A stretch of DNA of 64,000 nucleotides, from NCBI GenBank assembly GCA_964490895.1, contig CAZBEI010000118.1:482-64481 (forward strand), read 5' to 3'. A program made the translations under genes and the position numbers. The notes below the pieces were generated by a model that was given only the letters and a program-made list of their open reading frames with translations, had not been told where the DNA came from and did not search any database. The DNA is from an uncultured Bdellovibrio sp. GTDB taxonomy: Bacteria > Bdellovibrionota > UBA1018. How positions within the stretch are numbered: position 1 is the first letter of the stretch; the number at the start of each line of letters is the position of its first letter. Shown here in pieces: positions 1-64,000 of this stretch.

Positions 1-10
1 AAAAACCACA

Positions 11-1054
11 ATGCTACACACCACTTTTAGACAAAGAATTTCTAATCCCAGACGGCTCCGGAATATGAAAATCCGCCACCAGGTGGAAAATCTTATTCGT
101 GAGTTTTTTTTCGAGCAAAACTTTTTAGAAACTCGGACTCCTCTGTTAGTTAAAAGCCCTGGGATGGAGCCTCACATTCGTCCCTTTAAGCTTAAATCGG
201 GAGCTTATCTCCCCACTTCTCCAGAATTTGCTATGAAAAAACTTTTGGTGGGAGGTTTAGTAAAAATATTTCAAATCTGTCCTGCTTTTAGAGACGAACC
301 TCGCTCTCCTCACCATCACCCTGAATTTATGATCTTAGAATGGTATCGAGCTCAGGCCGGCTATAAAGAAATCATGGAAGATACCGAAAACTTAGTCGCT
401 TTTATGGCTCAAAAACTATTTCAGAAAGCTTCCCTAAGCTATCAAGAAAATGAAATTTCTGTAAAACCACCTTGGCCTCGTTTTAAAATAAGAGATCTAT
501 TTATGCTCCACACTGGAGTGGAGCTCACTCAAACACAAACTTTAGCTAAAATGCAAAAGTCGTGTAAAAAACTTAGACTCCCCGTGTCTCCGAAAGACAC
601 TTGGGATGACCTTTATTTTAAAATCTGGCTCAACCTCATTGAACCTAAACTCCCCAAGGATCGTGCTATTTTTGTCATAGACTATCCTACTTCGCAGGCA
701 GCTCTCTCTGTTTTAAAAAAGGAACCTGATGGAAGCACATGGGCCAAACGTTTTGAATTTTATATTGGAGGTTTAGAGTTGGGCAATGCCTTCGAAGAAC
801 TCACCGATCCCGTCGAACAAAAAAAACGTTTTATCCACGACATGGCGCTCAGAAAAAAAATCTATGGTCGCTCTTTTCCAAGCAACCCAATCGACGATGA
901 GTTTCTCGCAGCACTAACAGAAGGCCTGCCTCCCTCGGGTGGCATAGCCGTTGGAGTGGATCGGCTTGTGATGCTTTTTGCCAATGAAACAGACATTGAT
1001 TACACGGTTTGGCTACCGAGCTATACTCAGCCTTGTAGATTAAATAATTTTTAA
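11..1054 (+). CDS. epmA: EF-P (R)-beta-lysine ligase EpmA (PoxA/GenX), class II LysRS-like catalytic core without anticodon-binding domain
   Basis: 347-aa ORF with class II aaRS core motifs (LETRTPLL, FRDEP, HHHPEFMILEWY, C-terminal GGIAVGVDRLVML) and EpmA-like length. The 5' end may extend beyond the window. Confidence 0.7.
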   Translation: MLHTTFRQRISNPRRLRNMKIRHQVENLIREFFFEQNFLETRTPLLVKSPGMEPHIRPFKLKSGAYLPTSPEFAMKKLLVGGLVKIFQICPAFRDEPRSPHHHPEFMILEWYRAQAGYKEIMEDTENLVAFMAQKLFQKASLSYQENEISVKPPWPRFKIRDLFMLHTGVELTQTQTLAKMQKSCKKLRLPVSPKDTWDDLYFKIWLNLIEPKLPKDRAIFVIDYPTSQAALSVLKKEPDGSTWAKRFEFYIGGLELGNAFEELTDPVEQKKRFIHDMALRKKIYGRSFPSNPIDDEFLAALTEGLPPSGGIAVGVDRLVMLFANETDIDYTVWLPSYTQPCRLNNF

Positions 1055-1071
1055 AGCAAAACAGATACTCC

Positions 1072-1812
1072 CTAACCAAAATTTTCACGACAAATTAAGG
1101 GATCGCCTGGACTCCAAGTCAAATAGCTCCCATGAACCTTAGGGTATCCCATGTTGATGTACTGGGCATTTTTTTCGCCACTGCTTAAAACCATTTCGTC
1201 TTTATCGTGGCAATGTCCCATCACAACGAAATCAAATCCCTGCTTGATTTTTTCTGATGCAAAATTTCTAAACTCCAGTCGAATTTTTTCTGCACGATCT
1301 TGAGGCATGTCTTCGAACCTAAAAATTTTTCCTGTGCGACTGTGCCTGCTCCAGTTTTTTCCAATCCAATCGACTAAGCCATCAGGTGCACAGTAAACAA
1401 ATCCTTTCATCGCAGAGCTCCTGAGAAATGATCTGACCATCCTATATCTTAAGTCATTTGTCTTAACCAAGTCTCCATGGGCAAAGTAAAACTTTTTGCC
1501 TTCAAGTGTAAGCTCAAAGTCTCGAGCATAAAGGCGCCCATCACAGAAAATATTTTTCATGAGAAAATCATGGTTACCTTCGATGTAGTGGATCTCAACC
1601 CCCTTTTTTTTGAGTGTGCTCAGGATTTCAAAAAAGTCTTGATAGCGAGCGCGAAAAATTTTTTTACCTCCTATAAAAAGATCAAAAATATCTCCTGCAA
1701 AAACAAGAATATCTCCACCAGAAATTTTATTTTTTAACCTTTCTAGTAACTTCTGATAAATCGGGTCATTCTTATCCAAAATATGAAGATCCGAAAAAAC
1801 CAAGAGTTGCAT
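1072..1812 (-). CDS. calcineurin-like metallophosphoesterase, LpxH-like (UDP-2,3-diacylglucosamine diphosphatase family)
   Basis: 246 aa. N-terminal DLH and GD motifs (VFSDLHI...FAGDIFDLFIGG) and a GNHD motif (IEGNHDF) match the LpxH-type layout. Confidence 0.5.
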   Translation of the reverse strand: MQLLVFSDLHILDKNDPIYQKLLERLKNKISGGDILVFAGDIFDLFIGGKKIFRARYQDFFEILSTLKKKGVEIHYIEGNHDFLMKNIFCDGRLYARDFELTLEGKKFYFAHGDLVKTNDLRYRMVRSFLRSSAMKGFVYCAPDGLVDWIGKNWSRHSRTGKIFRFEDMPQDRAEKIRLEFRNFASEKIKQGFDFVVMGHCHDKDEMVLSSGEKNAQYINMGYPKVHGSYLTWSPGDPLICRENFG

Positions 1813-1832
1813 AGGGATAGTAAGTAACAGGA

Positions 1833-2258
1833 TCAGAGCTTTTGATCCAGGATTTTTCCGCGGTTAGAACTCAGTTTCTGGGCTGCCTCTCGCATTTTCA
1901 GAAATTCTTCGCCTGAGAACTGTCTTACAATGGCACCGGAGCCATCTTTAAGCACAACCTTTAGCCCCAGCTCTGAACTTGTGAGAGAGGCTTGGAGCTC
2001 TTGAGATGAAACATGGAGTTCATTTTGAAATGTCTTGAGAGCTTCTTCGACTTTTTCATCATTTGCAGTCAGTGGTACAGCCAGTGGTGCAGCCAGTGGT
2101 GCAGTCAGTGGTGCAGTCAGTGGTATATGAAGATGATCGTCTTTTTGAGGGGCCTCCTCATGCTGTTTTCGTTCTTCTCGCGCATGCCCATCGGCCTCTT
2201 GTTTCCGAGAAATTCGGGTAGGCAATTCCATGAGCCCACTAAAAGGATTAATTTTCAC
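1833..2258 (-). CDS. flaG: flagellar protein FlaG
   Basis: 141 aa located directly downstream of the flagellin genes. The C-terminal LGLKVVLKDGSGAIVRQFSGEEFLKM resembles the FlaG signature (V.D..TGEVIRQIP.EE). It contains a (TAPL)n repeat. Confidence 0.6.
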   Translation of the reverse strand: MKINPFSGLMELPTRISRKQEADGHAREERKQHEEAPQKDDHLHIPLTAPLTAPLAAPLAVPLTANDEKVEEALKTFQNELHVSSQELQASLTSSELGLKVVLKDGSGAIVRQFSGEEFLKMREAAQKLSSNRGKILDQKL

Positions 2259-2410
2259 TTTCGACCCCCTGCATTACTCTTTTCGGCATTCTATATAAAA
2301 TATTTAAATAAAAACCCCCCACGAGCTCGGCACTCCTGGGGGGTGGGCTTAAGACAATCTGTAGGAGCGTTATCGCCCTTACAGATTTAGGCGCAAGACG
2401 ATTCTGGACA

Positions 2411-3304
2411 CTAACCTAATAACTTTAATGCAAGCATAGGAGCTGTATTGGCTTGAGCCAGCACAGCAACCCCGGCGCTTTGCAAGATCTGGCCACGCAC
2501 TAGGGCCGTAGTCTCTGCAGCAATGTCCGTATCTGCAATTCGAGACCTTGCAGTGGCTAAGTTTTCTTTGCCAATTCCAATATTATTGACTGTCGCATGG
2601 AGCTTATTTTGAGTGGCTCCCAAGCGAGCTCTGGCTTCGAAAACTTTTGCAATGCCGCCATCAACCATATCCATCGCTTCGCGGGCGCTATCGATTGTTT
2701 CGTAATTTAATCCTTCGACTCCCAACGCAGAAGTTTTGACATTGTAATCTCCTGGCATAAACACAATTCGATCCGAATCATTGAGTTCTTTTCGAATGCC
2801 CACTTGAAATTGCAACTCTGCTTTTTGTGCTTCACCATTGAGTAGAGAGGTCCCATTGTAATTGGTCACATTGGCAATTCGATCTACTTCGGCAAGCAGT
2901 GTCTGGACTTCTTGATGAATAAAACCCCTTTCTTTTTCGCCCACGGTGTCCGAAGAAGCCTGGACAGCCAGTTCTCGCATGCGAATTAATATATTTCCTA
3001 TTTCTGTAATTCCGCCCTCTGCCACTTGTACAAACGAAATTCCATCATTGGCATTTCGCTCTGCCTGCGACATGGAACGAATTTGAGCACGCAAATTTTC
3101 ACTAATAGACAAACCTGCAGCGTCATCCCCTGCAGTGGTGATGCGATTTCCAGAAGAAAGTCGCATGTAAGATTTTGCTTGCTCGTCATTATTTTGAGAA
3201 AGGACCCGATTGGCTGCCATTGCAGCAATGTTTGTAGATATTCTTAAACCCATAACAAACAATCCTCCATTGCTCGGTCGCCTAAAATTTTTAATTTTAG
3301 ACAA
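2411..3304 (-). CDS. fliC: flagellin
   Basis: 297 aa with the conserved flagellin N-terminus (MGLRISTNIAAM...LSSGNRITTAGDDAAGL) and C-terminal D0 region (LQSAGVAVLAQAN...LALKLLG). Confidence 0.92.
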   Translation of the reverse strand: MSKIKNFRRPSNGGLFVMGLRISTNIAAMAANRVLSQNNDEQAKSYMRLSSGNRITTAGDDAAGLSISENLRAQIRSMSQAERNANDGISFVQVAEGGITEIGNILIRMRELAVQASSDTVGEKERGFIHQEVQTLLAEVDRIANVTNYNGTSLLNGEAQKAELQFQVGIRKELNDSDRIVFMPGDYNVKTSALGVEGLNYETIDSAREAMDMVDGGIAKVFEARARLGATQNKLHATVNNIGIGKENLATARSRIADTDIAAETTALVRGQILQSAGVAVLAQANTAPMLALKLLG

Positions 3305-3605
3305 GAGAGCCTATCTCCTGAACGCTTTGTTCAGGCCGAGTTGTTTAAAAAACGTCTGTTTGGGAAACAAGAACGAAAACTTCTACAGAATTCCGCCACA
3401 AGCAACAGCAATGTACTCCGGCAGACGTTGTCAGTTTTTTCAGGGAACCCTGTGCTCCCTGCTGACAATAACTGTATCGGAGAGAATAGCTGTTACTTGA
3501 CTAAAATACTAAACATTAACAATTCCCACTCTAAAGTTAGGGCGAGGACTAAACCTACTCCCCGCCCCTTCAAAAACGGTGGGGTTTGGCAACCTAGTTT
3601 GCGAA

Positions 3606-4439
3606 TCAACCCAGAAGCTTCAATGCCAACAAGTTGTTCTGATTAGCTTGACTGAGGACCGAAACACCAGCTGATGTGAGAATATTGTACTTTGTCAACT
3701 CTGATGCTTCAGTGGCCACATCTACATCGTAGATTCGGCTTCTGGCAGCAGTCAAATTCTCATTATAGATTTGCATGTTGTTAATACTGGATTGGAGTCT
3801 GTTTTGCAGAGCTCCAAGCTCAGATCGGTTTTCAGTCAAGAGTTTGATAGCGTCATCCACCTTTGCTAAGTTATTTTGGGCGTCTTCTTTTGTGGCCACA
3901 CTCATGCCACCAACCCCCAAATGTTCTGAAGTCACATTGGTTTTTCCCGAATCAAAAACAAGGCGATCTTGCTCAGGATTGTTATTGAGACCAATTTGAA
4001 TTTCTAAAACAGCGCCATCTCCACTCAGAAGCTTTCGACCGTTGAACTCTGTAGAAGCTGCAATTCGATCAATTTCTTGGCCCAATTGCTGGACTTCTTT
4101 GTTCACAAAGCTTCTTTCGGCATCTCCAATCGTATCCGAAGCAGACTGGATAGAAAGCTCTCGAAATCGCACTAAAATATTGGCAACTTCGTTCATTCCG
4201 CCCTCTGCTGTCTGAATCATAGAAATACCGTCATTTGCATTTCGAACATCTTGCTGGATGCCCCGGACATAGCCTCTCATCTTTTCTGAGATAGCCAGGC
4301 CAGCGGCATCATCCGCAGCTCGAGTGATTCTTGTACCAGACGCCAGTTTCTCTAGGGACGCTTTTTGAGCAGCACTATTTGTGCCCAAATTTCTTTGCGC
4401 CGCCAGAGATTGGACGTTTGTACTTACACGTAGACCCAT
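3606..4439 (-). CDS. fliC: flagellin (second tandem paralog)
   Basis: 277 aa with the same conserved N- and C-terminal flagellin segments and a divergent central region. Confidence 0.92.
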   Translation of the reverse strand: MGLRVSTNVQSLAAQRNLGTNSAAQKASLEKLASGTRITRAADDAAGLAISEKMRGYVRGIQQDVRNANDGISMIQTAEGGMNEVANILVRFRELSIQSASDTIGDAERSFVNKEVQQLGQEIDRIAASTEFNGRKLLSGDGAVLEIQIGLNNNPEQDRLVFDSGKTNVTSEHLGVGGMSVATKEDAQNNLAKVDDAIKLLTENRSELGALQNRLQSSINNMQIYNENLTAARSRIYDVDVATEASELTKYNILTSAGVSVLSQANQNNLLALKLLG

Positions 4440-4594
4440 TGTACACCTCCATCAAAGCACTCCATCAAAACACTAAAGCATAAAAATGCATTAGCTTTTA
4501 GAGCACCTCTATTGTTTTGCAGGATTTGCTGCACCCTGCTTTTTAAGCTCTCTAGCCGGCACCACACCAGCTAAAAAACTTCTTACAATTGATT

Positions 4595-4621
4595 AAATCG
4601 GTCGGAATTAATAAAACTTTA
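4595..4621 (-). promoter_or_regulatory. candidate sigma-28 (FliA) promoter for the upstream flagellin gene
   Basis: Minus-strand sequence TAAAGTTT-N11-ACCGATTT against the consensus TAAAGTTT-N11-GCCGATAA, about 155 nt upstream of the flagellin ATG at 4439. Confidence 0.35.
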
Positions 4622-4677
4622 TACTTTTTTGATCAGGTATATTTAAAAAATAAACATGGCTCATAAAACTATTTAAC

Positions 4678-5637
4678 TTATTGTATTTTATCAGAAATAA
4701 TTGAAGCAGCGCGGTATGGATCAATCTCTTGTCTTAACAGTTTGTCTAAGACCTCTTTTCCAAAAGCAGAATTAAAGACTGTTTTAACTTTTTTATTAAG
4801 CTCTTCTGTCAAGATTTCCAGAACCTCATTTTCGAGAAACTGAAGTCTCTTTTTTTCTCTATTCTCACTGTTTACTAAAAAGGTTTGATGTTCTTGAACG
4901 GCATCCAAAAGTTCTTTAATCCCACCTTCTTTCAAAGCCTCTGTTTTAAGGATTGGAACTTGCCACGTGTTTTTTTCGTCTGGCTTTAGACCCACAAAAG
5001 AAACGAGTTCTCTCACTAACTGATCAGCCTGGGGCCGATCACTTTTATTGACTACAAACAGATCTGCAATTTCCATCAGTCCCGCTTTCATCACTTGAAT
5101 CGAATCTCCGCTCTCTGGAACTAAAACAACCACAACGGTTTGTGCGAGTTTCATAATATCGAGTTCTGTCTGCCCCACCCCAGCAGTCTCGACGAGAATG
5201 ACATCAAAGTGAGCAGCGTCTAAGACCAAAACAACCTCCTGGGTAGCCTGCGAAAGCCCGCCCCTTTTTCCTCGAGTGCCCACGGAGCGAATGAAAACCT
5301 TTGGATCCAAGGCATGAGCTTGCATCCGGATTCGATCGCCCAAGAGAGCTCCGCCAGAAAATGGGCTCGAAGGATCCACGGCTACAATAGCCACTTTTTT
5401 TCCTAATTTTCTCAAAGAAGCCGTCAGACGATCAATCAGAGTCGATTTGCCTGCTCCAGGAGGACCTGTAATCCCCCAGACCTGGGCTTTTCCTGTGTTT
5501 GGAAAAATTTTTCCCATGATTTGGCTTAAATCTGAATCTCGGTTTTCGACCTTAGATAAAACTCGGGCAAGCGAAAGGAGATCTCCCGACAAGACTCCTT
5601 GCGTTAATTTTTCTATCGAATTCCTATTTGCCTGCAA
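4678..5637 (-). CDS. MeaB/ArgK-like G3E-family GTPase
   Basis: 319 aa with P-loop GITGPPGAGKSTLIDRL and G3E-family layout. No mutase gene is adjacent. Confidence 0.7.
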   Translation of the reverse strand: MQANRNSIEKLTQGVLSGDLLSLARVLSKVENRDSDLSQIMGKIFPNTGKAQVWGITGPPGAGKSTLIDRLTASLRKLGKKVAIVAVDPSSPFSGGALLGDRIRMQAHALDPKVFIRSVGTRGKRGGLSQATQEVVLVLDAAHFDVILVETAGVGQTELDIMKLAQTVVVVLVPESGDSIQVMKAGLMEIADLFVVNKSDRPQADQLVRELVSFVGLKPDEKNTWQVPILKTEALKEGGIKELLDAVQEHQTFLVNSENREKKRLQFLENEVLEILTEELNKKVKTVFNSAFGKEVLDKLLRQEIDPYRAASIISDKIQ

Positions 5638-5722
5638 AATCCGCCTACCTTGAATTAAACCTGCCTCAAAAAACCCAAAAATCCTAGTCCTATTTCAAGA
5701 AGGTGCGCTATCATTAAGACAG

Positions 5723-6670
5723 ATGGCCGAAGTCTATGTGAGTCGTGATCTATACGAGTTAATCATTGGCGAGCCGCTCCCCGTTGCTTTGTTTTTAAAT
5801 ATTCATGGCAAATACATCCACTATAAAAACAAGGGAGATGTGATTGATAAAATAATTTTTGTACGCCTAGAGCTTCAAAAAATAAAATCTATTTGTATTC
5901 TCAAAGATGATTTGGAATGTTTTTTAAGTTGGACTCTAAAAAATAATCCACCCAAAACCTTACTTGAAACCACAAACGAACCCCCTCTTTTCTCAAACGC
6001 AAAAATTGAAGCAACCCGGGCCATGCTTGATATTTTTCGAGATACTCATCCTGACAAAAAAATCGCTCAAGCCATCAAATCCAGCCAAAAACTTGTTTTA
6101 GAAATCATGAAACTTCCGTATGCGTCCCAAGGACTCAGTCTCTTACACAATTACTCAAAAGGTTGCGTGGATCACTCTGTCAATGTCAGCGTGCTGTCGG
6201 TGTATTTGGCAATGCAAATGGGCTACACTCATGCACATGTTTTACAAAACATTGCGGCCGGAAGCCTCCTCCACGATGTCGGAAAATCTAAAATCCAAAT
6301 CACTGCGGAAGACAACGGCGAAGAGATCAAAAAAAAAATGCTCAATCACCCCCTCTTTGGAGTCACGCTGCTCGAAGGAGATTTTAAGGAAAATACGACC
6401 GTCCCAAACGAAATTAAAATCATCATCGCCCAACACCATGAATGCTTTGACGGCAGTGGCTACCCCAATAAACTCAGAGGCAATACAATCAATGACCTCA
6501 CTCGCATTGTCTCCATTGCAAACCTGTTTGACGAGCTGATGTCTGAAGGGAAGGGAACTCTTATCGACCGTCAGAAAAATGCGATTCTCAATCTAGACCG
6601 AGAATATTATTATAGATTTGATCCACTCAAATTAGATAAAGCTTTAAAAATTTTAAAATTAGGGATCTAA
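5723..6670 (+). CDS. HD-GYP domain protein, probable c-di-GMP phosphodiesterase
   Basis: 315 aa with HD motif LLHDVGKSKI and GYP region HHECFDGSGYPNKLRG. The N-terminal ~100 aa is an unassigned domain. Confidence 0.8.
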   Translation: MAEVYVSRDLYELIIGEPLPVALFLNIHGKYIHYKNKGDVIDKIIFVRLELQKIKSICILKDDLECFLSWTLKNNPPKTLLETTNEPPLFSNAKIEATRAMLDIFRDTHPDKKIAQAIKSSQKLVLEIMKLPYASQGLSLLHNYSKGCVDHSVNVSVLSVYLAMQMGYTHAHVLQNIAAGSLLHDVGKSKIQITAEDNGEEIKKKMLNHPLFGVTLLEGDFKENTTVPNEIKIIIAQHHECFDGSGYPNKLRGNTINDLTRIVSIANLFDELMSEGKGTLIDRQKNAILNLDREYYYRFDPLKLDKALKILKLGI

Positions 6671-8701
6671 GTAAAATTCCCGCGTGACTCCCTCAAAAAA
6701 ATGGAGTGCCTCTCCACTCTTAGAGTATCCAAAGTGATGAATTCGATAAGTGCCAACAGGCGTATTAAAATCTGTCTCCCATAAAAATTTGACGCGTGAA
6801 CACTGAGCGCAATCCCGAGAGCGTTCTCGATTCCAAAAAAATCGAGTCTCTTTATCGCCATCAATAAACACTGGCACCCAAGTCTGATTTTCTAATCTCC
6901 GAACTTCAATAAAATGATCGAGTAATTTTAAGCTATTTCTTGGGTTTGCAGATCTAAATTTTACAACGATAGTATCCCCCTTGAGATAATGACTGTGAGG
7001 TTGAGATAATACATCTCCAAATTTTTCCCAAAATTTCTTTCCATCCGTTTGAGTTTGTGAAAGATAATCTTTGAGTGGTTTTTTCCTGGCGGGACGAGGA
7101 TCGTCGATAAAAACCTCTTTTCCCTCTTTCATGGATTTTGCCATTTTTGAAAATGTCTCCAAGTAGACACGGAGCGTTTGAGGGCCAAACAAAGTAAAGC
7201 CACCCTCATAATTTTGCTCCTGATATTCTTCGGGAGTGGTCACATATCCTGAATAGTCGTTCGAAATGGCTGAGATCATTGCCGAGTTGACCCCAAGTGG
7301 AGCCAATTCTTCGATGAGAAGTTTTTTGAGCCTTCTTCCCGCCATCGTGGTCATCTCGCCAGGAACTCCAGCAATAGCCAAGGACCCAATCACTAAAAGT
7401 TGAAAGGGAAGCGTCTCCGGCAATAGGTCTGGGTTTTTAGGATCGGTGGCCATTAAAATAATTTTAGGTCGGTGACAATCTTTTCCATGCGTCGAACCGC
7501 CCAGAAGAAGTCTCAGAAAAAGTGCGATCCCTTCTAGAGGAGGCGCTACGATTGTTTCGTCTTGCTTCATCCCTTCAAAAAGGCCTGGAATGTCGCTTGG
7601 ACCATCGTCGGCGCCTGCTGCAAAAGAATACCCCATCGCTGCATTGCAGGCTTTTAGCGGCATATGAACCCAAACTGAACGATAACGAAGCTGAGGAGAG
7701 AGCTCCAGTAAAGCGTTCTCAAAAAGCTCCTTTGCTTTCGCATATTGTTTAAAGCCATTTTCCTCAGTCAAAATAAAGTCTGCTAAAAGATCTTTTTTTC
7801 GATTCCCTTTCGAATCCACCTCAAATGGGGGAGCCGAATCTCCTTCGTTTGCATTTGCAAAAGCAGCCACAAAAGTTTTAGCATGAGTATTCATTTCTCT
7901 TTCGAAAAACTCAGCAGCCCTCCCTTTATTGTCAGCGCTCACAAGGTGGTTTCGGTTACTCATGCAGGTGGCATGAACTGCAAACCAATTAATGAGGCCG
8001 ATTTCTTGATTGGGCTCTTGAGTAAATCTCAAGACCAGGCTTGTGGGATCGATATTGTACTCAAAATTTTTCCAATCTTTGTTTGCATAATAGGCTGGAA
8101 GGGAGCGATTTTTAGAGGCCCCCAATAATCGGCCTTCATTGATTCTAATATTTCCGGACGCCCTATTATGATAAGCTTTTAAAACAGACTTTGTAATTCC
8201 ATCTACAATCACATCAAAATTTTTTTGATCAAACCCCAGGGTGGGAAAATTAAAAATATCATGGTGAGAAAATCCACCTGGGCCCGCGTGAGTATGGGTG
8301 GCAGAAATCAGAAGATTCGCTTCTTTAAATTTGCCAGGTACAGTGACTTCTAAATTCTTTAGAACAGCTGTTTTTATTTCTGCAAAGACCAGGCCCAAAT
8401 CAACAATCACGATCGCCATAAGCTGATTCGATTGAGGCAACTCGATCACAAAGGCCCGGGACCTCAAGCGAGTATGAATGCCCTTTCCAACCTCTTCTGT
8501 GTTCCCATAACCCATAAAGGGTCTCTCCACAGCGGGACCCGTGATGTCTTCTAAGGCCGATCCAATGACAAAAAGATCATGCCCTTTAGCCAAGCAAAGA
8601 GGAGTCCCAAGAGGGGTCCAAAGAGGGGTCCAAAAACAAAAAACCAAGACAAAATAAAAAATTTTAATGTGGTGCATCATAATTATGACACTTATCGTCA
8701 T
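6659..8701 (-). CDS. neutral/alkaline ceramidase, secreted
   Basis: 680 aa. After the signal region, the sequence GHDLFVIGSALEDITGPAVERPFMGYGNTEEVGKGIHTRLRSRAFV matches the neutral ceramidase N-terminal signature. The signal peptide contains a WTPL/GTPL repeat. Confidence 0.7.
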   Translation of the reverse strand: MTISVIIMMHHIKIFYFVLVFCFWTPLWTPLGTPLCLAKGHDLFVIGSALEDITGPAVERPFMGYGNTEEVGKGIHTRLRSRAFVIELPQSNQLMAIVIVDLGLVFAEIKTAVLKNLEVTVPGKFKEANLLISATHTHAGPGGFSHHDIFNFPTLGFDQKNFDVIVDGITKSVLKAYHNRASGNIRINEGRLLGASKNRSLPAYYANKDWKNFEYNIDPTSLVLRFTQEPNQEIGLINWFAVHATCMSNRNHLVSADNKGRAAEFFEREMNTHAKTFVAAFANANEGDSAPPFEVDSKGNRKKDLLADFILTEENGFKQYAKAKELFENALLELSPQLRYRSVWVHMPLKACNAAMGYSFAAGADDGPSDIPGLFEGMKQDETIVAPPLEGIALFLRLLLGGSTHGKDCHRPKIILMATDPKNPDLLPETLPFQLLVIGSLAIAGVPGEMTTMAGRRLKKLLIEELAPLGVNSAMISAISNDYSGYVTTPEEYQEQNYEGGFTLFGPQTLRVYLETFSKMAKSMKEGKEVFIDDPRPARKKPLKDYLSQTQTDGKKFWEKFGDVLSQPHSHYLKGDTIVVKFRSANPRNSLKLLDHFIEVRRLENQTWVPVFIDGDKETRFFWNRERSRDCAQCSRVKFLWETDFNTPVGTYRIHHFGYSKSGEALHFFEGVTREFYLDP

Positions 8702-8842
8702 AATTCTATTTTACTTAAGGATATTAACACTCTAATGCTTTGCAGTGGTTACGACGCAATACATTAAGAATGTGTATTGCTTTTTTGAACAATTTAGATA
8801 TTCTTTTCCAAACGTAGTTTAACTTCGAATTGGGGGAACTTT

Positions 8843-9421
8843 ATGAAATCAAAAATGATCTCGTTGTTGTTTTTAATAAGTCTTATTTCAAGCCCGTTTG
8901 CAAATGCAAATGACCTAAACGACCTTATTTTACAAAAATTAACTCTCACTTTGCAAGATGCAGAGAATCTCATCAATTGGAAAGTTGGCGACGAAATGAA
9001 TTACAATGTCTCCCTTGGAGCCTTTGGCCAGATCGGTACAATGAACAAGTCTGTAACCAAGGACGAAGGTGCAGCCCTTTGGATTAAACAAGCCCTGTCC
9101 TTGTCTGGAATGCAAGATACTTCGGAGATTTTAATTAATAAAGCTGACGGAAAAATTCTTAAAATGATCCACAATGGACAAGAACAACCCGTTCCAAACG
9201 AAGAAATCGAAATCATCTCTCAAGACTATACCAACGTCACTGTCCCAGCCGGGACTTTTGATGTGATCCATGTCGTCGCAAAAACAAAACAAGTAAAAAG
9301 AATGGAGATCTGGAGCAATCCTGTAAAAACAGTGATGGACGGAGCAGTAAAGCTGGCGGTTGCGGCCCAGTTTGGCGAAATTGTCATGGAGCTCACTGGT
9401 TTTAAACACGGGGCTTTATGA
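8843..9421 (+). CDS. secreted hypothetical protein
   Basis: 192 aa with a classic signal peptide (MKSKMISLLFLISLISSPFANA), a strong RBS-like context, and no recognisable motif. Confidence 0.5.
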   Translation: MKSKMISLLFLISLISSPFANANDLNDLILQKLTLTLQDAENLINWKVGDEMNYNVSLGAFGQIGTMNKSVTKDEGAALWIKQALSLSGMQDTSEILINKADGKILKMIHNGQEQPVPNEEIEIISQDYTNVTVPAGTFDVIHVVAKTKQVKRMEIWSNPVKTVMDGAVKLAVAAQFGEIVMELTGFKHGAL

Positions 9422-9428
9422 TTTTATT

Positions 9429-9617
9429 ATGATTTTATTTTCTTCTAAAGAAAAAAAAATCCTAGAAATTGCAAAAAAAGAAGTCCATCCAAAATTAGCC
9501 CTCGAGTTTGAACCAATCACTCGGGGGCCATTTTTTGCTCTCCTCGGGATTATAGCCATTGGGTTTTTGGGTTTGTTTTACATCATCGTCATGAGGTTTT
9601 GTGGCCGAAAACCCTGA
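9429..9617 (+). CDS. small single-TM membrane protein (hypothetical)
   Basis: 62 aa (MILFSSKEKK...FFALLGIIAIGFLGLFYIIVM) ending inside the start of the GMC oxidoreductase gene. Coding status is uncertain. Confidence 0.25.
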   Translation: MILFSSKEKKILEIAKKEVHPKLALEFEPITRGPFFALLGIIAIGFLGLFYIIVMRFCGRKP

Positions 9618-11217
9618 GTTTGATCTCCTGATTGTAGGTTCTGGCCCGAGCGGAGTTCAGGCTGCCCAAGTGGCTCTCCAAAATGGAATAAAAGTCGGCC
9701 TGATCGACATTGGTTTTACGGAAGACAAATACGAAAAGCTCATCCCTCCAATGTCTTTTTCTGAAATTAAAAAATCAGACCCCAATCAATCTTTTTATTT
9801 TTTAGGAGAAAATGAGGAAGCCGCATTTCAAAGTCAAGCCAAAGCTGGAGCCCATCTCACGCCCCCCAGACAACACATGATTCGAGACATGGAAAAAATT
9901 TTTCCAATAGAGTCCTCGACTTTCCTACCCTTGCAAAGCACTGCTCAAGGAGGATTAGGTGTGAGTTGGGGTTCTAATGTTTTTGGGCTAGAGGACTTTG
10001 AGTTAAACAAAATTGGAATAGATCCAATTGAAATCAAATCTTTTTACAAAGAGACAGCGTATGAAATTGGGGTGAGTGGGGACTCCAATGACGATTTAGC
10101 AAAGCTCATTGCAAAAGATATTCCATTACAAAGGCCGCTTTTATTGGATTCTATGGGGCAATCAATTTTAAAAATATATCAAAAAAAAAGAGCTCAGTTT
10201 TTAAAAAATGATTTTATATTAGGGCAAAGCGTCCTGGCCAATCTCTCGGAGCCCATTCAAGATCGAAGTGCAAACCCACACTGGGATATGGATTTTTGGA
10301 GTGATGCAAAAAAATCTGTTTACCGTCCACAATTTACTTTATCCCGCATACTAAAGGAGCCTTCTTTTTACCACCTCCCAGGACGTCAGGCTATTTTTTT
10401 CAAAGAAGCAGACTGTGTCTCCCTCCACTGCAAAAATGTGAGAAATAACAACTCGGAGGTTTTTAAAACAAAATGCCTTTTATTGGCTGCAGGAGCCATA
10501 GGCAGCGGCAGAATTGCTCTCAGGTCCTTCTCTGAATTCAAAACCAAAATCCCAATCCTCTGTAATCCAAATCTTTGGGTTGCAGCTCTACACTGGCCCT
10601 TATTGGGCCGCCCTGTACAAGATGCGAGGTACAGTCTTGCACAACTGACTTCGCTTTTGAGAGTCAAAGAAGACCCCCAGGATTATGTCTTAGCCCAATT
10701 TTACTCTTATCGGTCTCTTTTACTCTCGAGACTTTTACTCAATATTCCACTGCCGCCAAGCTTCGGTTTACTTTTTACAAGGCTCATTTTGAATTCTTTT
10801 ACCTGTGTGAATTTGCATTTTTCGGATCACCCCTCGCCTCTCCGATGGCTTCAGCTGAAAGAAGGGGGAGAAACTCTTTTGGCTCATTCAGAATTCTCGG
10901 TACAGGAAAAAAAAACACTTCGAACAAGAGAACACCAAATGCTAAATAAGCTTTTTAGACTTTCTTGTTTCCCCTTTGGAGTCAGCCGTCCTGCCCATGG
11001 AGCGAGTATCCATTATGCAGGAACACTGCCCTACTCTCGAGAACTAAAACCACTCACCTGTGATCCCAGTGGAAAACTGCATGGAACGAGTAGAGTTTAT
11101 GTTGGAGACGGATCCACATGGAATTACCTGCCCGCAAAAGGATTGACTTTTACTTTGATGGCCAACGCGCGGAGGATTGCCTCGCACATTGCAAAAGAAC
11201 TTATAAAAAGTAACTAG
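9601..11217 (+). CDS. GMC-family FAD-dependent oxidoreductase
   Basis: 538 aa with GTG start, N-terminal FAD fold DLLIVGSGPSGVQAA and GMC C-terminal region GTSRVYVGDGSTWNYLPAKGLTFTLMANARRIA. Confidence 0.75.
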   Translation: MAENPEFDLLIVGSGPSGVQAAQVALQNGIKVGLIDIGFTEDKYEKLIPPMSFSEIKKSDPNQSFYFLGENEEAAFQSQAKAGAHLTPPRQHMIRDMEKIFPIESSTFLPLQSTAQGGLGVSWGSNVFGLEDFELNKIGIDPIEIKSFYKETAYEIGVSGDSNDDLAKLIAKDIPLQRPLLLDSMGQSILKIYQKKRAQFLKNDFILGQSVLANLSEPIQDRSANPHWDMDFWSDAKKSVYRPQFTLSRILKEPSFYHLPGRQAIFFKEADCVSLHCKNVRNNNSEVFKTKCLLLAAGAIGSGRIALRSFSEFKTKIPILCNPNLWVAALHWPLLGRPVQDARYSLAQLTSLLRVKEDPQDYVLAQFYSYRSLLLSRLLLNIPLPPSFGLLFTRLILNSFTCVNLHFSDHPSPLRWLQLKEGGETLLAHSEFSVQEKKTLRTREHQMLNKLFRLSCFPFGVSRPAHGASIHYAGTLPYSRELKPLTCDPSGKLHGTSRVYVGDGSTWNYLPAKGLTFTLMANARRIASHIAKELIKSN

Positions 11218-11921
11218 TACTCGTACACAATATCTGCATCCAAATCTTTCCAGGTCCCATTCACATTTTGCTTGAGCAGAGTCCGTCCTTTGAGCTCTAA
11301 AAGTTTGACAGAGTCTTTTTCGAAAGTAAAAAGAAGTGGATTGACAACCGCAGCAATGATAAAACTCGTGGGTTTCATTTTTACAACGATGCAGTCTTTG
11401 CCATTTATTTTGAGTTCGCTTTCTTTGAAAAATTTAAATCCCACTGTATCTCTGCGCTCCAAAACAGCAAAACGAATGGAAATCGTCTCGCCACCAACAA
11501 TGTCTTTCCAGTTTTTTTTCAAATAATCAATTACCGTAGGGCCCACTACAAGATTGGGTGCTAAATCTTCTTGATCTGTTTTTGTTTTCCCATCGCTCAC
11601 CGTTGTAAAAATCACTTTTCCGTCTTTGACTTCTAAGGTCCTTTCGTCTCCCAGTTGTTTTTGATGGATTTGATATTTCAAAATTTTACCGTCTTTTAGC
11701 AATAGCTCTTCGATGACCGCTTCCTTTTTATTTGTGGGCTCTGTAATGGTTGTTTTTACATTGGTGTTGTCTGAAACGTTTGTCTCTTCGCGCTTCATTT
11801 GATACAAAAGTTTTTGTTTGTCTGAGTTTAATTCATAAAGCTTTGCTGTATAAGTGATGGCCCAGGCTGGCGAAGTGAAATTTAAAACACCCATAAAAAA
11901 TAAAAACTTATTCATTTTCAT
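11214..11921 (-). CDS. secreted hypothetical protein
   Basis: 235 aa with signal peptide MKMNKFLFFMGVLNFTSPAWA and Lys-rich beta-strand-like composition. Confidence 0.5.
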   Translation of the reverse strand: MKMNKFLFFMGVLNFTSPAWAITYTAKLYELNSDKQKLLYQMKREETNVSDNTNVKTTITEPTNKKEAVIEELLLKDGKILKYQIHQKQLGDERTLEVKDGKVIFTTVSDGKTKTDQEDLAPNLVVGPTVIDYLKKNWKDIVGGETISIRFAVLERRDTVGFKFFKESELKINGKDCIVVKMKPTSFIIAAVVNPLLFTFEKDSVKLLELKGRTLLKQNVNGTWKDLDADIVYEY

Positions 11922-11930
11922 ATTTTCCTT

Positions 11931-12335
11931 TTATTTTCCTTCTCGCACCAAGTTTCTGTTCCAATTGGGAACTTCTACAATGAGGTTCTTAGTCCCACGA
12001 GGGATGGTTTGGCAAGCTAATCTTGATTGAGGGGTCAGTCCTGGGGCTTTGTCTAACTGGTCTTCTTCGGCCTCAGTACTGTCATTGCAATCGCCTGCAC
12101 CTTCTTGCACAATGACATGGCAAGTGGAACAAGCACAAACACCGCCGCAGGCATGGTCAATGTCAACCCCACTCGCTAAAGCAATATCTAAAATACTTCC
12201 AGGAAGTCCGGTCTCTGAACTGGGCCTTTGCTCAGGATTTATTTGCACCTTCGAGACAACAGGCAAAACGTTTGGTTTTTCTCTGGTGCGAAACTCAATC
12301 CAAAACGGATTTTGGGGCAAACTCTGCTTCTCCAT
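11931..12335 (-). CDS. fdx: 2Fe-2S ferredoxin (adrenodoxin/Fdx type)
   Basis: 134 aa with cysteine motif HACGGVCACSTCH and a distal Cys, typical of ISC-type [2Fe-2S] ferredoxins. Confidence 0.7.
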   Translation of the reverse strand: MEKQSLPQNPFWIEFRTREKPNVLPVVSKVQINPEQRPSSETGLPGSILDIALASGVDIDHACGGVCACSTCHVIVQEGAGDCNDSTEAEEDQLDKAPGLTPQSRLACQTIPRGTKNLIVEVPNWNRNLVREGK

Positions 12336-12377
12336 GGCACAGAAGAAAATAGCACAATTTGCCCCTCAATGCAGTGA

Positions 12378-14504
12378 TCAAATACTACAATCCAGGGCTC
12401 CGGGTTCAAAGACTTTCCCCAACATCTCGCTTGTCTTTTTTCGAAGCGATTGGATATTTTCTTTCGTCTTTGCTTGAGCAGACGCGCTTGACTTTAAGCC
12501 AATTTCAGCTTCAAAGCTTGTATCACAAAGATGAGCTCTGAGAGTTGAGAGGACATATGCCTTCACACCTGCTACCGAAGACGGGCGCTCTCCACCCGTA
12601 AAGAAGCCAGTCCACTTTGCACCAGTTGCCTCGGCGCTAAGTACATAGGCCCCAACTCCGGTCAAAGAGACTTCCAGTTCTCTTTTCATATCATCCAGAT
12701 TCCAAATGGGTGCGCTTGCACTGCCTCTTTCGATCAAGAGATCTACCGCATGCGTGAGACGGCCATCAAAAAATCCAAATGGATCAGAAGTCGCATCATC
12801 TTTGGAACACTCTGCAGATTTTGAAGGACTGGCCAAATTCACAACGTCTTCGTCTGTGCAAAACCAATCGCTATGAGTGGGCAAAACACCTGTATAGCCA
12901 TAGGCCACAGCCATTTCGTCATAAAGACCGACATGATCTAAGTGCCTAAAGCTACGGCCCAAGTACTCCATGATGGAGCGAGAAACTTTGCCTAACTCAA
13001 GTTCCTTGTCAGCACCTAAGTTGCCTCTAAAATTATGACGTAACCCAATGTTATGGCCCAATTCGTGCGTGATTATGTCATGAAAATAGCCTTCCATATA
13101 GGTTTCGAACGTAAAACCCTCGGGTGGATTCTCAAAATCTGTTCTCTGCATGATGGGATCTTCTAACGAGGGATCTTGCGAACGTATGGCAAGCTCCAGC
13201 TCTGAGCCTAGTTTTAGCTGGTAAGTGACAGAGTTTTTATCCGCTTCCATTTGGTCCAATCCGTGTGGGCCACTGTGGGGGAGAACTCCGCCCTCTTGCA
13301 ATTTAAACCACTCCCTGTACATCTCTACAATGTGCGGGCCTTGAACCAATACATTTGCACTAAAATTTTCGCCTGTGTATTGATTGGCAATCGAAGGACC
13401 TAATCCCCCGTAGGGTGCTCTGTTCAATAAATCCCATTCAATAATATTGTACCGAATATCTCCTGCCACTAAAAGCGCACTCCTAGGATCTGTGGATGAA
13501 ATAAATTCGTAATTAAATATTTTCTTACCTGTAATTTTCAGGAATCTTTCGTTCCATTCTTCGAATGCACTCACAAATCCCTTTTGAAATTCTGCAGGCA
13601 CGTTTTTAACGTAATACTTAACCCCGTCCATACGAGCATCCAGATCAAATCGTTCAATGAGAGGAGTCTTATTTCGCTTCGTTAAAAAGAAACCCACTTC
13701 CGGAACTGCTTTTCGGGTGACAAAACTTGGATTAAAAATGTCCCCAAGTTTCAAATACCAACGATTGGTGATGACAGTCTCTGGAGCATTGGGATCAGTG
13801 GCTGTCAGCTCGACCAAATGGGCCTCCACATCAAAGACCAAAGTGTTTTTCGAAAAATCAAAACTTACCACTTGGCTTTTGACGGACTTAAACTTAGCTA
13901 AGATAGGATCGCCTTTCCGAATAGCCACTAAGTCTAAAAGATCTCCCAAATGCGAAAGATCTAAAACCACCGCTTTTTTGAGAGGATCAAGAGCCACCAC
14001 CGGAATCCCCATCAGTTCTTTTTTGACCGCTCCATCAGAACAATTTCCATCGCAATTTAAAACTTTAAGCAAAGTTTGGCCAAATAAAAGGGGTTTATCC
14101 ACTCGAGTACTCACTAAAAGAGAAGGGAGGTCGGCCAACTTTAATCTCCCAAGAGTTTCGTCTGTTTTATTAGAAACTTTGATGATCACTCCACCAAAAA
14201 CCATGGTTTGACCCACTAAACTTTGCGGCATACTAAACTGCAGCGAAGTCGAATCCAAAACAGGCGGCCGTCTGCGGCGGGCGCTAGGAGAACTTGGAAG
14301 CTCAAAAACTCGATTTTCAAGTTTTTCTTTGACCGCTTCACCCCCTAAAATCTGAAACTGATATTGGTCATTTCCTATAGTTTTATCGACCCTTGGATCC
14401 CCCGCTACAACCACATTTCGAGCAAGATCATTGTCAGAGTTTTTTGGTGCACAACCCGCTAAAAAGACACCTACGCCTAGCAATAATATATGACTTGTTT
14501 TCAT
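12378..14504 (-). CDS. zinc metalloprotease lipoprotein, metzincin type
   Basis: 708 aa with lipoprotein signal MKTSHILLLGVGVFLAGC and an extended zinc-binding motif HELGHNIGLRHNF (HExxHxxGxxH). Confidence 0.65.
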   Translation of the reverse strand: MKTSHILLLGVGVFLAGCAPKNSDNDLARNVVVAGDPRVDKTIGNDQYQFQILGGEAVKEKLENRVFELPSSPSARRRRPPVLDSTSLQFSMPQSLVGQTMVFGGVIIKVSNKTDETLGRLKLADLPSLLVSTRVDKPLLFGQTLLKVLNCDGNCSDGAVKKELMGIPVVALDPLKKAVVLDLSHLGDLLDLVAIRKGDPILAKFKSVKSQVVSFDFSKNTLVFDVEAHLVELTATDPNAPETVITNRWYLKLGDIFNPSFVTRKAVPEVGFFLTKRNKTPLIERFDLDARMDGVKYYVKNVPAEFQKGFVSAFEEWNERFLKITGKKIFNYEFISSTDPRSALLVAGDIRYNIIEWDLLNRAPYGGLGPSIANQYTGENFSANVLVQGPHIVEMYREWFKLQEGGVLPHSGPHGLDQMEADKNSVTYQLKLGSELELAIRSQDPSLEDPIMQRTDFENPPEGFTFETYMEGYFHDIITHELGHNIGLRHNFRGNLGADKELELGKVSRSIMEYLGRSFRHLDHVGLYDEMAVAYGYTGVLPTHSDWFCTDEDVVNLASPSKSAECSKDDATSDPFGFFDGRLTHAVDLLIERGSASAPIWNLDDMKRELEVSLTGVGAYVLSAEATGAKWTGFFTGGERPSSVAGVKAYVLSTLRAHLCDTSFEAEIGLKSSASAQAKTKENIQSLRKKTSEMLGKVFEPGALDCSI

Positions 14505-14680
14505 CTTCCCCCCCTGTTCTGATGAAACTACACCTAAATTTTAGATCCCCCACGGCCTCACTTGCCTCTCACACACTGCCTGAGACAAGCTAAGCTGATA
14601 TCACTACCCTTATTTATTTAAAAAGAAAAGCCCCCCCGAAAAATAATTTTAAATCCCTACTATTACAATAATGCGATGCG

Positions 14681-15697
14681 CTATCCTGCCAAAATTTTCA
14701 TTGCAGGAAACCGGTTTTCCAACATTTTCCGAATCACAAACTGATTTTCTTTAGGCATTAAAACATGCACATTGGGGCCTGCATCGGCTGTGACAACAAA
14801 AGACCAATCTGAATTTTTTAGAGACTCTTCTAAAAATTTTAAAATTTCGTGAGTCTCATCATTCCAATAGGTAAAAGAGGGCTTTGCCGTATGAAAAAGA
14901 GAGTGCATGTCCCACATTTCATCCCAAGTTATTTTAGAAACCGTTTTTATATCTCCGTTTTTTAAAGCTGGGATTATTTTTTTGACTCTCTTGGCAACTC
15001 GCTCTCCTCGAAGCCCCCAGTGAGGTGAGGATTTTACTCTCTCGTGTGCCTCTGTAGAAGAAATTGATTTGGCTTCTTCGCTTACCATTAAAACCAAATC
15101 AACCATTTCAGGCATATTTGTAATAAGGGGAGTGACTTCTGCTTTGTGCCAGTGCACCCAGGGACCATAAAAACTCCGACAAGAACTCCCCGAGCCTTGG
15201 CGAGAAAGACAAGCCAAAGCAGATTTAATTTTGGGGTCAGAAAAAAAAGCGTCTTCCTCAAAATTCAAAACACCCAAACATGCTTTTGCTGCAACCAGTG
15301 TCAAAGCAGCAAACCCTGAGGCACTGGAGGCAAGCCCCACCGCTACGGGGAAATTATTTGTGGAACGGATTTTAATTCTTTTTTTTAAATAAAAAGAAAT
15401 GCAGCTTCCAGAAAAACCAAACTTACCTTTGAACAAAGGATCCATACCCCGAATCACTCTCAAAACATGATCTTTTATTTTTTGAGTCGACTGAGCACTG
15501 AGAGCTGGGCTCTGATTTTCTTTGACCCAAACGACTTCGAACACAGGACTCTCAAGCACGCTGAGCTCAGTCTCAGTATAAAACGAATGGAGCGTCAGAG
15601 AAATGCTATCATTTGCTGGCAAGTTTAAAAGCGAGTCTTCTTTGCCCATGTATTTGATGAGAGCAATGTTTGAGGGGGCTTGTGCTTTAAAAATCAT
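14681..15697 (-). CDS. mvaD: diphosphomevalonate decarboxylase (mevalonate pathway, GHMP kinase family)
   Basis: 338 aa. The N-terminus APSNIALIKYMGKED matches the MVD signature (APVNIAVIKYWGKRD), and a GHMP motif GLASSASGFAAL is present. Confidence 0.75.
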   Translation of the reverse strand: MIFKAQAPSNIALIKYMGKEDSLLNLPANDSISLTLHSFYTETELSVLESPVFEVVWVKENQSPALSAQSTQKIKDHVLRVIRGMDPLFKGKFGFSGSCISFYLKKRIKIRSTNNFPVAVGLASSASGFAALTLVAAKACLGVLNFEEDAFFSDPKIKSALACLSRQGSGSSCRSFYGPWVHWHKAEVTPLITNMPEMVDLVLMVSEEAKSISSTEAHERVKSSPHWGLRGERVAKRVKKIIPALKNGDIKTVSKITWDEMWDMHSLFHTAKPSFTYWNDETHEILKFLEESLKNSDWSFVVTADAGPNVHVLMPKENQFVIRKMLENRFPAMKILAG

Positions 15698-15786
15698 GAT
15701 AAACTCAGTAATTCTAGGAAAACAGATACCACAACAACAAAAAATTTGTTATTGAGAAGCATCGACCCCACGGTGGGGCCACACAT

Positions 15787-15857
15787 GGGGCTATGGTGAA
15801 GGGGTATCACGCAGCAATCGCACTGCTGAGTCCCGAGTTCAATTCTCGGTAGCTCCA
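15787..15857 (+). tRNA. tRNA-Ala (anticodon CGC)
   Basis: Manual cloverleaf with 7-bp acceptor GGGGCTA/TAGCTCC including the G3:U70 Ala identity pair, D stem GTGA/TCAC, anticodon stem CAGCA/TGCTG with loop aTCGCac, T arm CCGAG-TTCAATT-CTCGG and discriminator A. CCA is not encoded. Confidence 0.8.
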
Positions 15858-15861
15858 AAAG

Positions 15862-17184
15862 TTAAATTTTCCAAAATGGATAGAACAATATTTTTTTGCT
15901 TTTGTTAAAATAAGGTGCACCTCCATAGAGCACCACTCCAAACGGGAGTTTCCATTTAGAAATGACACACTCGAGTAACTCTGTATTTTTTATTTCATTT
16001 AATTGATGCGTCTTCTTGACTTCTATGGGAACAAGTCGCTCCCCTAATTTAAATATAAAATCGATTTCACCGGGTAAAAAATCCAAGGAGTCATTTACAG
16101 CTTTATAGGCAAAGTTTTTGTAATAATAAATATTGGCTTTTAGAGGAAGTTTTTCCTGCAAAGCGTTGAGGCGCGAGTGCACATAGGCCTCCAGTCTATA
16201 TCCTGCTTCAGATTCCTTAAAATCCAAATGGGCTGTATAATAAGTCACTAGACTTGGGTCTATCCATGAATAAATTGCAAAATATGTTTTTTTAAGATTT
16301 TCATACTCTGCCAGGTAGGGCCTTTTTTTTATTAAGTACCCATGATTCAATAAGTGATCAATCACTTTGTCGACCCCATTGCGCTTAGAATTACGTAAAA
16401 CTTGATGGATCCCCTTATAGGTGAATTCTTTAGAATTCAAACTTGCCAAGTACTGTCTCACTTCGTCGTCTCTGGCTACTGTGGTTTCATAGTTTTCTGT
16501 AATGCCTCTTTCGGCTACCAGTTTGATCTCTTGGAGAGCGCGTTGCTCACCCTTTGCAAAAAAGGCCTTGGGCAGCCCTCCGTAGATCAAATACTGATCT
16601 AAAACAGGTACAATTTTCTGATCCCATTTTTCGGATTCAATCGATACCTCTTGCGGTGGAGTCCAGTCCGCTATGATCTTCTCAAATGGAGCCAACTCTT
16701 CTTGCAATGCTGAGGTGTTCATTATTTTCTTATGAACCAAAATTTCTTTCAAAGAAAAGGGTGTTAACGTCATGACTTCGGCTCGACGCTGAAGTCGGTT
16801 TTTTGCTTCAGTTTTTAAAAATGCAGGATGTGATCCTGAAACAATAAACGACACTTTAGCTTCGTCATAAGCAATCTTGACAGCATCAAAAATTTCCGGT
16901 TCTTTTTGGATCTCATCCACAAATAAGATCACCTTTTTTAGGCCACGAGAGTGAATTTCGTTCGAAATAAATCTGGTATTTTCTCTAATTTGTGACCTAA
17001 ACGCAACATCGTCACCTGTATATTGTAAAACATCAAAGCCTTTTTTCTCTAGTTTTTCTAAAAGTTTTGTAACGAGCGTTGTTTTTCCGCAGCCCACTAT
17101 TCCGGGTAATATAATTCCTGTAGGATGTTGGTCTAAAATCTTATTTTGAATTTGAAATAACAATTCGCGTTCTACAAAGTCCAT
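15862..17184 (-). CDS. AAA+ ATPase fused to a DUF4143 (PD-(D/E)xK-like) C-terminal domain, COG1373 family, paralog 1
   Basis: 440 aa with P-loop GIVGCGKTTLV, Walker B VILFVDEIQ and C-terminal EIDFIFKLGERLVPIEVKK (D...E-x-K). The stop codon is 4 nt downstream of the tRNA-Ala 3' end. Confidence 0.7.
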   Translation of the reverse strand: MDFVERELLFQIQNKILDQHPTGIILPGIVGCGKTTLVTKLLEKLEKKGFDVLQYTGDDVAFRSQIRENTRFISNEIHSRGLKKVILFVDEIQKEPEIFDAVKIAYDEAKVSFIVSGSHPAFLKTEAKNRLQRRAEVMTLTPFSLKEILVHKKIMNTSALQEELAPFEKIIADWTPPQEVSIESEKWDQKIVPVLDQYLIYGGLPKAFFAKGEQRALQEIKLVAERGITENYETTVARDDEVRQYLASLNSKEFTYKGIHQVLRNSKRNGVDKVIDHLLNHGYLIKKRPYLAEYENLKKTYFAIYSWIDPSLVTYYTAHLDFKESEAGYRLEAYVHSRLNALQEKLPLKANIYYYKNFAYKAVNDSLDFLPGEIDFIFKLGERLVPIEVKKTHQLNEIKNTELLECVISKWKLPFGVVLYGGAPYFNKSKKILFYPFWKI

Positions 17185-17260
17185 GCTTATCTATAAATAT
17201 CTCATTTTATTTCTAGATTTACAAGTAAATTAGATATTTAATTTTTAAATTTATACCCCT

Positions 17261-18142
17261 TTATCTAGGCACGAACCCACGCATCTTGGGGATTGTTTCG
17301 TGGCAATCCACAGGCGGGTAGTTAATAAACTCGAGGAGTTGGAGCCTCTCCTCTGCACCGGTCAAAACCAGTGGGGTTCCACCAGCTCTGGGTGCTGGGG
17401 CGTTTGCATTCACCTCAGTCTTTAACCCAGTCCAAAGGTCGATAAAATAAAGTTCAGTGTTCTGGGTATTATTTGTTTTGTCATTGATCACCCCAGCAAT
17501 TTGGACATTCATTTCCTGGATATCGTCGATGCAAATAGATTGAGTGGTTCGCGGATTTTGGTCACTATGTACAATGATAATAGAAAGACCAGGTCGGTTT
17601 GGATCTCTGCAGGGGATATCTGCCGCTCTGATCGAGTCTTGTACTGTGTTCCCAGCTACTGTATTCGCAGGGATATCAATCATTGCGTTGTTTAAGACGT
17701 TAAACTGACAACACAAAATAAAAACTTGGTCTATGGGAGGATTGGGGTTAAGTGCTGCTGGAGGCACTGTGCGTCTTTCTCTAAAAGCAAATCTGTCATT
17801 AAAGCAAACTCTCATGTCTCCTCTCAACACAATGGCTCCTTGTCCGGCAATTCGGTATGTGTTTAGATTATCTGGCGTTGCATCATTTGGTGGGTGAGGA
17901 GCTCCTGGTGGAAGTTGTGTAAACACTACTGTTTCCGCTCTCCTAAATGCATAATCAATCACTCCGTGGAGAGTGTCTTTGCCAAACTCAAAGCTCCCAA
18001 TATTTTCTGTGCTTTTGCTTAATTGCGAAACTTGCTTGAGTTGTTGAGTGGCAACAAGGGCTACAATAACTGCCAATCCCGATGCAATAATCACTTCGGC
18101 AATGGTAAATCCAGAAGTACCTAAGGCTTCTTTCTTTTTCAA
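17261..18142 (-). CDS. type IV pilin-like / pseudopilin protein with prepilin N-terminus
   Basis: 293 aa. The N-terminus GTSG|FTIAEVIIASGLAVIVALVA fits a class III signal with Gly-1, Phe+1, Glu+5 and a hydrophobic helix. Confidence 0.6.
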   Translation of the reverse strand: MKKKEALGTSGFTIAEVIIASGLAVIVALVATQQLKQVSQLSKSTENIGSFEFGKDTLHGVIDYAFRRAETVVFTQLPPGAPHPPNDATPDNLNTYRIAGQGAIVLRGDMRVCFNDRFAFRERRTVPPAALNPNPPIDQVFILCCQFNVLNNAMIDIPANTVAGNTVQDSIRAADIPCRDPNRPGLSIIIVHSDQNPRTTQSICIDDIQEMNVQIAGVINDKTNNTQNTELYFIDLWTGLKTEVNANAPAPRAGGTPLVLTGAEERLQLLEFINYPPVDCHETIPKMRGFVPR

Positions 18143-19263
18143 TGGATGACCACCTCTGAGTTATAAGCAGCTGGGACGGGATCAGGGATTGGTCTTACGT
18201 TGAGATCAGCATTTATAGGTCTATTTTGATCCCATGAATATTGAAAAGTCCTAATATTAACCGTAATAATATCCCCCAAATTATTTACTGCAGCCACAGC
18301 TGCAGCCGACTGGAAAGTAAAGCGAAGCTCACTCCGGATGGCTCGACCTGGCGGTGCGTCTGGTCCAAGTGCAGGAATATTTCCTGAACTCGGAAATAAG
18401 TTGTCGATAATGATTGTGTTTACAAAATTACCGACAGTGACTTCATCTAAAAAAATTCTGGGAATTTTCTGACCCAATCGAGATCCAAAATAAAATGGAC
18501 TTACAATCGGATAGGGGCTGGGAGCGGGGACTGGAGGCGGGTTGGGCACGCCGCTAAATAAAATTGTAAAGTTGTTAAAATCTAAGTTTCTTGCTAAATC
18601 GGAGTTAGTAAATCCAGCAAATCCTGGGTTTGCACCATTATGACAACTGATGCAATTTGCAAGTGGGTTGCCCATGATTGCTCGAATTTTTTGGTCGGGG
18701 GGAGGTTGAGGATTGGGTCCATCAAAAAAATCTTGATCCAGGTTTCCCCTCTGTCTTCCACCAGCGCGACTAGAAAGTGTCCAGGCCTGAATTCGATTTG
18801 CTAATAATCGCCACGCTCTCCTTTCAATAACATTGGGTGGCTGATGGAGATTAAAGGGTCCAACTGTAAGATTGATAGGATTAATTTCACATCGATGAGT
18901 TACAGGATTTAATCTAATATAAGGATGTAAGACTTTAATATTCCCCGGACCACCTCTGTCGGAGTCATCATTACAAGCAGTAGGAGGGTTCTGGATCGGC
19001 AGATATCCTCCCGGCAGCGGTGGGGGTAGATCTGCCTGGTGACACGGATCTTGGCACATCCAATATAGAATCGTGTCTTTAGAGGTCGCTTTTATCAGAT
19101 TCTGGATTGCAAAATTTTCACGGATGATCTCGGAGTGGCTTCGAGACATTTTCTGAAATTTTACGGTATGCGTGGTTAAAATCGAAAACGCCAGAGCTCC
19201 CACAATCAGGACAGTAGCCCCGATTAAAACCTCTACAATGGTAAACCCTCTCTTATTACTCAT
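18139..19263 (-). CDS. large type IV pilin-like / minor pilin-like protein
   Basis: 374 aa with N-terminus KRG|FTIVEVLIGATVLIVGALAF, a Pro/Asn/Gly-rich body and a CISCH (CxxCH) motif. It overlaps the downstream pilin-like gene by 4 nt. Confidence 0.6.
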   Translation of the reverse strand: MSNKRGFTIVEVLIGATVLIVGALAFSILTTHTVKFQKMSRSHSEIIRENFAIQNLIKATSKDTILYWMCQDPCHQADLPPPLPGGYLPIQNPPTACNDDSDRGGPGNIKVLHPYIRLNPVTHRCEINPINLTVGPFNLHQPPNVIERRAWRLLANRIQAWTLSSRAGGRQRGNLDQDFFDGPNPQPPPDQKIRAIMGNPLANCISCHNGANPGFAGFTNSDLARNLDFNNFTILFSGVPNPPPVPAPSPYPIVSPFYFGSRLGQKIPRIFLDEVTVGNFVNTIIIDNLFPSSGNIPALGPDAPPGRAIRSELRFTFQSAAAVAAVNNLGDIITVNIRTFQYSWDQNRPINADLNVRPIPDPVPAAYNSEVVIH

Positions 19264-19467
19264 TAAAAACCACTCACGTTTTTTTAAATTAAAATTACTT
19301 ATTAATGCCGCCCCATTTGCAGTATGGTATTATTTTAGTATAATATTATATAAAGGTTAAGTCTTTTTTTATAAGGGGTGGAATTAAATGAAATCACATC
19401 AAAAAGGCAGCGTGCTACTGATGGTCCTCGGCATCTTGGAAGTGGGCATTAGGGAGTTAAATAGGAT

Positions 19468-19893
19468 TCATGAAAGCACGTTAAACCCTTCTTTAATCGC
19501 CGCCCTTGCAAGTTGTTCATCAAATGTCACAAAATTGAGTCTGCTTGGGTGATCATCACAGGCCACTAAGGCTGCGGCGAGTTGAAGCGAATCAGAAGCC
19601 TGCAAAACATGTGCTCCTAAAAGTCGTTCAGCCTTTTTTTTAACTTGGGTGGTATGAGTGACCTCCATCCAAAGGCGGTCTAGTTTTTTTAGGTTTTTAA
19701 AACATCCCTTTAAAACCACTTCGGAAAGTTGTTTTGTCCTTTCTCTTCGATAAAGAGCAGAGAGGCATTCTACAGAAGTAAAACACCAAACCACAATTTT
19801 TTTAGTTTGTCCTAAGAGCTCAAGAGAGTGAGGGGTTCTTGTCTCTTCGACTAAAAGAGGAACAACAGCAGAGGAGTCCCAAAAGGTGATCAT
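19468..19893 (-). CDS. vapC: PIN-domain toxin (VapC-like)
   Basis: 141 aa with conserved acidic residues at FWDSSA, ASDSLQLAAA and FVTFDEQL, overlapping the upstream antitoxin by 4 nt. Confidence 0.65.
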   Translation of the reverse strand: MITFWDSSAVVPLLVEETRTPHSLELLGQTKKIVVWCFTSVECLSALYRRERTKQLSEVVLKGCFKNLKKLDRLWMEVTHTTQVKKKAERLLGAHVLQASDSLQLAAALVACDDHPSRLNFVTFDEQLARAAIKEGFNVLS

Positions 19894-20234
19894 CTCCCCT
19901 CTCTACGATCTTTTAAGAGCTGCTCTAAAACCCCAGCAGGGCCACTCCCACAGGAGATGTTTTTTTTAAGTTCATCTATCACAGCCCGATTTAACACCCC
20001 TTTTCCGCGTGAGATCATCCCCTTTGTCTCTAATTGCTGCAAATAGACTTCTTCTTCATTGTATAAAAATTTTTCGATCGGAGTAATTTCTGCAATGGGT
20101 GTGTTTCGTTCAAAAACACGTACAGTTTCGCCTTTTTTTACAAGGACAAGAAATTCGCTGAGGTGATTTTTTAGTTCTGCTATATTGGCCTTTCTCATAT
20201 AGCTATGATAGCTATATTTAGAGCTCGAAGTCAA
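19890..20234 (-). CDS. Phd/YefM-family antitoxin
   Basis: The segment ANIAELKNHLSEFLVLVKKGETVRVFERNTPIAEITPIE is Phd/YefM-like. The true start is probably the internal Met at about 20198. Confidence 0.55.
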   Translation of the reverse strand: MTSSSKYSYHSYMRKANIAELKNHLSEFLVLVKKGETVRVFERNTPIAEITPIEKFLYNEEEVYLQQLETKGMISRGKGVLNRAVIDELKKNISCGSGPAGVLEQLLKDRREGR

Positions 20235-20280
20235 TGGGAATTTCAGTCAGTCTGGCTGGAGATGCTGTTCCTTTTGGTGT

Positions 20281-20411
20281 TTAAATTAGGCAATAACATT
20301 AGCAGCTTAAAACATCATTTGACGAAAACGGTGCATTTATTTATTATATAACGATAGTTCAAGTGCTTTATTGGGGGACGTATGAAGTCAGGGGTGCTAA
20401 AAATAATAAAC
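20281..20411 (+). repeat. partial, diverged copy of the ~170-bp promoter-plus-start repeat (copy A0)
   Basis: Carries TTGACG-N17-TATTAT and ATG AAG TCA GGG GTG CTA AAA ATA ATA AAC (MKSGVLKIIN), matching the start of the 793-aa gene at 22670. The reading frame is cut after 10 codons by the MITE. Confidence 0.6.
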
Positions 20412-20988
20412 GTGACTGTTCAGCCTCATTCTTCAGGCTCGGTGTAAAAACTACGGCGGCCATTCCGGTGTGGGCCAGTTATTTTGAAATAAAATATAAA
20501 GAAACTCTTGGATGTTTTTCTGAAAGTATCTTTTAATACCCACAAGATCTCTTCCCCACTCCACAATTCGAGACCAAGCGAGATCATCCCAAAAGCGTTT
20601 TAGGGCTGGCTGCCCCTTCTTTGCTCCTGTCATCACTCGGGCAATGAGGCCTGTTCTTTTCTCTGCTTCTTAAAGAAAGGAAAATGCATCTGTTTTTCTT
20701 GTTTTTTCATTCGCCTGTCCCGGTTGTGTTGTATAGGATACGAGCAATGTTATTTCAACCCTATTTTTTTATCCAATGGTCTAATTATTTTATTTTAAAA
20801 ACATAGTAATTTTTCATTTTGTAAACTTTTGCAAACATTTATAAACTTTTTCACAGCTTTTTATGCTGTGCGAACACACATGCACTTGTAAGGCCTGAAA
20901 ATATCTTTTTTTTATAAGTCCACCCCGGGGGCCACCGGGGGTCTATCGCTTTTTAAACCAAGCCTGCAGAATGAGGCTGAACAGTCAC
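20412..20988. mobile_element. non-autonomous MITE-like element with ~40-bp imperfect terminal inverted repeats
   Basis: Left end GTGACTGTTCAGCCTCATTCTTCAGGCTCGGTGTAAAAAC, right end ...AAACCAAGCCTGCAGAATGAGGCTGAACAGTCAC as its inverted complement. Length is 577 bp, the only internal ORF is a 61-aa one without motifs, and there is a GC-rich palindromic core (CCCCGGGGGCCACCGGGGG). Confidence 0.6.
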
Positions 20989-21014
20989 GGTTTTTTTTAT
21001 TATTTTCAAGCGCT

Positions 21015-21184
21015 GGGCTCTCAATCGATACCATGAAAGAGGTCGATGAAAAATTAAAACACGTTCTTGATCTTAACTAATTAAGCAATAAAATAAACAA
21101 CCTAGGAGGATTGTTGACTGACTTAAGTTAGTTATTTATTATATATAAATATAGTTCAGATATTTTATTGGGGAACGTATGAGA
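21015..21184 (+). repeat. ~170-bp direct repeat copy A1 (flanks ATPase paralog 2 on one side)
   Basis: About 90% identical to 22511..22680, including TTGACT-N17-TATTAT and an ATG. Here the ATG opens only a 9-codon ORF. Confidence 0.7.
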
Positions 21185-21204
21185 GATGGCTATGTGGCTT
21201 TTGG

Positions 21205-22386
21205 CTAACTCCAATAACTCCACGGCAAAAGACAGACTCCCTGTTTCGGAAGATGGACGGTATTGACAGGGGCGAGAAGAACAGCCCGTTTGACTCCAAG
21301 AGCCTTCATAGCGCCTGTCAAGCTGCGCGCATGGTACTCCATTTGAGAAGGGGCAATTGTTTCGCTCATGATTTTTATCGGTATGTTTTGCCAAACAAGA
21401 TCAATCACAGGACCATGAATGCTTTTATAATAATTTTTACGCATCACAAACCTTTGGTACTCATTAAAACAAAAGATCTCGTTTAATAAATAATGCCTAG
21501 CAATAGAGAGACTGACTTCTGGTCCAGTTTTTATTGGGGAAAGATGGAATGCTAGCCCAGAATCTCCAAACATCCAATGGTCATTACCCACTCCAGGTTC
21601 CTGGACAGTAAATCTCCTGAGAAAAAAAATATTTTCAAGTGCCTGAATGTAACGTTTTGCTTTTCGCTTGTCACCTCTCACATAACTCAAGGAGGGATAA
21701 TCAGCGTTAGGAAGAGCTTTGGCTAGCATCTGAATTAACGAAAAACAATAATCAGGATCAAACCCCTTTCCGTAAGCACGCGCTGCATCGCGGACAATTG
21801 TTGTGTCAAGCCAGTTATTCCAATATTCCTTGCACATATTCTCGTCGCGAATAAAGGCAGGAACTGGGAGACCTCCTGATCTCATTTGCACAGACAAATC
21901 TTCAAACTTAAATCGTGGTGTCGAGGGAGACAGGAAGTGTGACTCATTTTTAATAGTTTTCTGAGATTGTTGATGGATTTCACCAAAACACATGGGGTAA
22001 AGATGCAACAAGCCAATTCTACCAGTTAATGATTCTCGAACACCTATTTTTTGTGAAAACGCAACTGATCCGGTCAAAAACCACTGGCCAGGGATTTTTT
22101 TTCTGTCTACCAGTGATTTAATCGAATCAAATAATAGGGGTGCTTTTTGAACTTCATCAAGTACGGTAGGGGATCCCTGGTGTCTACTTAGAAAAACGCG
22201 AGGTGCGGCTAGGGCTTCAGCTCTCATTTCTTCGTCATCAAAACTGAGATAGTTTTTAATCCCAATGCGATCTCTCAGCAAAGTAGATTTGCCAACCTGT
22301 CTCATCCCGAGTACTCCAACAATTGGCCAGAAACTAGCCATTTTTTTTATTTTTACCTCACTAAAACGAGGTCTTTGGTGTGGCAT
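21205..22386 (-). CDS. AAA+ ATPase with DUF4143-like domain, COG1373 family, paralog 2 (nuclease-like motif degenerate)
   Basis: 393 aa with P-loop GMRQVGKSTLL and Walker B TVLDEVQ. The C-terminal region VIDLVWQNIPIKIMSE lacks the E-x-K seen in the other three paralogs. Confidence 0.65.
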   Translation of the reverse strand: MPHQRPRFSEVKIKKMASFWPIVGVLGMRQVGKSTLLRDRIGIKNYLSFDDEEMRAEALAAPRVFLSRHQGSPTVLDEVQKAPLLFDSIKSLVDRKKIPGQWFLTGSVAFSQKIGVRESLTGRIGLLHLYPMCFGEIHQQSQKTIKNESHFLSPSTPRFKFEDLSVQMRSGGLPVPAFIRDENMCKEYWNNWLDTTIVRDAARAYGKGFDPDYCFSLIQMLAKALPNADYPSLSYVRGDKRKAKRYIQALENIFFLRRFTVQEPGVGNDHWMFGDSGLAFHLSPIKTGPEVSLSIARHYLLNEIFCFNEYQRFVMRKNYYKSIHGPVIDLVWQNIPIKIMSETIAPSQMEYHARSLTGAMKALGVKRAVLLAPVNTVHLPKQGVCLLPWSYWS

Positions 22387-22510
22387 AAGTAATATAAATA
22401 ATATGCACTGAGTTGAAAAAAAATGATAGCACTTTTTTAGACAATCACTCGGTTACACACCAGGGCTATTTATGCTTTAGAAAAGGCCCTTCTAAAAAAC
22501 CACATCATGC

Positions 22511-22680
22511 AGCTCTCAATCGATACCATGAAAGAGGTCGATGAAAAATTAAAACACGTTCTTGATCTTAACTAATTAGGCAATAAAATAAACAGCTTAG
22601 GAGGATTGTTGACTAATTTAAATTAGCTATTTATTATATATATAGTTCAGATATTTTATTGGGGGACGTATGAAATCAGG
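22511..22680 (+). repeat. ~170-bp direct repeat copy A2 (promoter, RBS and start of the fibrinogen-domain gene)
   Basis: Direct repeat of 21015..21184. It lies between the divergently oriented ATPase paralog 2 and the 793-aa gene. Confidence 0.7.
22609..22637 (+). promoter_or_regulatory. sigma-70-like promoter of the 793-aa gene
   Basis: TTGACT-17 nt-TATTAT about 30 nt upstream of the GGGGGA RBS and the ATG at 22670. The same architecture occurs in copies A1 (21114..21142) and A0. Confidence 0.5.
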
Positions 22681-25051
22681 GGCATTAAAAATAATAAATA
22701 TAATGACCAGAAACCACCGTGGGAATACCCTCATGCTTGCCCTCCTGTTTACGGGCGCAGCAAGCGTGATTGGCTTAGGTATATTGGCCGCTATTGAAAC
22801 AGGACGCAAGCAGCAGGGAATCCGGATTGAAGAGAGTAACCCAGCGGCATTTCTTTCCTTACTGACGGGTAAGACTATTGAGGACATTTCTAAAAATTAT
22901 TACTGCCCTCAAAAAAGCACCAATGAAACTATCACTTTTACTCAATTTTTTGATAAGCTGAGAACAGACGGAAAACTCAACTCTAGAGGCCATCTGTCTA
23001 TTCCTCTTTTAGGCAAGTCAGAATATCTCATTAAAACTCCCAATGGAGTAGTGAGATCAGAAATAGATCCAGCATCAGAGGTTGCACTAATAGGAGCTGG
23101 AACACCCAATGAGCAGCTGGTGATACAAATTACGGTATCACTCTGCAGGTATGCACAAGCTGCAGGAGTTGCATGTCCTCCTGCACTTATTCTCCCCTCA
23201 ACTGTTTATAAAGCTTATATTAATAACACGAAAATACTGGAGCCATGTGGGAGCGCATTGCCTACTCCAACTCCATTTCCTGCTTCTTTTGTATTTATTG
23301 ATTCTGCAACAAATCTGCCTGCGCAAAAAGACGGCGCAAATCATATCTTAGAAGTTGGGGAAAGATATTTTGTTTTAGCTTCGATTGGGAAACCACCAGG
23401 CACAAGTGTAAATTATATTGTGAATTTTTCTCCAAGCAGTGGACCCTACTTTCAGCTCACATCCACTGGAGCAACAGCTCTCGTAGATGCAAGCGGAAAA
23501 TTCAGAACTACAGATCTCCATTTTAATAGAAACGCAAATCCTAACCTCAATGTTCCTCCGGGTCCTTATATTGCAAGTGTTGGAATCGGGACAGACCCCG
23601 TCCTCACAACCCCTGTGGTCGTAGTTCAGCCTGCCTGTGTTAACACAAGAAAACCACAATCTTGTTTGCATCTATTAGAATTAGATCAGAGCAAAAAAAA
23701 TCAGGATGGAATTTATACTATCGACCCAAACCAAGATGGAAAAAATCTACCAGTTTATTGTGACATGACAACAGATGGAGGGGGGTGGACACTTTTTGCA
23801 AATAATAACAGTCCAGGTTTTCCTGGAGGATGTCTGAGTGGTTTAAACCCCACTTTAGCTCTTGGAACCGATAAACGGACTGTTAACGCTCTGGCCTCAA
23901 AACCACCAAACAGTGTTGCAAGAATGGTCATAAATGGAAGTGCATCTAACGGCCAACCCTTTTCCTTTGATGTAAAACAAAGTGGTCTAACAGGCGCATT
24001 TCAGCCCAATATGGGGTGCAATATACCTAGCGAAGGTAATGCTCTTTACCAAATTCCTAACTTTACTCAGGTTATTTCGCAATCAAATGCTCAGGTTAGT
24101 TCTGGAAGTAATCCACTGGGAGTGCGAGTGGACTCCGGGGGTACTGCCGATTTTCAAATTCTTGGAGGTAAAGGAATAAGAATTGGAACGGGATTTCCAC
24201 CCGTACTTCCCCCCCGAAAAGCAACGGGAATTCTTTGGATGCCACAGAGTAACCAAGCGCTTCCATATGCAAATCAAATGAATATCCGATGGTTATGTTA
24301 TAGCCCTCAAAATCTATGTCCGACACTCCATCCTGATACTGGAAATAGAGTGACTTCGATGCAGCTTTTTTACAGAGAAGATGTGGCTGATTTACCCGAG
24401 GATCCATGTATTCCTCCCGGAGCAGTTTTGTGTGAGCTAGCTCACGGAGGACCCGGCTCTCCTGGTGGGAGTGTTGCCTGTCCAGGCAGGAAGAAAATCT
24501 TAGGCGGTGGATTTAGATATTCGAGTGATGGGACTTTTCCGTATCAAAATGGTTGGGGAGCAACTGGTTACACAAGTGGAATACCCCGTGAAGCTTTTGC
24601 TATTTGCTGTAACCATGTGGGATCTCTTGATTTGAAGTCTGGACGACAGGTAAGCAATCTCTATCATAATGTAGCTTTTGCACCCATTCAGTGCGAAAGC
24701 GATGAAATCGCTGCGAGCGCAGGGGGGATTAGTTCTTCTGGTGGATCTGTGTCTTGCTCTCCTGATATGAACAATATTTCGAAATTTAATTGTAATATGG
24801 TAGCAATTCCAAACGACCTTTTTCTGTATGCGATGTGCTATAAGAAGCCTCCAATTCCGTCTAAATTTGAATGGATTAAATCTTCTGGTTCTGTTGCTAC
24901 ATGTAAATCAGGAACTAAACTTATTTCTGGCGGGTTTTCTTGCAGTACAGGAGTTTTTGGTGTTGGCTATGCTATTCCAAACTTAATCAACAACACCTAT
25001 TCCGTAAGCTGTGCTGGATCAACATATGCACTCTGTGTGGACGAAAATTAA
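22670..25051 (+). CDS. large secreted/anchored protein with a fibrinogen-related domain and duplicated Cys-rich C-terminal modules, probable adhesin/lectin
   Basis: 793 aa with a hydrophobic N-terminal anchor or signal. DGIYTIDPNQDGKNLPVYCDMTTDGGGWTLFANNN matches the fibrinogen C-terminal domain hallmark (VYCDM-TDGGGWTV). Two C-terminal repeats follow the pattern C.G.K.L.GGF...C. Confidence 0.7.
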   Translation: MKSGALKIINIMTRNHRGNTLMLALLFTGAASVIGLGILAAIETGRKQQGIRIEESNPAAFLSLLTGKTIEDISKNYYCPQKSTNETITFTQFFDKLRTDGKLNSRGHLSIPLLGKSEYLIKTPNGVVRSEIDPASEVALIGAGTPNEQLVIQITVSLCRYAQAAGVACPPALILPSTVYKAYINNTKILEPCGSALPTPTPFPASFVFIDSATNLPAQKDGANHILEVGERYFVLASIGKPPGTSVNYIVNFSPSSGPYFQLTSTGATALVDASGKFRTTDLHFNRNANPNLNVPPGPYIASVGIGTDPVLTTPVVVVQPACVNTRKPQSCLHLLELDQSKKNQDGIYTIDPNQDGKNLPVYCDMTTDGGGWTLFANNNSPGFPGGCLSGLNPTLALGTDKRTVNALASKPPNSVARMVINGSASNGQPFSFDVKQSGLTGAFQPNMGCNIPSEGNALYQIPNFTQVISQSNAQVSSGSNPLGVRVDSGGTADFQILGGKGIRIGTGFPPVLPPRKATGILWMPQSNQALPYANQMNIRWLCYSPQNLCPTLHPDTGNRVTSMQLFYREDVADLPEDPCIPPGAVLCELAHGGPGSPGGSVACPGRKKILGGGFRYSSDGTFPYQNGWGATGYTSGIPREAFAICCNHVGSLDLKSGRQVSNLYHNVAFAPIQCESDEIAASAGGISSSGGSVSCSPDMNNISKFNCNMVAIPNDLFLYAMCYKKPPIPSKFEWIKSSGSVATCKSGTKLISGGFSCSTGVFGVGYAIPNLINNTYSVSCAGSTYALCVDEN

Positions 25052-25121
25052 TCATGTTACTAGGAGTAAAAGTTTGAAAGTTGTGTAGAGCCAGGTTTTT
25101 TTTAAAATAAGGAGCTTATAA

Positions 25122-25523
25122 ATGAAAAAATATAGTTTTAATAATAGACAGCTTGTCCTAGTTTATGCCATTTTTTTGATGCTCAATCTTTTTATTAACA
25201 GTTTTTCGTACAGTGATGTTTCTCAAGTTTCTAATGTAATACCGAATAATGACATTGTGGTCCTTTGTGCAAAGGATCAAACAATGACACCAACGAAGTG
25301 TTTAGAAAGCTCTAAGCCCAGTTATACACAAGTGGGGTGTCAGGATTTAGCAAATGGTTCTTGTTCGGAAGTCGACACCAATATAAAATGTTTTCTTAAA
25401 AGCAGTAATTGCAAAGCTGTTCAAGAAAACAATAGAACTTGTCCAAATGAGTTTAGACTTGTAGATGCAATTGAAAATGTAACAAAATATTCTGTCTTTG
25501 TTGAACTCTGTATTAAAAACTAA
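25122..25523 (+). CDS. small secreted cysteine-rich protein (10 Cys)
   Basis: 133 aa with a signal peptide, a good RBS (AGGAG) and tight linkage to the fibrinogen-domain gene. Confidence 0.5.
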   Translation: MKKYSFNNRQLVLVYAIFLMLNLFINSFSYSDVSQVSNVIPNNDIVVLCAKDQTMTPTKCLESSKPSYTQVGCQDLANGSCSEVDTNIKCFLKSSNCKAVQENNRTCPNEFRLVDAIENVTKYSVFVELCIKN

Positions 25524-25527
25524 TATG

Positions 25528-25558
25528 CCTACTCCATCCTCACCAAAGGCTCCGGAAA
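25528..25558. repeat. 30-bp direct repeat, copy 1 (CCTACTCCATCCTCACCAAAGGCTCCGGAAA)
   Basis: Matches 26867..26897 at 28 of 30 positions. On the minus strand it lies in frame immediately after the ATPase paralog 3 stop and would encode SKFPEPLVRME*. Confidence 0.7.
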
Positions 25559-25564
25559 CTTGCT

Positions 25565-26782
25565 CTATATAAGAGCCTGTAAAAATTTCCAAGCTGGCAG
25601 AACCCGTATCCCTCCATTTTTATAGTCGCCATCTGAGTTGAGAACAACCTGGTAGCTTTCTTTAATTTCTAGTCGTGTATTAAAATAGATAAGTTGTGGA
25701 GAAATTGCCGTATCACTCACTTTTGCCTCAACAGTGAACCAAGGTTTGCCGTCACAGAGAACCAAAAAATCTACCTCTCTTTTTTCTTTGTCTCTTAAGT
25801 AACAAAGCTCCATTTTATAGCCGGCATAATCAGTATAGAAATGGCAAAACTTCAAAAGATGGCTTGCGACGAGATTTTCAAAACGAGCGCCTGGATTAGA
25901 AATGATGGCCCAATCCCAAAGATACATTTTGGGTTCCTTTTTAAGAGAGCGGGTTTTTTTAACTGCAAAGGGTCTCATTCGATACAAAAAATAAAGTCTC
26001 TCTAATATGTCAATCCAATGTGAAATGGCTTTGTGCGAAGTGTCCAAATCCTCTCTTAAGGAATTAATTGACAGTGGGGAACCGGCTCGAGAGGGTAAAA
26101 TATCACATAACGTTTCAATCCCAGATAAGTCAGGAAGATTTTCTAGATCTCGAATGTCTTCTTTAAAAAAACGGTCTAATCTTTCATTCTGCCAACGCCT
26201 CAACTTACGTTGACTTTTCTTTAAAAAAGGCTCTGGAAAACCGCCAAACTCTATTAAGTCTGATAAAGTAGAAATGCTTTCATTTTTTTTACTTAAATCT
26301 TTCGGAATCTGTAGTGGAGCAAATGGTACTATTTCCTTTTCGCCCGGTAGAGAGAGCCCGAGAGCCTCTGCTAAAGTAAAAGGGTGCATCCGATAGAGGT
26401 GGTATCTTCCCTGCATAGAGTCTCCTCCTTTGCGATACACGTCTAATCTTGCGCTTCCTGTCACTAAAAATTTTCTATCGTCTAGGTGTTTATCATAAAT
26501 ACCTTTGACGAAATTTTTCCATTTTTTGTATTTGTGAATTTCGTCAAAAATGATGACCTCGGCATCTGACTTCCAAAGTGACTTTAGAATTCTTTTTCGG
26601 TCTTCTCTGTTGTCCCAATTCAAATAATCCACTTGACTTGGGGAGAACAAATTTTTTGAAAAAAAGGTTTTTCCAACTTGTCTAGGACCTGCTAAAAAGA
26701 CCATCTTTTCTTTTAAATCCTCTAAAACTGGCTTTGATAAATATCTTTCCAATGGGCAATGTCCTTTCTCAAGTAAGCTCAA
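25565..26782 (-). CDS. AAA+ ATPase fused to a DUF4143 (PD-(D/E)xK-like) domain, COG1373 family, paralog 3
   Basis: 405 aa with P-loop GPRQVGKTFF, Walker B IIFDEIH and C-terminal EVDFLVLCDGKPWFTVEAKVS (D...E-x-K). Confidence 0.7.
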   Translation of the reverse strand: MSLLEKGHCPLERYLSKPVLEDLKEKMVFLAGPRQVGKTFFSKNLFSPSQVDYLNWDNREDRKRILKSLWKSDAEVIIFDEIHKYKKWKNFVKGIYDKHLDDRKFLVTGSARLDVYRKGGDSMQGRYHLYRMHPFTLAEALGLSLPGEKEIVPFAPLQIPKDLSKKNESISTLSDLIEFGGFPEPFLKKSQRKLRRWQNERLDRFFKEDIRDLENLPDLSGIETLCDILPSRAGSPLSINSLREDLDTSHKAISHWIDILERLYFLYRMRPFAVKKTRSLKKEPKMYLWDWAIISNPGARFENLVASHLLKFCHFYTDYAGYKMELCYLRDKEKREVDFLVLCDGKPWFTVEAKVSDTAISPQLIYFNTRLEIKESYQVVLNSDGDYKNGGIRVLPAWKFLQALI

Positions 26783-26823
26783 AGATAGGATACGACTTTT
26801 TTAGCCTATAGGCAAAATTATTC

Positions 26824-26858
26824 ATGACTTTTTTATCTAGTTGGATAAAAAAGTCATA
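26824..26858. terminator. perfect 14-bp stem hairpin (ATGACTTTTTTATC-tagttgg-GATAAAAAAGTCAT), probable bidirectional terminator or cassette-end structure
   Basis: Perfect inverted repeat with T/A runs, located between the peptidase stop (26868) and the ATPase paralog 3 start (26782). Confidence 0.5.
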
Positions 26859-26866
26859 GTCTGACC

Positions 26867-26897
26867 CCTACTCCATCCTCACCAAGGGCCCCGGAAA
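26867..26897. repeat. 30-bp direct repeat, copy 2 (CCTACTCCATCCTCACCAAGGGCCCCGGAAA)
   Basis: Encodes the C-terminal FPGPLVRME* of the C39-like peptidase and is a direct repeat of 25528..25558. Confidence 0.7.
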
Positions 26898-27512
26898 GGC
26901 ACCGAGCCCTTTGGCTCCCTTTATAAACACTCCCAAATGAGAATACCTCCAGAGTTTTCCGTGCCGGTCTTCGTAATCATGCCAGCGCTCTAAAAATTCG
27001 TCTTGCGGCAGATAGACGTACCCATGTGGCAACGAAGGATCCATCGTATAAATATACGTTTCGTCCATGGCGATCAAGACGACATAATGGCCCTCCTCCC
27101 AGGTTTCGCTCCAAGGCTTTTGAGGCTTCGACTCATCCCGCCAAGCTTGCAATGCTAAGATCACGGTTTCGCCTCGCAAAAGTGCTAAGCGCAAATCCGA
27201 AAGCTCCAGATTTTCTTTCATCTCTGCTTTTAGCCCATAATGCTTGGCTCCACTCAGCAGTTTTTGTGGTTCCGTGCCATCTTTTTTAGTTGTTTTGAGG
27301 AGAGAGTAGAGTTTTGTCTCAGGCCCACTGTAAACTCCCCAGTAATTCAAAACTCCAAGCAGCGCAGCAGCTCCACAGCTGTATTCGCGAGCTTGTCTAG
27401 TGATCGGTACGGGCAAGTGGTTTTTTGGCAAGAGTGGTTCTTGTGTGCCCACTTGGGCAAAACTATTTTGAATTCCAAGTAAAACACCTAGAAGCAACGC
27501 TATTTTTATCAA
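26868..27512 (-). CDS. secreted papain-like cysteine peptidase, C39-like
   Basis: 214 aa with a signal peptide, catalytic-Cys context QAREYSCGAAALLGVLNYWG and His region EEGHYVVLIAMDE. Confidence 0.6.
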   Translation of the reverse strand: MIKIALLLGVLLGIQNSFAQVGTQEPLLPKNHLPVPITRQAREYSCGAAALLGVLNYWGVYSGPETKLYSLLKTTKKDGTEPQKLLSGAKHYGLKAEMKENLELSDLRLALLRGETVILALQAWRDESKPQKPWSETWEEGHYVVLIAMDETYIYTMDPSLPHGYVYLPQDEFLERWHDYEDRHGKLWRYSHLGVFIKGAKGLGAFPGPLVRME

Positions 27513-27569
27513 GCTTTACCCCTCCCACTAAAACCATAATGGGACATTCAAAAAATCTCCACAAAAAAA

Positions 27570-28688
27570 CTACCAAAGTGCGGCTTTGAACCCTGGGATC
27601 CCAAAAGCTAGCAGAATAAAATTGGGAATCAGCATGGCTACGATAGGGTTAAAACTATAGTCAGAGGCAGCCATCGTGCCAACAGTGAGAGTGAGCCAAT
27701 AAACTAAAACGACACCCAAAGAAATCAGCACGGCTCCTGTTTTTACAGCTCGAGTACGGATAGTGCCATATCCAATTCCCAAAAAAACAAAGAAAAAAGG
27801 AGTGACCCCCACCATGTACCTTCTCCAAAGCTCTGTGAGATATTCTCGATAAACCCGAGTGTCTTTGGGGGTGTTGTGTACAAGGTGTTTCAATTCTGTA
27901 TAGGGGATCATTTTTGTTTTCCGAGTTGCAAAGCCAGAGCCCTCGTTGACTTCCAAGTAGAGTTGATATTCGTTAAAATCTATTTTTTGATAGGTGCGCT
28001 CTTCGAGATCGCTGCGATGAATGTTTCCAGAGTACAGTTTGAGGATCGCTGCAGCTCCAAGCTCAGTAGCTGGTTTCAGCAAAATAATCTCACCTTCTTT
28101 GGCGACAACGGTGACCGGAGTTTTAGGCTCTCTTTCATCATAAATAAAGACATTTTTGAGATGATTGGTGGCCGTATCAAAATGGTCTGTAAAAATAAGA
28201 AGGTCAAAAAAGCCACTCGTAAAAGCGCCTGCCCGAAGTGAGCTCACTGTTTTCGTTTCGCTCACTTTGATCAAAGTAGACTTAAATAACTGCTCCCCTC
28301 GTGGAACCCATTCTAAGTTCAGTCCCAGAGATAATAAAGAGATGATGAGTGCAAAAATAAAGACAGGGGCAGAAAGTCTTAAAACACTGATTCCAGAAGC
28401 CTTTAGCGCCACCAGTTCACTGTCAATTGAGAGTCTCCCAAAGGCGATCAAAATGCTGAGCAAGAAAGCAATGGGGAGAGCAAAGGGTAAAAAAGACAAC
28501 AGAAGCAAGGATGTCAATTTTGATAGAAGCAAAAAAGAAACCCCATGGACGATAAAAAATTCGGCCAATCTCAAAATTTGAAACATCAAAAAAATAAAGA
28601 GAAAAAAAAACACTCCCCCGAAAAAAGGCCCAATAATCTCTGAGAGGACATAAAAATCTGTGATTCTAAATCCCCACCTAGTACGCAT
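27570..28688 (-). CDS. LPS export ABC permease, LptF/LptG (YjgP/YjgQ) family
   Basis: 372 aa with six predicted TM segments and the typical N-terminus (FRITDFYVLSEIIGPFFGGV), followed by a periplasmic domain. Confidence 0.7.
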   Translation of the reverse strand: MRTRWGFRITDFYVLSEIIGPFFGGVFFFLFIFLMFQILRLAEFFIVHGVSFLLLSKLTSLLLLSFLPFALPIAFLLSILIAFGRLSIDSELVALKASGISVLRLSAPVFIFALIISLLSLGLNLEWVPRGEQLFKSTLIKVSETKTVSSLRAGAFTSGFFDLLIFTDHFDTATNHLKNVFIYDEREPKTPVTVVAKEGEIILLKPATELGAAAILKLYSGNIHRSDLEERTYQKIDFNEYQLYLEVNEGSGFATRKTKMIPYTELKHLVHNTPKDTRVYREYLTELWRRYMVGVTPFFFVFLGIGYGTIRTRAVKTGAVLISLGVVLVYWLTLTVGTMAASDYSFNPIVAMLIPNFILLAFGIPGFKAALW

Positions 28689-30078
28689 TTTTATTGATAA
28701 ACCCTTTCCAGAGGGTAGAGGCCATAATTTTGAAATCTAATCCAAAAGACCAGTTTCGAATGTAATAGAGATCGCACTCAATTCTTTCTGGAAGTGAGGT
28801 GTTGCCTCTCCATCCGTGGATCTGAGCCCAGCCTGTCATTCCAGCTTTTACTTTGTGCCTAAGCATGTAATGAGGAATGTCTTGCCGAAACTGACTCACA
28901 AAAAAAGGCCGCTCTGGCCTTGGGCCCACGAGGGACATTTCGCCTTTGAGGACATTCCAAAGCTGGGGAAATTCGTCCAAGCTGGTTGCTCTCAAAAATC
29001 TTCCAAACCCAGTTCGTCTTGGATCTTTGCACTTCGCCCAAGTTGCTCCAGACTCTAACTCGGCGTCTCTCTGCATGGTCCGAAACTTGATCATCTCAAA
29101 AGTTTGGCCATCTAAGCCCATTCTCTCTTGAAAATAAAACACAGGGCCCTTTGAGGTAAGCCTAATGACTAGGGCAATCAAAAATAGAAAAGGAGAAAAC
29201 AGAACAAGGGAAAAAGCAGAGAGTAAAAAATCAGCCCCTCTTTTGGCCACGCCTCCCCAGCCTTCCAGTGGCGAATCATTGAGATTGAGCACAGGTAGCC
29301 CTTCGAAATCTTCGACCTCACAACCGAGCGTCACATATTCATGCACATCTGGAACCAATAAAATATCGAGTGTTTCATCGTGCAAGTCTTTTAGGAGGGA
29401 GTCTAACTCTTCGGCGTGCTTTCGAGGAAGCGCAATTAAAACTTGGTCCACGGAGTTTTGATCCAGGACTTTTTTAATGTCTCGCAAATGCCCTAGAACA
29501 GGCTTATGGTTGACATGGCTCAATCCTGAGCTCTCATGGGTCAAAACCCCCACCACTTTTAGGCCCAGTTCTGGAAATTTGTCGATCTTAGAAATCAGCT
29601 TTTCGAGCAATGGGCCCTCGCCTACACCCAGGACATACCTCAGATTGTAGCCTTTTTTGCGGATGGCCCTGAGTCCGTTTCTTAAGATCAAACGAAATAC
29701 GATGAGGAAAAAGAGTCCGAGAGAGGCAAAATACACCATGACTAACCGAGAGTATTTGTATTCGCTAAAGAGGTAGGTCAGGGCAATAAAAAACAAGAGC
29801 GCTGTTCCATGGGCTTTGATCAAAAGGTGGACCTCATGGGTACGCCTCAGCATTCTCTTGGATGTATAAACCCGCAGCCCAGAAAAAACCAAAACCCACA
29901 AGATCATCACAAGAGGAGTCAGTGCAGCATATTGTGAGAATGGGGGGAGCCCTTTAGAGACTTCGATGATCGGATATTGAAATCTTAAAATATAGGACAA
30001 AAGCCATGCCGCGCCTATGACGGCGGCATCTACAACCCGAAAAATACCACCTACTATTTTATGATAACGCTTCAACAT
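28678..30078 (-). CDS. undecaprenyl-phosphate sugar phosphotransferase (WbaP/WcaJ-type bacterial sugar transferase)
   Basis: 466 aa with an N-terminal TM cluster and the C-terminal bacterial sugar transferase motif [24 protein letters not shown]. Confidence 0.75.
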   Translation of the reverse strand: [466 protein letters not shown]

Positions 30079-31632
30079 GCTTTGACCCTATGTTACACAA
30101 TTCACATGTGGCCACAACCTATTTTAAAAGTGCAATCTCAGGGTTCAGGAAATACAGATATTGTCCCTTTATTTCAAGACAAAGAGGGTAAGCCTTTGTC
30201 CGTCACCAGCAAGGAAGCGTATTCTCATTGTATTGAAAAATTAAGGAAATTACCCAAATTAAATTCCATTCAATTTATGAGATTTGGAGGAGAAGGTGGC
30301 GCCGAGAATGTTCTTTTTGTAGGACTCGGTTCGCAGGCAGATTTTAATGGCGAAAAGGCCCGTGTGGCTGGAGGCAAGGCCTACGCTAAACTCCACAGTG
30401 AAAAAGTAGAAAAATTTTCTGTGCATTTAGACTCCCTCAAGGATTTGGACTTAACCCAGTTTTCGAGAGCCTTTGCCGAAGGGCTCCTTCTGCCTTGTTA
30501 TGGATTTGAAAAGTATAAAAGTAAATTGGGAGACTCGGAAAAAAAATACTATGGACCCACGGAAATAAGTTTTGTCACACAAAATCAGGCTTTAAAAAAG
30601 AGCTTAGAAAAAGAATTAAACGAAGTCTCCTCTCTTGGAATCGCTGTAAACCTCACACGGGATTGGTCCAATGAGCCCTCTAATTTTGGAACTCCAGAAT
30701 TTTATGCCTCCGAAGCCAGTGCATTGGCAAAAAAATATGGTCTAAAATGCCGTATTTTAGATGAGAAAGACGCAGAAAAAGAAAAGATGGGGCTATTTTT
30801 AGGAGTCGGCCAAGGCTCCGAAAAAGAAGGCCGAATTGTGATTGTCGAATACTTCCCCAAAAAAACTACCCAAAAAACTATCAAAAAAAATATCAAAAAA
30901 AATATAAAGACAATTGCCCTTGTGGGCAAAGGCGTCACCTTTGACAGCGGTGGGATTTCGATCAAGCCCGCGGCTCGAATGGAAGACATGAAACATGACA
31001 TGACAGGAGCCGCGACAATGATGGGGGCTGTGCTTCTGGCCTCCCTTTGGGGTGCGCCCAACCACGTCATCGCAGTTATGGCTTTTACTGAAAACATGCC
31101 GGATGGGAACGCCATCAATCCGGGAAATGTTTTAACAGCTCGTTCCGGAAAGCGAGTTGAAATTATTAATACGGATGCCGAGGGCCGACTTATTCTAGCA
31201 GACGCACTTGACTTTGCCCATGACTACAAACCAGATGTTATTATAGACGCAGCAACACTGACTGGGGCTGTGTCTGTAGCGCTTGGAAAATACTGTTGTG
31301 CTATTTTGGGAAATGACGAGAATCTCATCCAGCAAATAAAAGCCGCAGGCGAAACTCAGGGGGAGAGAATATGGCAGCTGCCCCTCTATGACGACTATTT
31401 GGAAGACCTCAAATCCGATGTGGCCGATTTAAAAAACTCTGCAAATGACTCCAATGGCGGAACCGTCCGAGGCGCTATTTTTTTAAAGCAGTTTATACAA
31501 AAAGGAACTGCTTGGGCACATTTGGATATTGCTTCGACAGCGTATAATTTGTCCCATCTTTCTTATTACCCTAAAAAGGGTGCCAGTGGTGCCTATGTCA
31601 GAACACTGGCAAAATTTGTAACGGAGTTTTGA
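30061..31632 (+). CDS. pepA: leucyl aminopeptidase (M17)
   Basis: 523 aa with NTDAEGRL, the VGKGVTFDSGGISIKP motif and an M17 C-terminal domain. A low-complexity KKTIKKNIKKNIK insert is present. Confidence 0.85.
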   Translation: MITLQHALTLCYTIHMWPQPILKVQSQGSGNTDIVPLFQDKEGKPLSVTSKEAYSHCIEKLRKLPKLNSIQFMRFGGEGGAENVLFVGLGSQADFNGEKARVAGGKAYAKLHSEKVEKFSVHLDSLKDLDLTQFSRAFAEGLLLPCYGFEKYKSKLGDSEKKYYGPTEISFVTQNQALKKSLEKELNEVSSLGIAVNLTRDWSNEPSNFGTPEFYASEASALAKKYGLKCRILDEKDAEKEKMGLFLGVGQGSEKEGRIVIVEYFPKKTTQKTIKKNIKKNIKTIALVGKGVTFDSGGISIKPAARMEDMKHDMTGAATMMGAVLLASLWGAPNHVIAVMAFTENMPDGNAINPGNVLTARSGKRVEIINTDAEGRLILADALDFAHDYKPDVIIDAATLTGAVSVALGKYCCAILGNDENLIQQIKAAGETQGERIWQLPLYDDYLEDLKSDVADLKNSANDSNGGTVRGAIFLKQFIQKGTAWAHLDIASTAYNLSHLSYYPKKGASGAYVRTLAKFVTEF

Positions 31633-31638
31633 ATTCAA

Positions 31639-32946
31639 ATGGTTAAAAAAAAGTTTCAAATTGATCAGGCTGAAAAAAATGAAGGTCAGGTGATTACAGC
31701 TCAAGGGTGGGTTTATGGGCTTAGGAGTTCTGGAAAAATCAAATTTTTGATCCTTCGAGACGGAACAGGGCTCATGCAGTGTGTGTTTTTTAAGGGAGAG
31801 TGCCCAGGGCAGTGCAATGAAGAATCCTTTTTAGAATTTGAAAAACTCACTCAAGAGACCTCTGTCGAAATTACTGGAAAATTAAAAAAAGAACCTCGTT
31901 CGCCCGGAGGTTATGAAATGGCCGTGGAGTCCTTAAAGATTTTTCAGATTGCAGAACCCTATCCTATTTCTCCAAAAGAACATGGAACCGAATTTTTGAT
32001 GAGCCAAAGACACCTTTGGATTCGCAGTCAAAGGCAATGGGCTATTTTGAGAATTCGTGCTGAAATTATTAAGGTTATTGCTGAATTTTATGACAACCGA
32101 GGCTTTGTTCGCTTTGATGCTCCAATTTTGACTCCCAGTGCTTGCGAAGGAGCTTCGACTTTATTTAAGACTGATTATTTTGAAGAAAAGGCTTTTCTTA
32201 CCCAATCGGGTCAACTCTATGGCGAAACAGGGGCCATGGCGTTTTCGAATATCTATGTTTTTGGTCCGACCTTTCGAGCTGAAAAATCTAAAACCCGAAA
32301 ACACCTCACTGAGTTTTGGATGGTGGAGCCTGAGATGGCTTTTTATGACCTAGAGGACAATATGAAGTTAGCTGAGGAGTTTGTGGAATACGTTATCCAA
32401 ACAGTCGTTTCTCGGAAAACTCCAGAACTGAAAATTTTAGAGCGAGACTTAGGTAAACTCGAATGTGTTAGAGCACCCTTTCCAAAAATTTCGTATGACG
32501 AAGCGCTTGGGATTTTAGAAAAAAAAGGGGTGGGGGTGCCCTGGGGAGAGGATTTTGGAGCCCCCCACGAAACTGCATTGGGCGAAGAATTTAAGAAACC
32601 CGTTTTTGTGCATCACATGCCTGCTCAAATCAAATCTTTTTATTTCAAACAATCGGATTCGGGAAAGTATGCGCTCGGCTGTGATCTCATTGCTCCAGAT
32701 GGGTATGGCGAAATTATTGGAGGTGGAGAACGCGAAGCGGATTATGAGACCTTAAAGCGACGTATCATGGAACACGGATTAAAAGAGGAAGATTACAGTT
32801 GGTACTTAGACCTACGCCGTTACGGGTCAGTTCCACATGCTGGATTTGGAATGGGTCTTGAGCGCACGGTGGCCTGGATTACTGGTGTAGAACATGTCCG
32901 AGAGACGACTCCCTACCCCAGAATGCTACACGTACTGAGGCCTTAA
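31639..32946 (+). CDS. asnS: asparagine--tRNA ligase
   Basis: 435 aa class IIb aaRS with an N-terminal OB fold, PILTPSACEGASTLF, FGPTFRAE and GGGEREADYETL. Confidence 0.75.
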   Translation: MVKKKFQIDQAEKNEGQVITAQGWVYGLRSSGKIKFLILRDGTGLMQCVFFKGECPGQCNEESFLEFEKLTQETSVEITGKLKKEPRSPGGYEMAVESLKIFQIAEPYPISPKEHGTEFLMSQRHLWIRSQRQWAILRIRAEIIKVIAEFYDNRGFVRFDAPILTPSACEGASTLFKTDYFEEKAFLTQSGQLYGETGAMAFSNIYVFGPTFRAEKSKTRKHLTEFWMVEPEMAFYDLEDNMKLAEEFVEYVIQTVVSRKTPELKILERDLGKLECVRAPFPKISYDEALGILEKKGVGVPWGEDFGAPHETALGEEFKKPVFVHHMPAQIKSFYFKQSDSGKYALGCDLIAPDGYGEIIGGGEREADYETLKRRIMEHGLKEEDYSWYLDLRRYGSVPHAGFGMGLERTVAWITGVEHVRETTPYPRMLHVLRP

Positions 32947-33059
32947 AGTCTTTTAGTTTTAAAAAATCCAAGTTTTTTCCTTGTCTGGCCTTGTTGCAAG
33001 CGACAGTTTAATGACAGAATAAAATACGCTCTCTCTAAAAGCCGCTTGGGGCATGGATC

Positions 33060-33168
33060 TGGGGATAACTTTTTACTAAAGCGTAAAAAAACGTCTATAT
33101 AAGGGAAAATATTTAGCAATATCATTATGTTATCTATTGTGGATAACTATGGTAATAGGTGTGGATAA
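33060..33168 (+). promoter_or_regulatory. DnaA-box cluster: TGGGGATAA at 33060-33068 and two perfect TGTGGATAA boxes at 33138-33146 and 33160-33168
   Basis: Two perfect 9-mer DnaA boxes 22 nt apart in the same orientation plus one near-perfect box, within an AT-rich convergent intergenic region right after the rodZ stop. Confidence 0.45.
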
Positions 33169-33169
33169 C

Positions 33170-34162
33170 TTACGGATTTTGATGGGATTGTGGAACTTGT
33201 TTTGGAAGTGGTCTTTCGCCAGGAAAAGCTTCCTCAACAGTATCAATGAGTTCTGATGGAAAAAACAGGGTTGGAGTATTCTTGAGTAACCTTAGTTTCG
33301 GCTCAGTGCCCAAAACCCGATAGCCACTTTGATTTAAGTTATAGCTTATTGCGTCAGAATCAGAGGCTTGAAATCGAATTGATTTATTTGCTCTCAAAAC
33401 TAAAATCCTATCTTTCCTAAAAGGAAACATCATGATGGGCTTCTCATCTACCTGGTAACGTATCCATAGATCTGAAAGGGATTTAAAAAGAACTTTGAAT
33501 TTAACTTCTGAAGCTTTCAAATCTGAGCCAGAATGGAGCGGGTCAGGGTGCTCAGAGGCAAGAGGAGAAGGTGCTGCCGAGGGGACAGGTGTCACAGTTG
33601 GAGCCACAGATGGAATTGGGGTTGGAATTGGGGTTAGAATTAGAGACACAGCTGGAGACGCAGATGGGATTGCTTTTACATGAATGGATTTGAGCTTTTC
33701 TAAATTTGCTTTCCGATGGTGCCTAAAAGAAGGTTTCAGAACCAGAATCAAAACTCCACCCAATAAGACAAATCCTCCCATAATTGCCCAGAGCAAAGTT
33801 CGGCTTTGTTCTCCTTCGCGTTTTTCGAAAGCATAACCCATGTGGCCTTTTTCTTGTGTAGGGCGCTCGCTCGTTTTTTCGTTTAAATAGGAATTGTACT
33901 TGGTCAAAATTTCTTTGGGATCAAGTCCCACAAATCGCGCATAGGCGGTTACAAAACCTCGCACAAAAGGTTTGGCTGGCAGGTCTGAAAAGCGATCAGC
34001 TTCTAAAAGGTGAATCAGCTTTACGTTAATTTTTGTAGCAGACGCAACCTGCTCAATTGTCATTCCTCGTTTTTCTCGCTCTCCTCTTAAGAATGCGCCT
34101 AGGCTGATGCCTAAACTCGTGCCTAAACTCGTGCCTAAGTTCGTGTTTGATTCTTGCGTCAT
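33170..34162 (-). CDS. rodZ: cytoskeleton protein RodZ (XRE HTH-TM-periplasmic domain)
   Basis: 330 aa with an N-terminal HTH (MTIEQVASATKINVKLIHLLEADRFSDLPAKPFVRGFV), a single TM segment, and Pro/Thr-rich repeats before the C-terminal domain. Confidence 0.7.
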   Translation of the reverse strand: MTQESNTNLGTSLGTSLGISLGAFLRGEREKRGMTIEQVASATKINVKLIHLLEADRFSDLPAKPFVRGFVTAYARFVGLDPKEILTKYNSYLNEKTSERPTQEKGHMGYAFEKREGEQSRTLLWAIMGGFVLLGGVLILVLKPSFRHHRKANLEKLKSIHVKAIPSASPAVSLILTPIPTPIPSVAPTVTPVPSAAPSPLASEHPDPLHSGSDLKASEVKFKVLFKSLSDLWIRYQVDEKPIMMFPFRKDRILVLRANKSIRFQASDSDAISYNLNQSGYRVLGTEPKLRLLKNTPTLFFPSELIDTVEEAFPGERPLPKQVPQSHQNP

Positions 34163-34163
34163 A

Positions 34164-34934
34164 TTAAGGGATGTATTTTAGTTGATCCATAGCTTGATCT
34201 GCATATTTCGTATCCGAAAAATTGCGCTTAATTTCTATAAACTTTTTTCGTGCTTTTTCGTATTCCTTGTTTTTCTCATATATTAAACCCAATGCCAAAT
34301 GTGCTTCAGCAAATCCAGCGCAAAACTTTTTTGTGGCCAAACTGTAGTTTTTTTCAGCATCTCCATATTTATTTTCAATGAGACTAATATGCCCTAAATA
34401 GTAATAAGCCACACAGGCACCTTTTTGAAATTCCGTGACAGCATGATTCAGGCTCTCCTCTGATTTTTTGTAGTTTTCTTTTCTATAGTATAAAATTCCT
34501 AGGTTTGTATAGGCCTTATAAGCGTCCCGATAAAGAGTGTCATGAGAGGCTTGAATCAGCGGTGGCTCAGCTTCATTGTATCTTCCCAAGTCCAGATAAA
34601 TTTTTCCCAAGGTGTTATTGGCCTCAGAATACGTCGGATACAAATCCACTGCTTTTTTAGCTTCTTCGATAGCTCGTTTGAGATCTTTTTTTGCGTAATA
34701 AGCCAAAGCTCTCGTGTGGTGGAGTTCTGGAAGTTTGGGGTCATAACTTTCGGCTTGAGCTAAACTTTGAAGAGCTCCTGTAGAATCACCTTCGACCAGG
34801 CTCCCGTTGGCAACTTCAACGAGGAGTCGTGCTCTTTCGGTGGCGGAAAGGGGTTTGTGTCCACCCGAAGTACCCATCATTTGAGCACACCCTATGAAAA
34901 CAACGCAAAAAGCTAAGACTAAGAATTTTGTCAT
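34164..34934 (-). CDS. TPR-repeat lipoprotein, PilF/PilW-like (type IV pilus biogenesis or stability family)
   Basis: 256 aa with lipobox VFIGC, TPR repeats throughout, and the conserved position immediately upstream of rodZ. Confidence 0.5.
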   Translation of the reverse strand: MTKFLVLAFCVVFIGCAQMMGTSGGHKPLSATERARLLVEVANGSLVEGDSTGALQSLAQAESYDPKLPELHHTRALAYYAKKDLKRAIEEAKKAVDLYPTYSEANNTLGKIYLDLGRYNEAEPPLIQASHDTLYRDAYKAYTNLGILYYRKENYKKSEESLNHAVTEFQKGACVAYYYLGHISLIENKYGDAEKNYSLATKKFCAGFAEAHLALGLIYEKNKEYEKARKKFIEIKRNFSDTKYADQAMDQLKYIP

Positions 34935-34980
34935 GAGTAGGATTCCCCTCCTATCAAGTTAAGTTGCAATACCCATTTTG

Positions 34981-36066
34981 TCAAAGGAGCAGCAGCCCCA
35001 CAGCTTCGACATGTGGCGTTTGTGGAAAAAAGTCAAAAACTGAAATTTTTTTCAACTTCCAACCCTTTTTGACAAACCGCGAGAGATCTTTGGCCCAAGA
35101 GTCTGCATCACATCCCACCAAGACGATCTCCACAACTCCAAGCCTCTTTAAGGCATGCTCCATTTCTACAAAGTTGGGCCCGAGTCCTTCGCGAGGTGGA
35201 TCCAAAATTGCTGAGCCATCTTGTGGGAGCTTTTTCTGAGCCATCAGCCACGGCAACACTCCCGAGCGGATAAAAAAATAATTTGCAGGACTATTTTTTT
35301 GAAGGGACGCATAAGTATCAATACAATAAATGGTTTTCATTTTTGGAGAAAAAGGCATCGAAAGGTTTCCAGAACCTCCATACAAGTCCAAAAGAATGGA
35401 GCCTCGGGTGATATTTTGAGAAATCCAAGACTTTAATTTTTCATTTTGCTCGTTATTGACTTGGCTAAATCCGAGTGCCGCATGGGGAGCATTCCAGGTT
35501 GTTTTTACGCTGGGCTGGGGCTCTTGGGTGAGTTCAACCTCTACCTTATAAGGTGTTTTCAGTTCTTTCCCCTTGAGTTTGATTTCATTCCACTGGGCAT
35601 TGATTAGGGGATGTGCGATTTTGCATTCCTCAACTGAGATCACGTTATGACTTCCAGGGGCATAAAAACCCAATCTGTCACTAAAGCCTCTCAACTGTAC
35701 TCGATTGCGATATCCCCAGGCAACGGTGGCCGGAAATTCTTCGCACTCAAGTGGGATCTGAACTTGCGCTCTACCTAAGGCATGTTTTAGGCCTAAAAAT
35801 TTAGTTTTCCACTGTAATTCGTAGGGAATGTGTTGCCATTGACAACCCCCACATTTTGTAAAAACAGGGCACGGAGGGTTTACTCTCTCGGGAGAGGGCT
35901 CTAGAATTTCGACGAGTTTTCCCTGGGAGTAGTTTTTTTTCTCTTCTAATATTTCAACCTCAACGAGATCCCCTGGAGCGGTAAATGGGATAAAGATCGT
36001 TTTACCGTTTGGGCCTAGAGCCACTCCAGCCCCTCCTCGGGAGAGGTCTTTTACGCGTACTTGCAT
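34981..36066 (-). CDS. TRAM-domain RNA (uracil-5)-methyltransferase, RlmD/RumA family
   Basis: 361 aa with a TRAM N-terminus, Fe-S cluster cysteines CPVFTKCGGCQWQH and SAM motif DLYGGSGNLS. Confidence 0.65.
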   Translation of the reverse strand: MQVRVKDLSRGGAGVALGPNGKTIFIPFTAPGDLVEVEILEEKKNYSQGKLVEILEPSPERVNPPCPVFTKCGGCQWQHIPYELQWKTKFLGLKHALGRAQVQIPLECEEFPATVAWGYRNRVQLRGFSDRLGFYAPGSHNVISVEECKIAHPLINAQWNEIKLKGKELKTPYKVEVELTQEPQPSVKTTWNAPHAALGFSQVNNEQNEKLKSWISQNITRGSILLDLYGGSGNLSMPFSPKMKTIYCIDTYASLQKNSPANYFFIRSGVLPWLMAQKKLPQDGSAILDPPREGLGPNFVEMEHALKRLGVVEIVLVGCDADSWAKDLSRFVKKGWKLKKISVFDFFPQTPHVEAVGLLLL

Positions 36067-36086
36067 ACATACTGTAATAAGCTTGA

Positions 36087-37916
36087 ATGGGACGAGAAGT
36101 CATGACAAAAAAGGGTCTCATGCCCAAGAAAATTCGCAATTTCTGCATCATCGCTCACATTGATCACGGCAAATCCACTCTTGCAGATCGATTATTGGAA
36201 AAAACAGGCACTGTTTCGTCGCGAGAAATGGAAGCTCAATTCCTAGACAACATGGATATTGAACGCGAGCGAGGGATTACGATCAAAGCCCGAAGTGTAC
36301 GGCTCAAATATCGCAGTAAAAAAGGCGAAGACTATATTTTGAATTTAATCGATACGCCAGGACATGTCGATTTTACTTACGAAGTCTCTCGAAGCTTAGC
36401 CGCTTGCGAAGGGGCTATCTTAGTGGTTGATGCCTCGCAAGGAGTCGAAGCACAAACCCTGGCCAATGTTTTTATGGCTTTAGATAACAATCTCGAAGTT
36501 TTTCCAGTCATCAATAAAATCGACCTGCCTGCGGCAGATCCTGAGCGAGTATTAAAAGAGATCGAAGAGATGATTGGCCTTGTAGACATAAAAAGAGCAC
36601 TTCTCTGTAGTGCTAAGGCTGGAATTGGAATTAGCGAAGTTTTAGAGTCTGTGATCGAGCATTTTCCACCCCCCAAAGACGAAGACGCTAAGCCTCTCAA
36701 AGCCCTTATTTTCGACAGCTGGTATGACGCCTATCAAGGAGTCATTGCGCTTTGTCGGATTTTTGAGGGGAAAGTAAAAAAAGGTGCAAGGATTAAGCTT
36801 TATCATGTGGGTAAGGAATTCGAAGTTCAGCGTTTAGGAGTTTTTTCTCCCCATTTTACAGATGTAGAGGAGTTGGGCGGTGGAGAAGTTGGGGCTATCG
36901 TCTGTGGAATCAGAGATGTGAGAGACATGAAAGTGGGCGACACAATCATGGACGCACAAAACCCTGCTGCTCTGCCACTCGAGGGCTTCAAGGAAGTCAA
37001 ACCCATGGTCTTTAGCGGTGTTTACCCCATTGACGCTGATCGCTATAATGATTTAAAAGAGTCCTTAGAAAAACTGAAGCTCAATGACTCTTCTATTAGT
37101 TGGGAACCGGAGACCTCCACTGCTCTCGGCTTTGGATTTCGGTGTGGTTTTCTTGGGCTTTTGCACATGGATGTCGTCCAAGAGCGTTTGGAGAGAGAAT
37201 ATCACCTCGACCTCATCACAACAGCTCCCTCTGTTGTCTATCGAGTCATTAAAACAGATGGCAAGATTTTGCGTGTTGACAATCCCTCTAAGCTTCCAGA
37301 TCTCACTCAAATTCAAGTGATCGAAGAACCTTACATTTTGCTCACCATCCATTTGCCGGCAGAATACGTGGGCGCTGCCATGACGCTTCTCAATGACCGA
37401 CGTGGAATCCAAAAAAAAATGGATTATTTGGCACATGATCGTGTTATTTTAGTTTACGAAATGCCACTCAATGAGATGGTGTTTGATTTTTATGATCGAC
37501 TAAAAAGCATCACCAAGGGTTATGCTTCGATGGACTATGAGCTCAAAGATTATAGGCCATCAGATCTTATTAAACTCGATATTTTGATCAATGGAGACCC
37601 TGTAGATGCGCTTTCTTTGATTATCCATCGAGAAAAAGCCATTTATCGTGGAAGAGAACTCGTTAAGAAAATGAAGGAACTTATCTCAAGGCAGATGTTC
37701 GAAGTGGCAATCCAGGCTGCGATTGGCTCTAAAATAATCGCCCGAGAAACCGTGTCTGCACTACGTAAAAATGTCACCGCCAAGTGTTACGGCGGAGATA
37801 TCTCACGAAAAAGAAAGCTGCTAGAAAAGCAAAAAGAAGGTAAAAAGAGAATGAAACAAATTGGAGTTGTAGAAATTCCGCAAGAAGCTTTTTTAGCGGT
37901 TTTAAAAGTGGATTGA
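36087..37916 (+). CDS. lepA: elongation factor 4 (LepA)
   Basis: 609 aa with [22 protein letters not shown] and the LepA-specific C-terminal domain. The true start may be an internal Met near 36120. Confidence 0.9.
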
Positions 37917-37978
37917 CGTAGGCAATAAATGGATTGTCGTAGGCAATAAATGAATTGACGTAGGCAATAAATGGATAT
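37911..37978 (+). repeat. 3.2 x 21-nt tandem repeat GGATTGACGTAGGCAATAAAT in the lepA-lepB junction
   Basis: Units at 37911, 37932 and 37953 with a partial fourth. The first unit contains the lepA stop and the last overlaps the lepB ATG (37971). Each unit carries TTGACG. Confidence 0.8.
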
Positions 37979-38597
37979 TCTGAAACATTACGGATTTGCA
38001 GTTTTAATAGCTGTCTTTTTAGCACTTTTTATTCGTTTTTTTTTAATCGAAGCCTATCGCATACCGGTTGTAGCGATGAGGCCCACCCTAGAAGCAGGAG
38101 ACACTATTTTTGTATCCAAATGGGATTTTGGAATTTTTAAACGAAAGCCACGGTATGGCGAAGTCATTTTATTCTCGCCCCCAGAAGATCCAGGCGTGGA
38201 TTATATCAAACGAGTGGTCGGATTGTCGGGAGATACAGTAGAAATTAAAAACGGAAAAGTGATTCTAAATAGCCAAGTCTTGGAAGTGCCTACGAGCACA
38301 CAGTCGATATGTGGAAAAGAAAAAATTTTGGAGACGGTTTACCCCGTTTGCTGGGAACCCCCTTTGATTGAAGATCGAGAGCCACTAAAAATTCCACAAG
38401 ACTCTATTTTTGTGTTAGCCGATTTAAGGACTCAATTGCCCGGAAAGGCAAAGAGAGGATGGAGAGTGATCCCACTCTCTTCGCTCAAGGGCAAGCCCCG
38501 CTGGATTTGGTTGTCCATCACACCCTCTTTGCGCTCAGGAGAAAGTTCTTGGTTTTCTAGAATTAGGTTCGAAAGAATGTTTAGGGATATACAATGA
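37971..38597 (+). CDS. lepB: signal peptidase I
   Basis: 208 aa with Ser box GDTIFVSKWDFG and Lys box YIKRVVGLSGDTVEIKNGKVILN. Confidence 0.8.
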   Translation: MDILKHYGFAVLIAVFLALFIRFFLIEAYRIPVVAMRPTLEAGDTIFVSKWDFGIFKRKPRYGEVILFSPPEDPGVDYIKRVVGLSGDTVEIKNGKVILNSQVLEVPTSTQSICGKEKILETVYPVCWEPPLIEDREPLKIPQDSIFVLADLRTQLPGKAKRGWRVIPLSSLKGKPRWIWLSITPSLRSGESSWFSRIRFERMFRDIQ

Positions 38598-39523
38598 AAC
38601 GAGGGCTCTTAACGGCAGAGGAGTTAAGTCTAGAAGAAATTCGATTCTTACTAAAAGCCGCCAGAAAATTTTCGGCTGCAATGGATAAGGATAATGTCCC
38701 TCCTTTTTTATCAGGAAAAACAGTGGTGAATTTATTTTTCGAAAATTCGACCCGCACTCGAAGCTCATTTGAGTTGGCCACTCGAAAGTTGGGGGGGAGC
38801 ATTTTAAATTTTTCGTCAAGCACTTCGAGTGTTCAAAAGGGCGAATCACTCATTGATACAGCCAAAAATATCCAAGCCCTGCGGCCACATTGTATAGTGG
38901 TAAGACATGCTTCTGCAGGATCTCCGCAGGTTTTATCTCATTCCATTAGCATTCCAGTGATCAATGCAGGAGATGGCTTTCATGAGCACCCCACACAAGC
39001 CTTATTAGATGCCTACACAATCGAAGAAAAACTAGGGAGTATAGCTAAAAAAAGGGTTTTGATTTTAGGAGATATTGCACACAGCAGGGTCGCTCGCTCC
39101 AATATCCATTTGCTCAAAAAGCTAGGGGCTCACCTCTCGGTCTGTGGTCCTCCCACTTTACTTCCACCTGAACCCGAGTGTTTGGGAGTGGAGTATAGTT
39201 ATCATTTGGATGAACTCTTAAAAGATGCCGATGTGGTGATTGCTCTCCGAGTTCAACTCGAAAGACAAAATAAAATGCAAATTCCTACTTTGGCAGAGTA
39301 TTCGCGCTTTTGGGGCATCAGCAGTGATCGAGCAAAACTCATGAAGCCCAAAGCCATTTTACTCCATCCCGGCCCGGTCAACAGAGGAGTTGAGATCCAC
39401 TCCGAAGTTGCAGATGGGCCTTTCTCTGTCATTTTAGATCAAGTTTCTAATGGAATCGTGGTGCGCATGGCAGTTTTAGCTTCTGTCTGTGATTTCGAAG
39501 GAGTTCAAAAATGGATGAAATAA
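38594..39523 (+). CDS. pyrB: aspartate carbamoyltransferase catalytic subunit
   Basis: 309 aa with STRTRSSFE and HPGP (LLHPGPVNRG). Confidence 0.85.
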   Translation: MKRGLLTAEELSLEEIRFLLKAARKFSAAMDKDNVPPFLSGKTVVNLFFENSTRTRSSFELATRKLGGSILNFSSSTSSVQKGESLIDTAKNIQALRPHCIVVRHASAGSPQVLSHSISIPVINAGDGFHEHPTQALLDAYTIEEKLGSIAKKRVLILGDIAHSRVARSNIHLLKKLGAHLSVCGPPTLLPPEPECLGVEYSYHLDELLKDADVVIALRVQLERQNKMQIPTLAEYSRFWGISSDRAKLMKPKAILLHPGPVNRGVEIHSEVADGPFSVILDQVSNGIVVRMAVLASVCDFEGVQKWMK

Positions 39524-40821
39524 AGACTTTTCTCATCCGAGGAGGAAGGGTGATTGACCCTTCTCAAAATTTTGATTCCATTAGTGATCTTTATGTAGAG
39601 AATGGAAAAATCAAATATTTAGACAAAAAAGACCAGATCAAAGTCCCAAAAGGGATAAAAATTATAGATGCAAAAAATCATTGGGTACTTCCGGGTCTGA
39701 TAGACGTCCATGTCCACCTCAGAGAACCGGGGTTTGAATACAAAGAGACCATAGAAACCGGCACAAAGGCAGCTGTGGAGGGAGGGTTTACTTCAGTAGC
39801 GTGCATGGCAAATACACTGCCCGTCAATGACAGTCCTTCGATCACAGCTTATATTCGCGAAAAAGCAAAAGAGGTGGCTCTCTGCCGGGTGTTTCCAGTT
39901 GGAGCTTTAAGCAAAGGACTCAAAGGCGAGGAACTGGCAGAAATCGGAGGCATGATCAAAGAAGGTGCGCGTGCGATTAGTGACGATGGGATGCCTGTTA
40001 TGAACTCCTACCTCATGCGCAAGGCCTTAGACTATGTCAAAGCTTTTGGAGTTGCAGTGATCAGCCATGCAGAGGATAGCCATCTTGTTGGACAAGGAGT
40101 GATCAACGAGGGCCATTGTTCGACGAGGCTCGGTCTCCGCGGAAATCCAGCAGCTGCTGAGGAGATCATGGTAGCGCGCGAAATTGCGCTTTGCAGGCTT
40201 ACAAAATCTCGCGTGCACATTGCCCATATTTCAACTCAAATTGCGCTCGAGCATGTCAAAAGAGCTAAACAAGAAGGCCTCTTTGTCACTTGCGAAGTCT
40301 CTCCTCACCACCTCACCTTGACCGAAGATGAAGTCGGAGATTACGACACTCGTTTTAAAATGGCGCCCCCGCTTCGTTCTAAAACAGATGTCCATGCTTT
40401 GAGAGAAGCCTTGTCTCAAGGCATTATTGATATGATTGCCACCGATCATGCACCGCACGGGATCAACGACAAAGCCTTAGAGTTTGATCAAGCTGCGAAT
40501 GGAATCATTGGAGCTCAAACCGCTGTTCCAGTCACCCTCCAATTAGTCAAAGATAGAGTTTTGACCGTAAAACGCTGGGTCGAGGCCTTTACTGTTGCTC
40601 CTGCGGCGCTCCTCGGGGTTCCACACGGGAGCCTCAAAATAGGTAGGGATGCAGACATCACGATCCTCGATCCCAACGAAGAGTGGATTTTTAGTGAGGA
40701 TCAGATTTTGTCTAAGAGCAAAAACTCTCCTTTTTTAGGATGGACATTTAAAGGAAAAGTGAAAAAAACAATCGTGGGCGGGAGGATCGTCAATGAATGG
40801 CGTCTTAATACTACAAAATAA
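39511..40821 (+). CDS. pyrC: dihydroorotase (amidohydrolase, PyrC type)
   Basis: 436 aa with DVHVHLREPG and DHAPH. Confidence 0.8.
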   Translation: MDEIKTFLIRGGRVIDPSQNFDSISDLYVENGKIKYLDKKDQIKVPKGIKIIDAKNHWVLPGLIDVHVHLREPGFEYKETIETGTKAAVEGGFTSVACMANTLPVNDSPSITAYIREKAKEVALCRVFPVGALSKGLKGEELAEIGGMIKEGARAISDDGMPVMNSYLMRKALDYVKAFGVAVISHAEDSHLVGQGVINEGHCSTRLGLRGNPAAAEEIMVAREIALCRLTKSRVHIAHISTQIALEHVKRAKQEGLFVTCEVSPHHLTLTEDEVGDYDTRFKMAPPLRSKTDVHALREALSQGIIDMIATDHAPHGINDKALEFDQAANGIIGAQTAVPVTLQLVKDRVLTVKRWVEAFTVAPAALLGVPHGSLKIGRDADITILDPNEEWIFSEDQILSKSKNSPFLGWTFKGKVKKTIVGGRIVNEWRLNTTK

Positions 40822-41950
40822 TGAAGGGAAAGAAATTTTTTTTCCTGGGGTGCTCTTTGGTGCCCCGATTTCGAAAGACCTCATTTTAAGTAAAAAAGAC
40901 AAAGGCTATGGCGAAGTCGTTTTTAATACTTCTCTCTTTGGCTATCAAGAAATCCTCACTGACCCTTCTTATTATGGCCAAATCATTTCGATGACTGTGC
41001 CCCATGTAGGCAATACGGGGATTAATTTCGAAGATGAGGAGAGCGCCCGGATTTGGTGCGCAGGGTTTTTGATCCATGACTACTGCGAGGAACCCTCAAA
41101 CTGGAGATCCAAAGAAAGTTTAGATGTTTATTTAAAAAAAAATCAAATCCCAGGACTTTATGGCGTTGACACAAGAGCACTCACACGCCACTTGCGCAGC
41201 CTTGGAGTGGTGCGTGGGGTGATCTTGCCACTTGAGGAAAAACAATTTGGAAAAGAGCTTTTAGAAAAACTACCACCCTTCGAAGGCCGGGATCTGATTG
41301 CAGAAGTCACCTCTCGAGAGTCATATACTTGGCCACTCAAAAAAAGTAAGCGCCCCGCCGGAAAATATAAAGTAGTGGCTATTGATTATGGCTTGAAGTG
41401 GAATCTCTTGCGGAACCTAGAGGCCTTAGGTTGTGACATCGAAGTCGTTTCGGCAAAAGAAAGTGCACAGGCGATTTTAGCTCGAAAACCTCAGGGAGTT
41501 TTTCTATCCAACGGTCCAGGAGACCCCACTGCTGCTCCCTATGCAGTAGAGACAGTGAGAGAGCTCATTGGCAAAATCCCCATCTTTGGAGTTTGCATGG
41601 GGCACCAGATTTTAGCGCTAGCGCTGGGTGGAAAAACTTATAAGTTAAAGTTTGGACACCGTGGGAGCAATCAACCTGTTTTAGATCACTCCACAAAAAA
41701 AGTAGAAATCAGTTCTCACAACCATGGCTATTCAGTTGATGCCAGGACTTTGCCCAAAAATGTAACGCTCACTCACACCAATCTCAATGACCACACCGTA
41801 GAGGGTTTGAGTATTTTAGATCAATGGGCTTTTTCTGTGCAGTACCACCCAGAGGCTTGCCCCGGTCCCCATGATTCGGTCGGACTTTTTCGAAAGTTTA
41901 CGGAGTTGATGGAGATTCAGTCTCGATCTTCTGTTAAGGTGAGAATATGA
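40793..41950 (+). CDS. carA: carbamoyl-phosphate synthase small (glutaminase) subunit
   Basis: 385 aa with a CPSase small-chain N-domain and GATase triad motif GVCMGHQ. Confidence 0.85.
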   Translation: MNGVLILQNNEGKEIFFPGVLFGAPISKDLILSKKDKGYGEVVFNTSLFGYQEILTDPSYYGQIISMTVPHVGNTGINFEDEESARIWCAGFLIHDYCEEPSNWRSKESLDVYLKKNQIPGLYGVDTRALTRHLRSLGVVRGVILPLEEKQFGKELLEKLPPFEGRDLIAEVTSRESYTWPLKKSKRPAGKYKVVAIDYGLKWNLLRNLEALGCDIEVVSAKESAQAILARKPQGVFLSNGPGDPTAAPYAVETVRELIGKIPIFGVCMGHQILALALGGKTYKLKFGHRGSNQPVLDHSTKKVEISSHNHGYSVDARTLPKNVTLTHTNLNDHTVEGLSILDQWAFSVQYHPEACPGPHDSVGLFRKFTELMEIQSRSSVKVRI

Positions 41951-42960
41951 CCAAAAAAAAATTAAGGGTGGCTGTTTTGTTTGGCGGGAGATCCTCGGAA
42001 CACGAAATTTCGTTGCGATCGGCAGCTTTTGTGATTCGAAATTTAGACCCTACTCGCTTCGAAGTCGTTTCACTTTTGATTGATAAACAGGGAAAATGGC
42101 CAACAGCTTATCCCATAGGGTTGGATCAGAAACTCAATATTGATGTTATTTTTCCTGTTTTGCATGGTCCTATGGGAGAAGATGGAACCGTTCAGGGTTT
42201 TTTAGAGTTGGCAGAAATCCCCTATGTGGGCTCAGGAGTTTTAGCTTCTGCACTCGGAATGGACAAAGAAAAGGCAAAACGGCTGGCTCGAGATGCGGGA
42301 TTTCCGGTGGTGCCTTTTCAAGTTTTACGAAATTCTTTTTCAGAAAAAATAGAACCAGAAAAAATAGAAATGAATTTCCCTCTTTTCGTCAAACCCGCCA
42401 ACATGGGCTCAAGTGTGGGGGTGCATAAAGTTAAAAACGAAGCAGAGCTCAAAGAAGCCTTAAAAGACGCTTTTCTCTACGATTCGAAAGTTTTAGTCGA
42501 AAAAGCAATTGTAGGGAGAGAAATTGAGGTCTCTGTATTAGAGGATCAAGACACATCACACCCCCCCCTTGTGAGTATTCCTGGAGAAGTCATCCCGAGC
42601 CATGAGTTTTATTCGTACGAAGCCAAATATTTGGACGAAAATGGGGCGCAATACATTATTCCAGCTCAATTGACTCCCGATCAAGTGAAAAGAGCTCAAG
42701 AAATTGCAAGAGGAGTGTTTCTGGCTTTGGATTGCGAAGGCATGGGAAGAGTGGATTTGTTTTTAGAAAAAAGCACAGGCCAGTTTTATTTTAATGAGAT
42801 CAATACCATCCCTGGTTTTACATCCATCAGTATGTATCCCAAACTTTGGGAGTACAGTGGAATTTCGAATCATGAGCTTTTGTCTAGACTGGTGGATTTA
42901 GCGATCGTATCCCATGCCAGGAAAAAGCGACTTCGACGAGATTACGCGACTTCTGCTTGA
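41947..42960 (+). CDS. ddl: D-alanine--D-alanine ligase
   Basis: 337 aa with VAVLFGGRSSEHEISLRSA and an ATP-grasp C-terminus. carB is not adjacent. Confidence 0.85.
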   Translation: MTKKKLRVAVLFGGRSSEHEISLRSAAFVIRNLDPTRFEVVSLLIDKQGKWPTAYPIGLDQKLNIDVIFPVLHGPMGEDGTVQGFLELAEIPYVGSGVLASALGMDKEKAKRLARDAGFPVVPFQVLRNSFSEKIEPEKIEMNFPLFVKPANMGSSVGVHKVKNEAELKEALKDAFLYDSKVLVEKAIVGREIEVSVLEDQDTSHPPLVSIPGEVIPSHEFYSYEAKYLDENGAQYIIPAQLTPDQVKRAQEIARGVFLALDCEGMGRVDLFLEKSTGQFYFNEINTIPGFTSISMYPKLWEYSGISNHELLSRLVDLAIVSHARKKRLRRDYATSA

Positions 42961-45218
42961 ACCACTTCTATAAATCCACACTCCTTTTGTGGGCATTTGT
43001 GGATCAGTCCTTGTCGTTTCGTCAGTTTTTCTGTCAAAATGGGAAACTGACATTGTGGACAAGCTTTGACGAGGGGCTTGTCCCAAATGGCAAAAGCACA
43101 ATCGGGCCAACGGTTGCAACTATAAAAAACCTTTCGAAATCGGGATTGCCTTTGAGCTAGTTCTCCAATTTGACAAGTGGGACACGCAATGCCCAATGTC
43201 ACTGGCATTGTAAACTTACAGTTAGGATAGTCGCTGCAGGCTAGGAATTTTCCAAATTTTCCATTTTTAACAATCATTGCGTTTTCACATTTAGTGCATT
43301 TTTTGTCCGTATACTCTTTTGGAATAATTTGAATTTTTCCAGCTTCATCTTTTTTAAAGTCCTGAGTATTTTTACACTCAGGATAGTTGGAGCAGGCCAA
43401 AAAAGAACCCATCTTTCCCCATTTGATGAGCATGATATTTTTACATTTTTCGCATTCAATGTCTGTTTTGATCTCCTGAACTTTTAAGTTTTTCATTTGG
43501 ACTTTAGCTTTTTCTAAAGTCTTCTCGAAAGGAACCCAAAAATCCCCCAGTGTTTTTTTTAGGTTGCCCCCGCCTTCCTCGATGGCATCTAATTTATTTT
43601 CCATTTCGGCTGTGAATTCAGCATTCAAAATTTCAGGGAAAGAAGCGTTTAAGAGTTCGTCCACCACTTGCCCTAACTCTGTTGGAAAATAGCGGCTATC
43701 TCTTTTTTCGACATACTCTCGGTCCTGGATGTTGGAAAGAATGGCGGCATAAGTAGAGGGACGTCCAATGCCTTTTTCTTCGAGTTCACGAATGAGGGAT
43801 GCATCGGTATAATGTGGCGGAGGCTGAGTAAAATGTTGGGAGGGTGTGAATTTTTTTGCATTCACGAGGTCCCCTGCTTTAAGGGGCGGTAGTTTTAGAA
43901 TTTTTTCTGCATTTTCGTTAGATTTGTCGTCCTCTTGGCTTTCCGTATAAACAACAGTAAACCCAGGAAATTTCATCACTGAGCCCGTAGCGCGAAAAAT
44001 CTGTGCATTGCCAAGAGTGTCTTTGGTCTGAACATCCACTGCAGTCTGATCGTAAATGGCGGGGTTCATTTGGGAGGCTACATAACGGTTCCAAACGAGC
44101 TGGTAGAGTCTGAAGACATCTTTTTCTAGAAAACCCTGAATTTTTTCGGGATGAAATTCGAGGGAGGTGGGGCGGATGGCTTCGTGTGCATCTTGTGCCC
44201 CTTTTTTTGTTTTATAAAAATGAGGTTCCGTGGGGAGGTATTCGTTCCCGTAGTTTGACTTAATATAATCTCTCAAGCTTGTGAGCGCGCCCGGTTCCAC
44301 TCGCACAGAGTCTGTTCTCATATAAGTGATCAAGCCGTGCGTGCCAAAATCACCTAAGTCTATACCCTCGTAGAGTTGCTGAGCTAGAGCCATCGTTTTT
44401 TTTGCGCTGAACCCAAGTTTTCTTGAGGCATCTTGCTGCAGGCGGCTGGTGATAAAAGGCGGGGTTGATTTTCTTGTTCTCTCTTTTTGTTCGATGGACT
44501 TGATTTCCCAGGGACAGTTTTTGATGGCTTTCAAAAGGGTTTCGACATCCGCTTGATTTTTTAATTCAGGGTCCTTGCCATTTGTTTTAAATAGGCTGGC
44601 TTCGAGTTCAAAATCTTCCTTTGTAAAAAGTCCGTCGATCTCCCAATATTCTTCGGACTTAAATGCCTTAATTTCTTTTTCGCGATCCACGACAAATTTG
44701 ACAGCCACAGATTGCACTCTTCCGGCAGATAGGCCACGTCTTACTTTGTCCCAAAGCAATGGACTGATTTTATATCCGACAAGTCGATCCAGAATTCTTC
44801 TGGCTTGCTGGGCCTCGTACAAGTTTTCGTTGAGTTCTGTGGGGTTAGCTATGGCATGCAAGACGGAGGGTTTTGTGATGGCGTTGATTAAAACGCGATA
44901 GATTTTTTTCCCTTTCCCTTTGAGCTCTTCGCTAATATGGAAGGCGATGGCTTCCCCTTCTCTATCAGGGTCAGTGGCGATGTAGAGGTTTTGCGTCGTT
45001 TCGGCAGCCTTTTTTAATTCACTGATGATTTTTACTTTTGATGGGATAACCTGATAATCGACTTTAAAGCCTTTGTCTGGATCTACTCCCAGTTTTGATT
45101 TGGGGAGGTCTTTGATGTGTCCCACACTTGCTTTGACGGTATAATCCCTTCCTAAATATTTTTGAATGGTTTTTGCCTTGGAGGGGGATTCAACGATGAT
45201 GAGTCCTTTTTTAGCCAT
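42942..45218 (-). CDS. topA: DNA topoisomerase I with C-terminal zinc ribbons
   Basis: 758 aa with TOPRIM, active-site region YITYMRTDS and four C4 zinc-ribbon repeats. Confidence 0.9.
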   Translation of the reverse strand: MAKKGLIIVESPSKAKTIQKYLGRDYTVKASVGHIKDLPKSKLGVDPDKGFKVDYQVIPSKVKIISELKKAAETTQNLYIATDPDREGEAIAFHISEELKGKGKKIYRVLINAITKPSVLHAIANPTELNENLYEAQQARRILDRLVGYKISPLLWDKVRRGLSAGRVQSVAVKFVVDREKEIKAFKSEEYWEIDGLFTKEDFELEASLFKTNGKDPELKNQADVETLLKAIKNCPWEIKSIEQKERTRKSTPPFITSRLQQDASRKLGFSAKKTMALAQQLYEGIDLGDFGTHGLITYMRTDSVRVEPGALTSLRDYIKSNYGNEYLPTEPHFYKTKKGAQDAHEAIRPTSLEFHPEKIQGFLEKDVFRLYQLVWNRYVASQMNPAIYDQTAVDVQTKDTLGNAQIFRATGSVMKFPGFTVVYTESQEDDKSNENAEKILKLPPLKAGDLVNAKKFTPSQHFTQPPPHYTDASLIRELEEKGIGRPSTYAAILSNIQDREYVEKRDSRYFPTELGQVVDELLNASFPEILNAEFTAEMENKLDAIEEGGGNLKKTLGDFWVPFEKTLEKAKVQMKNLKVQEIKTDIECEKCKNIMLIKWGKMGSFLACSNYPECKNTQDFKKDEAGKIQIIPKEYTDKKCTKCENAMIVKNGKFGKFLACSDYPNCKFTMPVTLGIACPTCQIGELAQRQSRFRKVFYSCNRWPDCAFAIWDKPLVKACPQCQFPILTEKLTKRQGLIHKCPQKECGFIEVVQAEVA

Positions 45219-45227
45219 AGGTTAACT

Positions 45228-46148
45228 CTAATCGCAAACAGACCTATTTTTCAAGAGAAGTCCTTTGTGTTCAATCAAATAACCTCTTTTTGCTAAACTT
45301 TCTAAGAGAGCAAAGAATTTTTGAGAACTCCAATGGACAGACAGTGCCCAGTCGAGGAGGTCTTCAATTTGCGCTCCTCCAAAAAGAGTAAGGAGTGCGT
45401 CTATTTTAGACATCACTTTTTTTTCGTCTGAGGACAGTTCTAAGATGCGGAGACTGCTGCTTTTGTGTGTAGCCAGTTCAAGCCAAGTTGATCCAAAACT
45501 GTGAATTCCCCAAACTGCAGTGGCAAAACCATCGTCTAAGAGTTTTTGATTTCCAGCTAAACATGTATCATGGGGATAACACGGGGTGACGTAACAGGTG
45601 CGGCCAGACTCTTTGGCCCACTCCGCCGTGTTTAGAGCTCCAGATTTCTCTGGTGCTTCTACAACCCATGTCGCTTTCGAAAGCCCAGCAATGAGCCGGT
45701 TTCTTCTTAAAAACTGATAAGGGAGGATTTTTGTTCCCAGGGGGAGTTCACTGATGAGTAATCCGTCTTGGGCCAAAATTTTGGTTTTCAATTCCTGGTG
45801 TTCGTACGGATAGCAGACGTCAAGTCCGGATCCTAGAATCGCAATGGTGGGCAGTCCCGCCTCGAGCGCTGCTTGGTGGGCGGAGCCGTCTACCCCCCTC
45901 GCAAATCCAGATATAATAACAAGCGGAGTGCCTCTCAGTTCTAAAATGCATTGGCGTAAAAATTGAATTGAGCGAGGAGTGGGGTTCCTCGTGCCCACTA
46001 CAGAAAGTCCTCTCTCTGGCAAGTCCGCTAAGAGTCCAAGTGCTTTTTTGCTTCCTTCGACATAAAGAATTTTCGGGGGGTATTTTATCCCCCAATTGGG
46101 GTCGGGGTGGATTTCGAATTGGGGCATAGAGTCTAAAGTGAAGCACAA
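45228..46148 (-). CDS. dprA: DNA processing protein DprA (Smf)
   Basis: 306 aa with a Rossmann-like DprA core (VVSGFARGVDGSAHQAALEAG, RNRLIAGLS). Confidence 0.8.
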   Translation of the reverse strand: MCFTLDSMPQFEIHPDPNWGIKYPPKILYVEGSKKALGLLADLPERGLSVVGTRNPTPRSIQFLRQCILELRGTPLVIISGFARGVDGSAHQAALEAGLPTIAILGSGLDVCYPYEHQELKTKILAQDGLLISELPLGTKILPYQFLRRNRLIAGLSKATWVVEAPEKSGALNTAEWAKESGRTCYVTPCYPHDTCLAGNQKLLDDGFATAVWGIHSFGSTWLELATHKSSSLRILELSSDEKKVMSKIDALLTLFGGAQIEDLLDWALSVHWSSQKFFALLESLAKRGYLIEHKGLLLKNRSVCD

Positions 46149-46162
46149 AGTGTGCCATGCAT

Positions 46163-47746
46163 TTAGATTGTTGGGATGTCCTCGAGAGGAGGTGGGGGCT
46201 CTGGAGGAGGTGGTGGTTCGTCATCGAGAGATTGGATGTCATCAGATTTTGGAGCATCTTTTGGAGTATCTGGTGGAGTATCTGGCTGAATATCTGGCTG
46301 AATATCTGGTTGAATATCTGGGGTGGGTTCTTGTGGAATTTCCTCTGGGAGCTTGGTTTCCTCTAAAGGTTTGAGTTCTTCGGGTGGTTTTTCTTTCCAG
46401 TTTTCAAGTTGTTTCAGTTCCTTTTTTTCAGAGTCATTTAAGTCTTCGCCGTTGTCGAGTTGATCTAAGTCGTCTGCTTTTTCTAGTTCTTGCTCTTTGG
46501 GCTCTGTTTTACCCAATTCTTTTTCTAAAAATCCTCGGCGTTTATACACATCAGATATATCGGTGAGGAGAGTGACGGGTGTGTCTTGATAAATGGGATT
46601 CAAACTTTTGATGACCAGCCCCACAGAATATTGTTCTGAGACATACAACACTAAAATATCTGCATTGATTATAAAGTTTGCGTTTGTAATATATTTTTCA
46701 TTCGAAGGATCTTGATACTGATAGGCGCGAAAAACCATCCCGGGCAAAATACCATCCACAGACCCTCGATCCACAAAAACTTGTTTGTGTTGTGCCAGGG
46801 TGGTTGTAGAAAGGGTTTTATCGACAAGCACTGTAGCTGTGAGTGGCTCTGGAGCAGGAATAGGGGTAATGTTTTTTGCCTTTGGAGGGAGAGGGATTAA
46901 AGAATTTCCTCTTTTTACAGCGCTAATACCACTCAATAATTTTCCGATGTATAAACTGTCATTGAATCCGAGGATCTCGACTTTAGATAAAATGTGATAG
47001 GAATATCCACTTCGATCAGATTCTTTCACAGAAAGGGTAGTGGGATCTTCTGTCACAGCATAAATTTCGCCTTTAGTTAATTTTTCAGTACTTTCAATGA
47101 AAACGGTATCCATGAAACTCAGGAGTCCCCCCGGGCTAGTGGAACCGATGATGTTCCCAAGTGTCGTGAGCTTATGGATGGATGGAATAGCTATGAGCTC
47201 AAAACCGGTGTGAACGTTAAATGCAATTTTATTTCTACGATCAAACCCATCTGGATCAATTTCTTGGGGCAGTCTGACAGATACACTCTCCCAAGACTGA
47301 GGAGCAAGGTTGCGCCATTCTTCCGAAGCTCCAGAGCGAGAAATGAGGATGGGGGTGTCTTGCTCTAGGGTGGGAGAAGCCCCTTTGGGTGTTTCTTTGA
47401 GGCTCAGTGTCGGAAGTGAAGTCCCCGTGCCTCCTGTAAAAGTGATGATGTTTTTAGGTTTAATAAGGTGCGGATTCGTAATCGATCTGTTGTTTAAGGC
47501 CCAGATTTTAGGCCAGTATTTCGGATCTCCAAAGAGCATTTTGGAGATCCCCCAAAGCGTATCTCCTTTAGAAATTTCATAGTTCTGGCTCTCTTTTTCG
47601 CCCGCGATGGATTTCCATTGCTCGTCGGCAATCGGTCTAAGGCGAGCTCCAATCACCAGGCTTTCTTGTTCTGGAGATTTTCTAAGCTCTGAAGCAGTGG
47701 CGGCGAGTGAAGCGAAAAGAAGGAAAAAAGTGAAAATGATGTTCAT
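46163..47746 (-). CDS. LysM-domain protein with acidic and Pro-rich C-terminal repeats
   Basis: 527 aa with a signal peptide, LysM (ISKGDTLWGISKMLFGDPKYWPKIWALN), and a C-terminal (PDIQ)3(PDTP)2 then PPPPPEPPPP. Confidence 0.7.
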   Translation of the reverse strand: MNIIFTFFLLFASLAATASELRKSPEQESLVIGARLRPIADEQWKSIAGEKESQNYEISKGDTLWGISKMLFGDPKYWPKIWALNNRSITNPHLIKPKNIITFTGGTGTSLPTLSLKETPKGASPTLEQDTPILISRSGASEEWRNLAPQSWESVSVRLPQEIDPDGFDRRNKIAFNVHTGFELIAIPSIHKLTTLGNIIGSTSPGGLLSFMDTVFIESTEKLTKGEIYAVTEDPTTLSVKESDRSGYSYHILSKVEILGFNDSLYIGKLLSGISAVKRGNSLIPLPPKAKNITPIPAPEPLTATVLVDKTLSTTTLAQHKQVFVDRGSVDGILPGMVFRAYQYQDPSNEKYITNANFIINADILVLYVSEQYSVGLVIKSLNPIYQDTPVTLLTDISDVYKRRGFLEKELGKTEPKEQELEKADDLDQLDNGEDLNDSEKKELKQLENWKEKPPEELKPLEETKLPEEIPQEPTPDIQPDIQPDIQPDTPPDTPKDAPKSDDIQSLDDEPPPPPEPPPPLEDIPTI

Positions 47747-48405
47747 TGGGTTTCTGGTACAGTTGGGGGGGGGGTGTCCAGAGGGAGGGCTTGATCCTCA
47801 TGTTGAGGAGATGCTGGAAAAAGAGTCGAGAGCAGGTGCCGGTATTTTATAGCATCCTCTGAGTTTTGAAGGTGATCCGAAGTCACCGCCATTTGCTGTA
47901 ATGTATCTGGCAGGCTTGGACTTTGTTCGTAAGATTTGATGACTTTGGAATATTCTTGGAGCGCTAATTTGTATTCATTTTGTTTAAAATAACACTCTCC
48001 TATATAAAACTGAGCATTTCCTGAAAAAATGTGGTCCGGGTATTTTTCGATAAAAGAAGCAAATACTAAGGAGGCCTCCGGGAATTTTTTCGAATGAAAT
48101 AAAATCAAAGCAGTTCTATAATTTTGAATCGCTGTGTCTTTAATAAATCCAGCCTCAGGATCTTCCTTGGCCTCTGGCATTTCTACTGGCTTTCCGTGGT
48201 GGAGGGTGGGTTCTTCTAAAGTGGAATTGACTTGCGTGTTCACACGTTTTGTCTCCAAAGAATCAATGCGAGCTTTGAGTTTTTCGATTTCCTTATTGAG
48301 ATCTGAGACAGGCTGCTCGCTGGGTTCTGGTTTTTTTGAAGAGTGAGCACACCCAGAAAAAATTCCAAATAAAAACAAAAATAGGATATAAACACGTAGC
48401 AACAT
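47743..48405 (-). CDS. YbgF/CpoB-like coiled-coil plus TPR lipoprotein
   Basis: 220 aa with lipobox FSGC, a coiled coil (KEIEKLKARIDSLETKR) and a C-terminal TPR region. Confidence 0.5.
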   Translation of the reverse strand: MLLRVYILFLFLFGIFSGCAHSSKKPEPSEQPVSDLNKEIEKLKARIDSLETKRVNTQVNSTLEEPTLHHGKPVEMPEAKEDPEAGFIKDTAIQNYRTALILFHSKKFPEASLVFASFIEKYPDHIFSGNAQFYIGECYFKQNEYKLALQEYSKVIKSYEQSPSLPDTLQQMAVTSDHLQNSEDAIKYRHLLSTLFPASPQHEDQALPLDTPPPTVPETQ

Positions 48406-48461
48406 GAACCCCCTGACGAACCCCTGACTCTAAGGATAACAGCCCTTTGGAATAGAGCAAG

Positions 48462-48692
48462 ATGGAGTGTATGCAAGCCATAAAAAAACAGATTAGAGTT
48501 TCCAAACAGGATTCTGCATTTGTCTATGCTATTTTAGAGTCTCATGAGGGGATTTGTAGTTATTCGACGTTAGATTTTCAGTTACAAGATGCCCATCGAG
48601 ATTTGGAACTCACCATTCCTGTCTGGTTTTTGACAGAATGTGAGTGGGTTTTAGGGGAATTAGGAGACATCATTTATGAAATTAGAACTTGA
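48462..48692 (+). CDS. small hypothetical protein
   Basis: 76 aa overlapping the tldD start by 17 nt. Coding status is uncertain. Confidence 0.25.
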   Translation: MECMQAIKKQIRVSKQDSAFVYAILESHEGICSYSTLDFQLQDAHRDLELTIPVWFLTECEWVLGELGDIIYEIRT

Positions 48693-50157
48693 GCATTTTG
48701 GACTTACTCAAAAGCAGGCAGAAAAAATAATATGCACCGCATTAAAAAATGGGGGAACATTGGCTGAGCTTTTTTTTGAGGAGACGGACTCCACGCAAAT
48801 TTTTTTAGAAAATGGAAAAGTAGATCGCATTATGGATGGAATAGATAGGGGTGCTGGACTGAGGTTGCTGCATCAAAACCACACTTATTATGCTTATACG
48901 ACTGATTTGAACTATTATTCTTTGAACAAATTAGCGGATTCTTTGTCTTTAGCAATTTCATGGGCAATTTCGGGTGCTGCCTCGGGGGCTCTCTCTGGCT
49001 CAGTGAAAAAACCAATGCAGGATTTTGAATGGAAGCTCTGCCCTCAGCCGGTGTCAGAAATTTCTAACTACCGCATTCAAATAAATCCAAGACAGCTCTC
49101 TTTGGATAAAAAAATTGATTTAATAAAAAAGGCAGACTTTGGAGCAAGAGAAGTTTTTCCCGAAGCACGAGCGGTGACTGCCATGTTGGGGGATTCGTTT
49201 AGGAAAATTTTAATTTTAAATAGCGATGGATTATTTGCCCCTTGTGAGAAAACATACCTTTCTACTTATGTGCAGGTGGTGGGAGAAAAAGAAGGAAGGG
49301 TAGAGTCCGCATACAAAGTAGAGGGTGGATTTGCAGGGTTAGAGTTTTTTGACAAAATCTCTCTCGAATCAGTAGGGCGCGAAGCGGCTCGAAAGGTAAA
49401 AGTCCTTTTGAGAGCTTCGCCTGCTCCGAGCGGGACCATGCCTGTCGTGCTTTCGTCTGAGGCGGGTGGAACGATGATCCACGAAGCAGTGGGGCATGGT
49501 TTAGAAGCGGATTTAGCCTGCAATGGACTTTCAGTTTATCAAAATAAACTGGGGCAAAAGGTGGCTTCGCCTTTGGTCACTGTGGTCGACGATGGAACGA
49601 TGCAGGGACTTAGAGGCAGTTATAGTTATGACGACGAGGGCACAGCTTCCCGAAAAAATGTGCTGATAGAAAAAGGGGAACTCAAATCTTACCTTGTCGA
49701 TCGACTCTCAGGTCTCAAGTTTGATCTCATGGCTACCGGAAATGGAAGGCGCGAGTCTTTTAGACATAAACCCATAGTCCGAATGACCAATACTTATGTT
49801 GCACCAGGAAAAGATGATCCCGAGCAAATTTTGAAGGACACCCAAAAAGGAATTTTTGTCAAAGCCATGGGTGGAGGACAAGTCAATACCGTGACTGGAG
49901 ATTTTGTTTTTGCAGTGACCGAGGCTTATCTAATTGAGAATGGAAAAATGGGAGCACCGATTCGCGGGGCAACGCTTGTTGGAAATGGCCCGAAAGTTTT
50001 GTCTATTGTAGATCGAGTTGGAAGTGACTTGGGTTTTGCGGTGGGGACATGTGGAAAAGACGGCCAGGGAGCCCCCGTAACAGATGCGCAGCCTACAATG
50101 CGCATCCCGGAGCTCACTGTGGGCGGCGAAGTTCCGATGAGTACGTATTGGCCTTAA
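48676..50157 (+). CDS. tldD: metalloprotease TldD
   Basis: 493 aa with zinc motif HEAVGHGLEAD and a Gly-rich C-terminus (GGGQVNTVTGDF). Confidence 0.85.
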   Translation: MKLELEHFGLTQKQAEKIICTALKNGGTLAELFFEETDSTQIFLENGKVDRIMDGIDRGAGLRLLHQNHTYYAYTTDLNYYSLNKLADSLSLAISWAISGAASGALSGSVKKPMQDFEWKLCPQPVSEISNYRIQINPRQLSLDKKIDLIKKADFGAREVFPEARAVTAMLGDSFRKILILNSDGLFAPCEKTYLSTYVQVVGEKEGRVESAYKVEGGFAGLEFFDKISLESVGREAARKVKVLLRASPAPSGTMPVVLSSEAGGTMIHEAVGHGLEADLACNGLSVYQNKLGQKVASPLVTVVDDGTMQGLRGSYSYDDEGTASRKNVLIEKGELKSYLVDRLSGLKFDLMATGNGRRESFRHKPIVRMTNTYVAPGKDDPEQILKDTQKGIFVKAMGGGQVNTVTGDFVFAVTEAYLIENGKMGAPIRGATLVGNGPKVLSIVDRVGSDLGFAVGTCGKDGQGAPVTDAQPTMRIPELTVGGEVPMSTYWP

Positions 50158-50176
50158 TCTTGCTTGGTATGAGCGC

Positions 50177-51169
50177 ATGCTCATCTGGGCCTTGGCTATT
50201 ATTTTCTGTGGATTGGGTTTGTTTTATCTTTTTGGCGAAGTTCGCTTTTTGTCTTCGTGGAGTGGCTTAAGTTCTGAGCTAAGAGAACTCCAAAAAGCAA
50301 AATCCCTCCTCCATGAACTTGCGGATACCTTGGAGTCGGGTTTAGTCCTAAATCCAGACCACTTCTCCAAAATCCGGACTCTTGCTCTACCCTGGAATGA
50401 ATTGATTTTTGAAAGTTTGCAAGAACTAAGGCGCCAAGGCGGTGCGCTTTTGCCTACGATCAAGCGTATTCGAGTTTTAGCTGAGGAGCACGCAAGTGCC
50501 ATCAAAGAGGCACGTTCGAAATCAATGCAAGCGTATGCCCAGTCTTTAGTTTGTGCAGGATTAGTCCCAGTGTTTGGAAGTACTCTTTATTTTATTTTGC
50601 CTGCAGTAGGGGAGCATTGGCGCACTTGGCTTTGCGTCTGTTCGGGCGCGATGGTTTTGGCTTTATTTTCGGCGCTTTGGCTTCTAAAAATGGCAGAAAA
50701 AGCACGTTGGGGTGGGCTCAAAAACTCAGAAAGAAATTGGATCTTAGATTCTCAATGTGCTTTGGAGCGGTTTTTAGCGCTCGTGCGTACAGGGGTTCCT
50801 ATGGATTTGGCATGGGCAAGGAGTTGTGAGTTGCTCAAAAAAAGAGCTCCGATTTTAGCGCTAAAGTGGGGTTTTTCAGTTTGGGAGTCTGCCCAAGAAT
50901 ATCCCAACCAAGGCGGCAGCAAAATAATAATTTTAAATTTAGGCATACAAGTAAAAAAAATTCTACAGGTCAGCCTTAGAGAGGGGAGACCTTGTTTGGA
51001 TAATGTGGAAACTCTCTTGAGGGCTTTTCGCGAAGACCTGCGGGGATGTGTTGAGCGAGAGCTTGCTCTCCTGAATATTCGAGCCATGAAGCCTTTGTTT
51101 TTTTGCGTGGCTCCTGCCCTGTTTTCACTTTTATCGGTGGGGCTCTATATGAGTTATGTATGGATGTGA
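50177..51169 (+). CDS. polytopic membrane protein, unknown (TM-cytoplasmic-2TM-cytoplasmic-TM topology, faintly T2SS-F/TadB-like)
   Basis: 330 aa. Hydrophobic segments and helical soluble stretches were read by eye, and no motif was recognised. Confidence 0.4.
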   Translation: MLIWALAIIFCGLGLFYLFGEVRFLSSWSGLSSELRELQKAKSLLHELADTLESGLVLNPDHFSKIRTLALPWNELIFESLQELRRQGGALLPTIKRIRVLAEEHASAIKEARSKSMQAYAQSLVCAGLVPVFGSTLYFILPAVGEHWRTWLCVCSGAMVLALFSALWLLKMAEKARWGGLKNSERNWILDSQCALERFLALVRTGVPMDLAWARSCELLKKRAPILALKWGFSVWESAQEYPNQGGSKIIILNLGIQVKKILQVSLREGRPCLDNVETLLRAFREDLRGCVERELALLNIRAMKPLFFCVAPALFSLLSVGLYMSYVWM

Positions 51170-51305
51170 TTAAATTCGCACTCCTTGTGATTTTATTTTC
51201 TATTATTTTAGGCGGAAAAGTGTGGGTGTTTCCAGAAAAAGGACGATTTATTATGGAGGAAATGACACAACACTAGCCATGCATAGTGGGGGGAGTTTAA
51301 AAAAA

Positions 51306-51397
51306 CAGTGACTGTTCAGCCTCATTCTGTAGGCTCGGTGTAAAAACGGGAGTGGCCGCCGTAGGTTTTACACCGAGCCTGAAGAATGAGGCTTAGG
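51306..51397. mobile_element. foldback remnant of the 20412-20988 MITE (both TIRs separated by 17 nt)
   Basis: GTGACTGTTCAGCCTCATTCTGTAGGCTCGGTGTAAAAAC-gggagtggccgccgtag-GTTTTACACCGAGCCTGAAGAATGAGGCT. The spacer is the complement of CTACGGCGGCC found just inside the left end of the long copy. Confidence 0.6.
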
Positions 51398-51714
51398 CAT
51401 TTCTAAACAACATCTTTGCGATATAGAAAAAGGCAGAAAACTTGTGAGTCCAGAGCGTGCTGCAAGATATTGTGAGCCGCGATGGTTTAGCCTATCGGGT
51501 AGAGCTAAAGCTGGCGTAGATTCCTGCCCCAAATAGGCTCTAATCCCTCAGTAGATTGTGGGAGGGGCATGAGCTTTTTTGGTGGAGGTAAATCTGGTGA
51601 CAAAGTGCACTTCCGGCGCCGAAGTAGAGGCTGGCCACAAAGTGGCTGAGCCGCGGCTCCTCTTCTTCAGAATAGAGTAGACATTGCTCCGCATATATCG
51701 GATAATATCGGAGT

Positions 51715-52878
51715 ATGGTCGACCGACTCTTTCGGGGCACAGGCTCAAACAGTTTTTTTATTTTTGGACCAAGGGGTGCTGGAAAATCCTACTGGCTGAA
51801 AAATAAATTTGCAAATAGGAGTGACGTTTTTTGGCTAGACCTGTTAGACGATGCCACTGAGGAGGCCTATTCTCAAAAACCAGGGCTACTGCGAGAAAAG
51901 CTACTTAAAAAGCCGTATCCTCACGTGGTCATCGACGAAGTGCAAAAAATTCCAAAGCTGTTGGACATCGTACATCTGTGTATTGAAAATCTAGCTACAA
52001 AGAGAACCCAGTTTATCATGACAGGCTCAAGCTCTCGCAAGCTTAAGCGAGGTGGGGCAAATTTGCTGGCTGGGCGGGCATTTCTTTATTTCATGCACCC
52101 GTACTCAGCAAGAGAACTGGGAGTAGATTTTGATCTCTCATCTGCTTTGTGCTACGGCATGCTTCCCAAGGTTCATGAGCTCGGAACCCCCGAAGATAAA
52201 AAAGAGTTCCTGAAGTCGTATGTCAGAAACTACTTAAAAGAGGAGATACGGATTGAACAGCTTGTTCGAAAACTAGATCCATTTCGGAGATTTCTCGAAG
52301 TTTCAGCGCAGTGCAATGGCAAGATTATCAATTTCAGCAACATTGCCAGAGATGTGGGCGTAGACGATAAGACGGTTGAGAATTACTACTCCATCTTAGA
52401 AGATACTTTGATTGGATTTTTCTTGCCTGCTTTTCACCGATCGATTCGTAAACAGCAGCATCAAGCGCCAAAGTTTTACTATTTTGATACTGGGGTGAAA
52501 AAAACTCTTGAAAACACACAAGACGTTCTTGTTGTCCCTGGTACCTATGAGTATGGCAATGCATTCGAACATTTTATTTTGTTAGAAGTCATGAAACTTA
52601 ATGAGTACTCACGGAAAGATTATAGATTTTACTACCTGCGTACGAAAGCTGGTGTCGAAATTGATTTGGTCATCGAAAGACCAGGAATGCCCTATGCATT
52701 AGTGGAGATCAAATCCTCAAATAGAGTTCAAGATCGAGATTTAAATGCGCTGCTCAGTTTTTCGAAGAACTTTAAAAAACCAGATCTTTTTTGCTGGTGC
52801 AATGAAAAAACAGGCCGCATTTCTAAGGGTGTGACTCTACTCAATTGGGCAGAAGGCATCAAAGAAGTGGGTTTGTAG
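51715..52878 (+). CDS. AAA+ ATPase fused to a DUF4143 (PD-(D/E)xK-like) domain, COG1373 family, paralog 4
   Basis: 387 aa with P-loop GPRGAGKSYWL, Walker B VVIDEVQ and C-terminal GVEIDLVIERPGMPYALVEIKSS. Confidence 0.7.
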   Translation: MVDRLFRGTGSNSFFIFGPRGAGKSYWLKNKFANRSDVFWLDLLDDATEEAYSQKPGLLREKLLKKPYPHVVIDEVQKIPKLLDIVHLCIENLATKRTQFIMTGSSSRKLKRGGANLLAGRAFLYFMHPYSARELGVDFDLSSALCYGMLPKVHELGTPEDKKEFLKSYVRNYLKEEIRIEQLVRKLDPFRRFLEVSAQCNGKIINFSNIARDVGVDDKTVENYYSILEDTLIGFFLPAFHRSIRKQQHQAPKFYYFDTGVKKTLENTQDVLVVPGTYEYGNAFEHFILLEVMKLNEYSRKDYRFYYLRTKAGVEIDLVIERPGMPYALVEIKSSNRVQDRDLNALLSFSKNFKKPDLFCWCNEKTGRISKGVTLLNWAEGIKEVGL

Positions 52879-52986
52879 TTAGGCATCAGAAATACAATTC
52901 ATTCGATAGGGTTGAGAATCGCTATTCCTATAATGTCTTTGACATGTTTGTGATGGTAGTAATGGTAGCTGGTAGGATCCCTAGAA

Positions 52987-53994
52987 TCACAGCAGCAGGG
53001 GAACATACGGGTTTTTTTTTCGGCTGACAAACTCAAAAGCAGCGGTTTGAGGGGCGTAAAATCGGGCTTCGGGTTTTCCGTTTTTATAAACGACGAGTGT
53101 CATCTCAGAGAGTTTTGAGTTAGAGCAGTAAAGCAGTGAGCCATCGGTGTCCTCATAAGTGATGCCAGCAAAACTCTTAAGTTCAGCTTTGATTTGTCCC
53201 TTAAATGTGAAAGGAGGAGACTCGGCTTCGAAATTCCACTCGGAGAGCTCGCTTTGAGAGCGAGAACGGATCGCGCTCCACAGGGAATTGAGGTGATAGG
53301 CTTTGTCTTGATAGTTGAAATAAAAGGTAGAAAGTTTTGGAGAGGGAACCCCACAAAGCAGTTTGGCTCTCGCACTGAGTCCTTCGAACACCACTTGAGC
53401 AGGTTGGCCTTTTTCGTCTAAGAAATAATTGCAATGGGACCAGACCCAAGAGTGTCCATTTTTTGACCCAGCGAGGTGGGCTTGCATTCCTGGAGATTGT
53501 TCCCAGCTATAACTTTCTCCATTGACTAAACAGGTTCCAGAAAAAGAAAGATTTTCGTGGACTGTCAACGCTTTGTTTTTTATGACTCCCGTTTTTGAGA
53601 GTGTTTTTGGAACAAGGTCGAAACATTCTCCATTCAATGACTTTATTTCTAAATTCCACTTGAGATGTTGGCCTTTGGCCTCAATCATACCTTGGGTGTG
53701 GTGGTCGGTCAAAAAACTTTCTTGGATTTGTATTTTATTGTTTTCTCCTTTGAAGCAAGCCAGCGGGAAAGTCTGTTTTAAAGCCGTTTTAAGAATTTCT
53801 CCATTTTCTTTTTTTTGAAAAAAGATCCCCCAGACCTCCGAAATTTTTTTGTAGCCATTTTTGCTGAGGAGAAGTGTAAATCTGAGCCAAAGGGCTCTGT
53901 TTTGAGCAGGTTCGTTGAGTTTGAGATACCAAACTTCCTGAAAACTTTTTCTATTTTCTTTGAGGTAATAAGATTCATTAGTCATCGCCTGCAC
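52987..53994 (-). CDS. hypothetical protein (Trp-rich, no recognised motif)
   Basis: 335-aa ORF transcribed divergently from the wHTH-NTase pair across a palindrome-bearing 90-bp region. Confidence 0.45.
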   Translation of the reverse strand: MQAMTNESYYLKENRKSFQEVWYLKLNEPAQNRALWLRFTLLLSKNGYKKISEVWGIFFQKKENGEILKTALKQTFPLACFKGENNKIQIQESFLTDHHTQGMIEAKGQHLKWNLEIKSLNGECFDLVPKTLSKTGVIKNKALTVHENLSFSGTCLVNGESYSWEQSPGMQAHLAGSKNGHSWVWSHCNYFLDEKGQPAQVVFEGLSARAKLLCGVPSPKLSTFYFNYQDKAYHLNSLWSAIRSRSQSELSEWNFEAESPPFTFKGQIKAELKSFAGITYEDTDGSLLYCSNSKLSEMTLVVYKNGKPEARFYAPQTAAFEFVSRKKNPYVPLLL

Positions 53995-54038
53995 TGTAGC
54001 ACTAATTTTTATCTATTTTAAAGTAATTTATAGATGTT

Positions 54039-54076
54039 GACCCTAATACGAGTCTGTATTACCCTGTATTAGGGTC
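54039..54076 (+). promoter_or_regulatory. palindromic operator GACCCTAATAC-N16-GTATTAGGGTC with an internal third half-site GTATTACCCT, overlapping a TTGACC -35
   Basis: Perfect 11-bp inverted repeat ending 9 nt before the wHTH ATG (54085). Confidence 0.5.
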
Positions 54077-54084
54077 ATATTGCG

Positions 54085-54417
54085 ATGTTGCTCTCAGGTT
54101 TATTTGGAAATGAAACTGCCGAAAAAGTACTGCTCTATTTCGCAAACTATCAGTTTGGATACCCTAGAGGCATTGCCTCAACTTTTCACATTGCGGTAAG
54201 CCAGGTCCAGCGCCAACTCGAACGTCTAGAGCGCGAGGCCATTCTCTGCAGCCGGTTAATGGGGCGAATGCGCATCTATGAGTTAAACCCTCGATATCTG
54301 TTTCGGAGTGAATTAGATGCTCTATTAAAAAAAGCATTAAATAACCTACCCCCAATGATTATTAATAAGTATTTTACACAACGTCGCCGTCCCAGGCGCA
54401 GAGGCAAGCTATTATGA
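54085..54417 (+). CDS. small winged-helix DNA-binding protein (putative antitoxin/regulator)
   Basis: 110 aa with basic C-terminal tail RRRPRRRGKLL. Its stop overlaps the next gene's start (ATGA). Confidence 0.45.
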   Translation: MLLSGLFGNETAEKVLLYFANYQFGYPRGIASTFHIAVSQVQRQLERLEREAILCSRLMGRMRIYELNPRYLFRSELDALLKKALNNLPPMIINKYFTQRRRPRRRGKLL

Positions 54418-54953
54418 ATTTGCTGATTCATGAAAACACCACTATCGTTGAATTAGGTGCCACGGTTTGCGAAGCACTTCGAGAAGTTGGGATTGATGCT
54501 TTCCTCTCTGGAGGTGCAGTTGTTTCGATTTATACTGAGAACAAGTATCAAAGCTATGATCTTGATTTTGTAACCATCGCAGACCGCCGTGAGATCCACA
54601 AAATAATGAAGCAGCTTGGATTTCGTCAAACAGAGTCGCGTCTTTACACTCACCCCAGAACTCAATTTGCCGTCGAATTTCCTGGTGCAGCTTTTCTAAT
54701 CGGTGATCAACTCATCCATGAATTTGCAGAACTCAAATTACCTCAGGGCACACTCAAGCTCCTTACCCCTACTGATTGCGTCAAAGACCGCTTGGCATCT
54801 TATTTTCATTGGAGTGACAGGCAAGGACTAAATCAGGCTGTTGCAGTAGCTCTTGCTCATCCGATAAAAATCAAAGAAGTTGCACTCTGGTCAAAAAGAG
54901 AAGGGATGCAAGCAAAGTTCACAGATTTTTTGACCGCGATTAAAAAATCCTAG
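54414..54953 (+). CDS. nucleotidyltransferase-fold protein, AbiEii/AbiGii-toxin-like
   Basis: 179 aa. LSGGAVVSIYTENKYQSYDLDFV resembles the AbiEii motif GGTAL...Y...R.S.DIDF. Confidence 0.45.
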   Translation: MNLLIHENTTIVELGATVCEALREVGIDAFLSGGAVVSIYTENKYQSYDLDFVTIADRREIHKIMKQLGFRQTESRLYTHPRTQFAVEFPGAAFLIGDQLIHEFAELKLPQGTLKLLTPTDCVKDRLASYFHWSDRQGLNQAVAVALAHPIKIKEVALWSKREGMQAKFTDFLTAIKKS

Positions 54954-55077
54954 TCCATTCATCGAAAATGATAGGGATCAAAAAATCGCGGGAGGACAAG
55001 GAGTTGAAATTGGAAATCCCAAAAAAGCCTTTAGCTATGCGATGCAAAACAAATGGATACAAGCTAAAGACGAGGCT

Positions 55078-55491
55078 CTATGATTTGGCTCTTGCTGTCC
55101 GAATTAAAAACCACAAAAGAATAAGCGCAATGATGAAGTCTGACACCATCCCTACGAGGTAGGCAAAATAGCGGTGCTCATTAAAAAAGAAATAAAAAAA
55201 ACAAACTGTCGACACTGTTTTAGAGAGGAGGTGAGTGAGGGTGTATCCTCTGGTTTTTGGAGATTCTGCTCCCAAAAAGCTAATGGCTGAGAGCATGGCG
55301 AGCATCGAGAGAGTCATTGTGAGCCAAAATTTTTCAGTGGATTCTGGGATCGCCTCCGTAAATTTGAAAAAACGAGGGCCGGCATTGATCAAATAAAAAA
55401 ATTCACTCGAAAAGAAGAAATAAAACAAGGCCAAGAGGGCATAAATGAGCCCCATTCCTCTGAGAAACCAAACCATGCGTTTGAGAGCCAT
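55078..55491 (-). CDS. small 4-TM membrane protein, unknown
   Basis: 137-aa hydrophobic ORF directly downstream of the Tad-like ATPase. Confidence 0.4.
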   Translation of the reverse strand: MALKRMVWFLRGMGLIYALLALFYFFFSSEFFYLINAGPRFFKFTEAIPESTEKFWLTMTLSMLAMLSAISFLGAESPKTRGYTLTHLLSKTVSTVCFFYFFFNEHRYFAYLVGMVSDFIIALILLWFLIRTARAKS

Positions 55492-55496
55492 ACCTC

Positions 55497-56438
55497 TTAG
55501 GAAATGTCACAATTCTGAATGGGACGCAAGAGAATCGTTTCGCCCTCTTGACCTTCGATTTTACAGATTTCTGAGATTTTGCGTTTTCCATTTACGTTTT
55601 CAAGTTGGACAATCCACTGTATCCCAAAGGCCAAAAGTTCCCGAATTGCTTTGAGGGGGATATTTCCTGAGTTTGAGAGTAAGCAGAGAAGCTCAATGCG
55701 CTTGAGGGCTTCGCGAGGAGAGTTGGCATGCAAAGTGGTCATGGCTCCTTGGTGTCCTGTGTTTAAGGCCTGTAAGAGTTCTAAAATTTCAGGTCCTCTG
55801 CATTCGCCTAAAACAATCCGGTCAGGACGCATCCGAAGTGCTTGTTTGAGCAGAGTGCGCAAAGTGACTTCTCCACATCCATCTGCATTGGGAGGACGAC
55901 TCACCAAACTAATAAAATGAGGGTGAGTCGGAGCCAGTTCTGGAGTGTCCTCCAGTGCTATGACACGCTCACACGGCGGAACTTGGGATAAAAGATCATT
56001 GGCTAAAGTGGTTTTTCCGCTCCCCGTTGCTCCTGAGAGGATGATGGATTCTCCTTTCTGAATGGCTTGGCATAGGTTTTTAAAATATAAAGACTCTTTC
56101 CATCTCGAGAGGTGCTGAGAGGGCTCAGGCAGTTTTCGGAGTGAAATGAGAACTCCTTTTTTAGAAATCGGAGGAAAAGTCACATGCAACCTAAAGCCAC
56201 TTGGGAGAGAGGCGTCTATAAAAGGGTATTTGGCATCCCATGTTTTTCCAGCCAATGAGATTTGATGTAAGACCCAAGCCTTGAGTTCTTCTTCGGTCCA
56301 ATCGCACGTGAGGGTTTCGAGCTTGTTTCCTCGATCTACAAAAATTTCTTTCGATCCATTGATGAGAATGTCGGTGACTCCTTTTTGTGACATGTATTCT
56401 TCGAGCCACGGGGGGGTGTTCATTCTAAAATATTCCAA
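55497..56438 (-). CDS. compact VirB11/CpaF/TadA-type secretion ATPase
   Basis: 313 aa with P-loop GATGSGKTTLANDL, Asp box IALEDTPEL and His box region RIVLGECRGPE. It lacks the usual N-terminal extension. Confidence 0.65.
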   Translation of the reverse strand: MEYFRMNTPPWLEEYMSQKGVTDILINGSKEIFVDRGNKLETLTCDWTEEELKAWVLHQISLAGKTWDAKYPFIDASLPSGFRLHVTFPPISKKGVLISLRKLPEPSQHLSRWKESLYFKNLCQAIQKGESIILSGATGSGKTTLANDLLSQVPPCERVIALEDTPELAPTHPHFISLVSRPPNADGCGEVTLRTLLKQALRMRPDRIVLGECRGPEILELLQALNTGHQGAMTTLHANSPREALKRIELLCLLSNSGNIPLKAIRELLAFGIQWIVQLENVNGKRKISEICKIEGQEGETILLRPIQNCDIS

Positions 56439-57901
56439 GGATAATCTGACGCGCTTTTGAGGTCTCGCTCCTCTGATGGAGAAAGCCAGTCTCTGGCCAC
56501 AGGTACAGGTCCTACTGGAAAGAGTTTTTCCATTCTTTGCATCGGGGGTTTAGGTGGGGAGGGAAGTGGAAATAAAACGGCGACAAGCTCTGACCGTTCA
56601 TTTATGAAATCTTCGGATTGAAAGAGAGAGCCTAATATGGGCAGATTTCTTAGAATGGGGATCCCTTTGGCCTGTTCCTTGGTATTTTGTTGTAATAGTC
56701 CTGAGAGCATGAGGGGTTTTTGAAATTCTGCATCCACTTGCGTTTTCATTCGGTTGGACTCAATTTTAGGGAGCTCGTCATAAGTGATGTAAGGATTGAT
56801 GTGGCTGACCTCAGTCAATATTTCCAGCCTGACTTTAGTGCCAGCAATTTGTGTGACCTTAAGTTGCAGGGTGAGCCCGTATTTTTTCCAAGCAATGTTA
56901 GAAGTAAAACGAGTTTTAATCCGTATGGGGATTTCTCCACCTGCAAAAAGTTCAGCCTCTCCAGGAACTCGAACTGAAAGTTCAGGGCGTGAGAGGATTT
57001 TGAGTGAGCCCTGACCCTCCAGAGTTTGTAAAGTGACATCAAGTTTAAGTGCATCTGTAATTTCCGAAGGTGTGATACGAAAGGCGTTTGGGATTTCTTT
57101 CGGAAAATTGAATCCCAGAGTATGGAAGTCTGTTTTTTTAAGTTCCAATAAAAAGACTCTAAAAAAAACAGTGGGGGAGCGATCGGGTAGACAATCTAAT
57201 TCTAATAATGCAAGGGGGTAGATTTTTTTGATTTCTTTTTCTGCGAGTTGTTTTTCTGTCGGATTTTCGAGGAATCCACGCATTAAGAGGGTCTTTCCTT
57301 TTTGTTCTATTCGGATTTGCTCAGAGTGGTGAGAGGTTTTAATCCAGTTTTCTAAATTCCTTTTGGCTGAGTCCAAAATTTCGTTTGTGGGCTCAGTTTC
57401 GTCTCGGATTTCGTTCGGAAAGGCTCTCAGGAGAGCTCCAAGGTTATCTATTTCTGCTGGGGTGTGGAGGATCCCCCGTAAAATAACGCCAGAGCCCATG
57501 CGTAAAATTTCGACTTCTTGGAGAGCGCTCAAAGATTTTTCGAGAATTAAATTGGATTTTATTTCAGAAAGTTTTTCTATTTGAATCGTCCGATGTTCGA
57601 CCGATTGGTCCGATTTCCAGACCCAGAGGTCTGTGGTCCCAGGCAGAATGGCTTTGATGAGGAGAGAGTCTTTGCGACTTGATTTCTTTAAAGTAGGGTG
57701 AGAAAAGGGGAGGGCACGGGCAATGGGAGAGCCAATAGAATAGCGTAAAAGACCTGGAATGCTGAGAAGTCGTTGTTCTCCTTGTCCAAGAATGAGAGTA
57801 TATTTTTCGAGGGTTTCTCCCCCAGAAGACAAGGAGGCAGATTCGGCGATAAACCCAGAAAATATTAAAAATGCTAAGAAAAGCGAGATTGTCTTTTTCA
57901 T
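56420..57901 (-). CDS. secretin (CpaC/RcpA-type, type II/III secretion system family)
   Basis: 493 aa with a signal peptide and C-terminal secretin domain (GGEIPIRI...GIPILRNLPILGSLFQS...SELVAVLFPLP). It overlaps the ATPase gene by 19 nt. Confidence 0.65.
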   Translation of the reverse strand: MKKTISLFLAFLIFSGFIAESASLSSGGETLEKYTLILGQGEQRLLSIPGLLRYSIGSPIARALPFSHPTLKKSSRKDSLLIKAILPGTTDLWVWKSDQSVEHRTIQIEKLSEIKSNLILEKSLSALQEVEILRMGSGVILRGILHTPAEIDNLGALLRAFPNEIRDETEPTNEILDSAKRNLENWIKTSHHSEQIRIEQKGKTLLMRGFLENPTEKQLAEKEIKKIYPLALLELDCLPDRSPTVFFRVFLLELKKTDFHTLGFNFPKEIPNAFRITPSEITDALKLDVTLQTLEGQGSLKILSRPELSVRVPGEAELFAGGEIPIRIKTRFTSNIAWKKYGLTLQLKVTQIAGTKVRLEILTEVSHINPYITYDELPKIESNRMKTQVDAEFQKPLMLSGLLQQNTKEQAKGIPILRNLPILGSLFQSEDFINERSELVAVLFPLPSPPKPPMQRMEKLFPVGPVPVARDWLSPSEERDLKSASDYPWNILE

Positions 57902-57949
57902 CCACGGATGGCATAAGCAATTCTAAGACCAAAGACTTGGAGGTTCAAA

Positions 57950-58078
57950 ATGTCTTCTCGAATGGGAAAAACAAGGAATGCTCGGAAAATACGCAAAGCT
58001 CGAAAAGGTAAAGCGCGCAAAAGAAAAGAGCAAAACAAAGGAACGACCCCAAAGTTTCCAATTCACCTAGAAAATTAG
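57950..58078 (+). CDS. unannotated 42-aa Lys/Arg-rich ORF ([42 protein letters not shown])
   Basis: GGAGG RBS 6 nt upstream of the ATG. It lies between the secretin and metK and falls below the ORF-track length cutoff. Confidence 0.35.
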
Positions 58079-58088
58079 GATCACCAGA

Positions 58089-59258
58089 ATGTCTCAAAAC
58101 TACTTATTTACTTCTGAATCTGTCACCGAAGGACATCCTGACAAAATAGCAGATCAGATTTCTGACTCCATTTTAGATGCACTTTTAGCGCAGGATCCAA
58201 AGAGCAGAGTGGCTTGCGAAACATTGGTCGCCACAGGAATGGTGCTTATTGCCGGAGAGATTACGACCAATGCAAGAGTGGATTATCCAGAAATTGCTCG
58301 TCAAACGATAAAAAACATTGGGTATGATAGTTCAGACAAAGGGTTTGATTATAAAACCTGCAATGTCCTTGTAGCCCTCAATCGGCAGTCACCCGATATT
58401 TCGCAAGGGGTGACATTGGGGCAAGGGCTCCACAATCAAAAAGAACAAGGTGCAGGAGACCAAGGATTGATGTTTGGTTATGCCGTGAGAGAGTCAGACG
58501 AGCTCATGCCTCTTTCTATTGATTTAGCGCACAAATTGGCGCTCAGACTTTCTCAGGTGAGAAAGGAAAAAATACTTTCATGGCTTAGGCCCGATGGAAA
58601 AACTCAAGTGACCATCGAGTACGAAGACCAAAGGCCTAAGCGGGTAGACGCTGTGGTGGTGAGCTCCCAACATGACGATGAGGTAGCACACAAGCAAATT
58701 CAAGAAGCTTTGATCGAAGAAGTTATAAAAAAAACGATCCCCCAGCGCTATTTGGATTCTAAAACAAAATATTATGTCAATCCAACTGGGCGTTTTGTGG
58801 TGGGAGGACCCATGGGGGATTGCGGTCTGACGGGCCGAAAAATTATTGTAGATACTTATGGTGGGCATGGAGCACATGGAGGAGGAGCTTTTTCTGGAAA
58901 AGACCCCTCCAAAGTGGATCGTTCGGCTTGCTACATGGCTCGCTATATTGCAAAAAACTTGGTGGCCTCGGGTTTAGCCGATCGCTGCTTAGTGCAATTG
59001 GCGTACGCCATCGGTGTGGCTGAGCCTGTGAGTGTGATGGTCAATCCATTTGGAACAGAAAAGATAGCACTTAAAAAATTAGACACGGCGGTTCGCGAGA
59101 TTTTCCATTTAAGGCCTGCGGGGATCATTGAGTCCCTCCAGTTGCTTCGTCCTATCTATACTAAAACAGCAGCCTACGGACACTTTGGCCGGGCTCTACC
59201 GGAGTTTACTTGGGAGAAAGTGGATCAATCTAGCGCTCTGAAAAGCTTGCAGACTTAA
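58089..59258 (+). CDS. metK: S-adenosylmethionine synthetase
   Basis: 389 aa with [24 protein letters not shown] and DTYGG. Confidence 0.92.
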
Positions 59259-59287
59259 TTTTTACTTTTTGTTAAAATAAACTCTAT

Positions 59288-59509
59288 ATGCACATTGTTT
59301 TTGCTTTGGTGCGGTTTTTTCCGTTTTGGGGACTGATGGCGGCTCTTATTTTTTTCGAATTTGGCCGATCTTTTAGACACAAAGACTCAAAGCTTCAATA
59401 TTCTTTCTTTTTTGGATCTGTTTTATTTTTCGCTTTGGTAGTGTGTTGGTTTTATTTTCGAGGAGACGTACACTCAGATACGTGGGTGCGATTCTTTTTT
59501 AAGGTTTAA
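59288..59509 (+). CDS. small membrane protein (hypothetical)
   Basis: 73 aa with two hydrophobic segments. Coding status is uncertain. Confidence 0.25.
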   Translation: MHIVFALVRFFPFWGLMAALIFFEFGRSFRHKDSKLQYSFFFGSVLFFALVVCWFYFRGDVHSDTWVRFFFKV

Positions 59510-59546
59510 AAAAGCCCTGAAGCATTTGCCCCAGGGCTTTTTTAAA
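59508..59546. terminator. bidirectional rho-independent terminator (AAAAAAGCCCTG-loop-CAGGGCTTTTTT)
   Basis: GC stem flanked by A-run and T-run between convergent genes. Confidence 0.6.
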
Positions 59547-59557
59547 GTCCATGTAAA

Positions 59558-60103
59558 TCAGAACCAGTACTTAATAGAAGCTACTGCGTTGAGCATATGG
59601 ACAGCGTTACTTGCTGCAATGAGCATATAGCTGACATCAGCTCCTACAGAAAATTCAGGACTCAGAGCGTAATCGTAACCAAAGGCGGGTCCAAAAGAAA
59701 ATTCTGAAGCAGATGCGCTTACAGATGCCCCGGCCACTACTATTGCTGCACCCACAGAGGCCAAACCTGCTCTTGCACCTAGGTGAAATTGATTTGCACC
59801 ATCTACCATCCAATACGCTGGCTCAATCCCAAAATAAGAAAGACTCACAGATGCACTGAGGGCGGAAGTAAGGACTACTGTTTCACTCGAAGTTAAAAAA
59901 TAGGCACCCAAAGTCCACTCAGGCGAGAGGTGATACCCTGCGTTGCCTCCAAAAGTAACACGGCCCTTAGAAGTGCCTGCATTGACTGTGGGAAGAGCAA
60001 ACCCTACCAATCCGCCCACATACCCTTGAGCAGCATAAGCAGCTTGGTTCATGCTTAGTGCCAATAAAAAAGCCACAACAGACAATTTACTCATTTTTAA
60101 CAT
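59558..60103 (-). CDS. small outer-membrane beta-barrel protein (OmpW/OmpA-like beta-barrel family)
   Basis: 181 aa with a signal peptide, alternating amphipathic strands and a C-terminal aromatic residue (IKYWF). Confidence 0.55.
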   Translation of the reverse strand: MLKMSKLSVVAFLLALSMNQAAYAAQGYVGGLVGFALPTVNAGTSKGRVTFGGNAGYHLSPEWTLGAYFLTSSETVVLTSALSASVSLSYFGIEPAYWMVDGANQFHLGARAGLASVGAAIVVAGASVSASASEFSFGPAFGYDYALSPEFSVGADVSYMLIAASNAVHMLNAVASIKYWF

Positions 60104-60376
60104 ACGTTTGTACCTTTCTTTGTTTATAAAACTCTAAGTTTTTAGAGTTAAATGCGTTTATAAAAGATTAATTTAGCGACTCTAACATAATTTGTTTATA
60201 AGAAAACAAAATTTAACAGTATGCAACCATTTAATGTGATTGGTCTTTTCCAGATCTCAAAGAATCTTAGGAAATATTTTTGACAGGCCGGCAAAGTTTG
60301 CTTAGCCTTGAAAGAGGGGTTATTTTTTAACCCCTCACGGAACTCTCAAGGAAGGGTAAAGGGGGGAGCATTGATG

Positions 60377-61414
60377 CTCATTTTTCGCTCTGCGTTGGTA
60401 GGTGAAAGTCAGGCCATTAAGGAACTTTTTCTCACGATAGAGAAAGTCTCACAAACAGACAGCACAGTCCTCATCACGGGAGAAAGTGGTACGGGCAAAG
60501 AGCTTGTTGCGAAAGCCATCCACGAAAATTCGGCTAGGGCTCAAAAGCCTTGGGTGGTGGTCAATTGTGCTGCCATTCCATCCGAGTTGTTAGAAGCGGA
60601 ACTTTTTGGGCATATCAAAGGTGCTTTTACCGGGGCGACTCAGAATCGACAGGGTCGTTTTGAATTGGCTCATGGTGGCACCATCTTTTTAGATGAAGTG
60701 GGCGAAATTCCGCTGCACCTTCAAGCAAAGCTCTTGAGGGTGCTCCAGACTCGGGAGTTCGAATCCGTGGGCACATCCAAAACAACAGAGGTCGATGTCC
60801 GAATTATTGCTGCAACGAATCGTGATCTCGAAGAGGCATCACAGAAAAAGGAATTTAGAGAAGATCTCTATTATCGCCTCAATGTCATTCCAATCAAAGT
60901 TCCGGCTCTCAGGGATCGAAAGAGCGATATTCCGATTTTAATCCAGCACTTTGTAGAAAAGTTTAATAAAGTCACAGGGCGCACTGTGGAGTTGCCCACA
61001 GGACAAATTTTGGATGCACTCATGGTCTATGATTGGCCAGGCAATATTCGAGAACTGGAAAATTTAATGGAGAGAATGGTCATTCTCAAAGGGCATGGCT
61101 CTGTGGACTTGAGTGATCTGCCGCATCGTATATTTAAAAATTATGTAGATGGACGGACTCCAGGCGAGGGTGCGGTTTCGGATTGGGAGTTTCCACACAT
61201 GGCGCTTCCCACGGACGGTTTGGATTTAAAGAATATTGTAGACGCATTCGAAAATCACCTGATTGATCAAGCCCTCGCTCGAACCGGAAACAATAAAAAC
61301 CGGGCCAGCGAAATCCTAAAAATGAACCGTACGACCTTGGTAGAGAAGCTTCGTAAAAGGGGGATGATTATCCCGATTGTCAAAAAAAATGGCGGGGAAA
61401 TTATTTCGCAGTAG
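60377..61414 (+). CDS. sigma-54-dependent transcriptional activator lacking an N-terminal sensory domain
   Basis: Contains GESGTGKE, GAFTGA and a C-terminal Fis-type HTH. The track ORF starts at 60308, but a perfect hairpin at 60316-60338 and an RBS before the Met at 60377 favour the later start. Confidence 0.75.
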   Translation, partial: LIFRSALVGESQAIKELFLTIEKVSQTDSTVLITGESGTGKELVAKAIHENSARAQKPWVVVNCAAIPSELLEAELFGHIKGAFTGATQNRQGRFELAHGGTIFLDEVGEIPLHLQAKLLRVLQTREFESVGTSKTTEVDVRIIAATNRDLEEASQKKEFREDLYYRLNVIPIKVPALRDRKSDIPILIQHFVEKFNKVTGRTVELPTGQILDALMVYDWPGNIRELENLMERMVILKGHGSVDLSDLPHRIFKNYVDGRTPGEGAVSDWEFPHMALPTDGLDLKNIVDAFENHLIDQALARTGNNKNRASEILKMNRTTLVEKLRKRGMIIPIVKKNGGEIISQ

Positions 61415-62246
61415 TTTCTTCTTTGTCTTTGATCGTTTTACGCACCAAGTTTCGAATCACTCTGTTTCGATTGGCTCCACCCATCAACGCTTTGGCGTCA
61501 TAATAAAGTCCAGGGTCATTGACTAAGGCTCCGAGCGTGCCTGTGCCGTTGTTTATTTTTTCTAAAATCGAATTCAAATTTTTAAATGAATTTTTAATTT
61601 GAATTTGATCCAGTTCAGTTGCCAATTTGTGACTTGCGGTGGCGAGGTTTTTAGAAGTTGTGGCCATGCTGCTAAAAATAATTTCACTTCGGTTTTCTGA
61701 TTGAAAAGACTTTAAAAGCTTTTCTAAATTCGTGGCGATTCCATTGAGAGAAATCAAAAGCTGGTCCCCCTTCGAAAAAAACTGAGTGAGCCCAGGTGTG
61801 GGTTTTAGAGTAATTTCGGATAAATCGGGCAAAGGCTCTGAGGTTGCTGTTCCTGGATAGATCGACACATACTTGTCTCCTAAAACCCCTTGAGTTAGGA
61901 TCTCCGCCACGGAGTCTTTTCTGATCCATTCTTCGTATTTTTTCCCGATGAGGAGTTCTACTTTGATGTCTTGCCTGACATGATCAAAGTCAACGTTTCT
62001 TACCGTTCCCACGTTGAGTCCTCCGAGTACGACTTTGCTTCCATTGATCAAGCCTTCGGCCGAAGGGCTGTAGATGAGGTACTTATTCTGTTTCGAAAAA
62101 AAGCTATTGACCCCGCCCAAAAGAACGATGGCAAGCATGATCAGCAGAGCACCGGAAGCAATAAAAACTCCAACTTTGACTTCTGTTTCCCATTGTTTAA
62201 ACATAGGCGGCCTCTTGATTGTTTCCGCTGATAAACGACTGAACAA
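61401..62246 (-). CDS. mlaD: MCE-domain protein MlaD
   Basis: 281 aa with an N-terminal TM segment plus MCE domain, and the position downstream of mlaE-mlaF. Confidence 0.7.
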   Translation of the reverse strand: MFSRLSAETIKRPPMFKQWETEVKVGVFIASGALLIMLAIVLLGGVNSFFSKQNKYLIYSPSAEGLINGSKVVLGGLNVGTVRNVDFDHVRQDIKVELLIGKKYEEWIRKDSVAEILTQGVLGDKYVSIYPGTATSEPLPDLSEITLKPTPGLTQFFSKGDQLLISLNGIATNLEKLLKSFQSENRSEIIFSSMATTSKNLATASHKLATELDQIQIKNSFKNLNSILEKINNGTGTLGALVNDPGLYYDAKALMGGANRNRVIRNLVRKTIKDKEETTAK

Positions 62247-62949
62247 GCGGGTCTTTAGAGCATTTAATTTTCTCTATACTGTCAATGACGTAAATCACTC
62301 CATGGTAGAGGATTGCAATTCGATCAGAAATTTCGAAAGCGCTCGGGATGTCATGAGAGACAAAAATCCCAGTTATTTTTTTGGTCTTTAATCTTTTAAT
62401 ATTTTCTAAAAAGCGCCTCGTGTTGATGGGATCTAACCCGGCGGTGGGTTCGTCGAATAAAATAATTTTTGGGTCGATAATGATGGCACGTGCGAGCCCC
62501 GCTCGCTTTTGCATACCTCCTGAGAGCTCTGCAGGGAGCAAGGAGTTAGAGCCCTTCATATCGATGAGTTCTAGCATTTCGTTTACTTTTTGATGGATGT
62601 CTTGTGGTGACAAACGGGTGTGTTCTTTTAAGGGGTAAGAAAGATTTTCTTCGACAGTCAAGGAGTCAAAAAGAGCTCCATTTTGAAAAACAAAGGCGAT
62701 TTTTGTCCGAACGGGCATGAGTTCTCGTTCCGAGAGCTTGGATAAATTTTGTCCTTCGAAAAGAATTTCTCCACGGTCTGTTTTTTCTAGTCCAATGATT
62801 GACCTTAAAATGACGCTTTTTCCACTCCCAGAAACACCAAACAGACCTAAAATTTCTCCTTCGTAAAGTTGAAAAGACACTCCTTTATGGACTGATTTTT
62901 CTCCAAAAGATTTATAAATATTTTTTACGTCTAAGACGACTTTATTCAT
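62197..62949 (-). CDS. mlaF: ABC transporter ATP-binding protein MlaF
   Basis: Walker A GVSGSGKSV, signature LSGGMQKR and Walker B ILFDEPT. The start is set at the Met of MNKVVLDVKNIY (62949) rather than the track's 63105. Confidence 0.75.
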   Translation of the reverse strand: MNKVVLDVKNIYKSFGEKSVHKGVSFQLYEGEILGLFGVSGSGKSVILRSIIGLEKTDRGEILFEGQNLSKLSERELMPVRTKIAFVFQNGALFDSLTVEENLSYPLKEHTRLSPQDIHQKVNEMLELIDMKGSNSLLPAELSGGMQKRAGLARAIIIDPKIILFDEPTAGLDPINTRRFLENIKRLKTKKITGIFVSHDIPSAFEISDRIAILYHGVIYVIDSIEKIKCSKDPLVQSFISGNNQEAAYV

Positions 62950-62957
62950 TATAGCCC

Positions 62958-63761
62958 TTAATATTTCGGGTAAACCGTTAAAATAAACAACTTTGTTAGG
63001 AAAAAATCGCTCACCATAATAAAAATACTCGAGGTGACCACAACCCAGGTGGTAGCATTTCCGACCCCTTGGGTTCCTCCTTCTGTGTGCAGACCCTTCC
63101 AGCAAGCGGTCATGGAAATAAAAAACGCAAAGACAATCGTTTTAGCCATGCCCGTGAGCAGGTCTCTCATTTGGAGGGTTTCGAGTGATTTGATTAAAAA
63201 ATACTCCCACCCGATATTTAAGTCCTTTAGGGACACTAAGAGCGCGCCTACGAGCCCAATGTAATCTGCAAATAAAGTTAAAATAGGGAGTGCAATGAGG
63301 CTCGCTAACACTCTTGGGATGACGATTTTTTTGATCGGGCTTGTGCCCAAGGCTCGGATGGCGTCAATTTGCTGAGTGACTTTCATCGAAGCAACCTCGG
63401 AGGCAATGCCAGAGCCAATTCTGCCAGCTACTAAGAGGCTTGTAAAAACGGGACCCATTTCTCTGAGAATGCAGAGGGCCACCACTTTAGGGACATAAAG
63501 TTTTCCGCCAAACTTAGCTAGTCCATAGCCAAACTGGAGTGCGAGCACAGATCCGGTGGCAGCTCCGGTCACTAAAACAAGGAGAAAAGACTGAACTCCA
63601 ATGGCATAGACCTGTTCTAAAACAAGGCGGAAATAAAAAGGGCGACTAAAAAGTTCTTTCAAAGTTTGCTGACAGAGCAAAGCAAACCCACCTGAAAAAC
63701 GGAGAAGATTTAAGATGCGATTGCCTAGAGTGGCGCTGAGGCGGTGAAAAAGAGATTCCAT
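62958..63761 (-). CDS. mlaE: ABC transporter permease MlaE
   Basis: 267-aa multi-TM permease of the MlaE/YrbE family, positioned ahead of mlaF-mlaD. Confidence 0.7.
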   Translation of the reverse strand: MESLFHRLSATLGNRILNLLRFSGGFALLCQQTLKELFSRPFYFRLVLEQVYAIGVQSFLLVLVTGAATGSVLALQFGYGLAKFGGKLYVPKVVALCILREMGPVFTSLLVAGRIGSGIASEVASMKVTQQIDAIRALGTSPIKKIVIPRVLASLIALPILTLFADYIGLVGALLVSLKDLNIGWEYFLIKSLETLQMRDLLTGMAKTIVFAFFISMTACWKGLHTEGGTQGVGNATTWVVVTSSIFIMVSDFFLTKLFILTVYPKY

Positions 63762-64000
63762 TCTCTTTTAAGGATAGACTAAAATGTCTCAATTGAGTAG
63801 GTTTAGTTTTTAATTTTTGTTTAAAAATATAACAGGAAAAATTTGCCGGGCAAAAAAATCACTGGAGGCCACCTCTACGAATTCTAACCCATTCTCTTTT
63901 TAAGACTTCAAAATAAAGGGATTCGTCCGGGTTGATTTTATGGGAAACAAATTACTTGTCATAAAAAACAATTAACATAAATCTTGCCATTGCTAAAGTG

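Follow-up and report, generated by a model that had tools for sequence, protein, structure and literature searches.

A flexible gene segment next to tRNA-Ala(CGC): a likely patchwork of several small, independent events

Does the run of accessory-type genes that starts at the 3' end of tRNA-Ala(CGC) represent a single element integrated at the tRNA, or did its parts arrive separately? The question was studied in the window, i.e. the whole stretch of 64,000 nucleotides analyzed here. The source organism is uncultured and deeply branching, with its nearest matches in Bdellovibrionota. The left border of the segment, tRNA-Ala(CGC) (15786-15858, plus strand), was identified by ARAGORN and Rfam (RF00005, 58.1 bits); read from the sequence, it has a G3:U70 pair and no encoded CCA. 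The right border, where the core starts, is a permease gene of the LptG/LptF family (27570-28688, minus strand; Pfam LptF_LptG 2.7e-73), here called lptG. Accessory-type genes fill the 11.7 kb between these borders. Beyond lptG, Pfam identified a sugar transferase followed by a Peptidase_M17 gene (pepA), and the 435-aa ORF at 31639-32946 was read as AsnS by eye. An earlier note on this DNA had described a non-housekeeping run of about 12 kb after the tRNA, and every gene named there was found by profile scans and in the translations. The core genes given as following the run were confirmed for sugar transferase and pepA, and by eye for asnS, while "lptF/G" proved to be a single LptF/LptG-family gene. 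The three ATPase cassettes and the MITE assigned to the segment were also found, with the correction that a fourth ATPase paralogue and a second inverted-repeat copy lie outside it, at 51.3-52.9 kb. The reading that we favor, with some reservation, is that the tRNA-Ala(CGC)-lptG segment is a flexible patchwork produced by several independent small events and not one tRNA-integrated element.

Envelope and surface genes together with a toxin-antitoxin pair make up about 6.9 kb of the segment; three single-gene ATPase units and a 0.6-kb inverted-repeat element account for about 4.8 kb (41%). The signature used for type IV pilin-like proteins was a G|F-T-(L/I)-x-E methylation motif at the N-terminus with a hydrophobic helix behind it, and the motif was read directly in two proteins, as GFTIAEV and GFTIVEV, whose genes overlap by 4 nt. 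The first protein (293 aa, 17261-18142, minus strand; N-terminus GFTIAEVIIASGLAV) has no match in Pfam or NCBIfam, and its gene has a codon-usage z of 0.6. The second (374 aa, 18139-19263, minus strand; N-terminus KRGFTIVEVLIGATVL, including KRGFTIVEV) scores 21.1 bits against Pfam N_methyl, with a cut-off of 21.2, and gives weak PilV/GspJ matches. The toxin candidate (19468-19893, minus strand) is a PIN-domain, VapC-like protein with a Pfam PIN score of 20.5 bits (E = 7.7e-4), under the cut-off of 23.6. Upstream of it, with a 4-nt overlap, lies a Phd/YefM-family antitoxin candidate (19890-20234, minus strand; TIGR01552 24.1 bits, cut-off 20.8; Pfam PhdYeFM 29.5, cut-off 29.8), whose true start is probably Met13, near 20198.

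The largest gene of the segment encodes an adhesin or surface protein of 793 aa (22670-25051, plus strand; NF040941 8e-17; Pfam Fibrinogen_C), in which residues 331-378 hold a fibrinogen-like YCDxxxxGGGW motif and the C-terminus is Cys-rich. Its N-terminus is PilX-like (RGNTLMLALLF), without a match to a pilin family. Homologues were found for the fibrinogen-like motif only, the best named ones being from Halobacteriovorax and Bdellovibrio (Bdellovibrionota), and the PDB matches are FIBCD1 and intelectin N-terminal parts. It is followed by a gene for a secreted Cys-rich protein of 133 aa with a signal peptide in its translation (25122-25523, plus strand), which belongs to no known family in Pfam or NCBIfam and has the lowest GC3 in the window (0.26). 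A secreted C39-like cysteine peptidase (26868-27512, minus strand; Pfam Peptidase_C39 1.4e-13; signal peptide in the translation) is encoded 57 nt downstream of lptG on the same strand.

Each ATPase unit of the segment carries the candidate anti-phage gene PDC-S01, whose product is an AAA_14 ATPase, here apparently joined to a PD-(D/E)XK-type domain of the DUF4143 family. PDC-S01, a 'guilt-by-embedding' candidate, is among the commonest candidate defence systems (PMC12988326), and DUF4143 has been placed in the PD-(D/E)XK superfamily (PMC3424549). From their family membership, the ATPase genes may act as defence genes. A1 (15862-17184, minus strand; Pfam AAA_14 2.5e-21; PADLOC PDC-S01 1.7e-25) ends with its stop codon 3 nt from the 3' end of the tRNA, and its unit covers 15859-17260 at most. 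A2 (ORF 21205-22386, minus strand; Pfam AAA_14; PADLOC PDC-S01 2.4e-45) and A3 (ORF 25565-26782, minus strand; Pfam AAA_14; PADLOC PDC-S01 1.1e-47) lie further into the segment, and A4 (51715-52878, plus strand; PADLOC PDC-S01 6.8e-60) is located 24 kb away from it. All four match the PADLOC PDC-S01/COG1373 (AAA_14-DUF4143) profile HMMs. A3 (2.7e-24) and A4 (1.7e-34) also match Pfam DUF4143, whereas A1 and A2 fall short of detection by that family. A D...ExK motif was seen by eye in A1 (IDF...IEVK in the translation), A3 (DFLV...VEAK) and A4 but not in A2, whose subfamily, judged by eye from an alignment, seems to lack the acidic residue of the (D/E)xK motif. The four proteins are mutually only 22-30% identical. 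The best homologue of A2 anywhere is 59% identical and lies after parA-parB in an organism of 35% GC, an unrelated context.

Duplicated pieces of the local target flank two of the units: A2 lies between two copies of 166 nt from the adhesin promoter, and A3 between two copies of 31 nt from the C39 3' end. The repeat search gave, as the left repeat of A2, a promoter copy that reaches the 'ATGA' of the start codon (copy 2, 21017-21182, plus strand) and, as the right repeat, the functional promoter (copy 3, 22512-22677, plus strand). They are 92.8% identical over 166 nt with one indel, and within that 95% identical over 131 nt. The A2 insert between them (1329 nt, 21183-22511, minus strand) consists of the ORF plus 125 nt on its 5' side and 22 nt on its 3' side. 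For A3, the left repeat (25528-25558, plus strand) is the distal copy and corresponds to the final 31 nt of the C39 gene; it is identical at 29/31 nt to the proximal repeat (26867-26897), which holds the last 30 nt of the C39 gene; the chance expectation for such a pair is about 4e-10. The A3 insert (1308 nt, 25559-26866, minus strand) extends 84 nt beyond the ORF on the 5' side, where there is a 15-bp hairpin, and 6 nt on the 3' side. When the insert and one repeat are removed in both cases, a compact, contiguous promoter-adhesin-Cys-rich and C39-lptG order results. A further, old promoter copy with the first 10 codons (copy 1, 20284-20410, plus strand; about 65-83% identical depending on the stretch) is interrupted by the inverted-repeat element, and a promoter-like TTGAC(G/T)-17-TATTAT is common to all three copies. 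For A1, the search for flanking repeats gave 9 nt at best, and the termini of the five delimited units have no motif in common.

The inverted-repeat element (20398-21002, no strand assigned) resembles MITEs in its 53-nt terminal inverted repeats (20398-20450 and 20950-21002, 87% identical), its lack of coding capacity and the presence of a second, shortened copy. The 499-nt interior is non-coding, and its ORFs have no Pfam match. The second copy is a hairpin (51299-51393, plus strand; 89-94% match) beside an HTH-like gene fragment; only two copies are visible because there were only 64 kb to look at. A possible difference from MITEs is that no target-site duplication could be defined. The flanks of the element are AT-rich and partly inverted, and on the right the rest of the interrupted gene does not follow.

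ATPase genes of the AAA_14/PDC-S01 family were found bracketed by repeats in other metagenomes as well, with repeats of 71 nt (contig L019) and 76 nt (contig L048). Repeat-flanked loci made up 4/37 of the dereplicated ATPase loci and 0/84 of the control ORFs (Fisher p = 0.008) with the window cases included, and 2/33 versus 0/84 (p = 0.08) when the two cases from the window, which had prompted the idea, are excluded. In a gut cluster of 24 members, DNA homology ends 47-124 nt before the ATPase ORF and 0-25 nt after it; these homologues are 80-88% identical in DNA and have unrelated flanks.

It is unlikely, in our opinion, that nothing was acquired and that the segment belongs to the ancestral chromosome of a lineage with many AAA_14 paralogues, the A2 and A3 repeats being by-products of local tandem duplication and deletion of adhesin and C39 paralogues. 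Such an origin would fit the native codon usage of all ATPases, their age and divergence and the lack of a cassette-end motif common to the units, and the promoter, present three times, could have been left behind by three adhesin paralogues in tandem; copy 1 retains 10 codons of such a gene. However, there is no gap between the repeats and the ATPase units, and removal of a unit gives a simple junction. The same geometry in unrelated metagenomes, seen at none of the control ORFs, the unrelated flanks of the gut homologues, and the different context and GC background of the nearest relative of A2 also argue against it.

The earlier note had suggested an old or degraded tRNA island, remodelled by the cassettes and the MITE, and had seen neither an integrase nor a direct repeat of a tRNA fragment. 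Profile scans and repeat searches led to the same result on both counts. No recombinase family was detected among the ORFs of 110 aa or longer from the segment and its flanks, and the small ORFs of the non-coding gaps of the segment gave no integrase match either. The largest of these gaps, 970 nt, is occupied by the MITE and the promoter copies, and none of them leaves space for a decayed integrase. The 30-nt 3' part of tRNA-Ala had no second match in the window with up to 3 mismatches allowed, and fragments of the tRNA were absent from the whole window at 13 nt exact, 15 nt with 1 mismatch, 18 nt with 2 and 22 nt with 4. A partial tRNA-Ala 3' repeat, which had been considered near 27.5 kb, is thus found neither there nor elsewhere in the window.

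The GC content of the segment is 40.5% versus 43.1%, i.e. 2.6 points lower and nearly the lowest among windows of the same size (rank 3/210), and the peak of tetranucleotide deviation lies inside it, at 19-26 kb. Half of the dip is due to more non-coding DNA (15% in the segment, 8% elsewhere), and coding GC differs by only 2 points. With the exception of the adhesin gene, the codon usage of the segment genes matches the core (z from -0.9 to 2.0). In a search of 5.8 billion protein clusters the closest mvaD homologue was 45% identical, and distant relatives had no gene order in common with the window. Nine of the ten segment proteins looked up were present in the collection, all nine as singletons at 90% identity.

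One island, inserted long ago by a tyrosine integrase at the 3' end of tRNA-Ala and remodelled by ATPase units and the MITE after loss of the integrase and the distal att site, is quite unlikely to explain these data. What stands of that proposal is the enrichment in accessory genes, the remodelling and the slightly low GC; entry of a single element at the tRNA finds no support, with an integrase, an att-type repeat and a codon-usage shift all absent. The segment does begin at most 4 nt from the tRNA 3' end, its content is of accessory type, its composition is the most deviating in tetranucleotides, its nine proteins present in the collection are singletons, and at 2/33 other loci (0.2 expected) members of the ATPase family lie within 160 nt of a tRNA. 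However, the gene that adjoins the tRNA, A1, is an independent single-gene unit, and at the other end the C39 gene, so close behind lptG, would have adjoined the adhesin genes until A3 was inserted.

An assembly or binning artefact that joined foreign DNA at the tRNA or at repeats is highly improbable. There are repeats in the segment, and the window makes up nearly all of a metagenome-assembled contig of 65.2 kb, but independent Logan assemblies of two runs give 14207-15786, 24885-27322 and 26703-27726 at 100% identity, contig L015 (run ERR4904393) crosses both A3 junctions, the sole divergent tail is Illumina adapter, the repeats are imperfect, unlike k-mer artefacts, and codon usage is uniform over the window.

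The patchwork reading is preferred because direct repeats exactly bracket A2 and A3, because the ATPases are so divergent, with a fourth copy far outside the segment, and because the gene next to the tRNA, A1, also belongs to this type of unit. It is further favored by the shared hexamers of the three promoter copies, the lack of an integrase and of a recurring tRNA fragment, the core-like codon usage with a partly non-coding GC dip, the unrelated context of the closest A2 homologue, the recurrence of repeat-bracketed or minimal-flank ATPase units in other metagenomes and the gut cluster, and the Bdellovibrionota relatives of the fibrinogen-like motif. A backbone of envelope and surface genes with the PIN/Phd pair, apparently native from its codon usage and contiguity, would later have received units at gene boundaries. 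The ATPase genes would have arrived singly, by gene-sized insertion, and a possible route may be recombination of a circular intermediate bearing a copy of the target. The position of A1 would then reflect the habit of the ATPase units of sitting exactly at gene ends rather than integrase targeting. Against the patchwork, A1 and A4 have no flanking repeats, and the A2 and A3 repeats are imperfect (93-94%) and very unequal in length, so that local duplication unrelated to insertion could explain them. Low GC together with the strongest tetranucleotide deviation is also expected of an old, ameliorated island.

A more general proposal, which is speculative, is that AAA_14-DUF4143 (PDC-S01) genes travel as single-gene units of about 1.3-1.45 kb, comprising the ORF with about 50-190 nt before it and 0-70 nt after it. 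They would land exactly at gene termini (stop codon, start codon or tRNA 3' end), at least sometimes leave imperfect direct target repeats of 31-166 nt, and encode no recombinase except possibly the ATPase-nuclease itself. No description of repeat-bracketed insertion was found in the literature for these genes. If the proposal is true, a candidate defence gene that ranks among the most abundant in prokaryotes would represent a type of mobile unit not described before, and the 'island' would be a site of its accumulation. PDC-S01 is very common and uncharacterized, and the recurring repeat-bracketed, minimal-flank units offer a testable handle on its spread within and between genomes.

In comparison with known systems, the segment resembles P4-type integrase islands, pathogenicity islands and ICEs in that accessory genes start directly at a tRNA 3' end, in its slightly lower GC and in its toxin-antitoxin and defence-type cargo. 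It differs from them by having no integrase, no duplicated tRNA 3' part and no codon-usage shift, and by internal repeats that indicate several separate insertions. Adjacency to a tRNA and accessory content are insufficient for calling an integrative island; the internal repeats here point to piecemeal assembly. The ATPase units are similar to integron cassettes in that they are compact, contain one gene each with hardly any 3' flank and were inserted successively near a promoter. In contrast to cassettes, they are accompanied by neither IntI nor a common attC-like site, occur in both orientations at separate sites and have their own upstream region of 84-190 nt. Defence islands are reportedly clusters of defence genes with mobile elements. 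The segment is similar in holding three PDC-S01 candidates, the PIN/Phd pair and the MITE within its 11.7 kb, but it contains no validated defence system and half of it encodes surface proteins. Seen as an island, this small flexible region, with its candidate defence genes, one toxin-antitoxin pair and a MITE, is a routine case.

Annotation with Pfam, NCBIfam and PADLOC recovered all genes described for the 11.7-kb segment in the earlier note, up to a right limit at 27569. The segment begins at tRNA-Ala(CGC), the sole tRNA gene of the window (15786-15858, + strand; ARAGORN, Rfam), which reads with the G3:U70 pair and without an encoded CCA. On the left of the tRNA are the diphosphomevalonate decarboxylase gene mvaD (14681-15697) and the genes for a Met-zincin-like peptidase and a ferredoxin. 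The segment itself carries three ATPase genes, A1 (15862-17184, AAA_14), A2 (21205-22386, AAA_14) and A3 (25565-26782, AAA_14 and DUF4143), two pilin-like proteins of 293 and 374 aa with classic pilin-type N-termini (GFTIAEV and KRGFTIVEV, respectively), a PIN/Phd pair with a 4-nt gene overlap, and a MITE-like element with 53-nt terminal inverted repeats (20398-21002). A 793-aa adhesin with a fibrinogen-like YCDxxxxGGGW motif (22670-25051), a secreted Cys-rich protein of 133 aa and a secreted C39-like peptidase complete the set. The core then restarts with one LptF/LptG-family gene, followed by a sugar transferase, PepA and a 435-aa ORF at 31639-32946, which we take, from sequence alone, to be AsnS. 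The accessory character of the stretch between tRNA-Ala and lptG was supported.

A2 and A3 were found to sit in inserts flanked by direct repeats of local sequence. The A3 insert (25559-26866) has a length of 1308 nt and consists of 84 nt on the 5' side, the ORF and 6 nt on the 3' side. Its flanking repeats (25528-25558 and 26867-26897) agree in 29 of their 31 nt, with a chance expectation of about 4e-10 for such a pair. The right repeat consists of the C39 ORF's final 30 nt, including its stop codon, and one base past it. When the insert and one repeat are removed, the Cys-rich gene and the C39 gene converge with 5 nt between them. A perfect, AT-rich hairpin of 15 bp, ATGACTTTTTTATC...GATAAAAAAGTCAT (26823-26858), is located in the 5' part of the insert, at a distance of 10 nt past the stop codon of the C39 gene; it could be a terminator or insulator brought by the A3 unit.

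The A2 insert (21183-22511, 1329 nt) is built in the same order, with 125 nt 5' of the ORF and 22 nt 3' of it, between repeats of 166 nt with 93% identity (21017-21182 and 22512-22677). Here, the repeated sequence is the adhesin promoter region, which reaches to the ATGA at the start codon. There is an older, third promoter copy, including 10 codons, at 20284-20410, which is truncated by the inverted-repeat element. A promoter-like TTGAC(G/T)-17-TATTAT is common to all three copies. No flanking repeat was found for A1. Its stop codon is 3 nt from the end of the tRNA and the neighbouring gene begins 76 nt upstream, which makes A1 an equally compact unit. The pairwise identity of A1, A2 and A3 is only 22-30%, and a fourth AAA_14-DUF4143 paralogue, A4, lies outside the segment (51715-52878). 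The remodelling of the stretch by ATPase units and the MITE, as proposed in the earlier note, was supported. A4 ends a second accessory islet (51299-52878), which starts with a shortened, hairpin-forming copy of the MITE (51299-51393) and an apparent XRE-type HTH gene fragment (GISKQHLCDIEKGRKLVSPERAARY) with weak Pfam matches to HTH_3/HTH_31 (E about 0.06-0.1).

The assembly was compared with Logan contigs from two independent runs (ERR4904393 and ERR3478687), which matched 14207-15786, 24885-27322 and 26703-27726 at 100% identity; the second of these matches spans both A3 junctions. Exact-protein look-ups for strain variants with an empty site retrieved no such variant, just short Logan contigs with the window's own sequence. 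The sole divergent tail among these contigs, 21 nt (AGATCGGAAGAGCGTCGTGTA) at 1025-1045 of a contig from ERR3478687 (L014), was an Illumina adapter and not a variant junction inside A3.

Relatives of the ATPases were examined for similar repeats. Homologous loci were dereplicated at 80% protein identity and combined with the four window genes, and the 600 nt on each side of the ATPase ORF were compared with each other for direct repeats. Tight bracketing repeats were observed at two further loci, both from unrelated metagenomes: a 71-nt direct repeat (86%) adjoining the stop codon of a convergent gene (L019, 425-1975), and a 76-nt direct repeat (97%) made up of the upstream ORF's 3' terminus (L048, 214-1803). 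A flanking repeat at another locus (L052) was discarded, as it consisted of two GC-rich terminator hairpins. Bracketing was found for 4 of 37 ATPase genes, compared to 0 of 84 control ORFs (300-600 aa) from the same loci and the window, in which no repeat was longer than 12 nt (Fisher p = 0.008; p = 0.08 without the two window cases). In a human-gut cluster of 24 members with 80-88% DNA identity (loci L045-L095, ATPase at about 2977-4200), homology extends past the ORF by only 47-124 nt on the upstream side and 0-25 nt on the downstream side, and the 3-kb flanks on each side are unrelated. The delimited units had no terminal motif or inverted repeat in common.

Among 1.84 billion representative proteins, the best match to A2 had 59% identity and the next ones 43-44%. 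The closest homologue is found downstream of parA-parB on contigs of 35% GC, and its flanks are not shared with the window. Members of the ATPase family were present in 310 plasmid records, but in only 6 of 50,697 phage records. Of 33 other loci, 2 have a tRNA no more than 160 nt from the ATPase, where 0.2 would be expected. A literature search found nothing on mobility of COG1373 or DUF4143.

Removal of A1, the MITE with the second promoter copy, A2 and A3 takes away about 4.8 kb and leaves a 6.9-kb backbone, composed of the pilin pair, PIN/Phd, promoter-adhesin-Cys-rich and C39-lptG. The backbone genes have no paralogues within the window, and neither the pilin pair nor the toxin-antitoxin pair is flanked by direct repeats. 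Homologues of the adhesin were obtained only for the fibrinogen-like motif of about 55 aa, the best named ones being from Halobacteriovorax marinus and Bdellovibrio; in the PDB the motif aligns to the N-terminal part of the FIBCD1, intelectin and ficolin domains. Proteins with this motif are set among core genes in other Bdellovibrionota-like contigs, and no conserved pilin-adhesin-C39 module was seen there. Ten segment proteins were queried against a collection of about 15 billion; nine were singletons at 90% identity, and the exact adhesin sequence was absent. By appearance, the backbone encodes surface proteins that evolve fast and are typical of the lineage.

The best mvaD homologues had 44% identity in GTDB species genomes (Bacteriovoracaceae and other Bdellovibrionota) and 45% among 5.8 billion protein clusters. 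The window itself makes up nearly all of a single NCBI contig of 65.2 kb. At these distant loci tRNA-Ala is not near mvaD, and no neighbours are in common with the window. At four of the homologous loci (L002, L003, L008 and L010), homologues of two ORFs of the window (62197-63761), which presumably encode kinases of the mevalonate pathway, are found a few kb away from mvaD. The distance is 47 kb in the window, which indicates that the cluster is split here.

The earlier note had interpreted the segment as an old or degraded island that entered at the 3' end of the tRNA. Its position and part of its composition fit such an origin: GC is 40.5% versus 43.1%, nearly the lowest among same-size windows (rank 3 of 210), and tetranucleotide deviation is highest at 19-26 kb. 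In coding sequence alone, however, the GC difference between the segment and elsewhere is just 2 points, and the non-coding share is 15% in the segment compared to 8% elsewhere. Codon usage per gene is inside the core range (z -0.9 to 2.0; A1 -0.1, A2 -0.8, A3 1.6), with the adhesin as sole outlier (z 4.5); a core ORF of 758 aa (42942-45218), by its sequence presumably topoisomerase I, has a comparable z of 3.9. No recombinase family was detected in the segment ORFs, the flanking genes, other scanned window ORFs or small ORFs of the non-coding gaps, the largest of which (970 nt) is taken up by promoter copies and the inverted-repeat element. For the 30-nt 3' portion of tRNA-Ala, no second match was obtained at up to 3 mismatches, and fragments of the tRNA, from 13 nt exact up to 22 nt with 4 mismatches, were absent elsewhere in the window on both strands, including near 27.5 kb, where the earlier note had advised looking for a partial repeat. 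The earlier remark that neither an integrase nor a tRNA-fragment repeat is visible therefore holds on both points. Since integrase and att repeat are both absent and codon usage is native, a single tRNA-integrated island is unsupported, and the adjacency to the tRNA is probably explained by one ATPase unit, A1, sitting there.

The segment is 5-17 kb from a 34% GC gap (32947-33169) that separates the putative asnS from a RodZ-like (HTH_25) gene. This gap contains two perfect DnaA boxes (TTATCCACA, - strand; 33138-33146 and 33160-33168) and one with a single mismatch (33060-33068), and may be an origin of replication or a promoter under DnaA control. Cumulative GC skew is lowest at about 29-30 kb, with a change of sign of the kind seen at origins. 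Short tandem repeats were observed at 2064-2136 (five 12-nt units, TGCAGTCAGTGG-like, near two flagellin genes) and at 37906-37976 (three 21-nt units).

The region is probably a patchwork: a locus of surface-protein genes beside lptG into which gene-sized units were inserted independently, at the ends of genes. The target repeats of the ATPase inserts are long, variable and imperfect. One possibility is that they would arise by Campbell-type recombination of a circular intermediate carrying a copy of the target. No solved structure related to the ATPase was found in the PDB. In an alignment inspected by eye, the IDLV aspartate is retained in the A2 subfamily; the (V/I)E(A/V/I)K of A1, A3 and A4 appears to be replaced there by P-x-K-I, so that the subfamily may lack the acidic PD-(D/E)XK residue. 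All four window ATPases matched the PADLOC family PDC-S01, a fusion of an ATPase with a PD-(D/E)XK domain, which is very common and whose role in defence is a candidate one without experimental validation (PMC12988326, PMC3424549). As an island the segment is ordinary; the part of interest is the PDC-S01 units bracketed by repeats.

Follow-up and report, generated by a model that had tools for sequence, protein, structure and literature searches.

The 64-kb window analysed here, a stretch of the chromosome of an uncultured, Bacteriovoracaceae-like member of the Bdellovibrionota, carries four mutually distant members of the COG1373 family, catalogued in PADLOC as PDC-S01 and termed p1 to p4 below. 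All four open reading frames are intact, and checking of their translations placed them exactly where the original prediction had: p1 at 15862–17184 (minus strand, 440 amino acids (aa)), p2 at 21205–22386 (minus strand, 393 aa), p3 at 25565–26782 (minus strand, 405 aa, TTG start codon) and p4 at 51715–52878 (plus strand, 387 aa). HMMs from three subfamilies, searched against all six-frame open reading frames of the window, recovered exactly these four copies and no fragments of further family genes. The proteins share 20–31% identity with one another, and each resembles proteins of other organisms more closely (best outside relatives at 56% for p1, 77% for p2, 53% for p3 and 57–58% for p4); they are therefore four separate lineages or subfamilies, not local duplicates. 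Accordingly, the genes are paralogous, as had been proposed, at the level of the superfamily, but not in the sense of recent paralogues. GC content is low in p1 (0.375, z = −1.9) and p3 (0.379, z = −1.8), and base composition is ordinary and native-like in p2 and p4. The sequence of p3 is identical in two read-set assemblies.

Each protein consists of an AAA+ ATPase domain (AAA_14, PF13173, resembling those of ORC/Cdc6, clamp loaders and STAND proteins), a helical lid, a winged helix and a C-terminal PD-(D/E)xK domain (DUF4143, PF13635). The P-loop and Walker B motifs predicted for the ATPase are present in all four translations (Walker A GCGKT, VGKST, VGKTF and AGKSY, and Walker B DEIQ, DEVQ, DEIH and DEVQ, for p1 to p4, respectively). 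Searches against Pfam found AAA_14 in all four (74–93 bits; E = 2.5e-21, 8.8e-25, 2.6e-26 and 1.1e-20 for p1 to p4), and DUF4143 exceeded its gathering score in p3 (86 bits, 2.7e-24) and p4 (119 bits, 1.7e-34) only; the isolated C-terminus of p1 reached 25.9 bits (cut-off 28.1; E = 9e-6) and that of p2 did not score against this model. Profile–profile alignment with hhalign nevertheless matched p1 (99.1% probability, E = 1.3e-18) and p2 (99.7%, E = 2.4e-26) to the p4 family over their full length, which shows that both are full-length homologues. The PADLOC PDC-S01 HMM also matches all four proteins (p1 1.7e-25, p2 2.4e-45 over residues 3–288 only, p3 1.1e-47 and p4 6.8e-60), and together these searches uphold the proposed COG1373-type architecture. 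The best whole-chain fold matches are SSO1545 (2fna), PABY2304 (2qen), Cdc6/Orc1, RFC, TnsC, MuB and STAND proteins.

The C-terminal strings from which a nuclease had been proposed are present as described (EIDFIF..PIEVKK in p1, VIDLVW..IKIMSE in p2, EVDFLV..TVEAKV in p3 and EIDLVI..LVEIKS in p4), and p1, p3 and p4 retain the E...D...ExK set. In p1, E332, D375, E388 and K390 are conserved in its subfamily; in that of p4, E285, D317 and K333 do not vary, and E331 is almost invariant. The p2 motif is degenerate, as had been noted: E303, D329 and K338 remain, and proline takes the place of the acid in (D/E)xK (IPIKI). Column counts over the 40 sequences of the p2 subfamily, which are uniform in length and have a mean column identity of 55%, show this acid to be absent; the subfamily is thus well conserved, retaining the fold and the E, D and K while having lost the acid of (D/E)xK. 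In AF2 models of p2 (pLDDT 92.9) and p4 (pLDDT 81), the C-terminal domain has the order alpha-beta-beta-beta-alpha-beta, and the E, D and ExK residues sit on the expected secondary-structure elements. The sole, weak matches of the C-terminal profile in the PDB are Hjc, YraN/UPF0102 and Cas4, with the D...ExK motif aligned for Hjc and UPF0102, and among the weak Pfam matches of C-terminal fragments are the HSDR_N, NERD, Hjc and UPF0102 nuclease families. DUF4143/COG1373 has been placed in the PD-(D/E)xK superfamily (Steczkiewicz et al. 2012, PMC3424549), and the Pfam, model and profile evidence agrees with this assignment. The nuclease fold is thus predicted from sequence profiles and models, the whole-chain structure searches having been dominated by the ATPase.

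The stop codon of p1 (15862–15864) is separated by 3 nt from a convergent tRNA-Ala(cgc) gene on the plus strand (15786–15858; ARAGORN; Rfam tRNA, 58 bits), the only tRNA in the window; its 3' end is not repeated elsewhere in the window. Upstream, p1 follows two same-strand genes at a distance of 76 nt. Between p1 and p2 lies a type II toxin–antitoxin pair on the minus strand, comprising a PIN toxin (19468–19893; Pfam PIN, 7.7e-4) and a Phd/YefM antitoxin (19890–20234; PhdYeFM, 6.3e-7). At p4, the neighbouring discontinuity is a 95-bp remnant with two inverted arms (51299–51393), 92–94% identical to the arms of a terminal-inverted-repeat (TIR) element near p2 and located 322 nt upstream of p4. 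This remnant is abutted by a truncated XRE-type helix-turn-helix frame (51396–51536, plus strand) with weak matches to the C-terminal half of the Pfam models HTH_31 and HTH_3 (E = 0.06–0.1), and a promoter-like site is found at 51678–51706, ahead of p4.

The region of p2 contains three copies, all on the plus strand, of the beginning of the 793-aa gene at 22670–25051. Copy C (22512–22673) provides this gene with its functional promoter and start, and forms the right direct repeat of the p2 segment, in which 1329 nt lie between the two repeats. The left direct repeat, copy B (21017–21182), reproduces the upstream region, promoter-like site, ribosome-binding site (RBS) and ATG of the same gene, and is continued by a 9-codon open reading frame that runs toward the 3' end of p2; copies B and C measure ~166 nt and share a 131-nt core at 95% identity. 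Copy A (20284–20410) matches the promoter, RBS and first codons at 64–83%, includes a promoter-like TTGACG-17-TATTAT at 20319–20347, and is ended by the TIR element ('MITE'; 20398–21002), a non-autonomous element of ~605 bp with 53-nt terminal inverted repeats (87% identity), no Rfam family and no convincing open reading frame. Compared with a relative in Bdellovibrionota FG-1, nucleotide homology of p2 ends at the limits of the gene, and the flanks are unrelated.

The p3 gene lies in a segment of similar size, 1308 nt, between two 31-nt repeats that differ by two mismatches. The right repeat (26867–26897) is the true 3' end of a C39 peptidase gene (26868–27512; Pfam Peptidase_C39), and the left repeat (25528–25558) is a copy of the last nine codons and stop of that gene. 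At the boundary of the segment, GC content falls sharply from 0.479 to 0.379. A terminator-like scan found a hairpin with a 15-bp stem (26823–26858, minus strand) 8 nt inside this boundary, between the stop of the peptidase gene and the start of p3, which follows this same-strand gene at a distance of 85 nt. Given these short distances to same-strand neighbours, the claim that none of the four genes is in an operon is not supported for p1 and p3.

Each gene thus stands, as the original prediction held, at a structural discontinuity: a tRNA end, two different pairs of direct repeats and a TIR remnant. Short tandem arrays aside, the window has no strong repeats other than these flanking repeats and the TIR element with its remnant, and no other tRNA, so that their position beside the four genes is not due to chance. 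Being bounded by repeats is not, however, a trait of the family, since no flanking repeats were found at seven homologous genes in five other loci. In the searchable collections, which include no close relative, an empty site did not turn up; the p3 site is filled in both of the independent read-set contigs. The region to the left of LptG is without counterpart in the nearest relatives, which have no family copy at the corresponding positions, and the block 27570–32946 is inverted with respect to them. The four genes may best be described as accessory genes acquired independently in a variable, rearranged stretch. To judge from the repeats, p2 and p3 would have come in as single-gene segments of ~1.3 kb, each insertion copying one end of the host gene beside it (at p2, 166 nt comprising promoter and start codon; at p3, 31 nt of 3' coding end); the adjacent gene would have been kept intact because its end was duplicated. 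This geometry is that left when a small circle integrates at a short shared sequence. Of the proposal that these are selfish, shuffled or defence-type cassettes, the accessory and horizontally shuffled character stands, and the defence-type idea is not new, as all four proteins belong to PDC-S01.

The family is large, with 8,419 cluster representatives homologous to p3 (E ≤ 1e-3) and more than 6,699 homologues of p4, and it matches 340 plasmid records compared with 6 of 50,697 phage records. Genomes hold multiple, highly divergent copies with a patchy, cross-phylum spread. Gene neighbourhoods elsewhere vary and are not shared between homologues; frequent neighbours are known defence systems and genes for toxin–antitoxin modules, integrases or transposases, and one p1-like gene lies next to Wadjet, another member of the family and an SNF2 helicase. 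As a candidate, PDC-S01 emerged from 'guilt-by-embedding' in BREX, DISARM and type I RM loci (bioRxiv 10.1101/2024.01.29.577857; PMC12988326); among the candidate 'defence' genes of prokaryotes it is reported to be the fourth most common (PMC12988326). In the sole published phage challenge found, a representative gave E. coli no protection against T4, T5 and T7 (bioRxiv 10.1101/2024.09.26.614923), and a Thermus AAA_14/DUF4143 gene was induced 6.6-fold when plasmid DNA was present (PMC4406477). As originally stated, the function of the family is uncharacterised, no member having a demonstrated activity.

Among known systems, PDC-S01 itself agrees with p1–p4 in size (390–440 aa), in the order ATPase, winged helix and nuclease, and in single-gene organisation; nothing essential differs, although p2, matched only in part, belongs to a subfamily whose nuclease motif is non-canonical. 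Also among the closest is the archaeal ATPase family (Pfam ATPase_2, PF01637), to which SSO1545 and PABY2304 belong. McrBC likewise couples an AAA+ NTPase (McrB, itself among the fold matches) to a PD-(D/E)xK nuclease (McrC), but it has two subunits, is a GTPase and has a dedicated N-terminal DNA-reading domain, whereas p1–p4 are single polypeptides whose ATPase is ORC/RFC-like and which have no domain for reading modifications, so that the likeness is one of analogy only. STAND/Avs antiviral NTPases with nuclease effectors exceed 800 aa and have the effector at the N-terminus; p1–p4 measure 390–440 aa, have a C-terminal effector and are without a C-terminal repeat or sensor domain. The p2 and p3 segments resemble att-bounded small integrated elements, such as cis-mobilisable elements and integron-like cassettes, in being single-gene stretches of ~1.3 kb between direct repeats that copy the terminal part of an adjacent gene, as after site-specific integration, but have no recombinase, attC-like site or array; homologues elsewhere have no repeats, and neither excision nor an empty site was observed.

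The explanation that we favour, with a probability of about 0.55, is that p1–p4 are independently acquired members of PDC-S01 that act as NTP-gated DNA nucleases in conflicts with foreign DNA. The surroundings of the genes do not form a classical defence island: PADLOC models found nothing among the immediate neighbours, bar a weak match to PDC-M05A 1.2 kb from p4. Against this explanation stand the negative phage challenge, the ordinary base composition of p2 and p4 and the several homologues that lie amid housekeeping genes. That the genes instead serve mobile elements appears unlikely; in this view they would be maintenance or addiction functions, or nucleases of the homing type, belonging to small elements that are integrative or carried on plasmids, and the window copies would be left over from the decay of such elements. 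It would account for the plasmid records, for the Rpn and DDE transposases and toxin–antitoxin modules beside homologues elsewhere, for a p4-like gene (52% identity) between two paralogous tyrosine-integrase genes on Simkania pSn and, in the window, for the att-like repeats and the adjoining TIR element and remnant, PIN–Phd pair and truncated XRE gene. Yet plasmid and mobile neighbours are equally typical of defence genes and so do not discriminate; the open reading frames scanned around the four genes include no integrase or transposase, a tyrosine-integrase query found no match in the whole window, many homologues are solitary amid housekeeping genes, and the seven homologous genes noted above are without flanking repeats.

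Housekeeping neighbours, among them smpB, tsaD, argJ and folE-type genes, would be expected if these were host factors for repair, recombination, replication restart or gene regulation in a rearranged region, with the p2 type a nuclease-free DNA-binding ATPase. The close folds of ORC/Cdc6, clamp loaders, RuvB, Hda and MgsA, the strong conservation, confident model and missing ExK acid of the p2 subfamily, and the native composition of p2 and p4 are in line with this reading; we consider it improbable, as none of the loci examined has conserved synteny or an operon partner, the copy number and spread are atypical of housekeeping factors, and the nearest relatives have no copy at the corresponding positions. 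It is also conceivable, but very doubtful, that the repeats around p2 and p3 are unconnected with the genes, being by-products of local duplication or rearrangement in a hotspot that also gathered the TIR element. The older repeat copy A is broken by this element and the sequence beyond is not a continuation of the broken gene, which indicates several successive rearrangements; the inverted block and the repeat-free homologues point in the same direction. However, two distinct repeat pairs each surround exactly one family gene in segments of nearly equal length, each pair precisely duplicates the terminal part of a neighbouring gene, and the drop in GC content coincides with the p3 boundary.

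If p1–p4 are indeed conflict nucleases, binding of ATP would promote oligomerization on DNA by way of the winged helix, thereby licensing the nuclease, and the p2 type may be a non-cutting or non-canonical variant. The outcome would be an NTP-gated DNA nuclease directed against foreign DNA, as a defence or an addiction function. The four genes in this window represent a well-documented, ordinary case of a common and catalogued family, rather than a new kind of system.

Four open reading frames encoding AAA_14–DUF4143 proteins lie exactly where the original prediction placed them: p1 (15862–17184, minus strand, 440 aa), p2 (21205–22386, minus strand, 393 aa), p3 (25565–26782, minus strand, 405 aa, with a TTG start) and p4 (51715–52878, plus strand, 387 aa). 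All the strings quoted there (Walker A, Walker B and C-terminal) were seen in the translations. Pfam searches detected AAA_14 in every protein (74–93 bits; cut-off 27), so this half of the proposed domain pair holds throughout; the other half, DUF4143 (cut-off 28.1 bits), is matched by full-length p3 (86 bits) and p4 (119 bits) only. The isolated C-terminus of p1 scores 25.9 bits, slightly below the cut-off, with PF13635 being annotated in the precomputed Pfam data of most p1 homologues, and p2 has no Pfam DUF4143 match. NCBIfam offers no model or family-level name for any of the four. Each is nevertheless matched by the PADLOC model for PDC-S01, a candidate defence family (COG1373; E values of 1.7e-25, 2.4e-45, 1.1e-47 and 6.8e-60 for p1 to p4, respectively), and each is matched as a stand-alone gene. 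HMMs from three subfamily alignments, run against all six-frame ORFs of the window, gave a copy number of exactly four, with no fragments or pseudogenes of the family. STAND/Avs NTPases carry C-terminal sensor repeats; by contrast, p1–p4 end in a nuclease domain at 387–440 aa, and Pfam finds no repeat sensor domain (TPR, WD40 or LRR) after their NTPase.

The four proteins share only 20–31% pairwise identity (BLASTP), and the likeness of p1 to the other three is limited to the ATPase region. The closest outside relatives of p1 reach 54–56% identity and include an uncultured Bdellovibrionales MAG; p2 has its best relative in ‘Bdellovibrionota bacterium FG-1’ (77%), followed by a graded series down to 42%; the best outside relative of p3 stands at 53%; and p4, with more than 6,699 homologues, has best relatives at 57–58%, below which lies a 51–56% plateau that includes, among the matches listed, Deltaproteobacteria and Opitutae MAGs. 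A copy on a Simkania (Chlamydiota) plasmid shares 51.8% identity with p4. Because mutual identity is so low and much closer relatives exist elsewhere, p1–p4 are, as judged from their sequences, four separate subfamilies of one superfamily and not local duplicates. Profile–profile comparison (hhalign) between 40-sequence alignments of the p1, p2 and p4 families matched p1 to p4 with 99.1% probability (E 1.3e-18) and p2 to p4 with 99.7% (E 2.4e-26), in both cases from the P-loop through the last strands.

The full E…D…(D/E)xK set expected of a PD-(D/E)xK nuclease is present in p1 (E332, D375, E388 and K390), p3 (in the motifs RFEN, EVD and VEAK) and p4 (E285, D317, E331 and K333); within the p1 and p4 families, E388 and E331, respectively, are nearly invariant and the other three residues invariant. 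AlphaFold2 models of p2 and p4 display the order Rossmann-like ATPase, helical lid, winged helix and C-terminal alpha-beta-beta-beta-alpha-beta unit, with the conserved E carried by the first helix, D by strand 2 and ExK by strand 3; the p4 model has a pLDDT of 81, with its C-terminal 110 residues mostly at 90 or above. A p4 sequence search against the PDB gave nothing significant, and a profile of the C-terminal domain found only Hjc resolvase (E 0.055), UPF0102/YraN (0.57) and Cas4 (0.6), with D…ExK aligned in both printed alignments, those with Hjc and UPF0102. Among the weak secondary Pfam matches of the C-terminal fragments are nuclease families (HSDR_N, NERD, Hjc and UPF0102), and DUF4143/COG1373 has been listed as family 100 of the PD-(D/E)xK superfamily (Steczkiewicz et al. 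2012, PMC3424549). From profiles and models together, a PD-(D/E)xK fold of this domain is very likely.

The p2 motif had been described as degenerate. Its canonical acid is indeed lost, being replaced by proline in 32 of 40 family members (consensus IPIKI), but the presence of proline at this position in most of the subfamily makes the ‘degenerate’ motif a conserved subfamily trait. The p2 family otherwise keeps E303 (40/40), D329 (38/40) and K338 as lysine or arginine (39/40; 31 K, 8 R), and has a shortened hairpin between strands 2 and 3. The subfamily is uniform in length, with a mean column identity of 55%, and the AlphaFold2 model of p2 has a pLDDT of 92.9; p2 is not a decaying protein. 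Its motif would imply that cleavage has been lost or that the active site is non-canonical.

The surroundings of p2 and p3 bear insertion-type scars. Two copies of a 166-nt sequence (21017–21182 and 22512–22673), 95% identical over a 131-nt core, flank p2; this repeat corresponds to the upstream region, promoter-like TTGACT-17-TATTAT site, ribosome-binding site and ATG of the 793-aa gene starting at 22670. A third, older copy (20284–20410) is broken by a non-autonomous terminal-inverted-repeat (TIR) element of ~605 bp (20398–21002, no strand assigned) with 53-nt terminal inverted repeats, which matched no Rfam family and had neither a convincing ORF nor a clear target-site duplication. The interrupted gene does not continue past this element, which points to several overlapping events at the p2 site. 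In the left copy, the stretch 21114–21208 has kept the TTGACT-17-TATTAT site, the ribosome-binding site and the ATG with a nine-codon ORF, reading into p2 from its 3′ end in antisense direction; going by these signals, it could yield an antisense transcript. Overlapping genes for a PIN toxin and a Phd/YefM antitoxin (19468–20234) lie between p1 and p2, divergent from the third repeat copy.

The p3 gene is flanked by 31-nt repeats with two mismatches, the right copy being the last nine codons and stop of a C39 peptidase gene, and GC content, 0.479 in the peptidase gene, drops to 0.379 in p3. A perfect AT-rich hairpin with a 15-bp stem (26823–26858) lies between the peptidase stop and the p3 start, 8 nt within the right boundary of the p3 segment, and may serve as a terminator or operator or be related to recombination. 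Repeat-to-repeat spacing is 1329 nt for p2 and 1308 nt for p3, with one gene in each segment, and both duplications leave the neighboring gene intact. Two sequences lie between the two segments (22670–25523): the gene for the 793-aa protein, of which a short stretch is fibrinogen-C-like, and a Cys-rich 133-aa ORF whose GC content, 0.32, is unusually low; neither has clear homology, and both seem to be part of the same variable region.

The proposal that each gene sits in a repeat-bounded cassette holds for p2 (166 nt) and p3 (31 nt), which have target-duplicating direct repeats at both ends, but not for p1 or p4, for neither of which such flanking repeats were found. The p1 gene is convergent with a tRNA-Ala(cgc) across a gap of 3 nt (Rfam detected nothing in the window except tRNA); as the tRNA 3′ end occurs only once in the window, with no second copy, an att-type duplication is ruled out and p1 has no such scar. 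Two same-strand genes end 76 nt upstream of p1 and may be co-transcribed with it. A promoter-like site lies directly upstream of p4, which is 322 nt from a 95-bp remnant of the TIR element (51299–51393, no strand assigned) composed of two inverted arms, 92–94% identical to the element at 20398–21002. Right at the edge of this remnant begins a truncated XRE-type helix-turn-helix frame (51396–51536); since only the C-terminal half of HTH_3/HTH_31 is matched (E 0.06–0.1), this is probably a gene cut by the TIR element. Two overlapping small genes (54085–54953), 1.2 kb from p4, may form a toxin–antitoxin-like pair, judging by weak matches of the first to PDC-M05A (PADLOC, 1e-6) and of the second to a DUF2204 nucleotidyltransferase; PDC-M05 has been described as a nucleotidyltransferase and HEPN-domain pair (PMC12988326).

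Apart from this PDC-M05A-like gene, the neighbors of p1–p4 examined with PADLOC (nine of ten) gave no match, and a defence island around the four genes was rejected on this ground. A recombinase acting in cis was likewise rejected, Pfam having found no integrase or transposase domains in the neighboring ORFs, and tblastn no tyrosine-integrase homologue in the window.

The host is a Bacteriovoracaceae-like uncultured member of the Bdellovibrionota; with the mevalonate-diphosphate decarboxylase next to p1 as query, genome contigs gave relatives of at most 44% identity (Bacteriovoracaceae MAGs), with unshared neighbors. Metagenome contigs searched with LptG contained nearest relatives of 50–54% identity, in which the genes from 27570 to ~42000 are conserved, with the block 27570–32946 inverted. 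Nothing in these contigs matches 15.8–27.5 kb after LptG; the part of the window between tRNA-Ala and LptG, which holds three of the four genes, thus has the look of a variable region. Cumulative GC skew has its minimum near 29–30 kb, at a change of gene orientation marked by overlapping divergent genes (30061/30078), and the ~27570–32946 block could be a replication-origin-proximal inversion or a mere rearrangement breakpoint. The p3 segment is in place and 100% identical in short contigs from two independent read-set assemblies (ERR3478687 and ERR4904393); no empty site was seen, both read-set contigs having the p3 site filled and the relatives compared all being distant. An exact-protein look-up returned no record for p2. 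Nucleotide similarity between p2 and the FG-1 gene begins 18 nt upstream of the start codon and ends at the stop codon, and all flanking genes are different.

No two homologue contexts were alike among the loci compared, and a conserved partner gene was absent from every one examined. Homologues were found among smpB, tsaD and rRNA methylase genes, where the homologue forms a tandem with a further AAA_14 gene; next to argJ; adjoining folE/folB in a neighborhood that also has PIN, MazEF and HTH modules; on a Wolbachia plasmid, beside Rpn transposases and RelE; in Runella, beside a DDE transposase; and in Treponema, beside HigBA. In a Bacteriovoracaceae MAG (JADHTQ010000068, 886–11296), a p1-like gene is accompanied by a second AAA_14–DUF4143 gene, a SNF2 helicase, ATPase_2 and Wadjet JetABC, a defence-island-like setting unlike that of the window. 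On Simkania negevensis plasmid pSn (NC_015710, 4990–8206), a p4-like gene (52%) lies between two paralogous tyrosine-integrase genes, 83% identical over 524 nt, of which the upstream one is shortened; AbiE and transposases are also near.

Beyond the established family membership, architecture, catalytic residues, separate lineages, lack of a conserved partner and scars at p2 and p3, we infer that p1–p4 are independently acquired accessory genes. The p2 and p3 genes would have entered as small segments by recombination at short shared sequence, through either site-specific recombination in trans or Campbell-type integration of a circle. A rival explanation sees the repeats as coincidental by-products of a rearrangement hotspot. 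A bolder version of entry by recombination, in which AAA_14–DUF4143 genes travel as minimal ~1.3-kb single-gene integrative cassettes, self- or trans-mobilized, would have them insert right where a host gene ends and duplicate 31–166 nt of it, by means of a recombinase in trans or of the ATPase–nuclease itself in a homing-like self-insertion. We consider this very unlikely, at under one chance in ten, because repeats do not surround homologues elsewhere: none of the seven family genes in five homologue loci has convincing flanking repeats, so these were rejected as a family trait. None of the five loci has a nearby tRNA. If true, such cassettes would constitute a new class of minimal mobile element; their mobility would account for the abundance and patchy distribution of the family.

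As to function, the proteins may be DNA nucleases, gated by ATP and guided by the winged helix, that take part in conflicts with foreign DNA. Rival explanations are a function in mobile-element maintenance and a host role in DNA transactions, the latter being most plausible for the p2 type. Family matches number 340 among plasmid records versus 6 among 50,697 phage records, the six all being unannotated metagenomic contigs, and a phage origin was rejected. An AAA_14/DUF4143 gene that lies close to a CRISPR array in Thermus thermophilus is listed with a 6.6-fold expression change among genes affected by plasmid DNA (PMC4406477). The PDC systems, released as 145 untested candidates, derive from genes lying within BREX, DISARM and type I RM loci (bioRxiv 10.1101/2024.01.29.577857); when eight candidates were challenged in E. 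coli with T4, T5 and T7, four protected and the PDC-S01 representative did not (bioRxiv 10.1101/2024.09.26.614923), and we found no other published phage challenge of a PDC-S01 member.

The observation behind the original prediction was thus confirmed and its interpretation supported in part. The idea of a defence-type single-gene family was right in kind, all four genes matching PDC-S01, but is already in the literature, in which this family is characterized as a fusion of an ATPase with a PD-(D/E)xK domain and reported as the fourth most common prokaryotic ‘defence’, with 29,494 bacterial and 9,986 archaeal instances (PMC12988326). The four genes are further members of a known, abundant, uncharacterized family and represent no new type of system; only the conserved nuclease-degenerate subfamily of p2 and the two scarred insertions go beyond the ordinary. 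COG1373/PDC-S01 is among the most abundant of surveyed ‘defence candidates’ yet without demonstrated activity, and PDC-S01 matches should not be counted as proven immunity. For biochemistry, p1–p4 are useful in choosing constructs and controls, as one genome offers three canonical copies together with a naturally nuclease-degenerate one, all with confident structural models and with clear insertion scars around two of the copies. The window also gives evidence that members of the family are solitary accessory genes and not parts of operons.

What the first reader, a model, noticed from the sequence alone, without database searches (positions are those of the whole stretch)
20281..22680. A ~170-bp promoter-plus-start module present in three copies; two flank ATPase paralog 2 and a third truncated copy is disrupted by a MITE
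Copies A1 (21015-21184) and A2 (22511-22680) are about 90% identical direct repeats bracketing ATPase paralog 2. Each contains TTGACT-N17-TATTAT, an RBS and an ATG. A2 drives the 793-aa fibrinogen-domain gene (MKSGALKIINI...). A1's ATG opens only 9 codons. A0 (20281-20411) is more diverged but encodes MKSGVLKIIN, the same N-terminus, before the reading frame is cut by the MITE left end at 20412. The locus therefore records repeated duplication of the 5' end of the adhesin-like gene, insertion of an ATPase cassette between two copies, and transposon disruption of a third copy.
Basis: seen in the sequence. Interest (0 to 1): 0.65.

Follow-up and report, generated by a model that had tools for sequence, protein, structure and literature searches.

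The report
Direct repeats bracketing an inserted ATPase gene
The repeated "promoter-plus-start" module is real, but it is best read as the junction duplication left when a single-gene candidate-defence ATPase cassette landed just inside the 5' end of a secreted-protein gene, a pattern that recurs at a second ATPase in the same window and around 7-9% of related ATPase genes in other genomes.

Summary
A1 (21017-21182) and A2 (22512-22673) are 92.8% identical over 166 columns and bracket ATPase 2 exactly. A0 (20284-20411) is an older partial copy that ends at an inverted-repeat element (20412-20989).

ATPase 3 in the same window is bracketed the same way, by a 31-nt repeat (25528-25558 and 26867-26897) that is the last 10 codons plus stop of the neighbouring C39 peptidase gene. 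Of 129 homologous ATPase genes from other genomes, 12 (about 9 independent loci) have flanking direct repeats of 23-132 nt. Controls gave 1 of 199 and 1 of 81, and that last one is a transposase. One repeat is the 3' part of a tRNA gene; two have a recombinase gene just beyond the repeat.

ATPase 2 orthologues (55-77% identity) sit in five different neighbourhoods. The whole 19264-26867 segment splits a C39-pilin operon that is contiguous in two relatives.

My reading is that these AAA_14/DUF4143 (PADLOC PDC-S01) genes travel as minimal cassettes without an integrase. Their insertion leaves target-derived repeats that resemble attL/attR. A2 keeps the fibrinogen-like gene expressed; A1 is a by-product pointing antisense into the ATPase. 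The insertion mechanism is not resolved, and interest is moderate.

The parts
20284..20411 (+). A0: older, partial copy of the module. It has a promoter-like TTGACG-17-TATTAT at 20319-20347, an RBS, an ATG at 20382 and 10 codons (MKSGVLKIIN). It lacks the first 62 nt of A1/A2.
   Evidence: Identity to A2 is 88% over 26 nt and 85% over 73 nt.
20412..20989 (.). Non-coding element of 578 bp bounded by inverted repeats (GTGACTGTTCAGCCTCATTC...). It is MITE-like. No target duplication could be identified.
   Evidence: I1: 53-nt arms, 87% complementary. One search shows a second miniature copy at 51299-51393. One search finds no transposase domain in its small ORFs.
20990..21016 (.). 27-nt spacer between the right arm of the inverted-repeat element and A1.
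21017..21182 (+). A1: left junction repeat. It is the full module up to ATGA, with the promoter-like site at 21114-21142 pointing antisense into ATPase 2. Its ATG opens only 9 codons.
21183..22511 (-). ATPase 2 cassette of 1329 bp. It holds the gene 21205-22386 (393 aa, AAA_14, PADLOC PDC-S01), 22 nt after the stop and 125 nt upstream of the start.
   Evidence: Pfam. PADLOC, (E 2e-45). Orthologues of 55-77% identity in five other contexts.
22512..22673 (+). A2: right junction repeat and the working upstream region of the fibrinogen-like gene. Promoter-like site at 22609-22637, RBS, ATG at 22670.
   Evidence: At the 4 sites where A0 is informative, A2 keeps the state shared with A0 (read).
22670..25051 (+). 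793-aa secreted protein with a fibrinogen-like YCDxxxxGGGW domain. The public gene call is 772 aa, starting at Met22.
   Evidence: Pfam PF00147. One search shows no close homologue apart from itself.
25528..25558 (.). 31-nt direct repeat, distal copy: a duplicate of the C39 gene's last 10 codons, stop codon and 1 nt.
   Evidence: 29/31 identical, E 8e-9. Reproduced in an independent assembly, L001.
25559..26866 (-). ATPase 3 cassette of 1308 bp. It holds the gene 25565-26782 (AAA_14 + DUF4143, PDC-S01), 6 nt after the stop and 84 nt upstream.
26867..26897 (.). 31-nt direct repeat, proximal copy: the real 3' end of the C39 peptidase gene (26868-27512, minus strand).
19264..26867 (.). 7.6-kb accessory segment that separates the C39 gene from the pilin-like genes. 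Those genes directly follow C39 in two related genomes.
   Evidence: The L164/L165 gene order is C39, then a pilin-like gene (39-40% identity to 18139-19263), then a 304-aa gene (33% identity to 17261-18142).
19468..20234 (-). Phd/YefM antitoxin and PIN toxin pair, divergent from A0.
   Evidence: Both hits fall just under Pfam's cut-offs.
15862..17184 (-). ATPase 1 (AAA_14, PDC-S01). Its stop codon is 3 nt from tRNA-Ala (15786-15858). No flanking repeat was found.
51715..52878 (+). ATPase 4 (AAA_14 + DUF4143, PDC-S01), 320 nt from a miniature copy of the inverted-repeat element at 51308-51393. No flanking repeat was found.

Best explanation
**What the module is.** It is the native upstream region of the fibrinogen-like gene: the tail of a short upstream ORF, a sigma-70-type promoter, an RBS and the start codon.

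**What happened (inferred).** A 1.3-kb cassette carrying one AAA_14/DUF4143 ATPase gene (PADLOC candidate defence gene PDC-S01), with its own roughly 60-nt promoter region, was inserted right after the first four bases (ATGA) of the coding sequence. The event left, or brought, a second copy of the 166 nt upstream of that point.

**What each copy does now (inferred).** A2 stays joined to the intact gene and drives it. A1 is left behind on the far side of the cassette. It is decaying, and its promoter points antisense into the ATPase gene. A0, next to the inverted-repeat element, looks like the scar of an earlier event of the same kind at codon 10.

**Most likely route.** The cassette probably entered as a circular or otherwise transferred segment that carried a copy of the target. 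It would have recombined with the chromosome at that copy, either through a site-specific recombinase supplied in trans or through homologous (Campbell-type) recombination. Such an event gives attL/attR-like imperfect direct repeats.

**Shown versus inferred.**
- Shown: the repeats, their exact bracketing of two ATPase genes, the enrichment of such brackets in this family, and the different neighbourhoods of the orthologues.
- Inferred: the order of events, the recombination route, and promoter activity.
For: 1. A1 and A2 bracket ATPase 2 exactly, with 22 nt and 125 nt of slack.
2. ATPase 3 is bracketed the same way by a 31-nt, 29/31 repeat that is the C39 gene's last 10 codons plus stop. An independent assembly of run ERR4904393 reproduces both copies at 100% identity.
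3. In the whole window these are the only kb-spaced non-coding direct repeats.
4. In 129 homologous ATPase genes fetched from genome and metagenome collections, 12 have flanking direct repeats with E below 1e-4. These are about 9 independent loci, one of which (L077) belongs to a local three-copy repeat family and may be a different phenomenon. The repeats are 23-132 nt long and 88-100% identical. Shifted windows gave 1 of 199 and other genes of similar size gave 1 of 81; that one is an rve transposase. Fisher p is 8e-5, or 1e-3 after removing duplicate loci. Inverted repeats are not enriched, at 1 of 129.
5. The repeats are target-derived, as at integration sites. L099's is the 3' part of a tRNA (Rfam 27.7 bits, E 0.004). 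L071's is the 3' end of the upstream ORF. L119's lies inside a gene. L128 has a tyrosine integrase 460 nt beyond the repeat, and L013 has a serine-recombinase fragment next to it. The L128 structure recurs in four separate assemblies.
6. ATPase 2 orthologues at 77, 72, 67, 63 and 55% identity lie in five unrelated neighbourhoods. Only about 60 nt upstream (GTGCTATCA motif) plus the ORF are conserved. L119, L124, L127, L128 and L147 share one ATPase unit at 82-95% DNA identity with sharp breaks in the flanks.
7. The A1/A2 identity is two-part: 66/66, then 9 differences in 100 columns. Uniform decay would give this with probability about 0.01 (my calculation). That fits a crossover or conversion tract next to a diverged arm.
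8. The locus lies in a 7.6-kb segment that splits a C39-pilin operon that is contiguous in two relatives.
Against: - No integrase or recombinase was found among the window ORFs scanned (most of those of at least 100 aa), so the enzyme is hypothetical here.
- No empty site or single-copy state of this locus was found. The fibrinogen-like gene has no close relative among 5.8 billion proteins, and the module pattern is absent from 185,579 species genomes.
- ATPase 1 and ATPase 4, and about 90% of homologues elsewhere, have no detectable flanking repeat.
- A0 does not fit a simple scheme. It lacks the first 62 nt, and the inverted-repeat element does not fill the whole A0-A1 interval.
- One repeat-positive locus, L077, belongs to a three-copy local repeat family and may be a different phenomenon.
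- Nearly all repeat-positive loci come from metagenome assemblies.
- The A1-ATPase-A2 stretch itself has no independent assembly.
Confidence: 0.55

Rival explanations
1. The 5' module of the adhesin-like gene duplicated on its own by tandem or segmental duplication. Later, an unrelated ATPase cassette happened to insert between two copies, and a transposon hit a third.
For: Three copies with graded divergence exist: A0 is 82-85% identical to the others and A1/A2 are 93% identical. Small tandem duplications do occur in this genome, for example the 21-nt x3.2 array at 37909-37976.
Against: The cassette fills the A1-A2 interval exactly, which would need the insertion to land precisely at a duplication joint. 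The same bracketing at ATPase 3, with an unrelated 31-nt repeat, and at 12 of 129 homologues elsewhere would have to be coincidence. No tandem module pair without an insert is seen anywhere in the window.
Confidence: 0.15
2. Transposition-like insertion at widely staggered cuts. The cassette, possibly through the ATPase's own PD-(D/E)xK domain, is inserted at nicks 25-170 nt apart, and gap repair creates a true target-site duplication of variable length.
For: In both window cases the left copy ends at the insertion point and the right copy begins at the start of the duplication. Some repeats elsewhere are perfect: L063 has 45/45 and L051 has 25/25. DUF4143 is classed in the PD-(D/E)XK nuclease superfamily (PMC3424549).
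Against: - No conserved cassette ends or terminal repeats were found.
- The four ATPases in the window are only 19-25% identical, so there is no sign of copy-and-paste within the genome.
- ATPase 2 has IPIK where the others have VE[VAI]K, so its nuclease motif may be degenerate.
- The Pfam hits point to STAND/ORC-like NTPases, which are typical of defence sensors.
- No bacterial transposon known to me makes duplications this long and variable.
- The tRNA-derived repeat and the neighbouring recombinases point to site-specific integration.
Confidence: 0.12
3. The module is a dispersed regulatory cassette (promoter plus leader) that sits in front of several paralogous secreted-protein genes. The three copies are remnants of a paralogue array.
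For: A0 keeps 10 in-frame codons of the same N-terminus. The promoter hexamers are intact in all three copies.
Against: There is no further copy in 64 kb and no match to the core pattern in 185,579 species genomes. No paralogue of the fibrinogen-like protein exists in the window or in the protein database. A1 has no gene behind it.
Confidence: 0.06
4. Assembly artefact in a metagenome-assembled genome: a repeat-induced mis-join or strain chimera.
For: The source is a single 65-kb NCBI contig with no second record of this stretch. The 66-nt identical block is long enough to confuse a short-k-mer assembler.
Against: The copies differ at 8 sites plus an indel, so they are not a collapsed or duplicated identical repeat. 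The ATPase 3 bracket is reproduced at 100% in an independent assembly. The L128-type bracket recurs in four samples.
Confidence: 0.05

Closest known systems
CIMEs (cis-mobilizable elements) and small integrative islets left by site-specific accretion (Guedon et al. 2017, PMC5704250)
   Same: A short cargo segment with no integration genes, bounded by imperfect direct repeats that include the end of a target gene or tRNA. Tandem arrangements occur at one site (A0-insert-A1-insert-A2). In L128 and L013, a recombinase-bearing neighbour sits just beyond a repeat.
   Different: CIMEs are defined as decayed ICEs or IMEs whose att sites are recognised by a related element's integrase. Here no integrase is in the window and no cognate element is known. 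The units are only 1.3-2 kb with the same single gene family each time, which is hard to explain by random decay. The repeats are also up to 166 nt long.
PADLOC PDC-S01 / COG1373 (AAA_14 + DUF4143) candidate defence ATPases
   Same: All four ATPases in the window match the PDC-S01 models (E 2e-25 to 7e-60). The domain order is a P-loop ATPase followed by a PD-(D/E)xK-type domain. PMC12988326 reports the family as the fourth most common defence candidate in prokaryotes, with many transfers between domains.
   Different: In the papers I found, nothing describes these genes as repeat-bounded single-gene cassettes. Defence activity is still unvalidated (PMC12988326). ATPase 2's subfamily lacks a Pfam DUF4143 hit.
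Phage or island integration into the 3' end of tRNA and protein genes, where the element carries a replacement copy of the target's end
   Same: The repeats consist of a gene's 3' end (C39, L071), an internal gene segment with an alternative 3' part (L119), or a tRNA 3' part (L099). The copies are similar but not identical. There is an identical core next to a diverged arm (66+100 nt here, 25+16 nt in L128).
   Different: In the main case the duplicated part is a promoter plus start codon (a 5' end), not a 3' end, and the element encodes no integrase.
MITEs (for the 20412-20989 element only)
   Same: Short (578 bp), non-coding, with terminal inverted repeats and at least one more copy in the genome.
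   Different: No target-site duplication and no parent IS could be identified. The second copy is only the two arms, back to back, with one arm truncated.

Membership tests
PADLOC PDC-S01 / Pfam AAA_14 + DUF4143 (COG1373) | N-terminal AAA_14 P-loop ATPase domain | tested here: met
   Pfam PF13173: E 9e-25 (ATPase 2), 3e-26 (ATPase 3), 3e-21 (ATPase 1), 1e-20 (ATPase 4).
PADLOC PDC-S01 / Pfam AAA_14 + DUF4143 (COG1373) | C-terminal DUF4143 (PD-(D/E)xK-type) domain | tested here: inconclusive
   Met for ATPase 3 (E 3e-24) and ATPase 4 (E 2e-34). No Pfam hit for ATPase 1 or ATPase 2. In the alignment, ATPase 2 has D...IPIK where the others have D...VE[VAI]K.
PADLOC PDC-S01 / Pfam AAA_14 + DUF4143 (COG1373) | Match to the PDC-S01 profile models | tested here: met
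   Best E-values are 2e-25, 2e-45, 1e-47 and 7e-60 for ATPases 1-4.
PADLOC PDC-S01 / Pfam AAA_14 + DUF4143 (COG1373) | Anti-phage activity | not testable with these tools
CIME / integrase-less integrative islet | Bounded by direct repeats (attL/attR) derived from the target | tested here: met
   166-nt A1/A2 and the 31-nt C39-end repeat. The same is seen in 12 of 129 homologous loci.
CIME / integrase-less integrative islet | No integration or transfer genes inside the element | tested here: met
   The repeat-bounded units of 1.3-2.0 kb hold no integration or transfer gene. Most hold only the ATPase ORF. L119's unit also carries an 88-aa ORF on the opposite strand, with no Pfam hit.
CIME / integrase-less integrative islet | att sites recognised by the integrase of a related ICE, IME or prophage; origin by decay of such an element | not testable with these tools
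   No recombinase among the window ORFs scanned. Recombinase genes lie next to the repeats only in L128 and L013. The recurrence of the same single gene argues against random decay.
CIME / integrase-less integrative islet | Excision to a circle and an empty site in relatives | not tested
   No relative with this locus was found. Reads of the source sample could not be searched.
Transposon with target-site duplication | Conserved element termini (inverted repeats or defined ends) | tested here: not met
   There are no shared ends among cassettes. Homology between copies in different contexts begins at the promoter and stops at the stop codon or terminator. Flanking inverted repeats occur in only 1 of 129.
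Transposon with target-site duplication | Short target duplication of fixed length | tested here: not met
   The repeats range from 23 to 166 nt and are mostly imperfect.
MITE (element 20412-20989) | Terminal inverted repeats, small size, no transposase | tested here: met
   53-nt arms at 87% complementarity, 578 bp, and no transposase domain in its ORFs.
MITE (element 20412-20989) | Flanking target-site duplication and multiple copies | tested here: inconclusive
   One more, truncated copy lies at 51308-51393. The flanks are A-rich on the left and T-rich on the right, with no direct duplication. The rest of the genome is not available.
Integron gene cassette | IntI integrase with attI, and cassettes ending in attC hairpin sites | tested here: not met
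   No integrase was found among the ORFs scanned in 64 kb. The repeats are target gene sequence (C39 codons, promoter), not a shared attC-type site. attC structure itself was not modelled.
Diversity-generating retroelement (TR/VR repeat pair) | Reverse transcriptase nearby and adenine-specific mismatches between the repeats | tested here: not met
   No RT domain was found in the ORFs scanned around the locus. The 8 A1/A2 substitutions are all transitions in both directions (A/G and C/T), not adenine-specific.

The most novel reading that the evidence does not exclude
AAA_14/DUF4143 (PDC-S01) genes may be autonomous single-gene mobile elements. On this reading, the ATPase-nuclease itself promotes insertion of its own gene into gene ends, tRNA genes and promoters, producing long target duplications of variable length. 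That would be a previously unrecognised class of selfish element, and it would explain why this 'defence candidate' is among the most abundant and most transferred genes in prokaryotes.
Probability: 0.07. Interest if true: 0.85.

Novelty: new variant of a known kind. Interest (0 to 1): 0.45.

Why it matters
**For this locus.** It replaces a multi-step duplication story with nested insertions. It also explains how a gene hit in its second codon can stay expressed: the junction repeat restores promoter, RBS and start. The leftover promoter copy (A1) faces the ATPase gene and could damp its expression by convergent transcription.

**More generally.** PDC-S01 is reported as the fourth most common defence candidate in prokaryotes (PMC12988326), yet how it spreads has not been described in the papers I could find. 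About 7-9% of sampled copies sit between target-derived direct repeats, including a tRNA-derived one, and close orthologues occupy unrelated neighbourhoods. That makes 'minimal integrative cassette without an integrase' a concrete hypothesis that can be tested in complete genomes and in the laboratory.

Tried and rejected
1. **MazF/PemK tail.** I suspected that the first 62 nt of the module (…LSIDTMKEVDEKLKHVLDLN*) are the tail of a MazF/PemK toxin gene. Pfam, PDB and plasmid tblastn gave nothing. An alignment to a recalled EndoA sequence was no better than 792 of 5000 shuffles. Not supported.
2. **Known RNA elements.** No Rfam family matches in 15-28 kb apart from tRNA-Ala. None matches the repeats of nine other loci.
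3. **More copies or relatives of the module.** There were no plasmid matches and no hits to the core pattern in genome contigs. No exact-protein contigs were found for the fibrinogen-like gene, ATPase 2 or PIN.
4. **A second tRNA-Ala fragment marking an island end.** None was found with up to 3 mismatches.
5. **Flanking repeats at ATPase 1 and ATPase 4.** None was found.
6. **Empty site for ATPase 3.** The closest C39 homologues are only 62% identical. They give gene-order evidence, not a nucleotide-level empty site.
7. **A third copy of the C39-end repeat next to the pilin-like gene's start.** Only an 8-10 nt resemblance (GTGAG…ATGAGTA) was seen, which is too weak to claim.
8. **TAGGCAATAAA as a regulator site.** The motif is shared by the module and the 21-nt repeat at 37909-37976, and it is enriched (8 matches against 1.8 expected). 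However, three of the matches are one tandem array that includes the start codon of the following signal-peptidase (S26) gene, so I left it as an aside.
9. **Integron and DGR readings.** Both were rejected; see the membership tests.


Full report
**1. Observation**

The region was read directly and compared with itself.
- A1 (21017-21182) and A2 (22512-22673) align over 166 columns at 92.8% identity, with one 4-nt indel (E 3e-67).
- The first 66 nt are identical. The remaining 100 columns hold eight substitutions, all transitions, plus the indel.
- Homology begins at GCTCTCAATCG and ends immediately after ATGA.
- A0 is more diverged. 20284-20309 matches 22574-22599 at 88%, and 20338-20410 matches 22628-22698 at 85%.
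- A0 lacks the first 62 nt of the module but continues 27 nt further into the coding sequence than A1. It encodes MKSGVLKIIN before the left arm of an inverted-repeat element at 20412.
- The consensus scan finds TTGAC[G/T]-17 nt-TATTAT in all three copies.
- A1's ATG opens nine codons.

**2. The parts**

- *The gene between A1 and A2.* 21205-22386 (minus strand) is an intact 393-aa AAA_14 ATPase. It matches PADLOC's candidate defence family PDC-S01 at E 2e-45.
- *Other ATPases.* Three more members of the family lie in the window: 15862-17184, 25565-26782 and 51715-52878. They are only 19-25% identical to one another, so they are not recent paralogues.
- *The gene behind A2.* It encodes a 793-aa protein with a fibrinogen-like domain. 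Its only close database relative is its own record, which is called from Met22.
- *The inverted-repeat element.* The 578-bp element at 20412-20989 has 53-nt complementary ends and no transposase domain. A miniature second copy lies at 51308-51393. No target duplication could be defined.
- *The first 62 nt of the module.* They read as the tail of an ORF (…LSIDTMKEVDEKLKHVLDLN*). My guess that this is a MazF-type toxin remnant failed every test.
- *Structured RNA.* No Rfam family matches the region.

**3. A second bracket in the same window**

A repeat search over 14-30 kb showed that ATPase 3 is also bracketed by a direct repeat, at 25528-25558 and 26867-26897 (31 nt, 29/31 identical).
- The proximal copy is the true end of the C39 peptidase gene: FPGPLVRME, the stop codon and one more base.
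- The distal copy lies 6 nt beyond the ATPase stop codon.
- In the whole 64 kb, the module copies and this pair are the only kb-spaced non-coding direct repeats.
- A contig assembled independently from run ERR4904393 is 100% identical over 24885-27322 and contains both copies.

**4. The pattern in other genomes**

ATPase 2 has a graded series of orthologues. Those at 77, 72, 67, 63 and 55% identity lie in five unrelated neighbourhoods, often squeezed between housekeeping genes. Only about 60 nt upstream, with a GTGCTATCA motif, plus the ORF are conserved. Nothing is conserved past the stop codon.

I fetched 160 loci with an alignment of this subfamily. In each, I compared the 640 nt on either side of the ATPase ORF.

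| Test set | With flanking direct repeat (E < 1e-4) |
|---|---|
| ATPase ORFs with enough flank | 12 of 129 (about 9 independent loci) |
| Windows shifted by 2.2 kb | 1 of 199 |
| Other ORFs of 330-480 aa | 1 of 81 (an rve-family transposase) |
| ATPase ORFs, inverted repeats instead | 1 of 129 |

- The repeats around the ATPase ORFs are 23-132 nt long and 88-100% identical.
- Fisher p is 8e-5 for all ORFs against the shifted windows, and 1e-3 after collapsing duplicate loci.
- One locus (L051, L128, L134, L136) shows the same structure in four assemblies from different samples.
- A unit shared at 82-95% DNA identity by L119, L124, L127, L128 and L147 has sharp homology breaks in different flanks.

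**5. What the repeats are made of**

- In L099 the repeat is the 3' part of a tRNA gene (Rfam tRNA model positions 10-63, 27.7 bits, E 0.004).
- In L071 it is the 3' end of the upstream ORF.
- In L119 it is a 128-nt segment inside a gene, and the unit supplies an alternative downstream part.
- In L063 it is an AT-rich stretch abutting the ATPase start.
- In L128 a tyrosine integrase gene lies 460 nt beyond the distal repeat. In L013 a serine-recombinase fragment follows it directly.
- L077's repeats belong to a three-copy local family and should be treated with caution.

These features are those of integration junctions. [quoted passage not shown]

**6. The wider locus**

In two related metagenome-assembled genomes, the C39 gene (62% identity) is followed, with overlapping stop and start codons, by a pilin-like gene and a 304-aa gene. 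These are homologous to window genes 18139-19263 (39-40% identity, E 1e-43 to 9e-54) and 17261-18142 (33% identity, E 2e-35).
- It follows that 19264-26867 is an accessory segment that split this operon. It holds the Phd/PIN pair, A0, the inverted-repeat element, A1, ATPase 2, A2, the fibrinogen-like gene, a 133-aa gene and ATPase 3.
- ATPase 3 sits at one edge of the segment. ATPase 1 sits at the far end of the operon, 3 nt from tRNA-Ala.
- No recombinase was found among the window ORFs scanned, which were most of those of at least 100 aa.

**7. Explanation**

The simplest account is nested insertions.
- The module is the native upstream region of the fibrinogen-like gene.
- The ATPase 2 cassette (21183-22511) entered right after ATGA.
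- The left repeat ends at the insertion point and the right repeat starts where the duplicated stretch begins. The same geometry holds at ATPase 3.
- A2 keeps the state shared with A0 at all four sites where A0 is informative. A1 is therefore the copy that has drifted or that came from elsewhere.
- The two-part identity (66/66, then 9 differences in 100 columns) would arise by uniform decay with probability about 0.01 by my calculation. It fits better with a crossover or conversion tract next to a diverged arm. L128 shows a similar core-plus-arm pattern (25 identical nt, then 16 partly matching).
- I therefore favour integration of a transferred cassette that already carried a copy of the target, by a recombinase acting in trans or by homologous recombination, over a staggered-cut duplication. 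The data do not decide between these.
- A0 and the inverted-repeat element look like an older event at codon 10, but the details do not fit any simple scheme.

Two functional consequences follow; both are inferences.
- A2 preserves expression of the fibrinogen-like gene.
- A1's intact promoter hexamers face the 3' end of ATPase 2 and could drive antisense transcription.

**8. Rivals**

- *Self-transposition by the ATPase-nuclease.* There are no conserved ends and no within-genome copies. The NTPase hits resemble STAND-type proteins. ATPase 2 has IPIK where the others have VE[VAI]K.
- *A dispersed regulatory module.* This lacks further copies or paralogues.
- *An assembly artefact.* This is unlikely because the copies differ, but it was not tested directly for A1/A2.

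**9. Novelty and score**

Integrative islets without integrases, and defence genes carried on mobile islands, are both known kinds. I found no description of PDC-S01 genes as repeat-bounded single-gene cassettes. A 5' promoter-plus-start stretch serving as the duplicated junction is also unusual. I rate this a new variant of a known kind, with interest 0.45. The limits are a single genome for the focal locus, no empty site, no enzyme, and mostly metagenomic comparators.

Noticed in passing
window 19264-26867, compared with L164 3722-6434 and L165 658-3048: The 7.6 kb that holds the finding splits an operon (C39 peptidase, then a pilin-like N_methyl protein, then a protein of about 300 aa). That operon is contiguous, with overlapping stop and start codons, in two related metagenome-assembled genomes.
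   Followed up: yes
window 25528-25558 and 26867-26897: A 31-nt direct repeat (29/31 identical) brackets ATPase 3. One copy is the last 10 codons plus stop of the C39 gene. An independent Logan contig (L001) reproduces both copies.
   Followed up: yes
window 15786-15858 and 15862-17184: tRNA-Ala(CGC) ends 3 nt from the stop codon of ATPase 1, which lies on the opposite strand. No second tRNA fragment and no flanking repeat were found.
   Followed up: partly
window 51299-51450 and 51715-52878: A miniature copy of the inverted-repeat element (two arms back to back, the right arm truncated) is followed by what reads as the C-terminal half of an XRE-type HTH gene (…GISKQHLCDIEKGRKLVSPERAA…, read by eye). 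A fourth PDC-S01 ATPase lies 320 nt downstream.
   Followed up: partly
window 22613-22626 (A2) and 21118-21131 (A1): A perfect 14-nt palindrome, CTAATTTAAATTAG, lies in the promoter spacer of A2. In A1 it is CTGACTTAAGTTAG: two of the changes are at mirrored positions and keep the symmetry. A0 has no such palindrome. It could be an operator or it could be chance.
   Followed up: no
window 37909-37976: A 21-nt tandem repeat (x3.2, TGGATTGACGTAGGCAATAAA) spans the junction between the LepA-type GTPase gene and the following signal-peptidase (S26) gene, and repeats the sequence around that gene's start codon. It shares the 11-mer TAGGCAATAAA with the module (8 matches with at most 1 mismatch in the window, against 1.8 expected).
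   Followed up: partly
window 26824-26857: A 34-nt hairpin-forming palindrome (ATGACTTTTTTATC…GATAAAAAAGTCAT) lies just inside the ATPase 3 cassette, next to the C39-end repeat. A related motif, CTAAAAAAGT…TATC, occurs upstream of ATPase 2 at 22417-22445.
   Followed up: no
L124 3633-3795 and 5338-5500: One homologous ATPase gene is flanked by 163-nt inverted repeats (94% identical) instead of direct ones. This was the only such case among 129.
   Followed up: no
L077 1431-2184, 3694-4248 and 6621-6966: Three copies of a 0.5-0.7-kb repeat (80-95% identical) separate the ATPase gene and an aminotransferase gene in a Dialister MAG. No Rfam or Pfam match was found.
   Followed up: partly
L119 and L127 (shared left flank), L124: One ATPase unit (95% identical) has the same left junction in L119 and L127 but different right flanks. 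In L124, sequence matching L119's right flank lies to the left of the unit. This suggests repeated rearrangement at a sigma-like gene.
   Followed up: partly
window 2411-3304 and 3606-4439: Two tandem flagellin paralogues show 69% DNA identity over 187 nt. This is the only coding direct repeat in the window.
   Followed up: no
window 45228-46148, 55497-57901: DprA, a T2SS/T4P-type ATPase and a secretin are present. The organism may be able to take up DNA, which bears on how the cassettes arrive.
   Followed up: no
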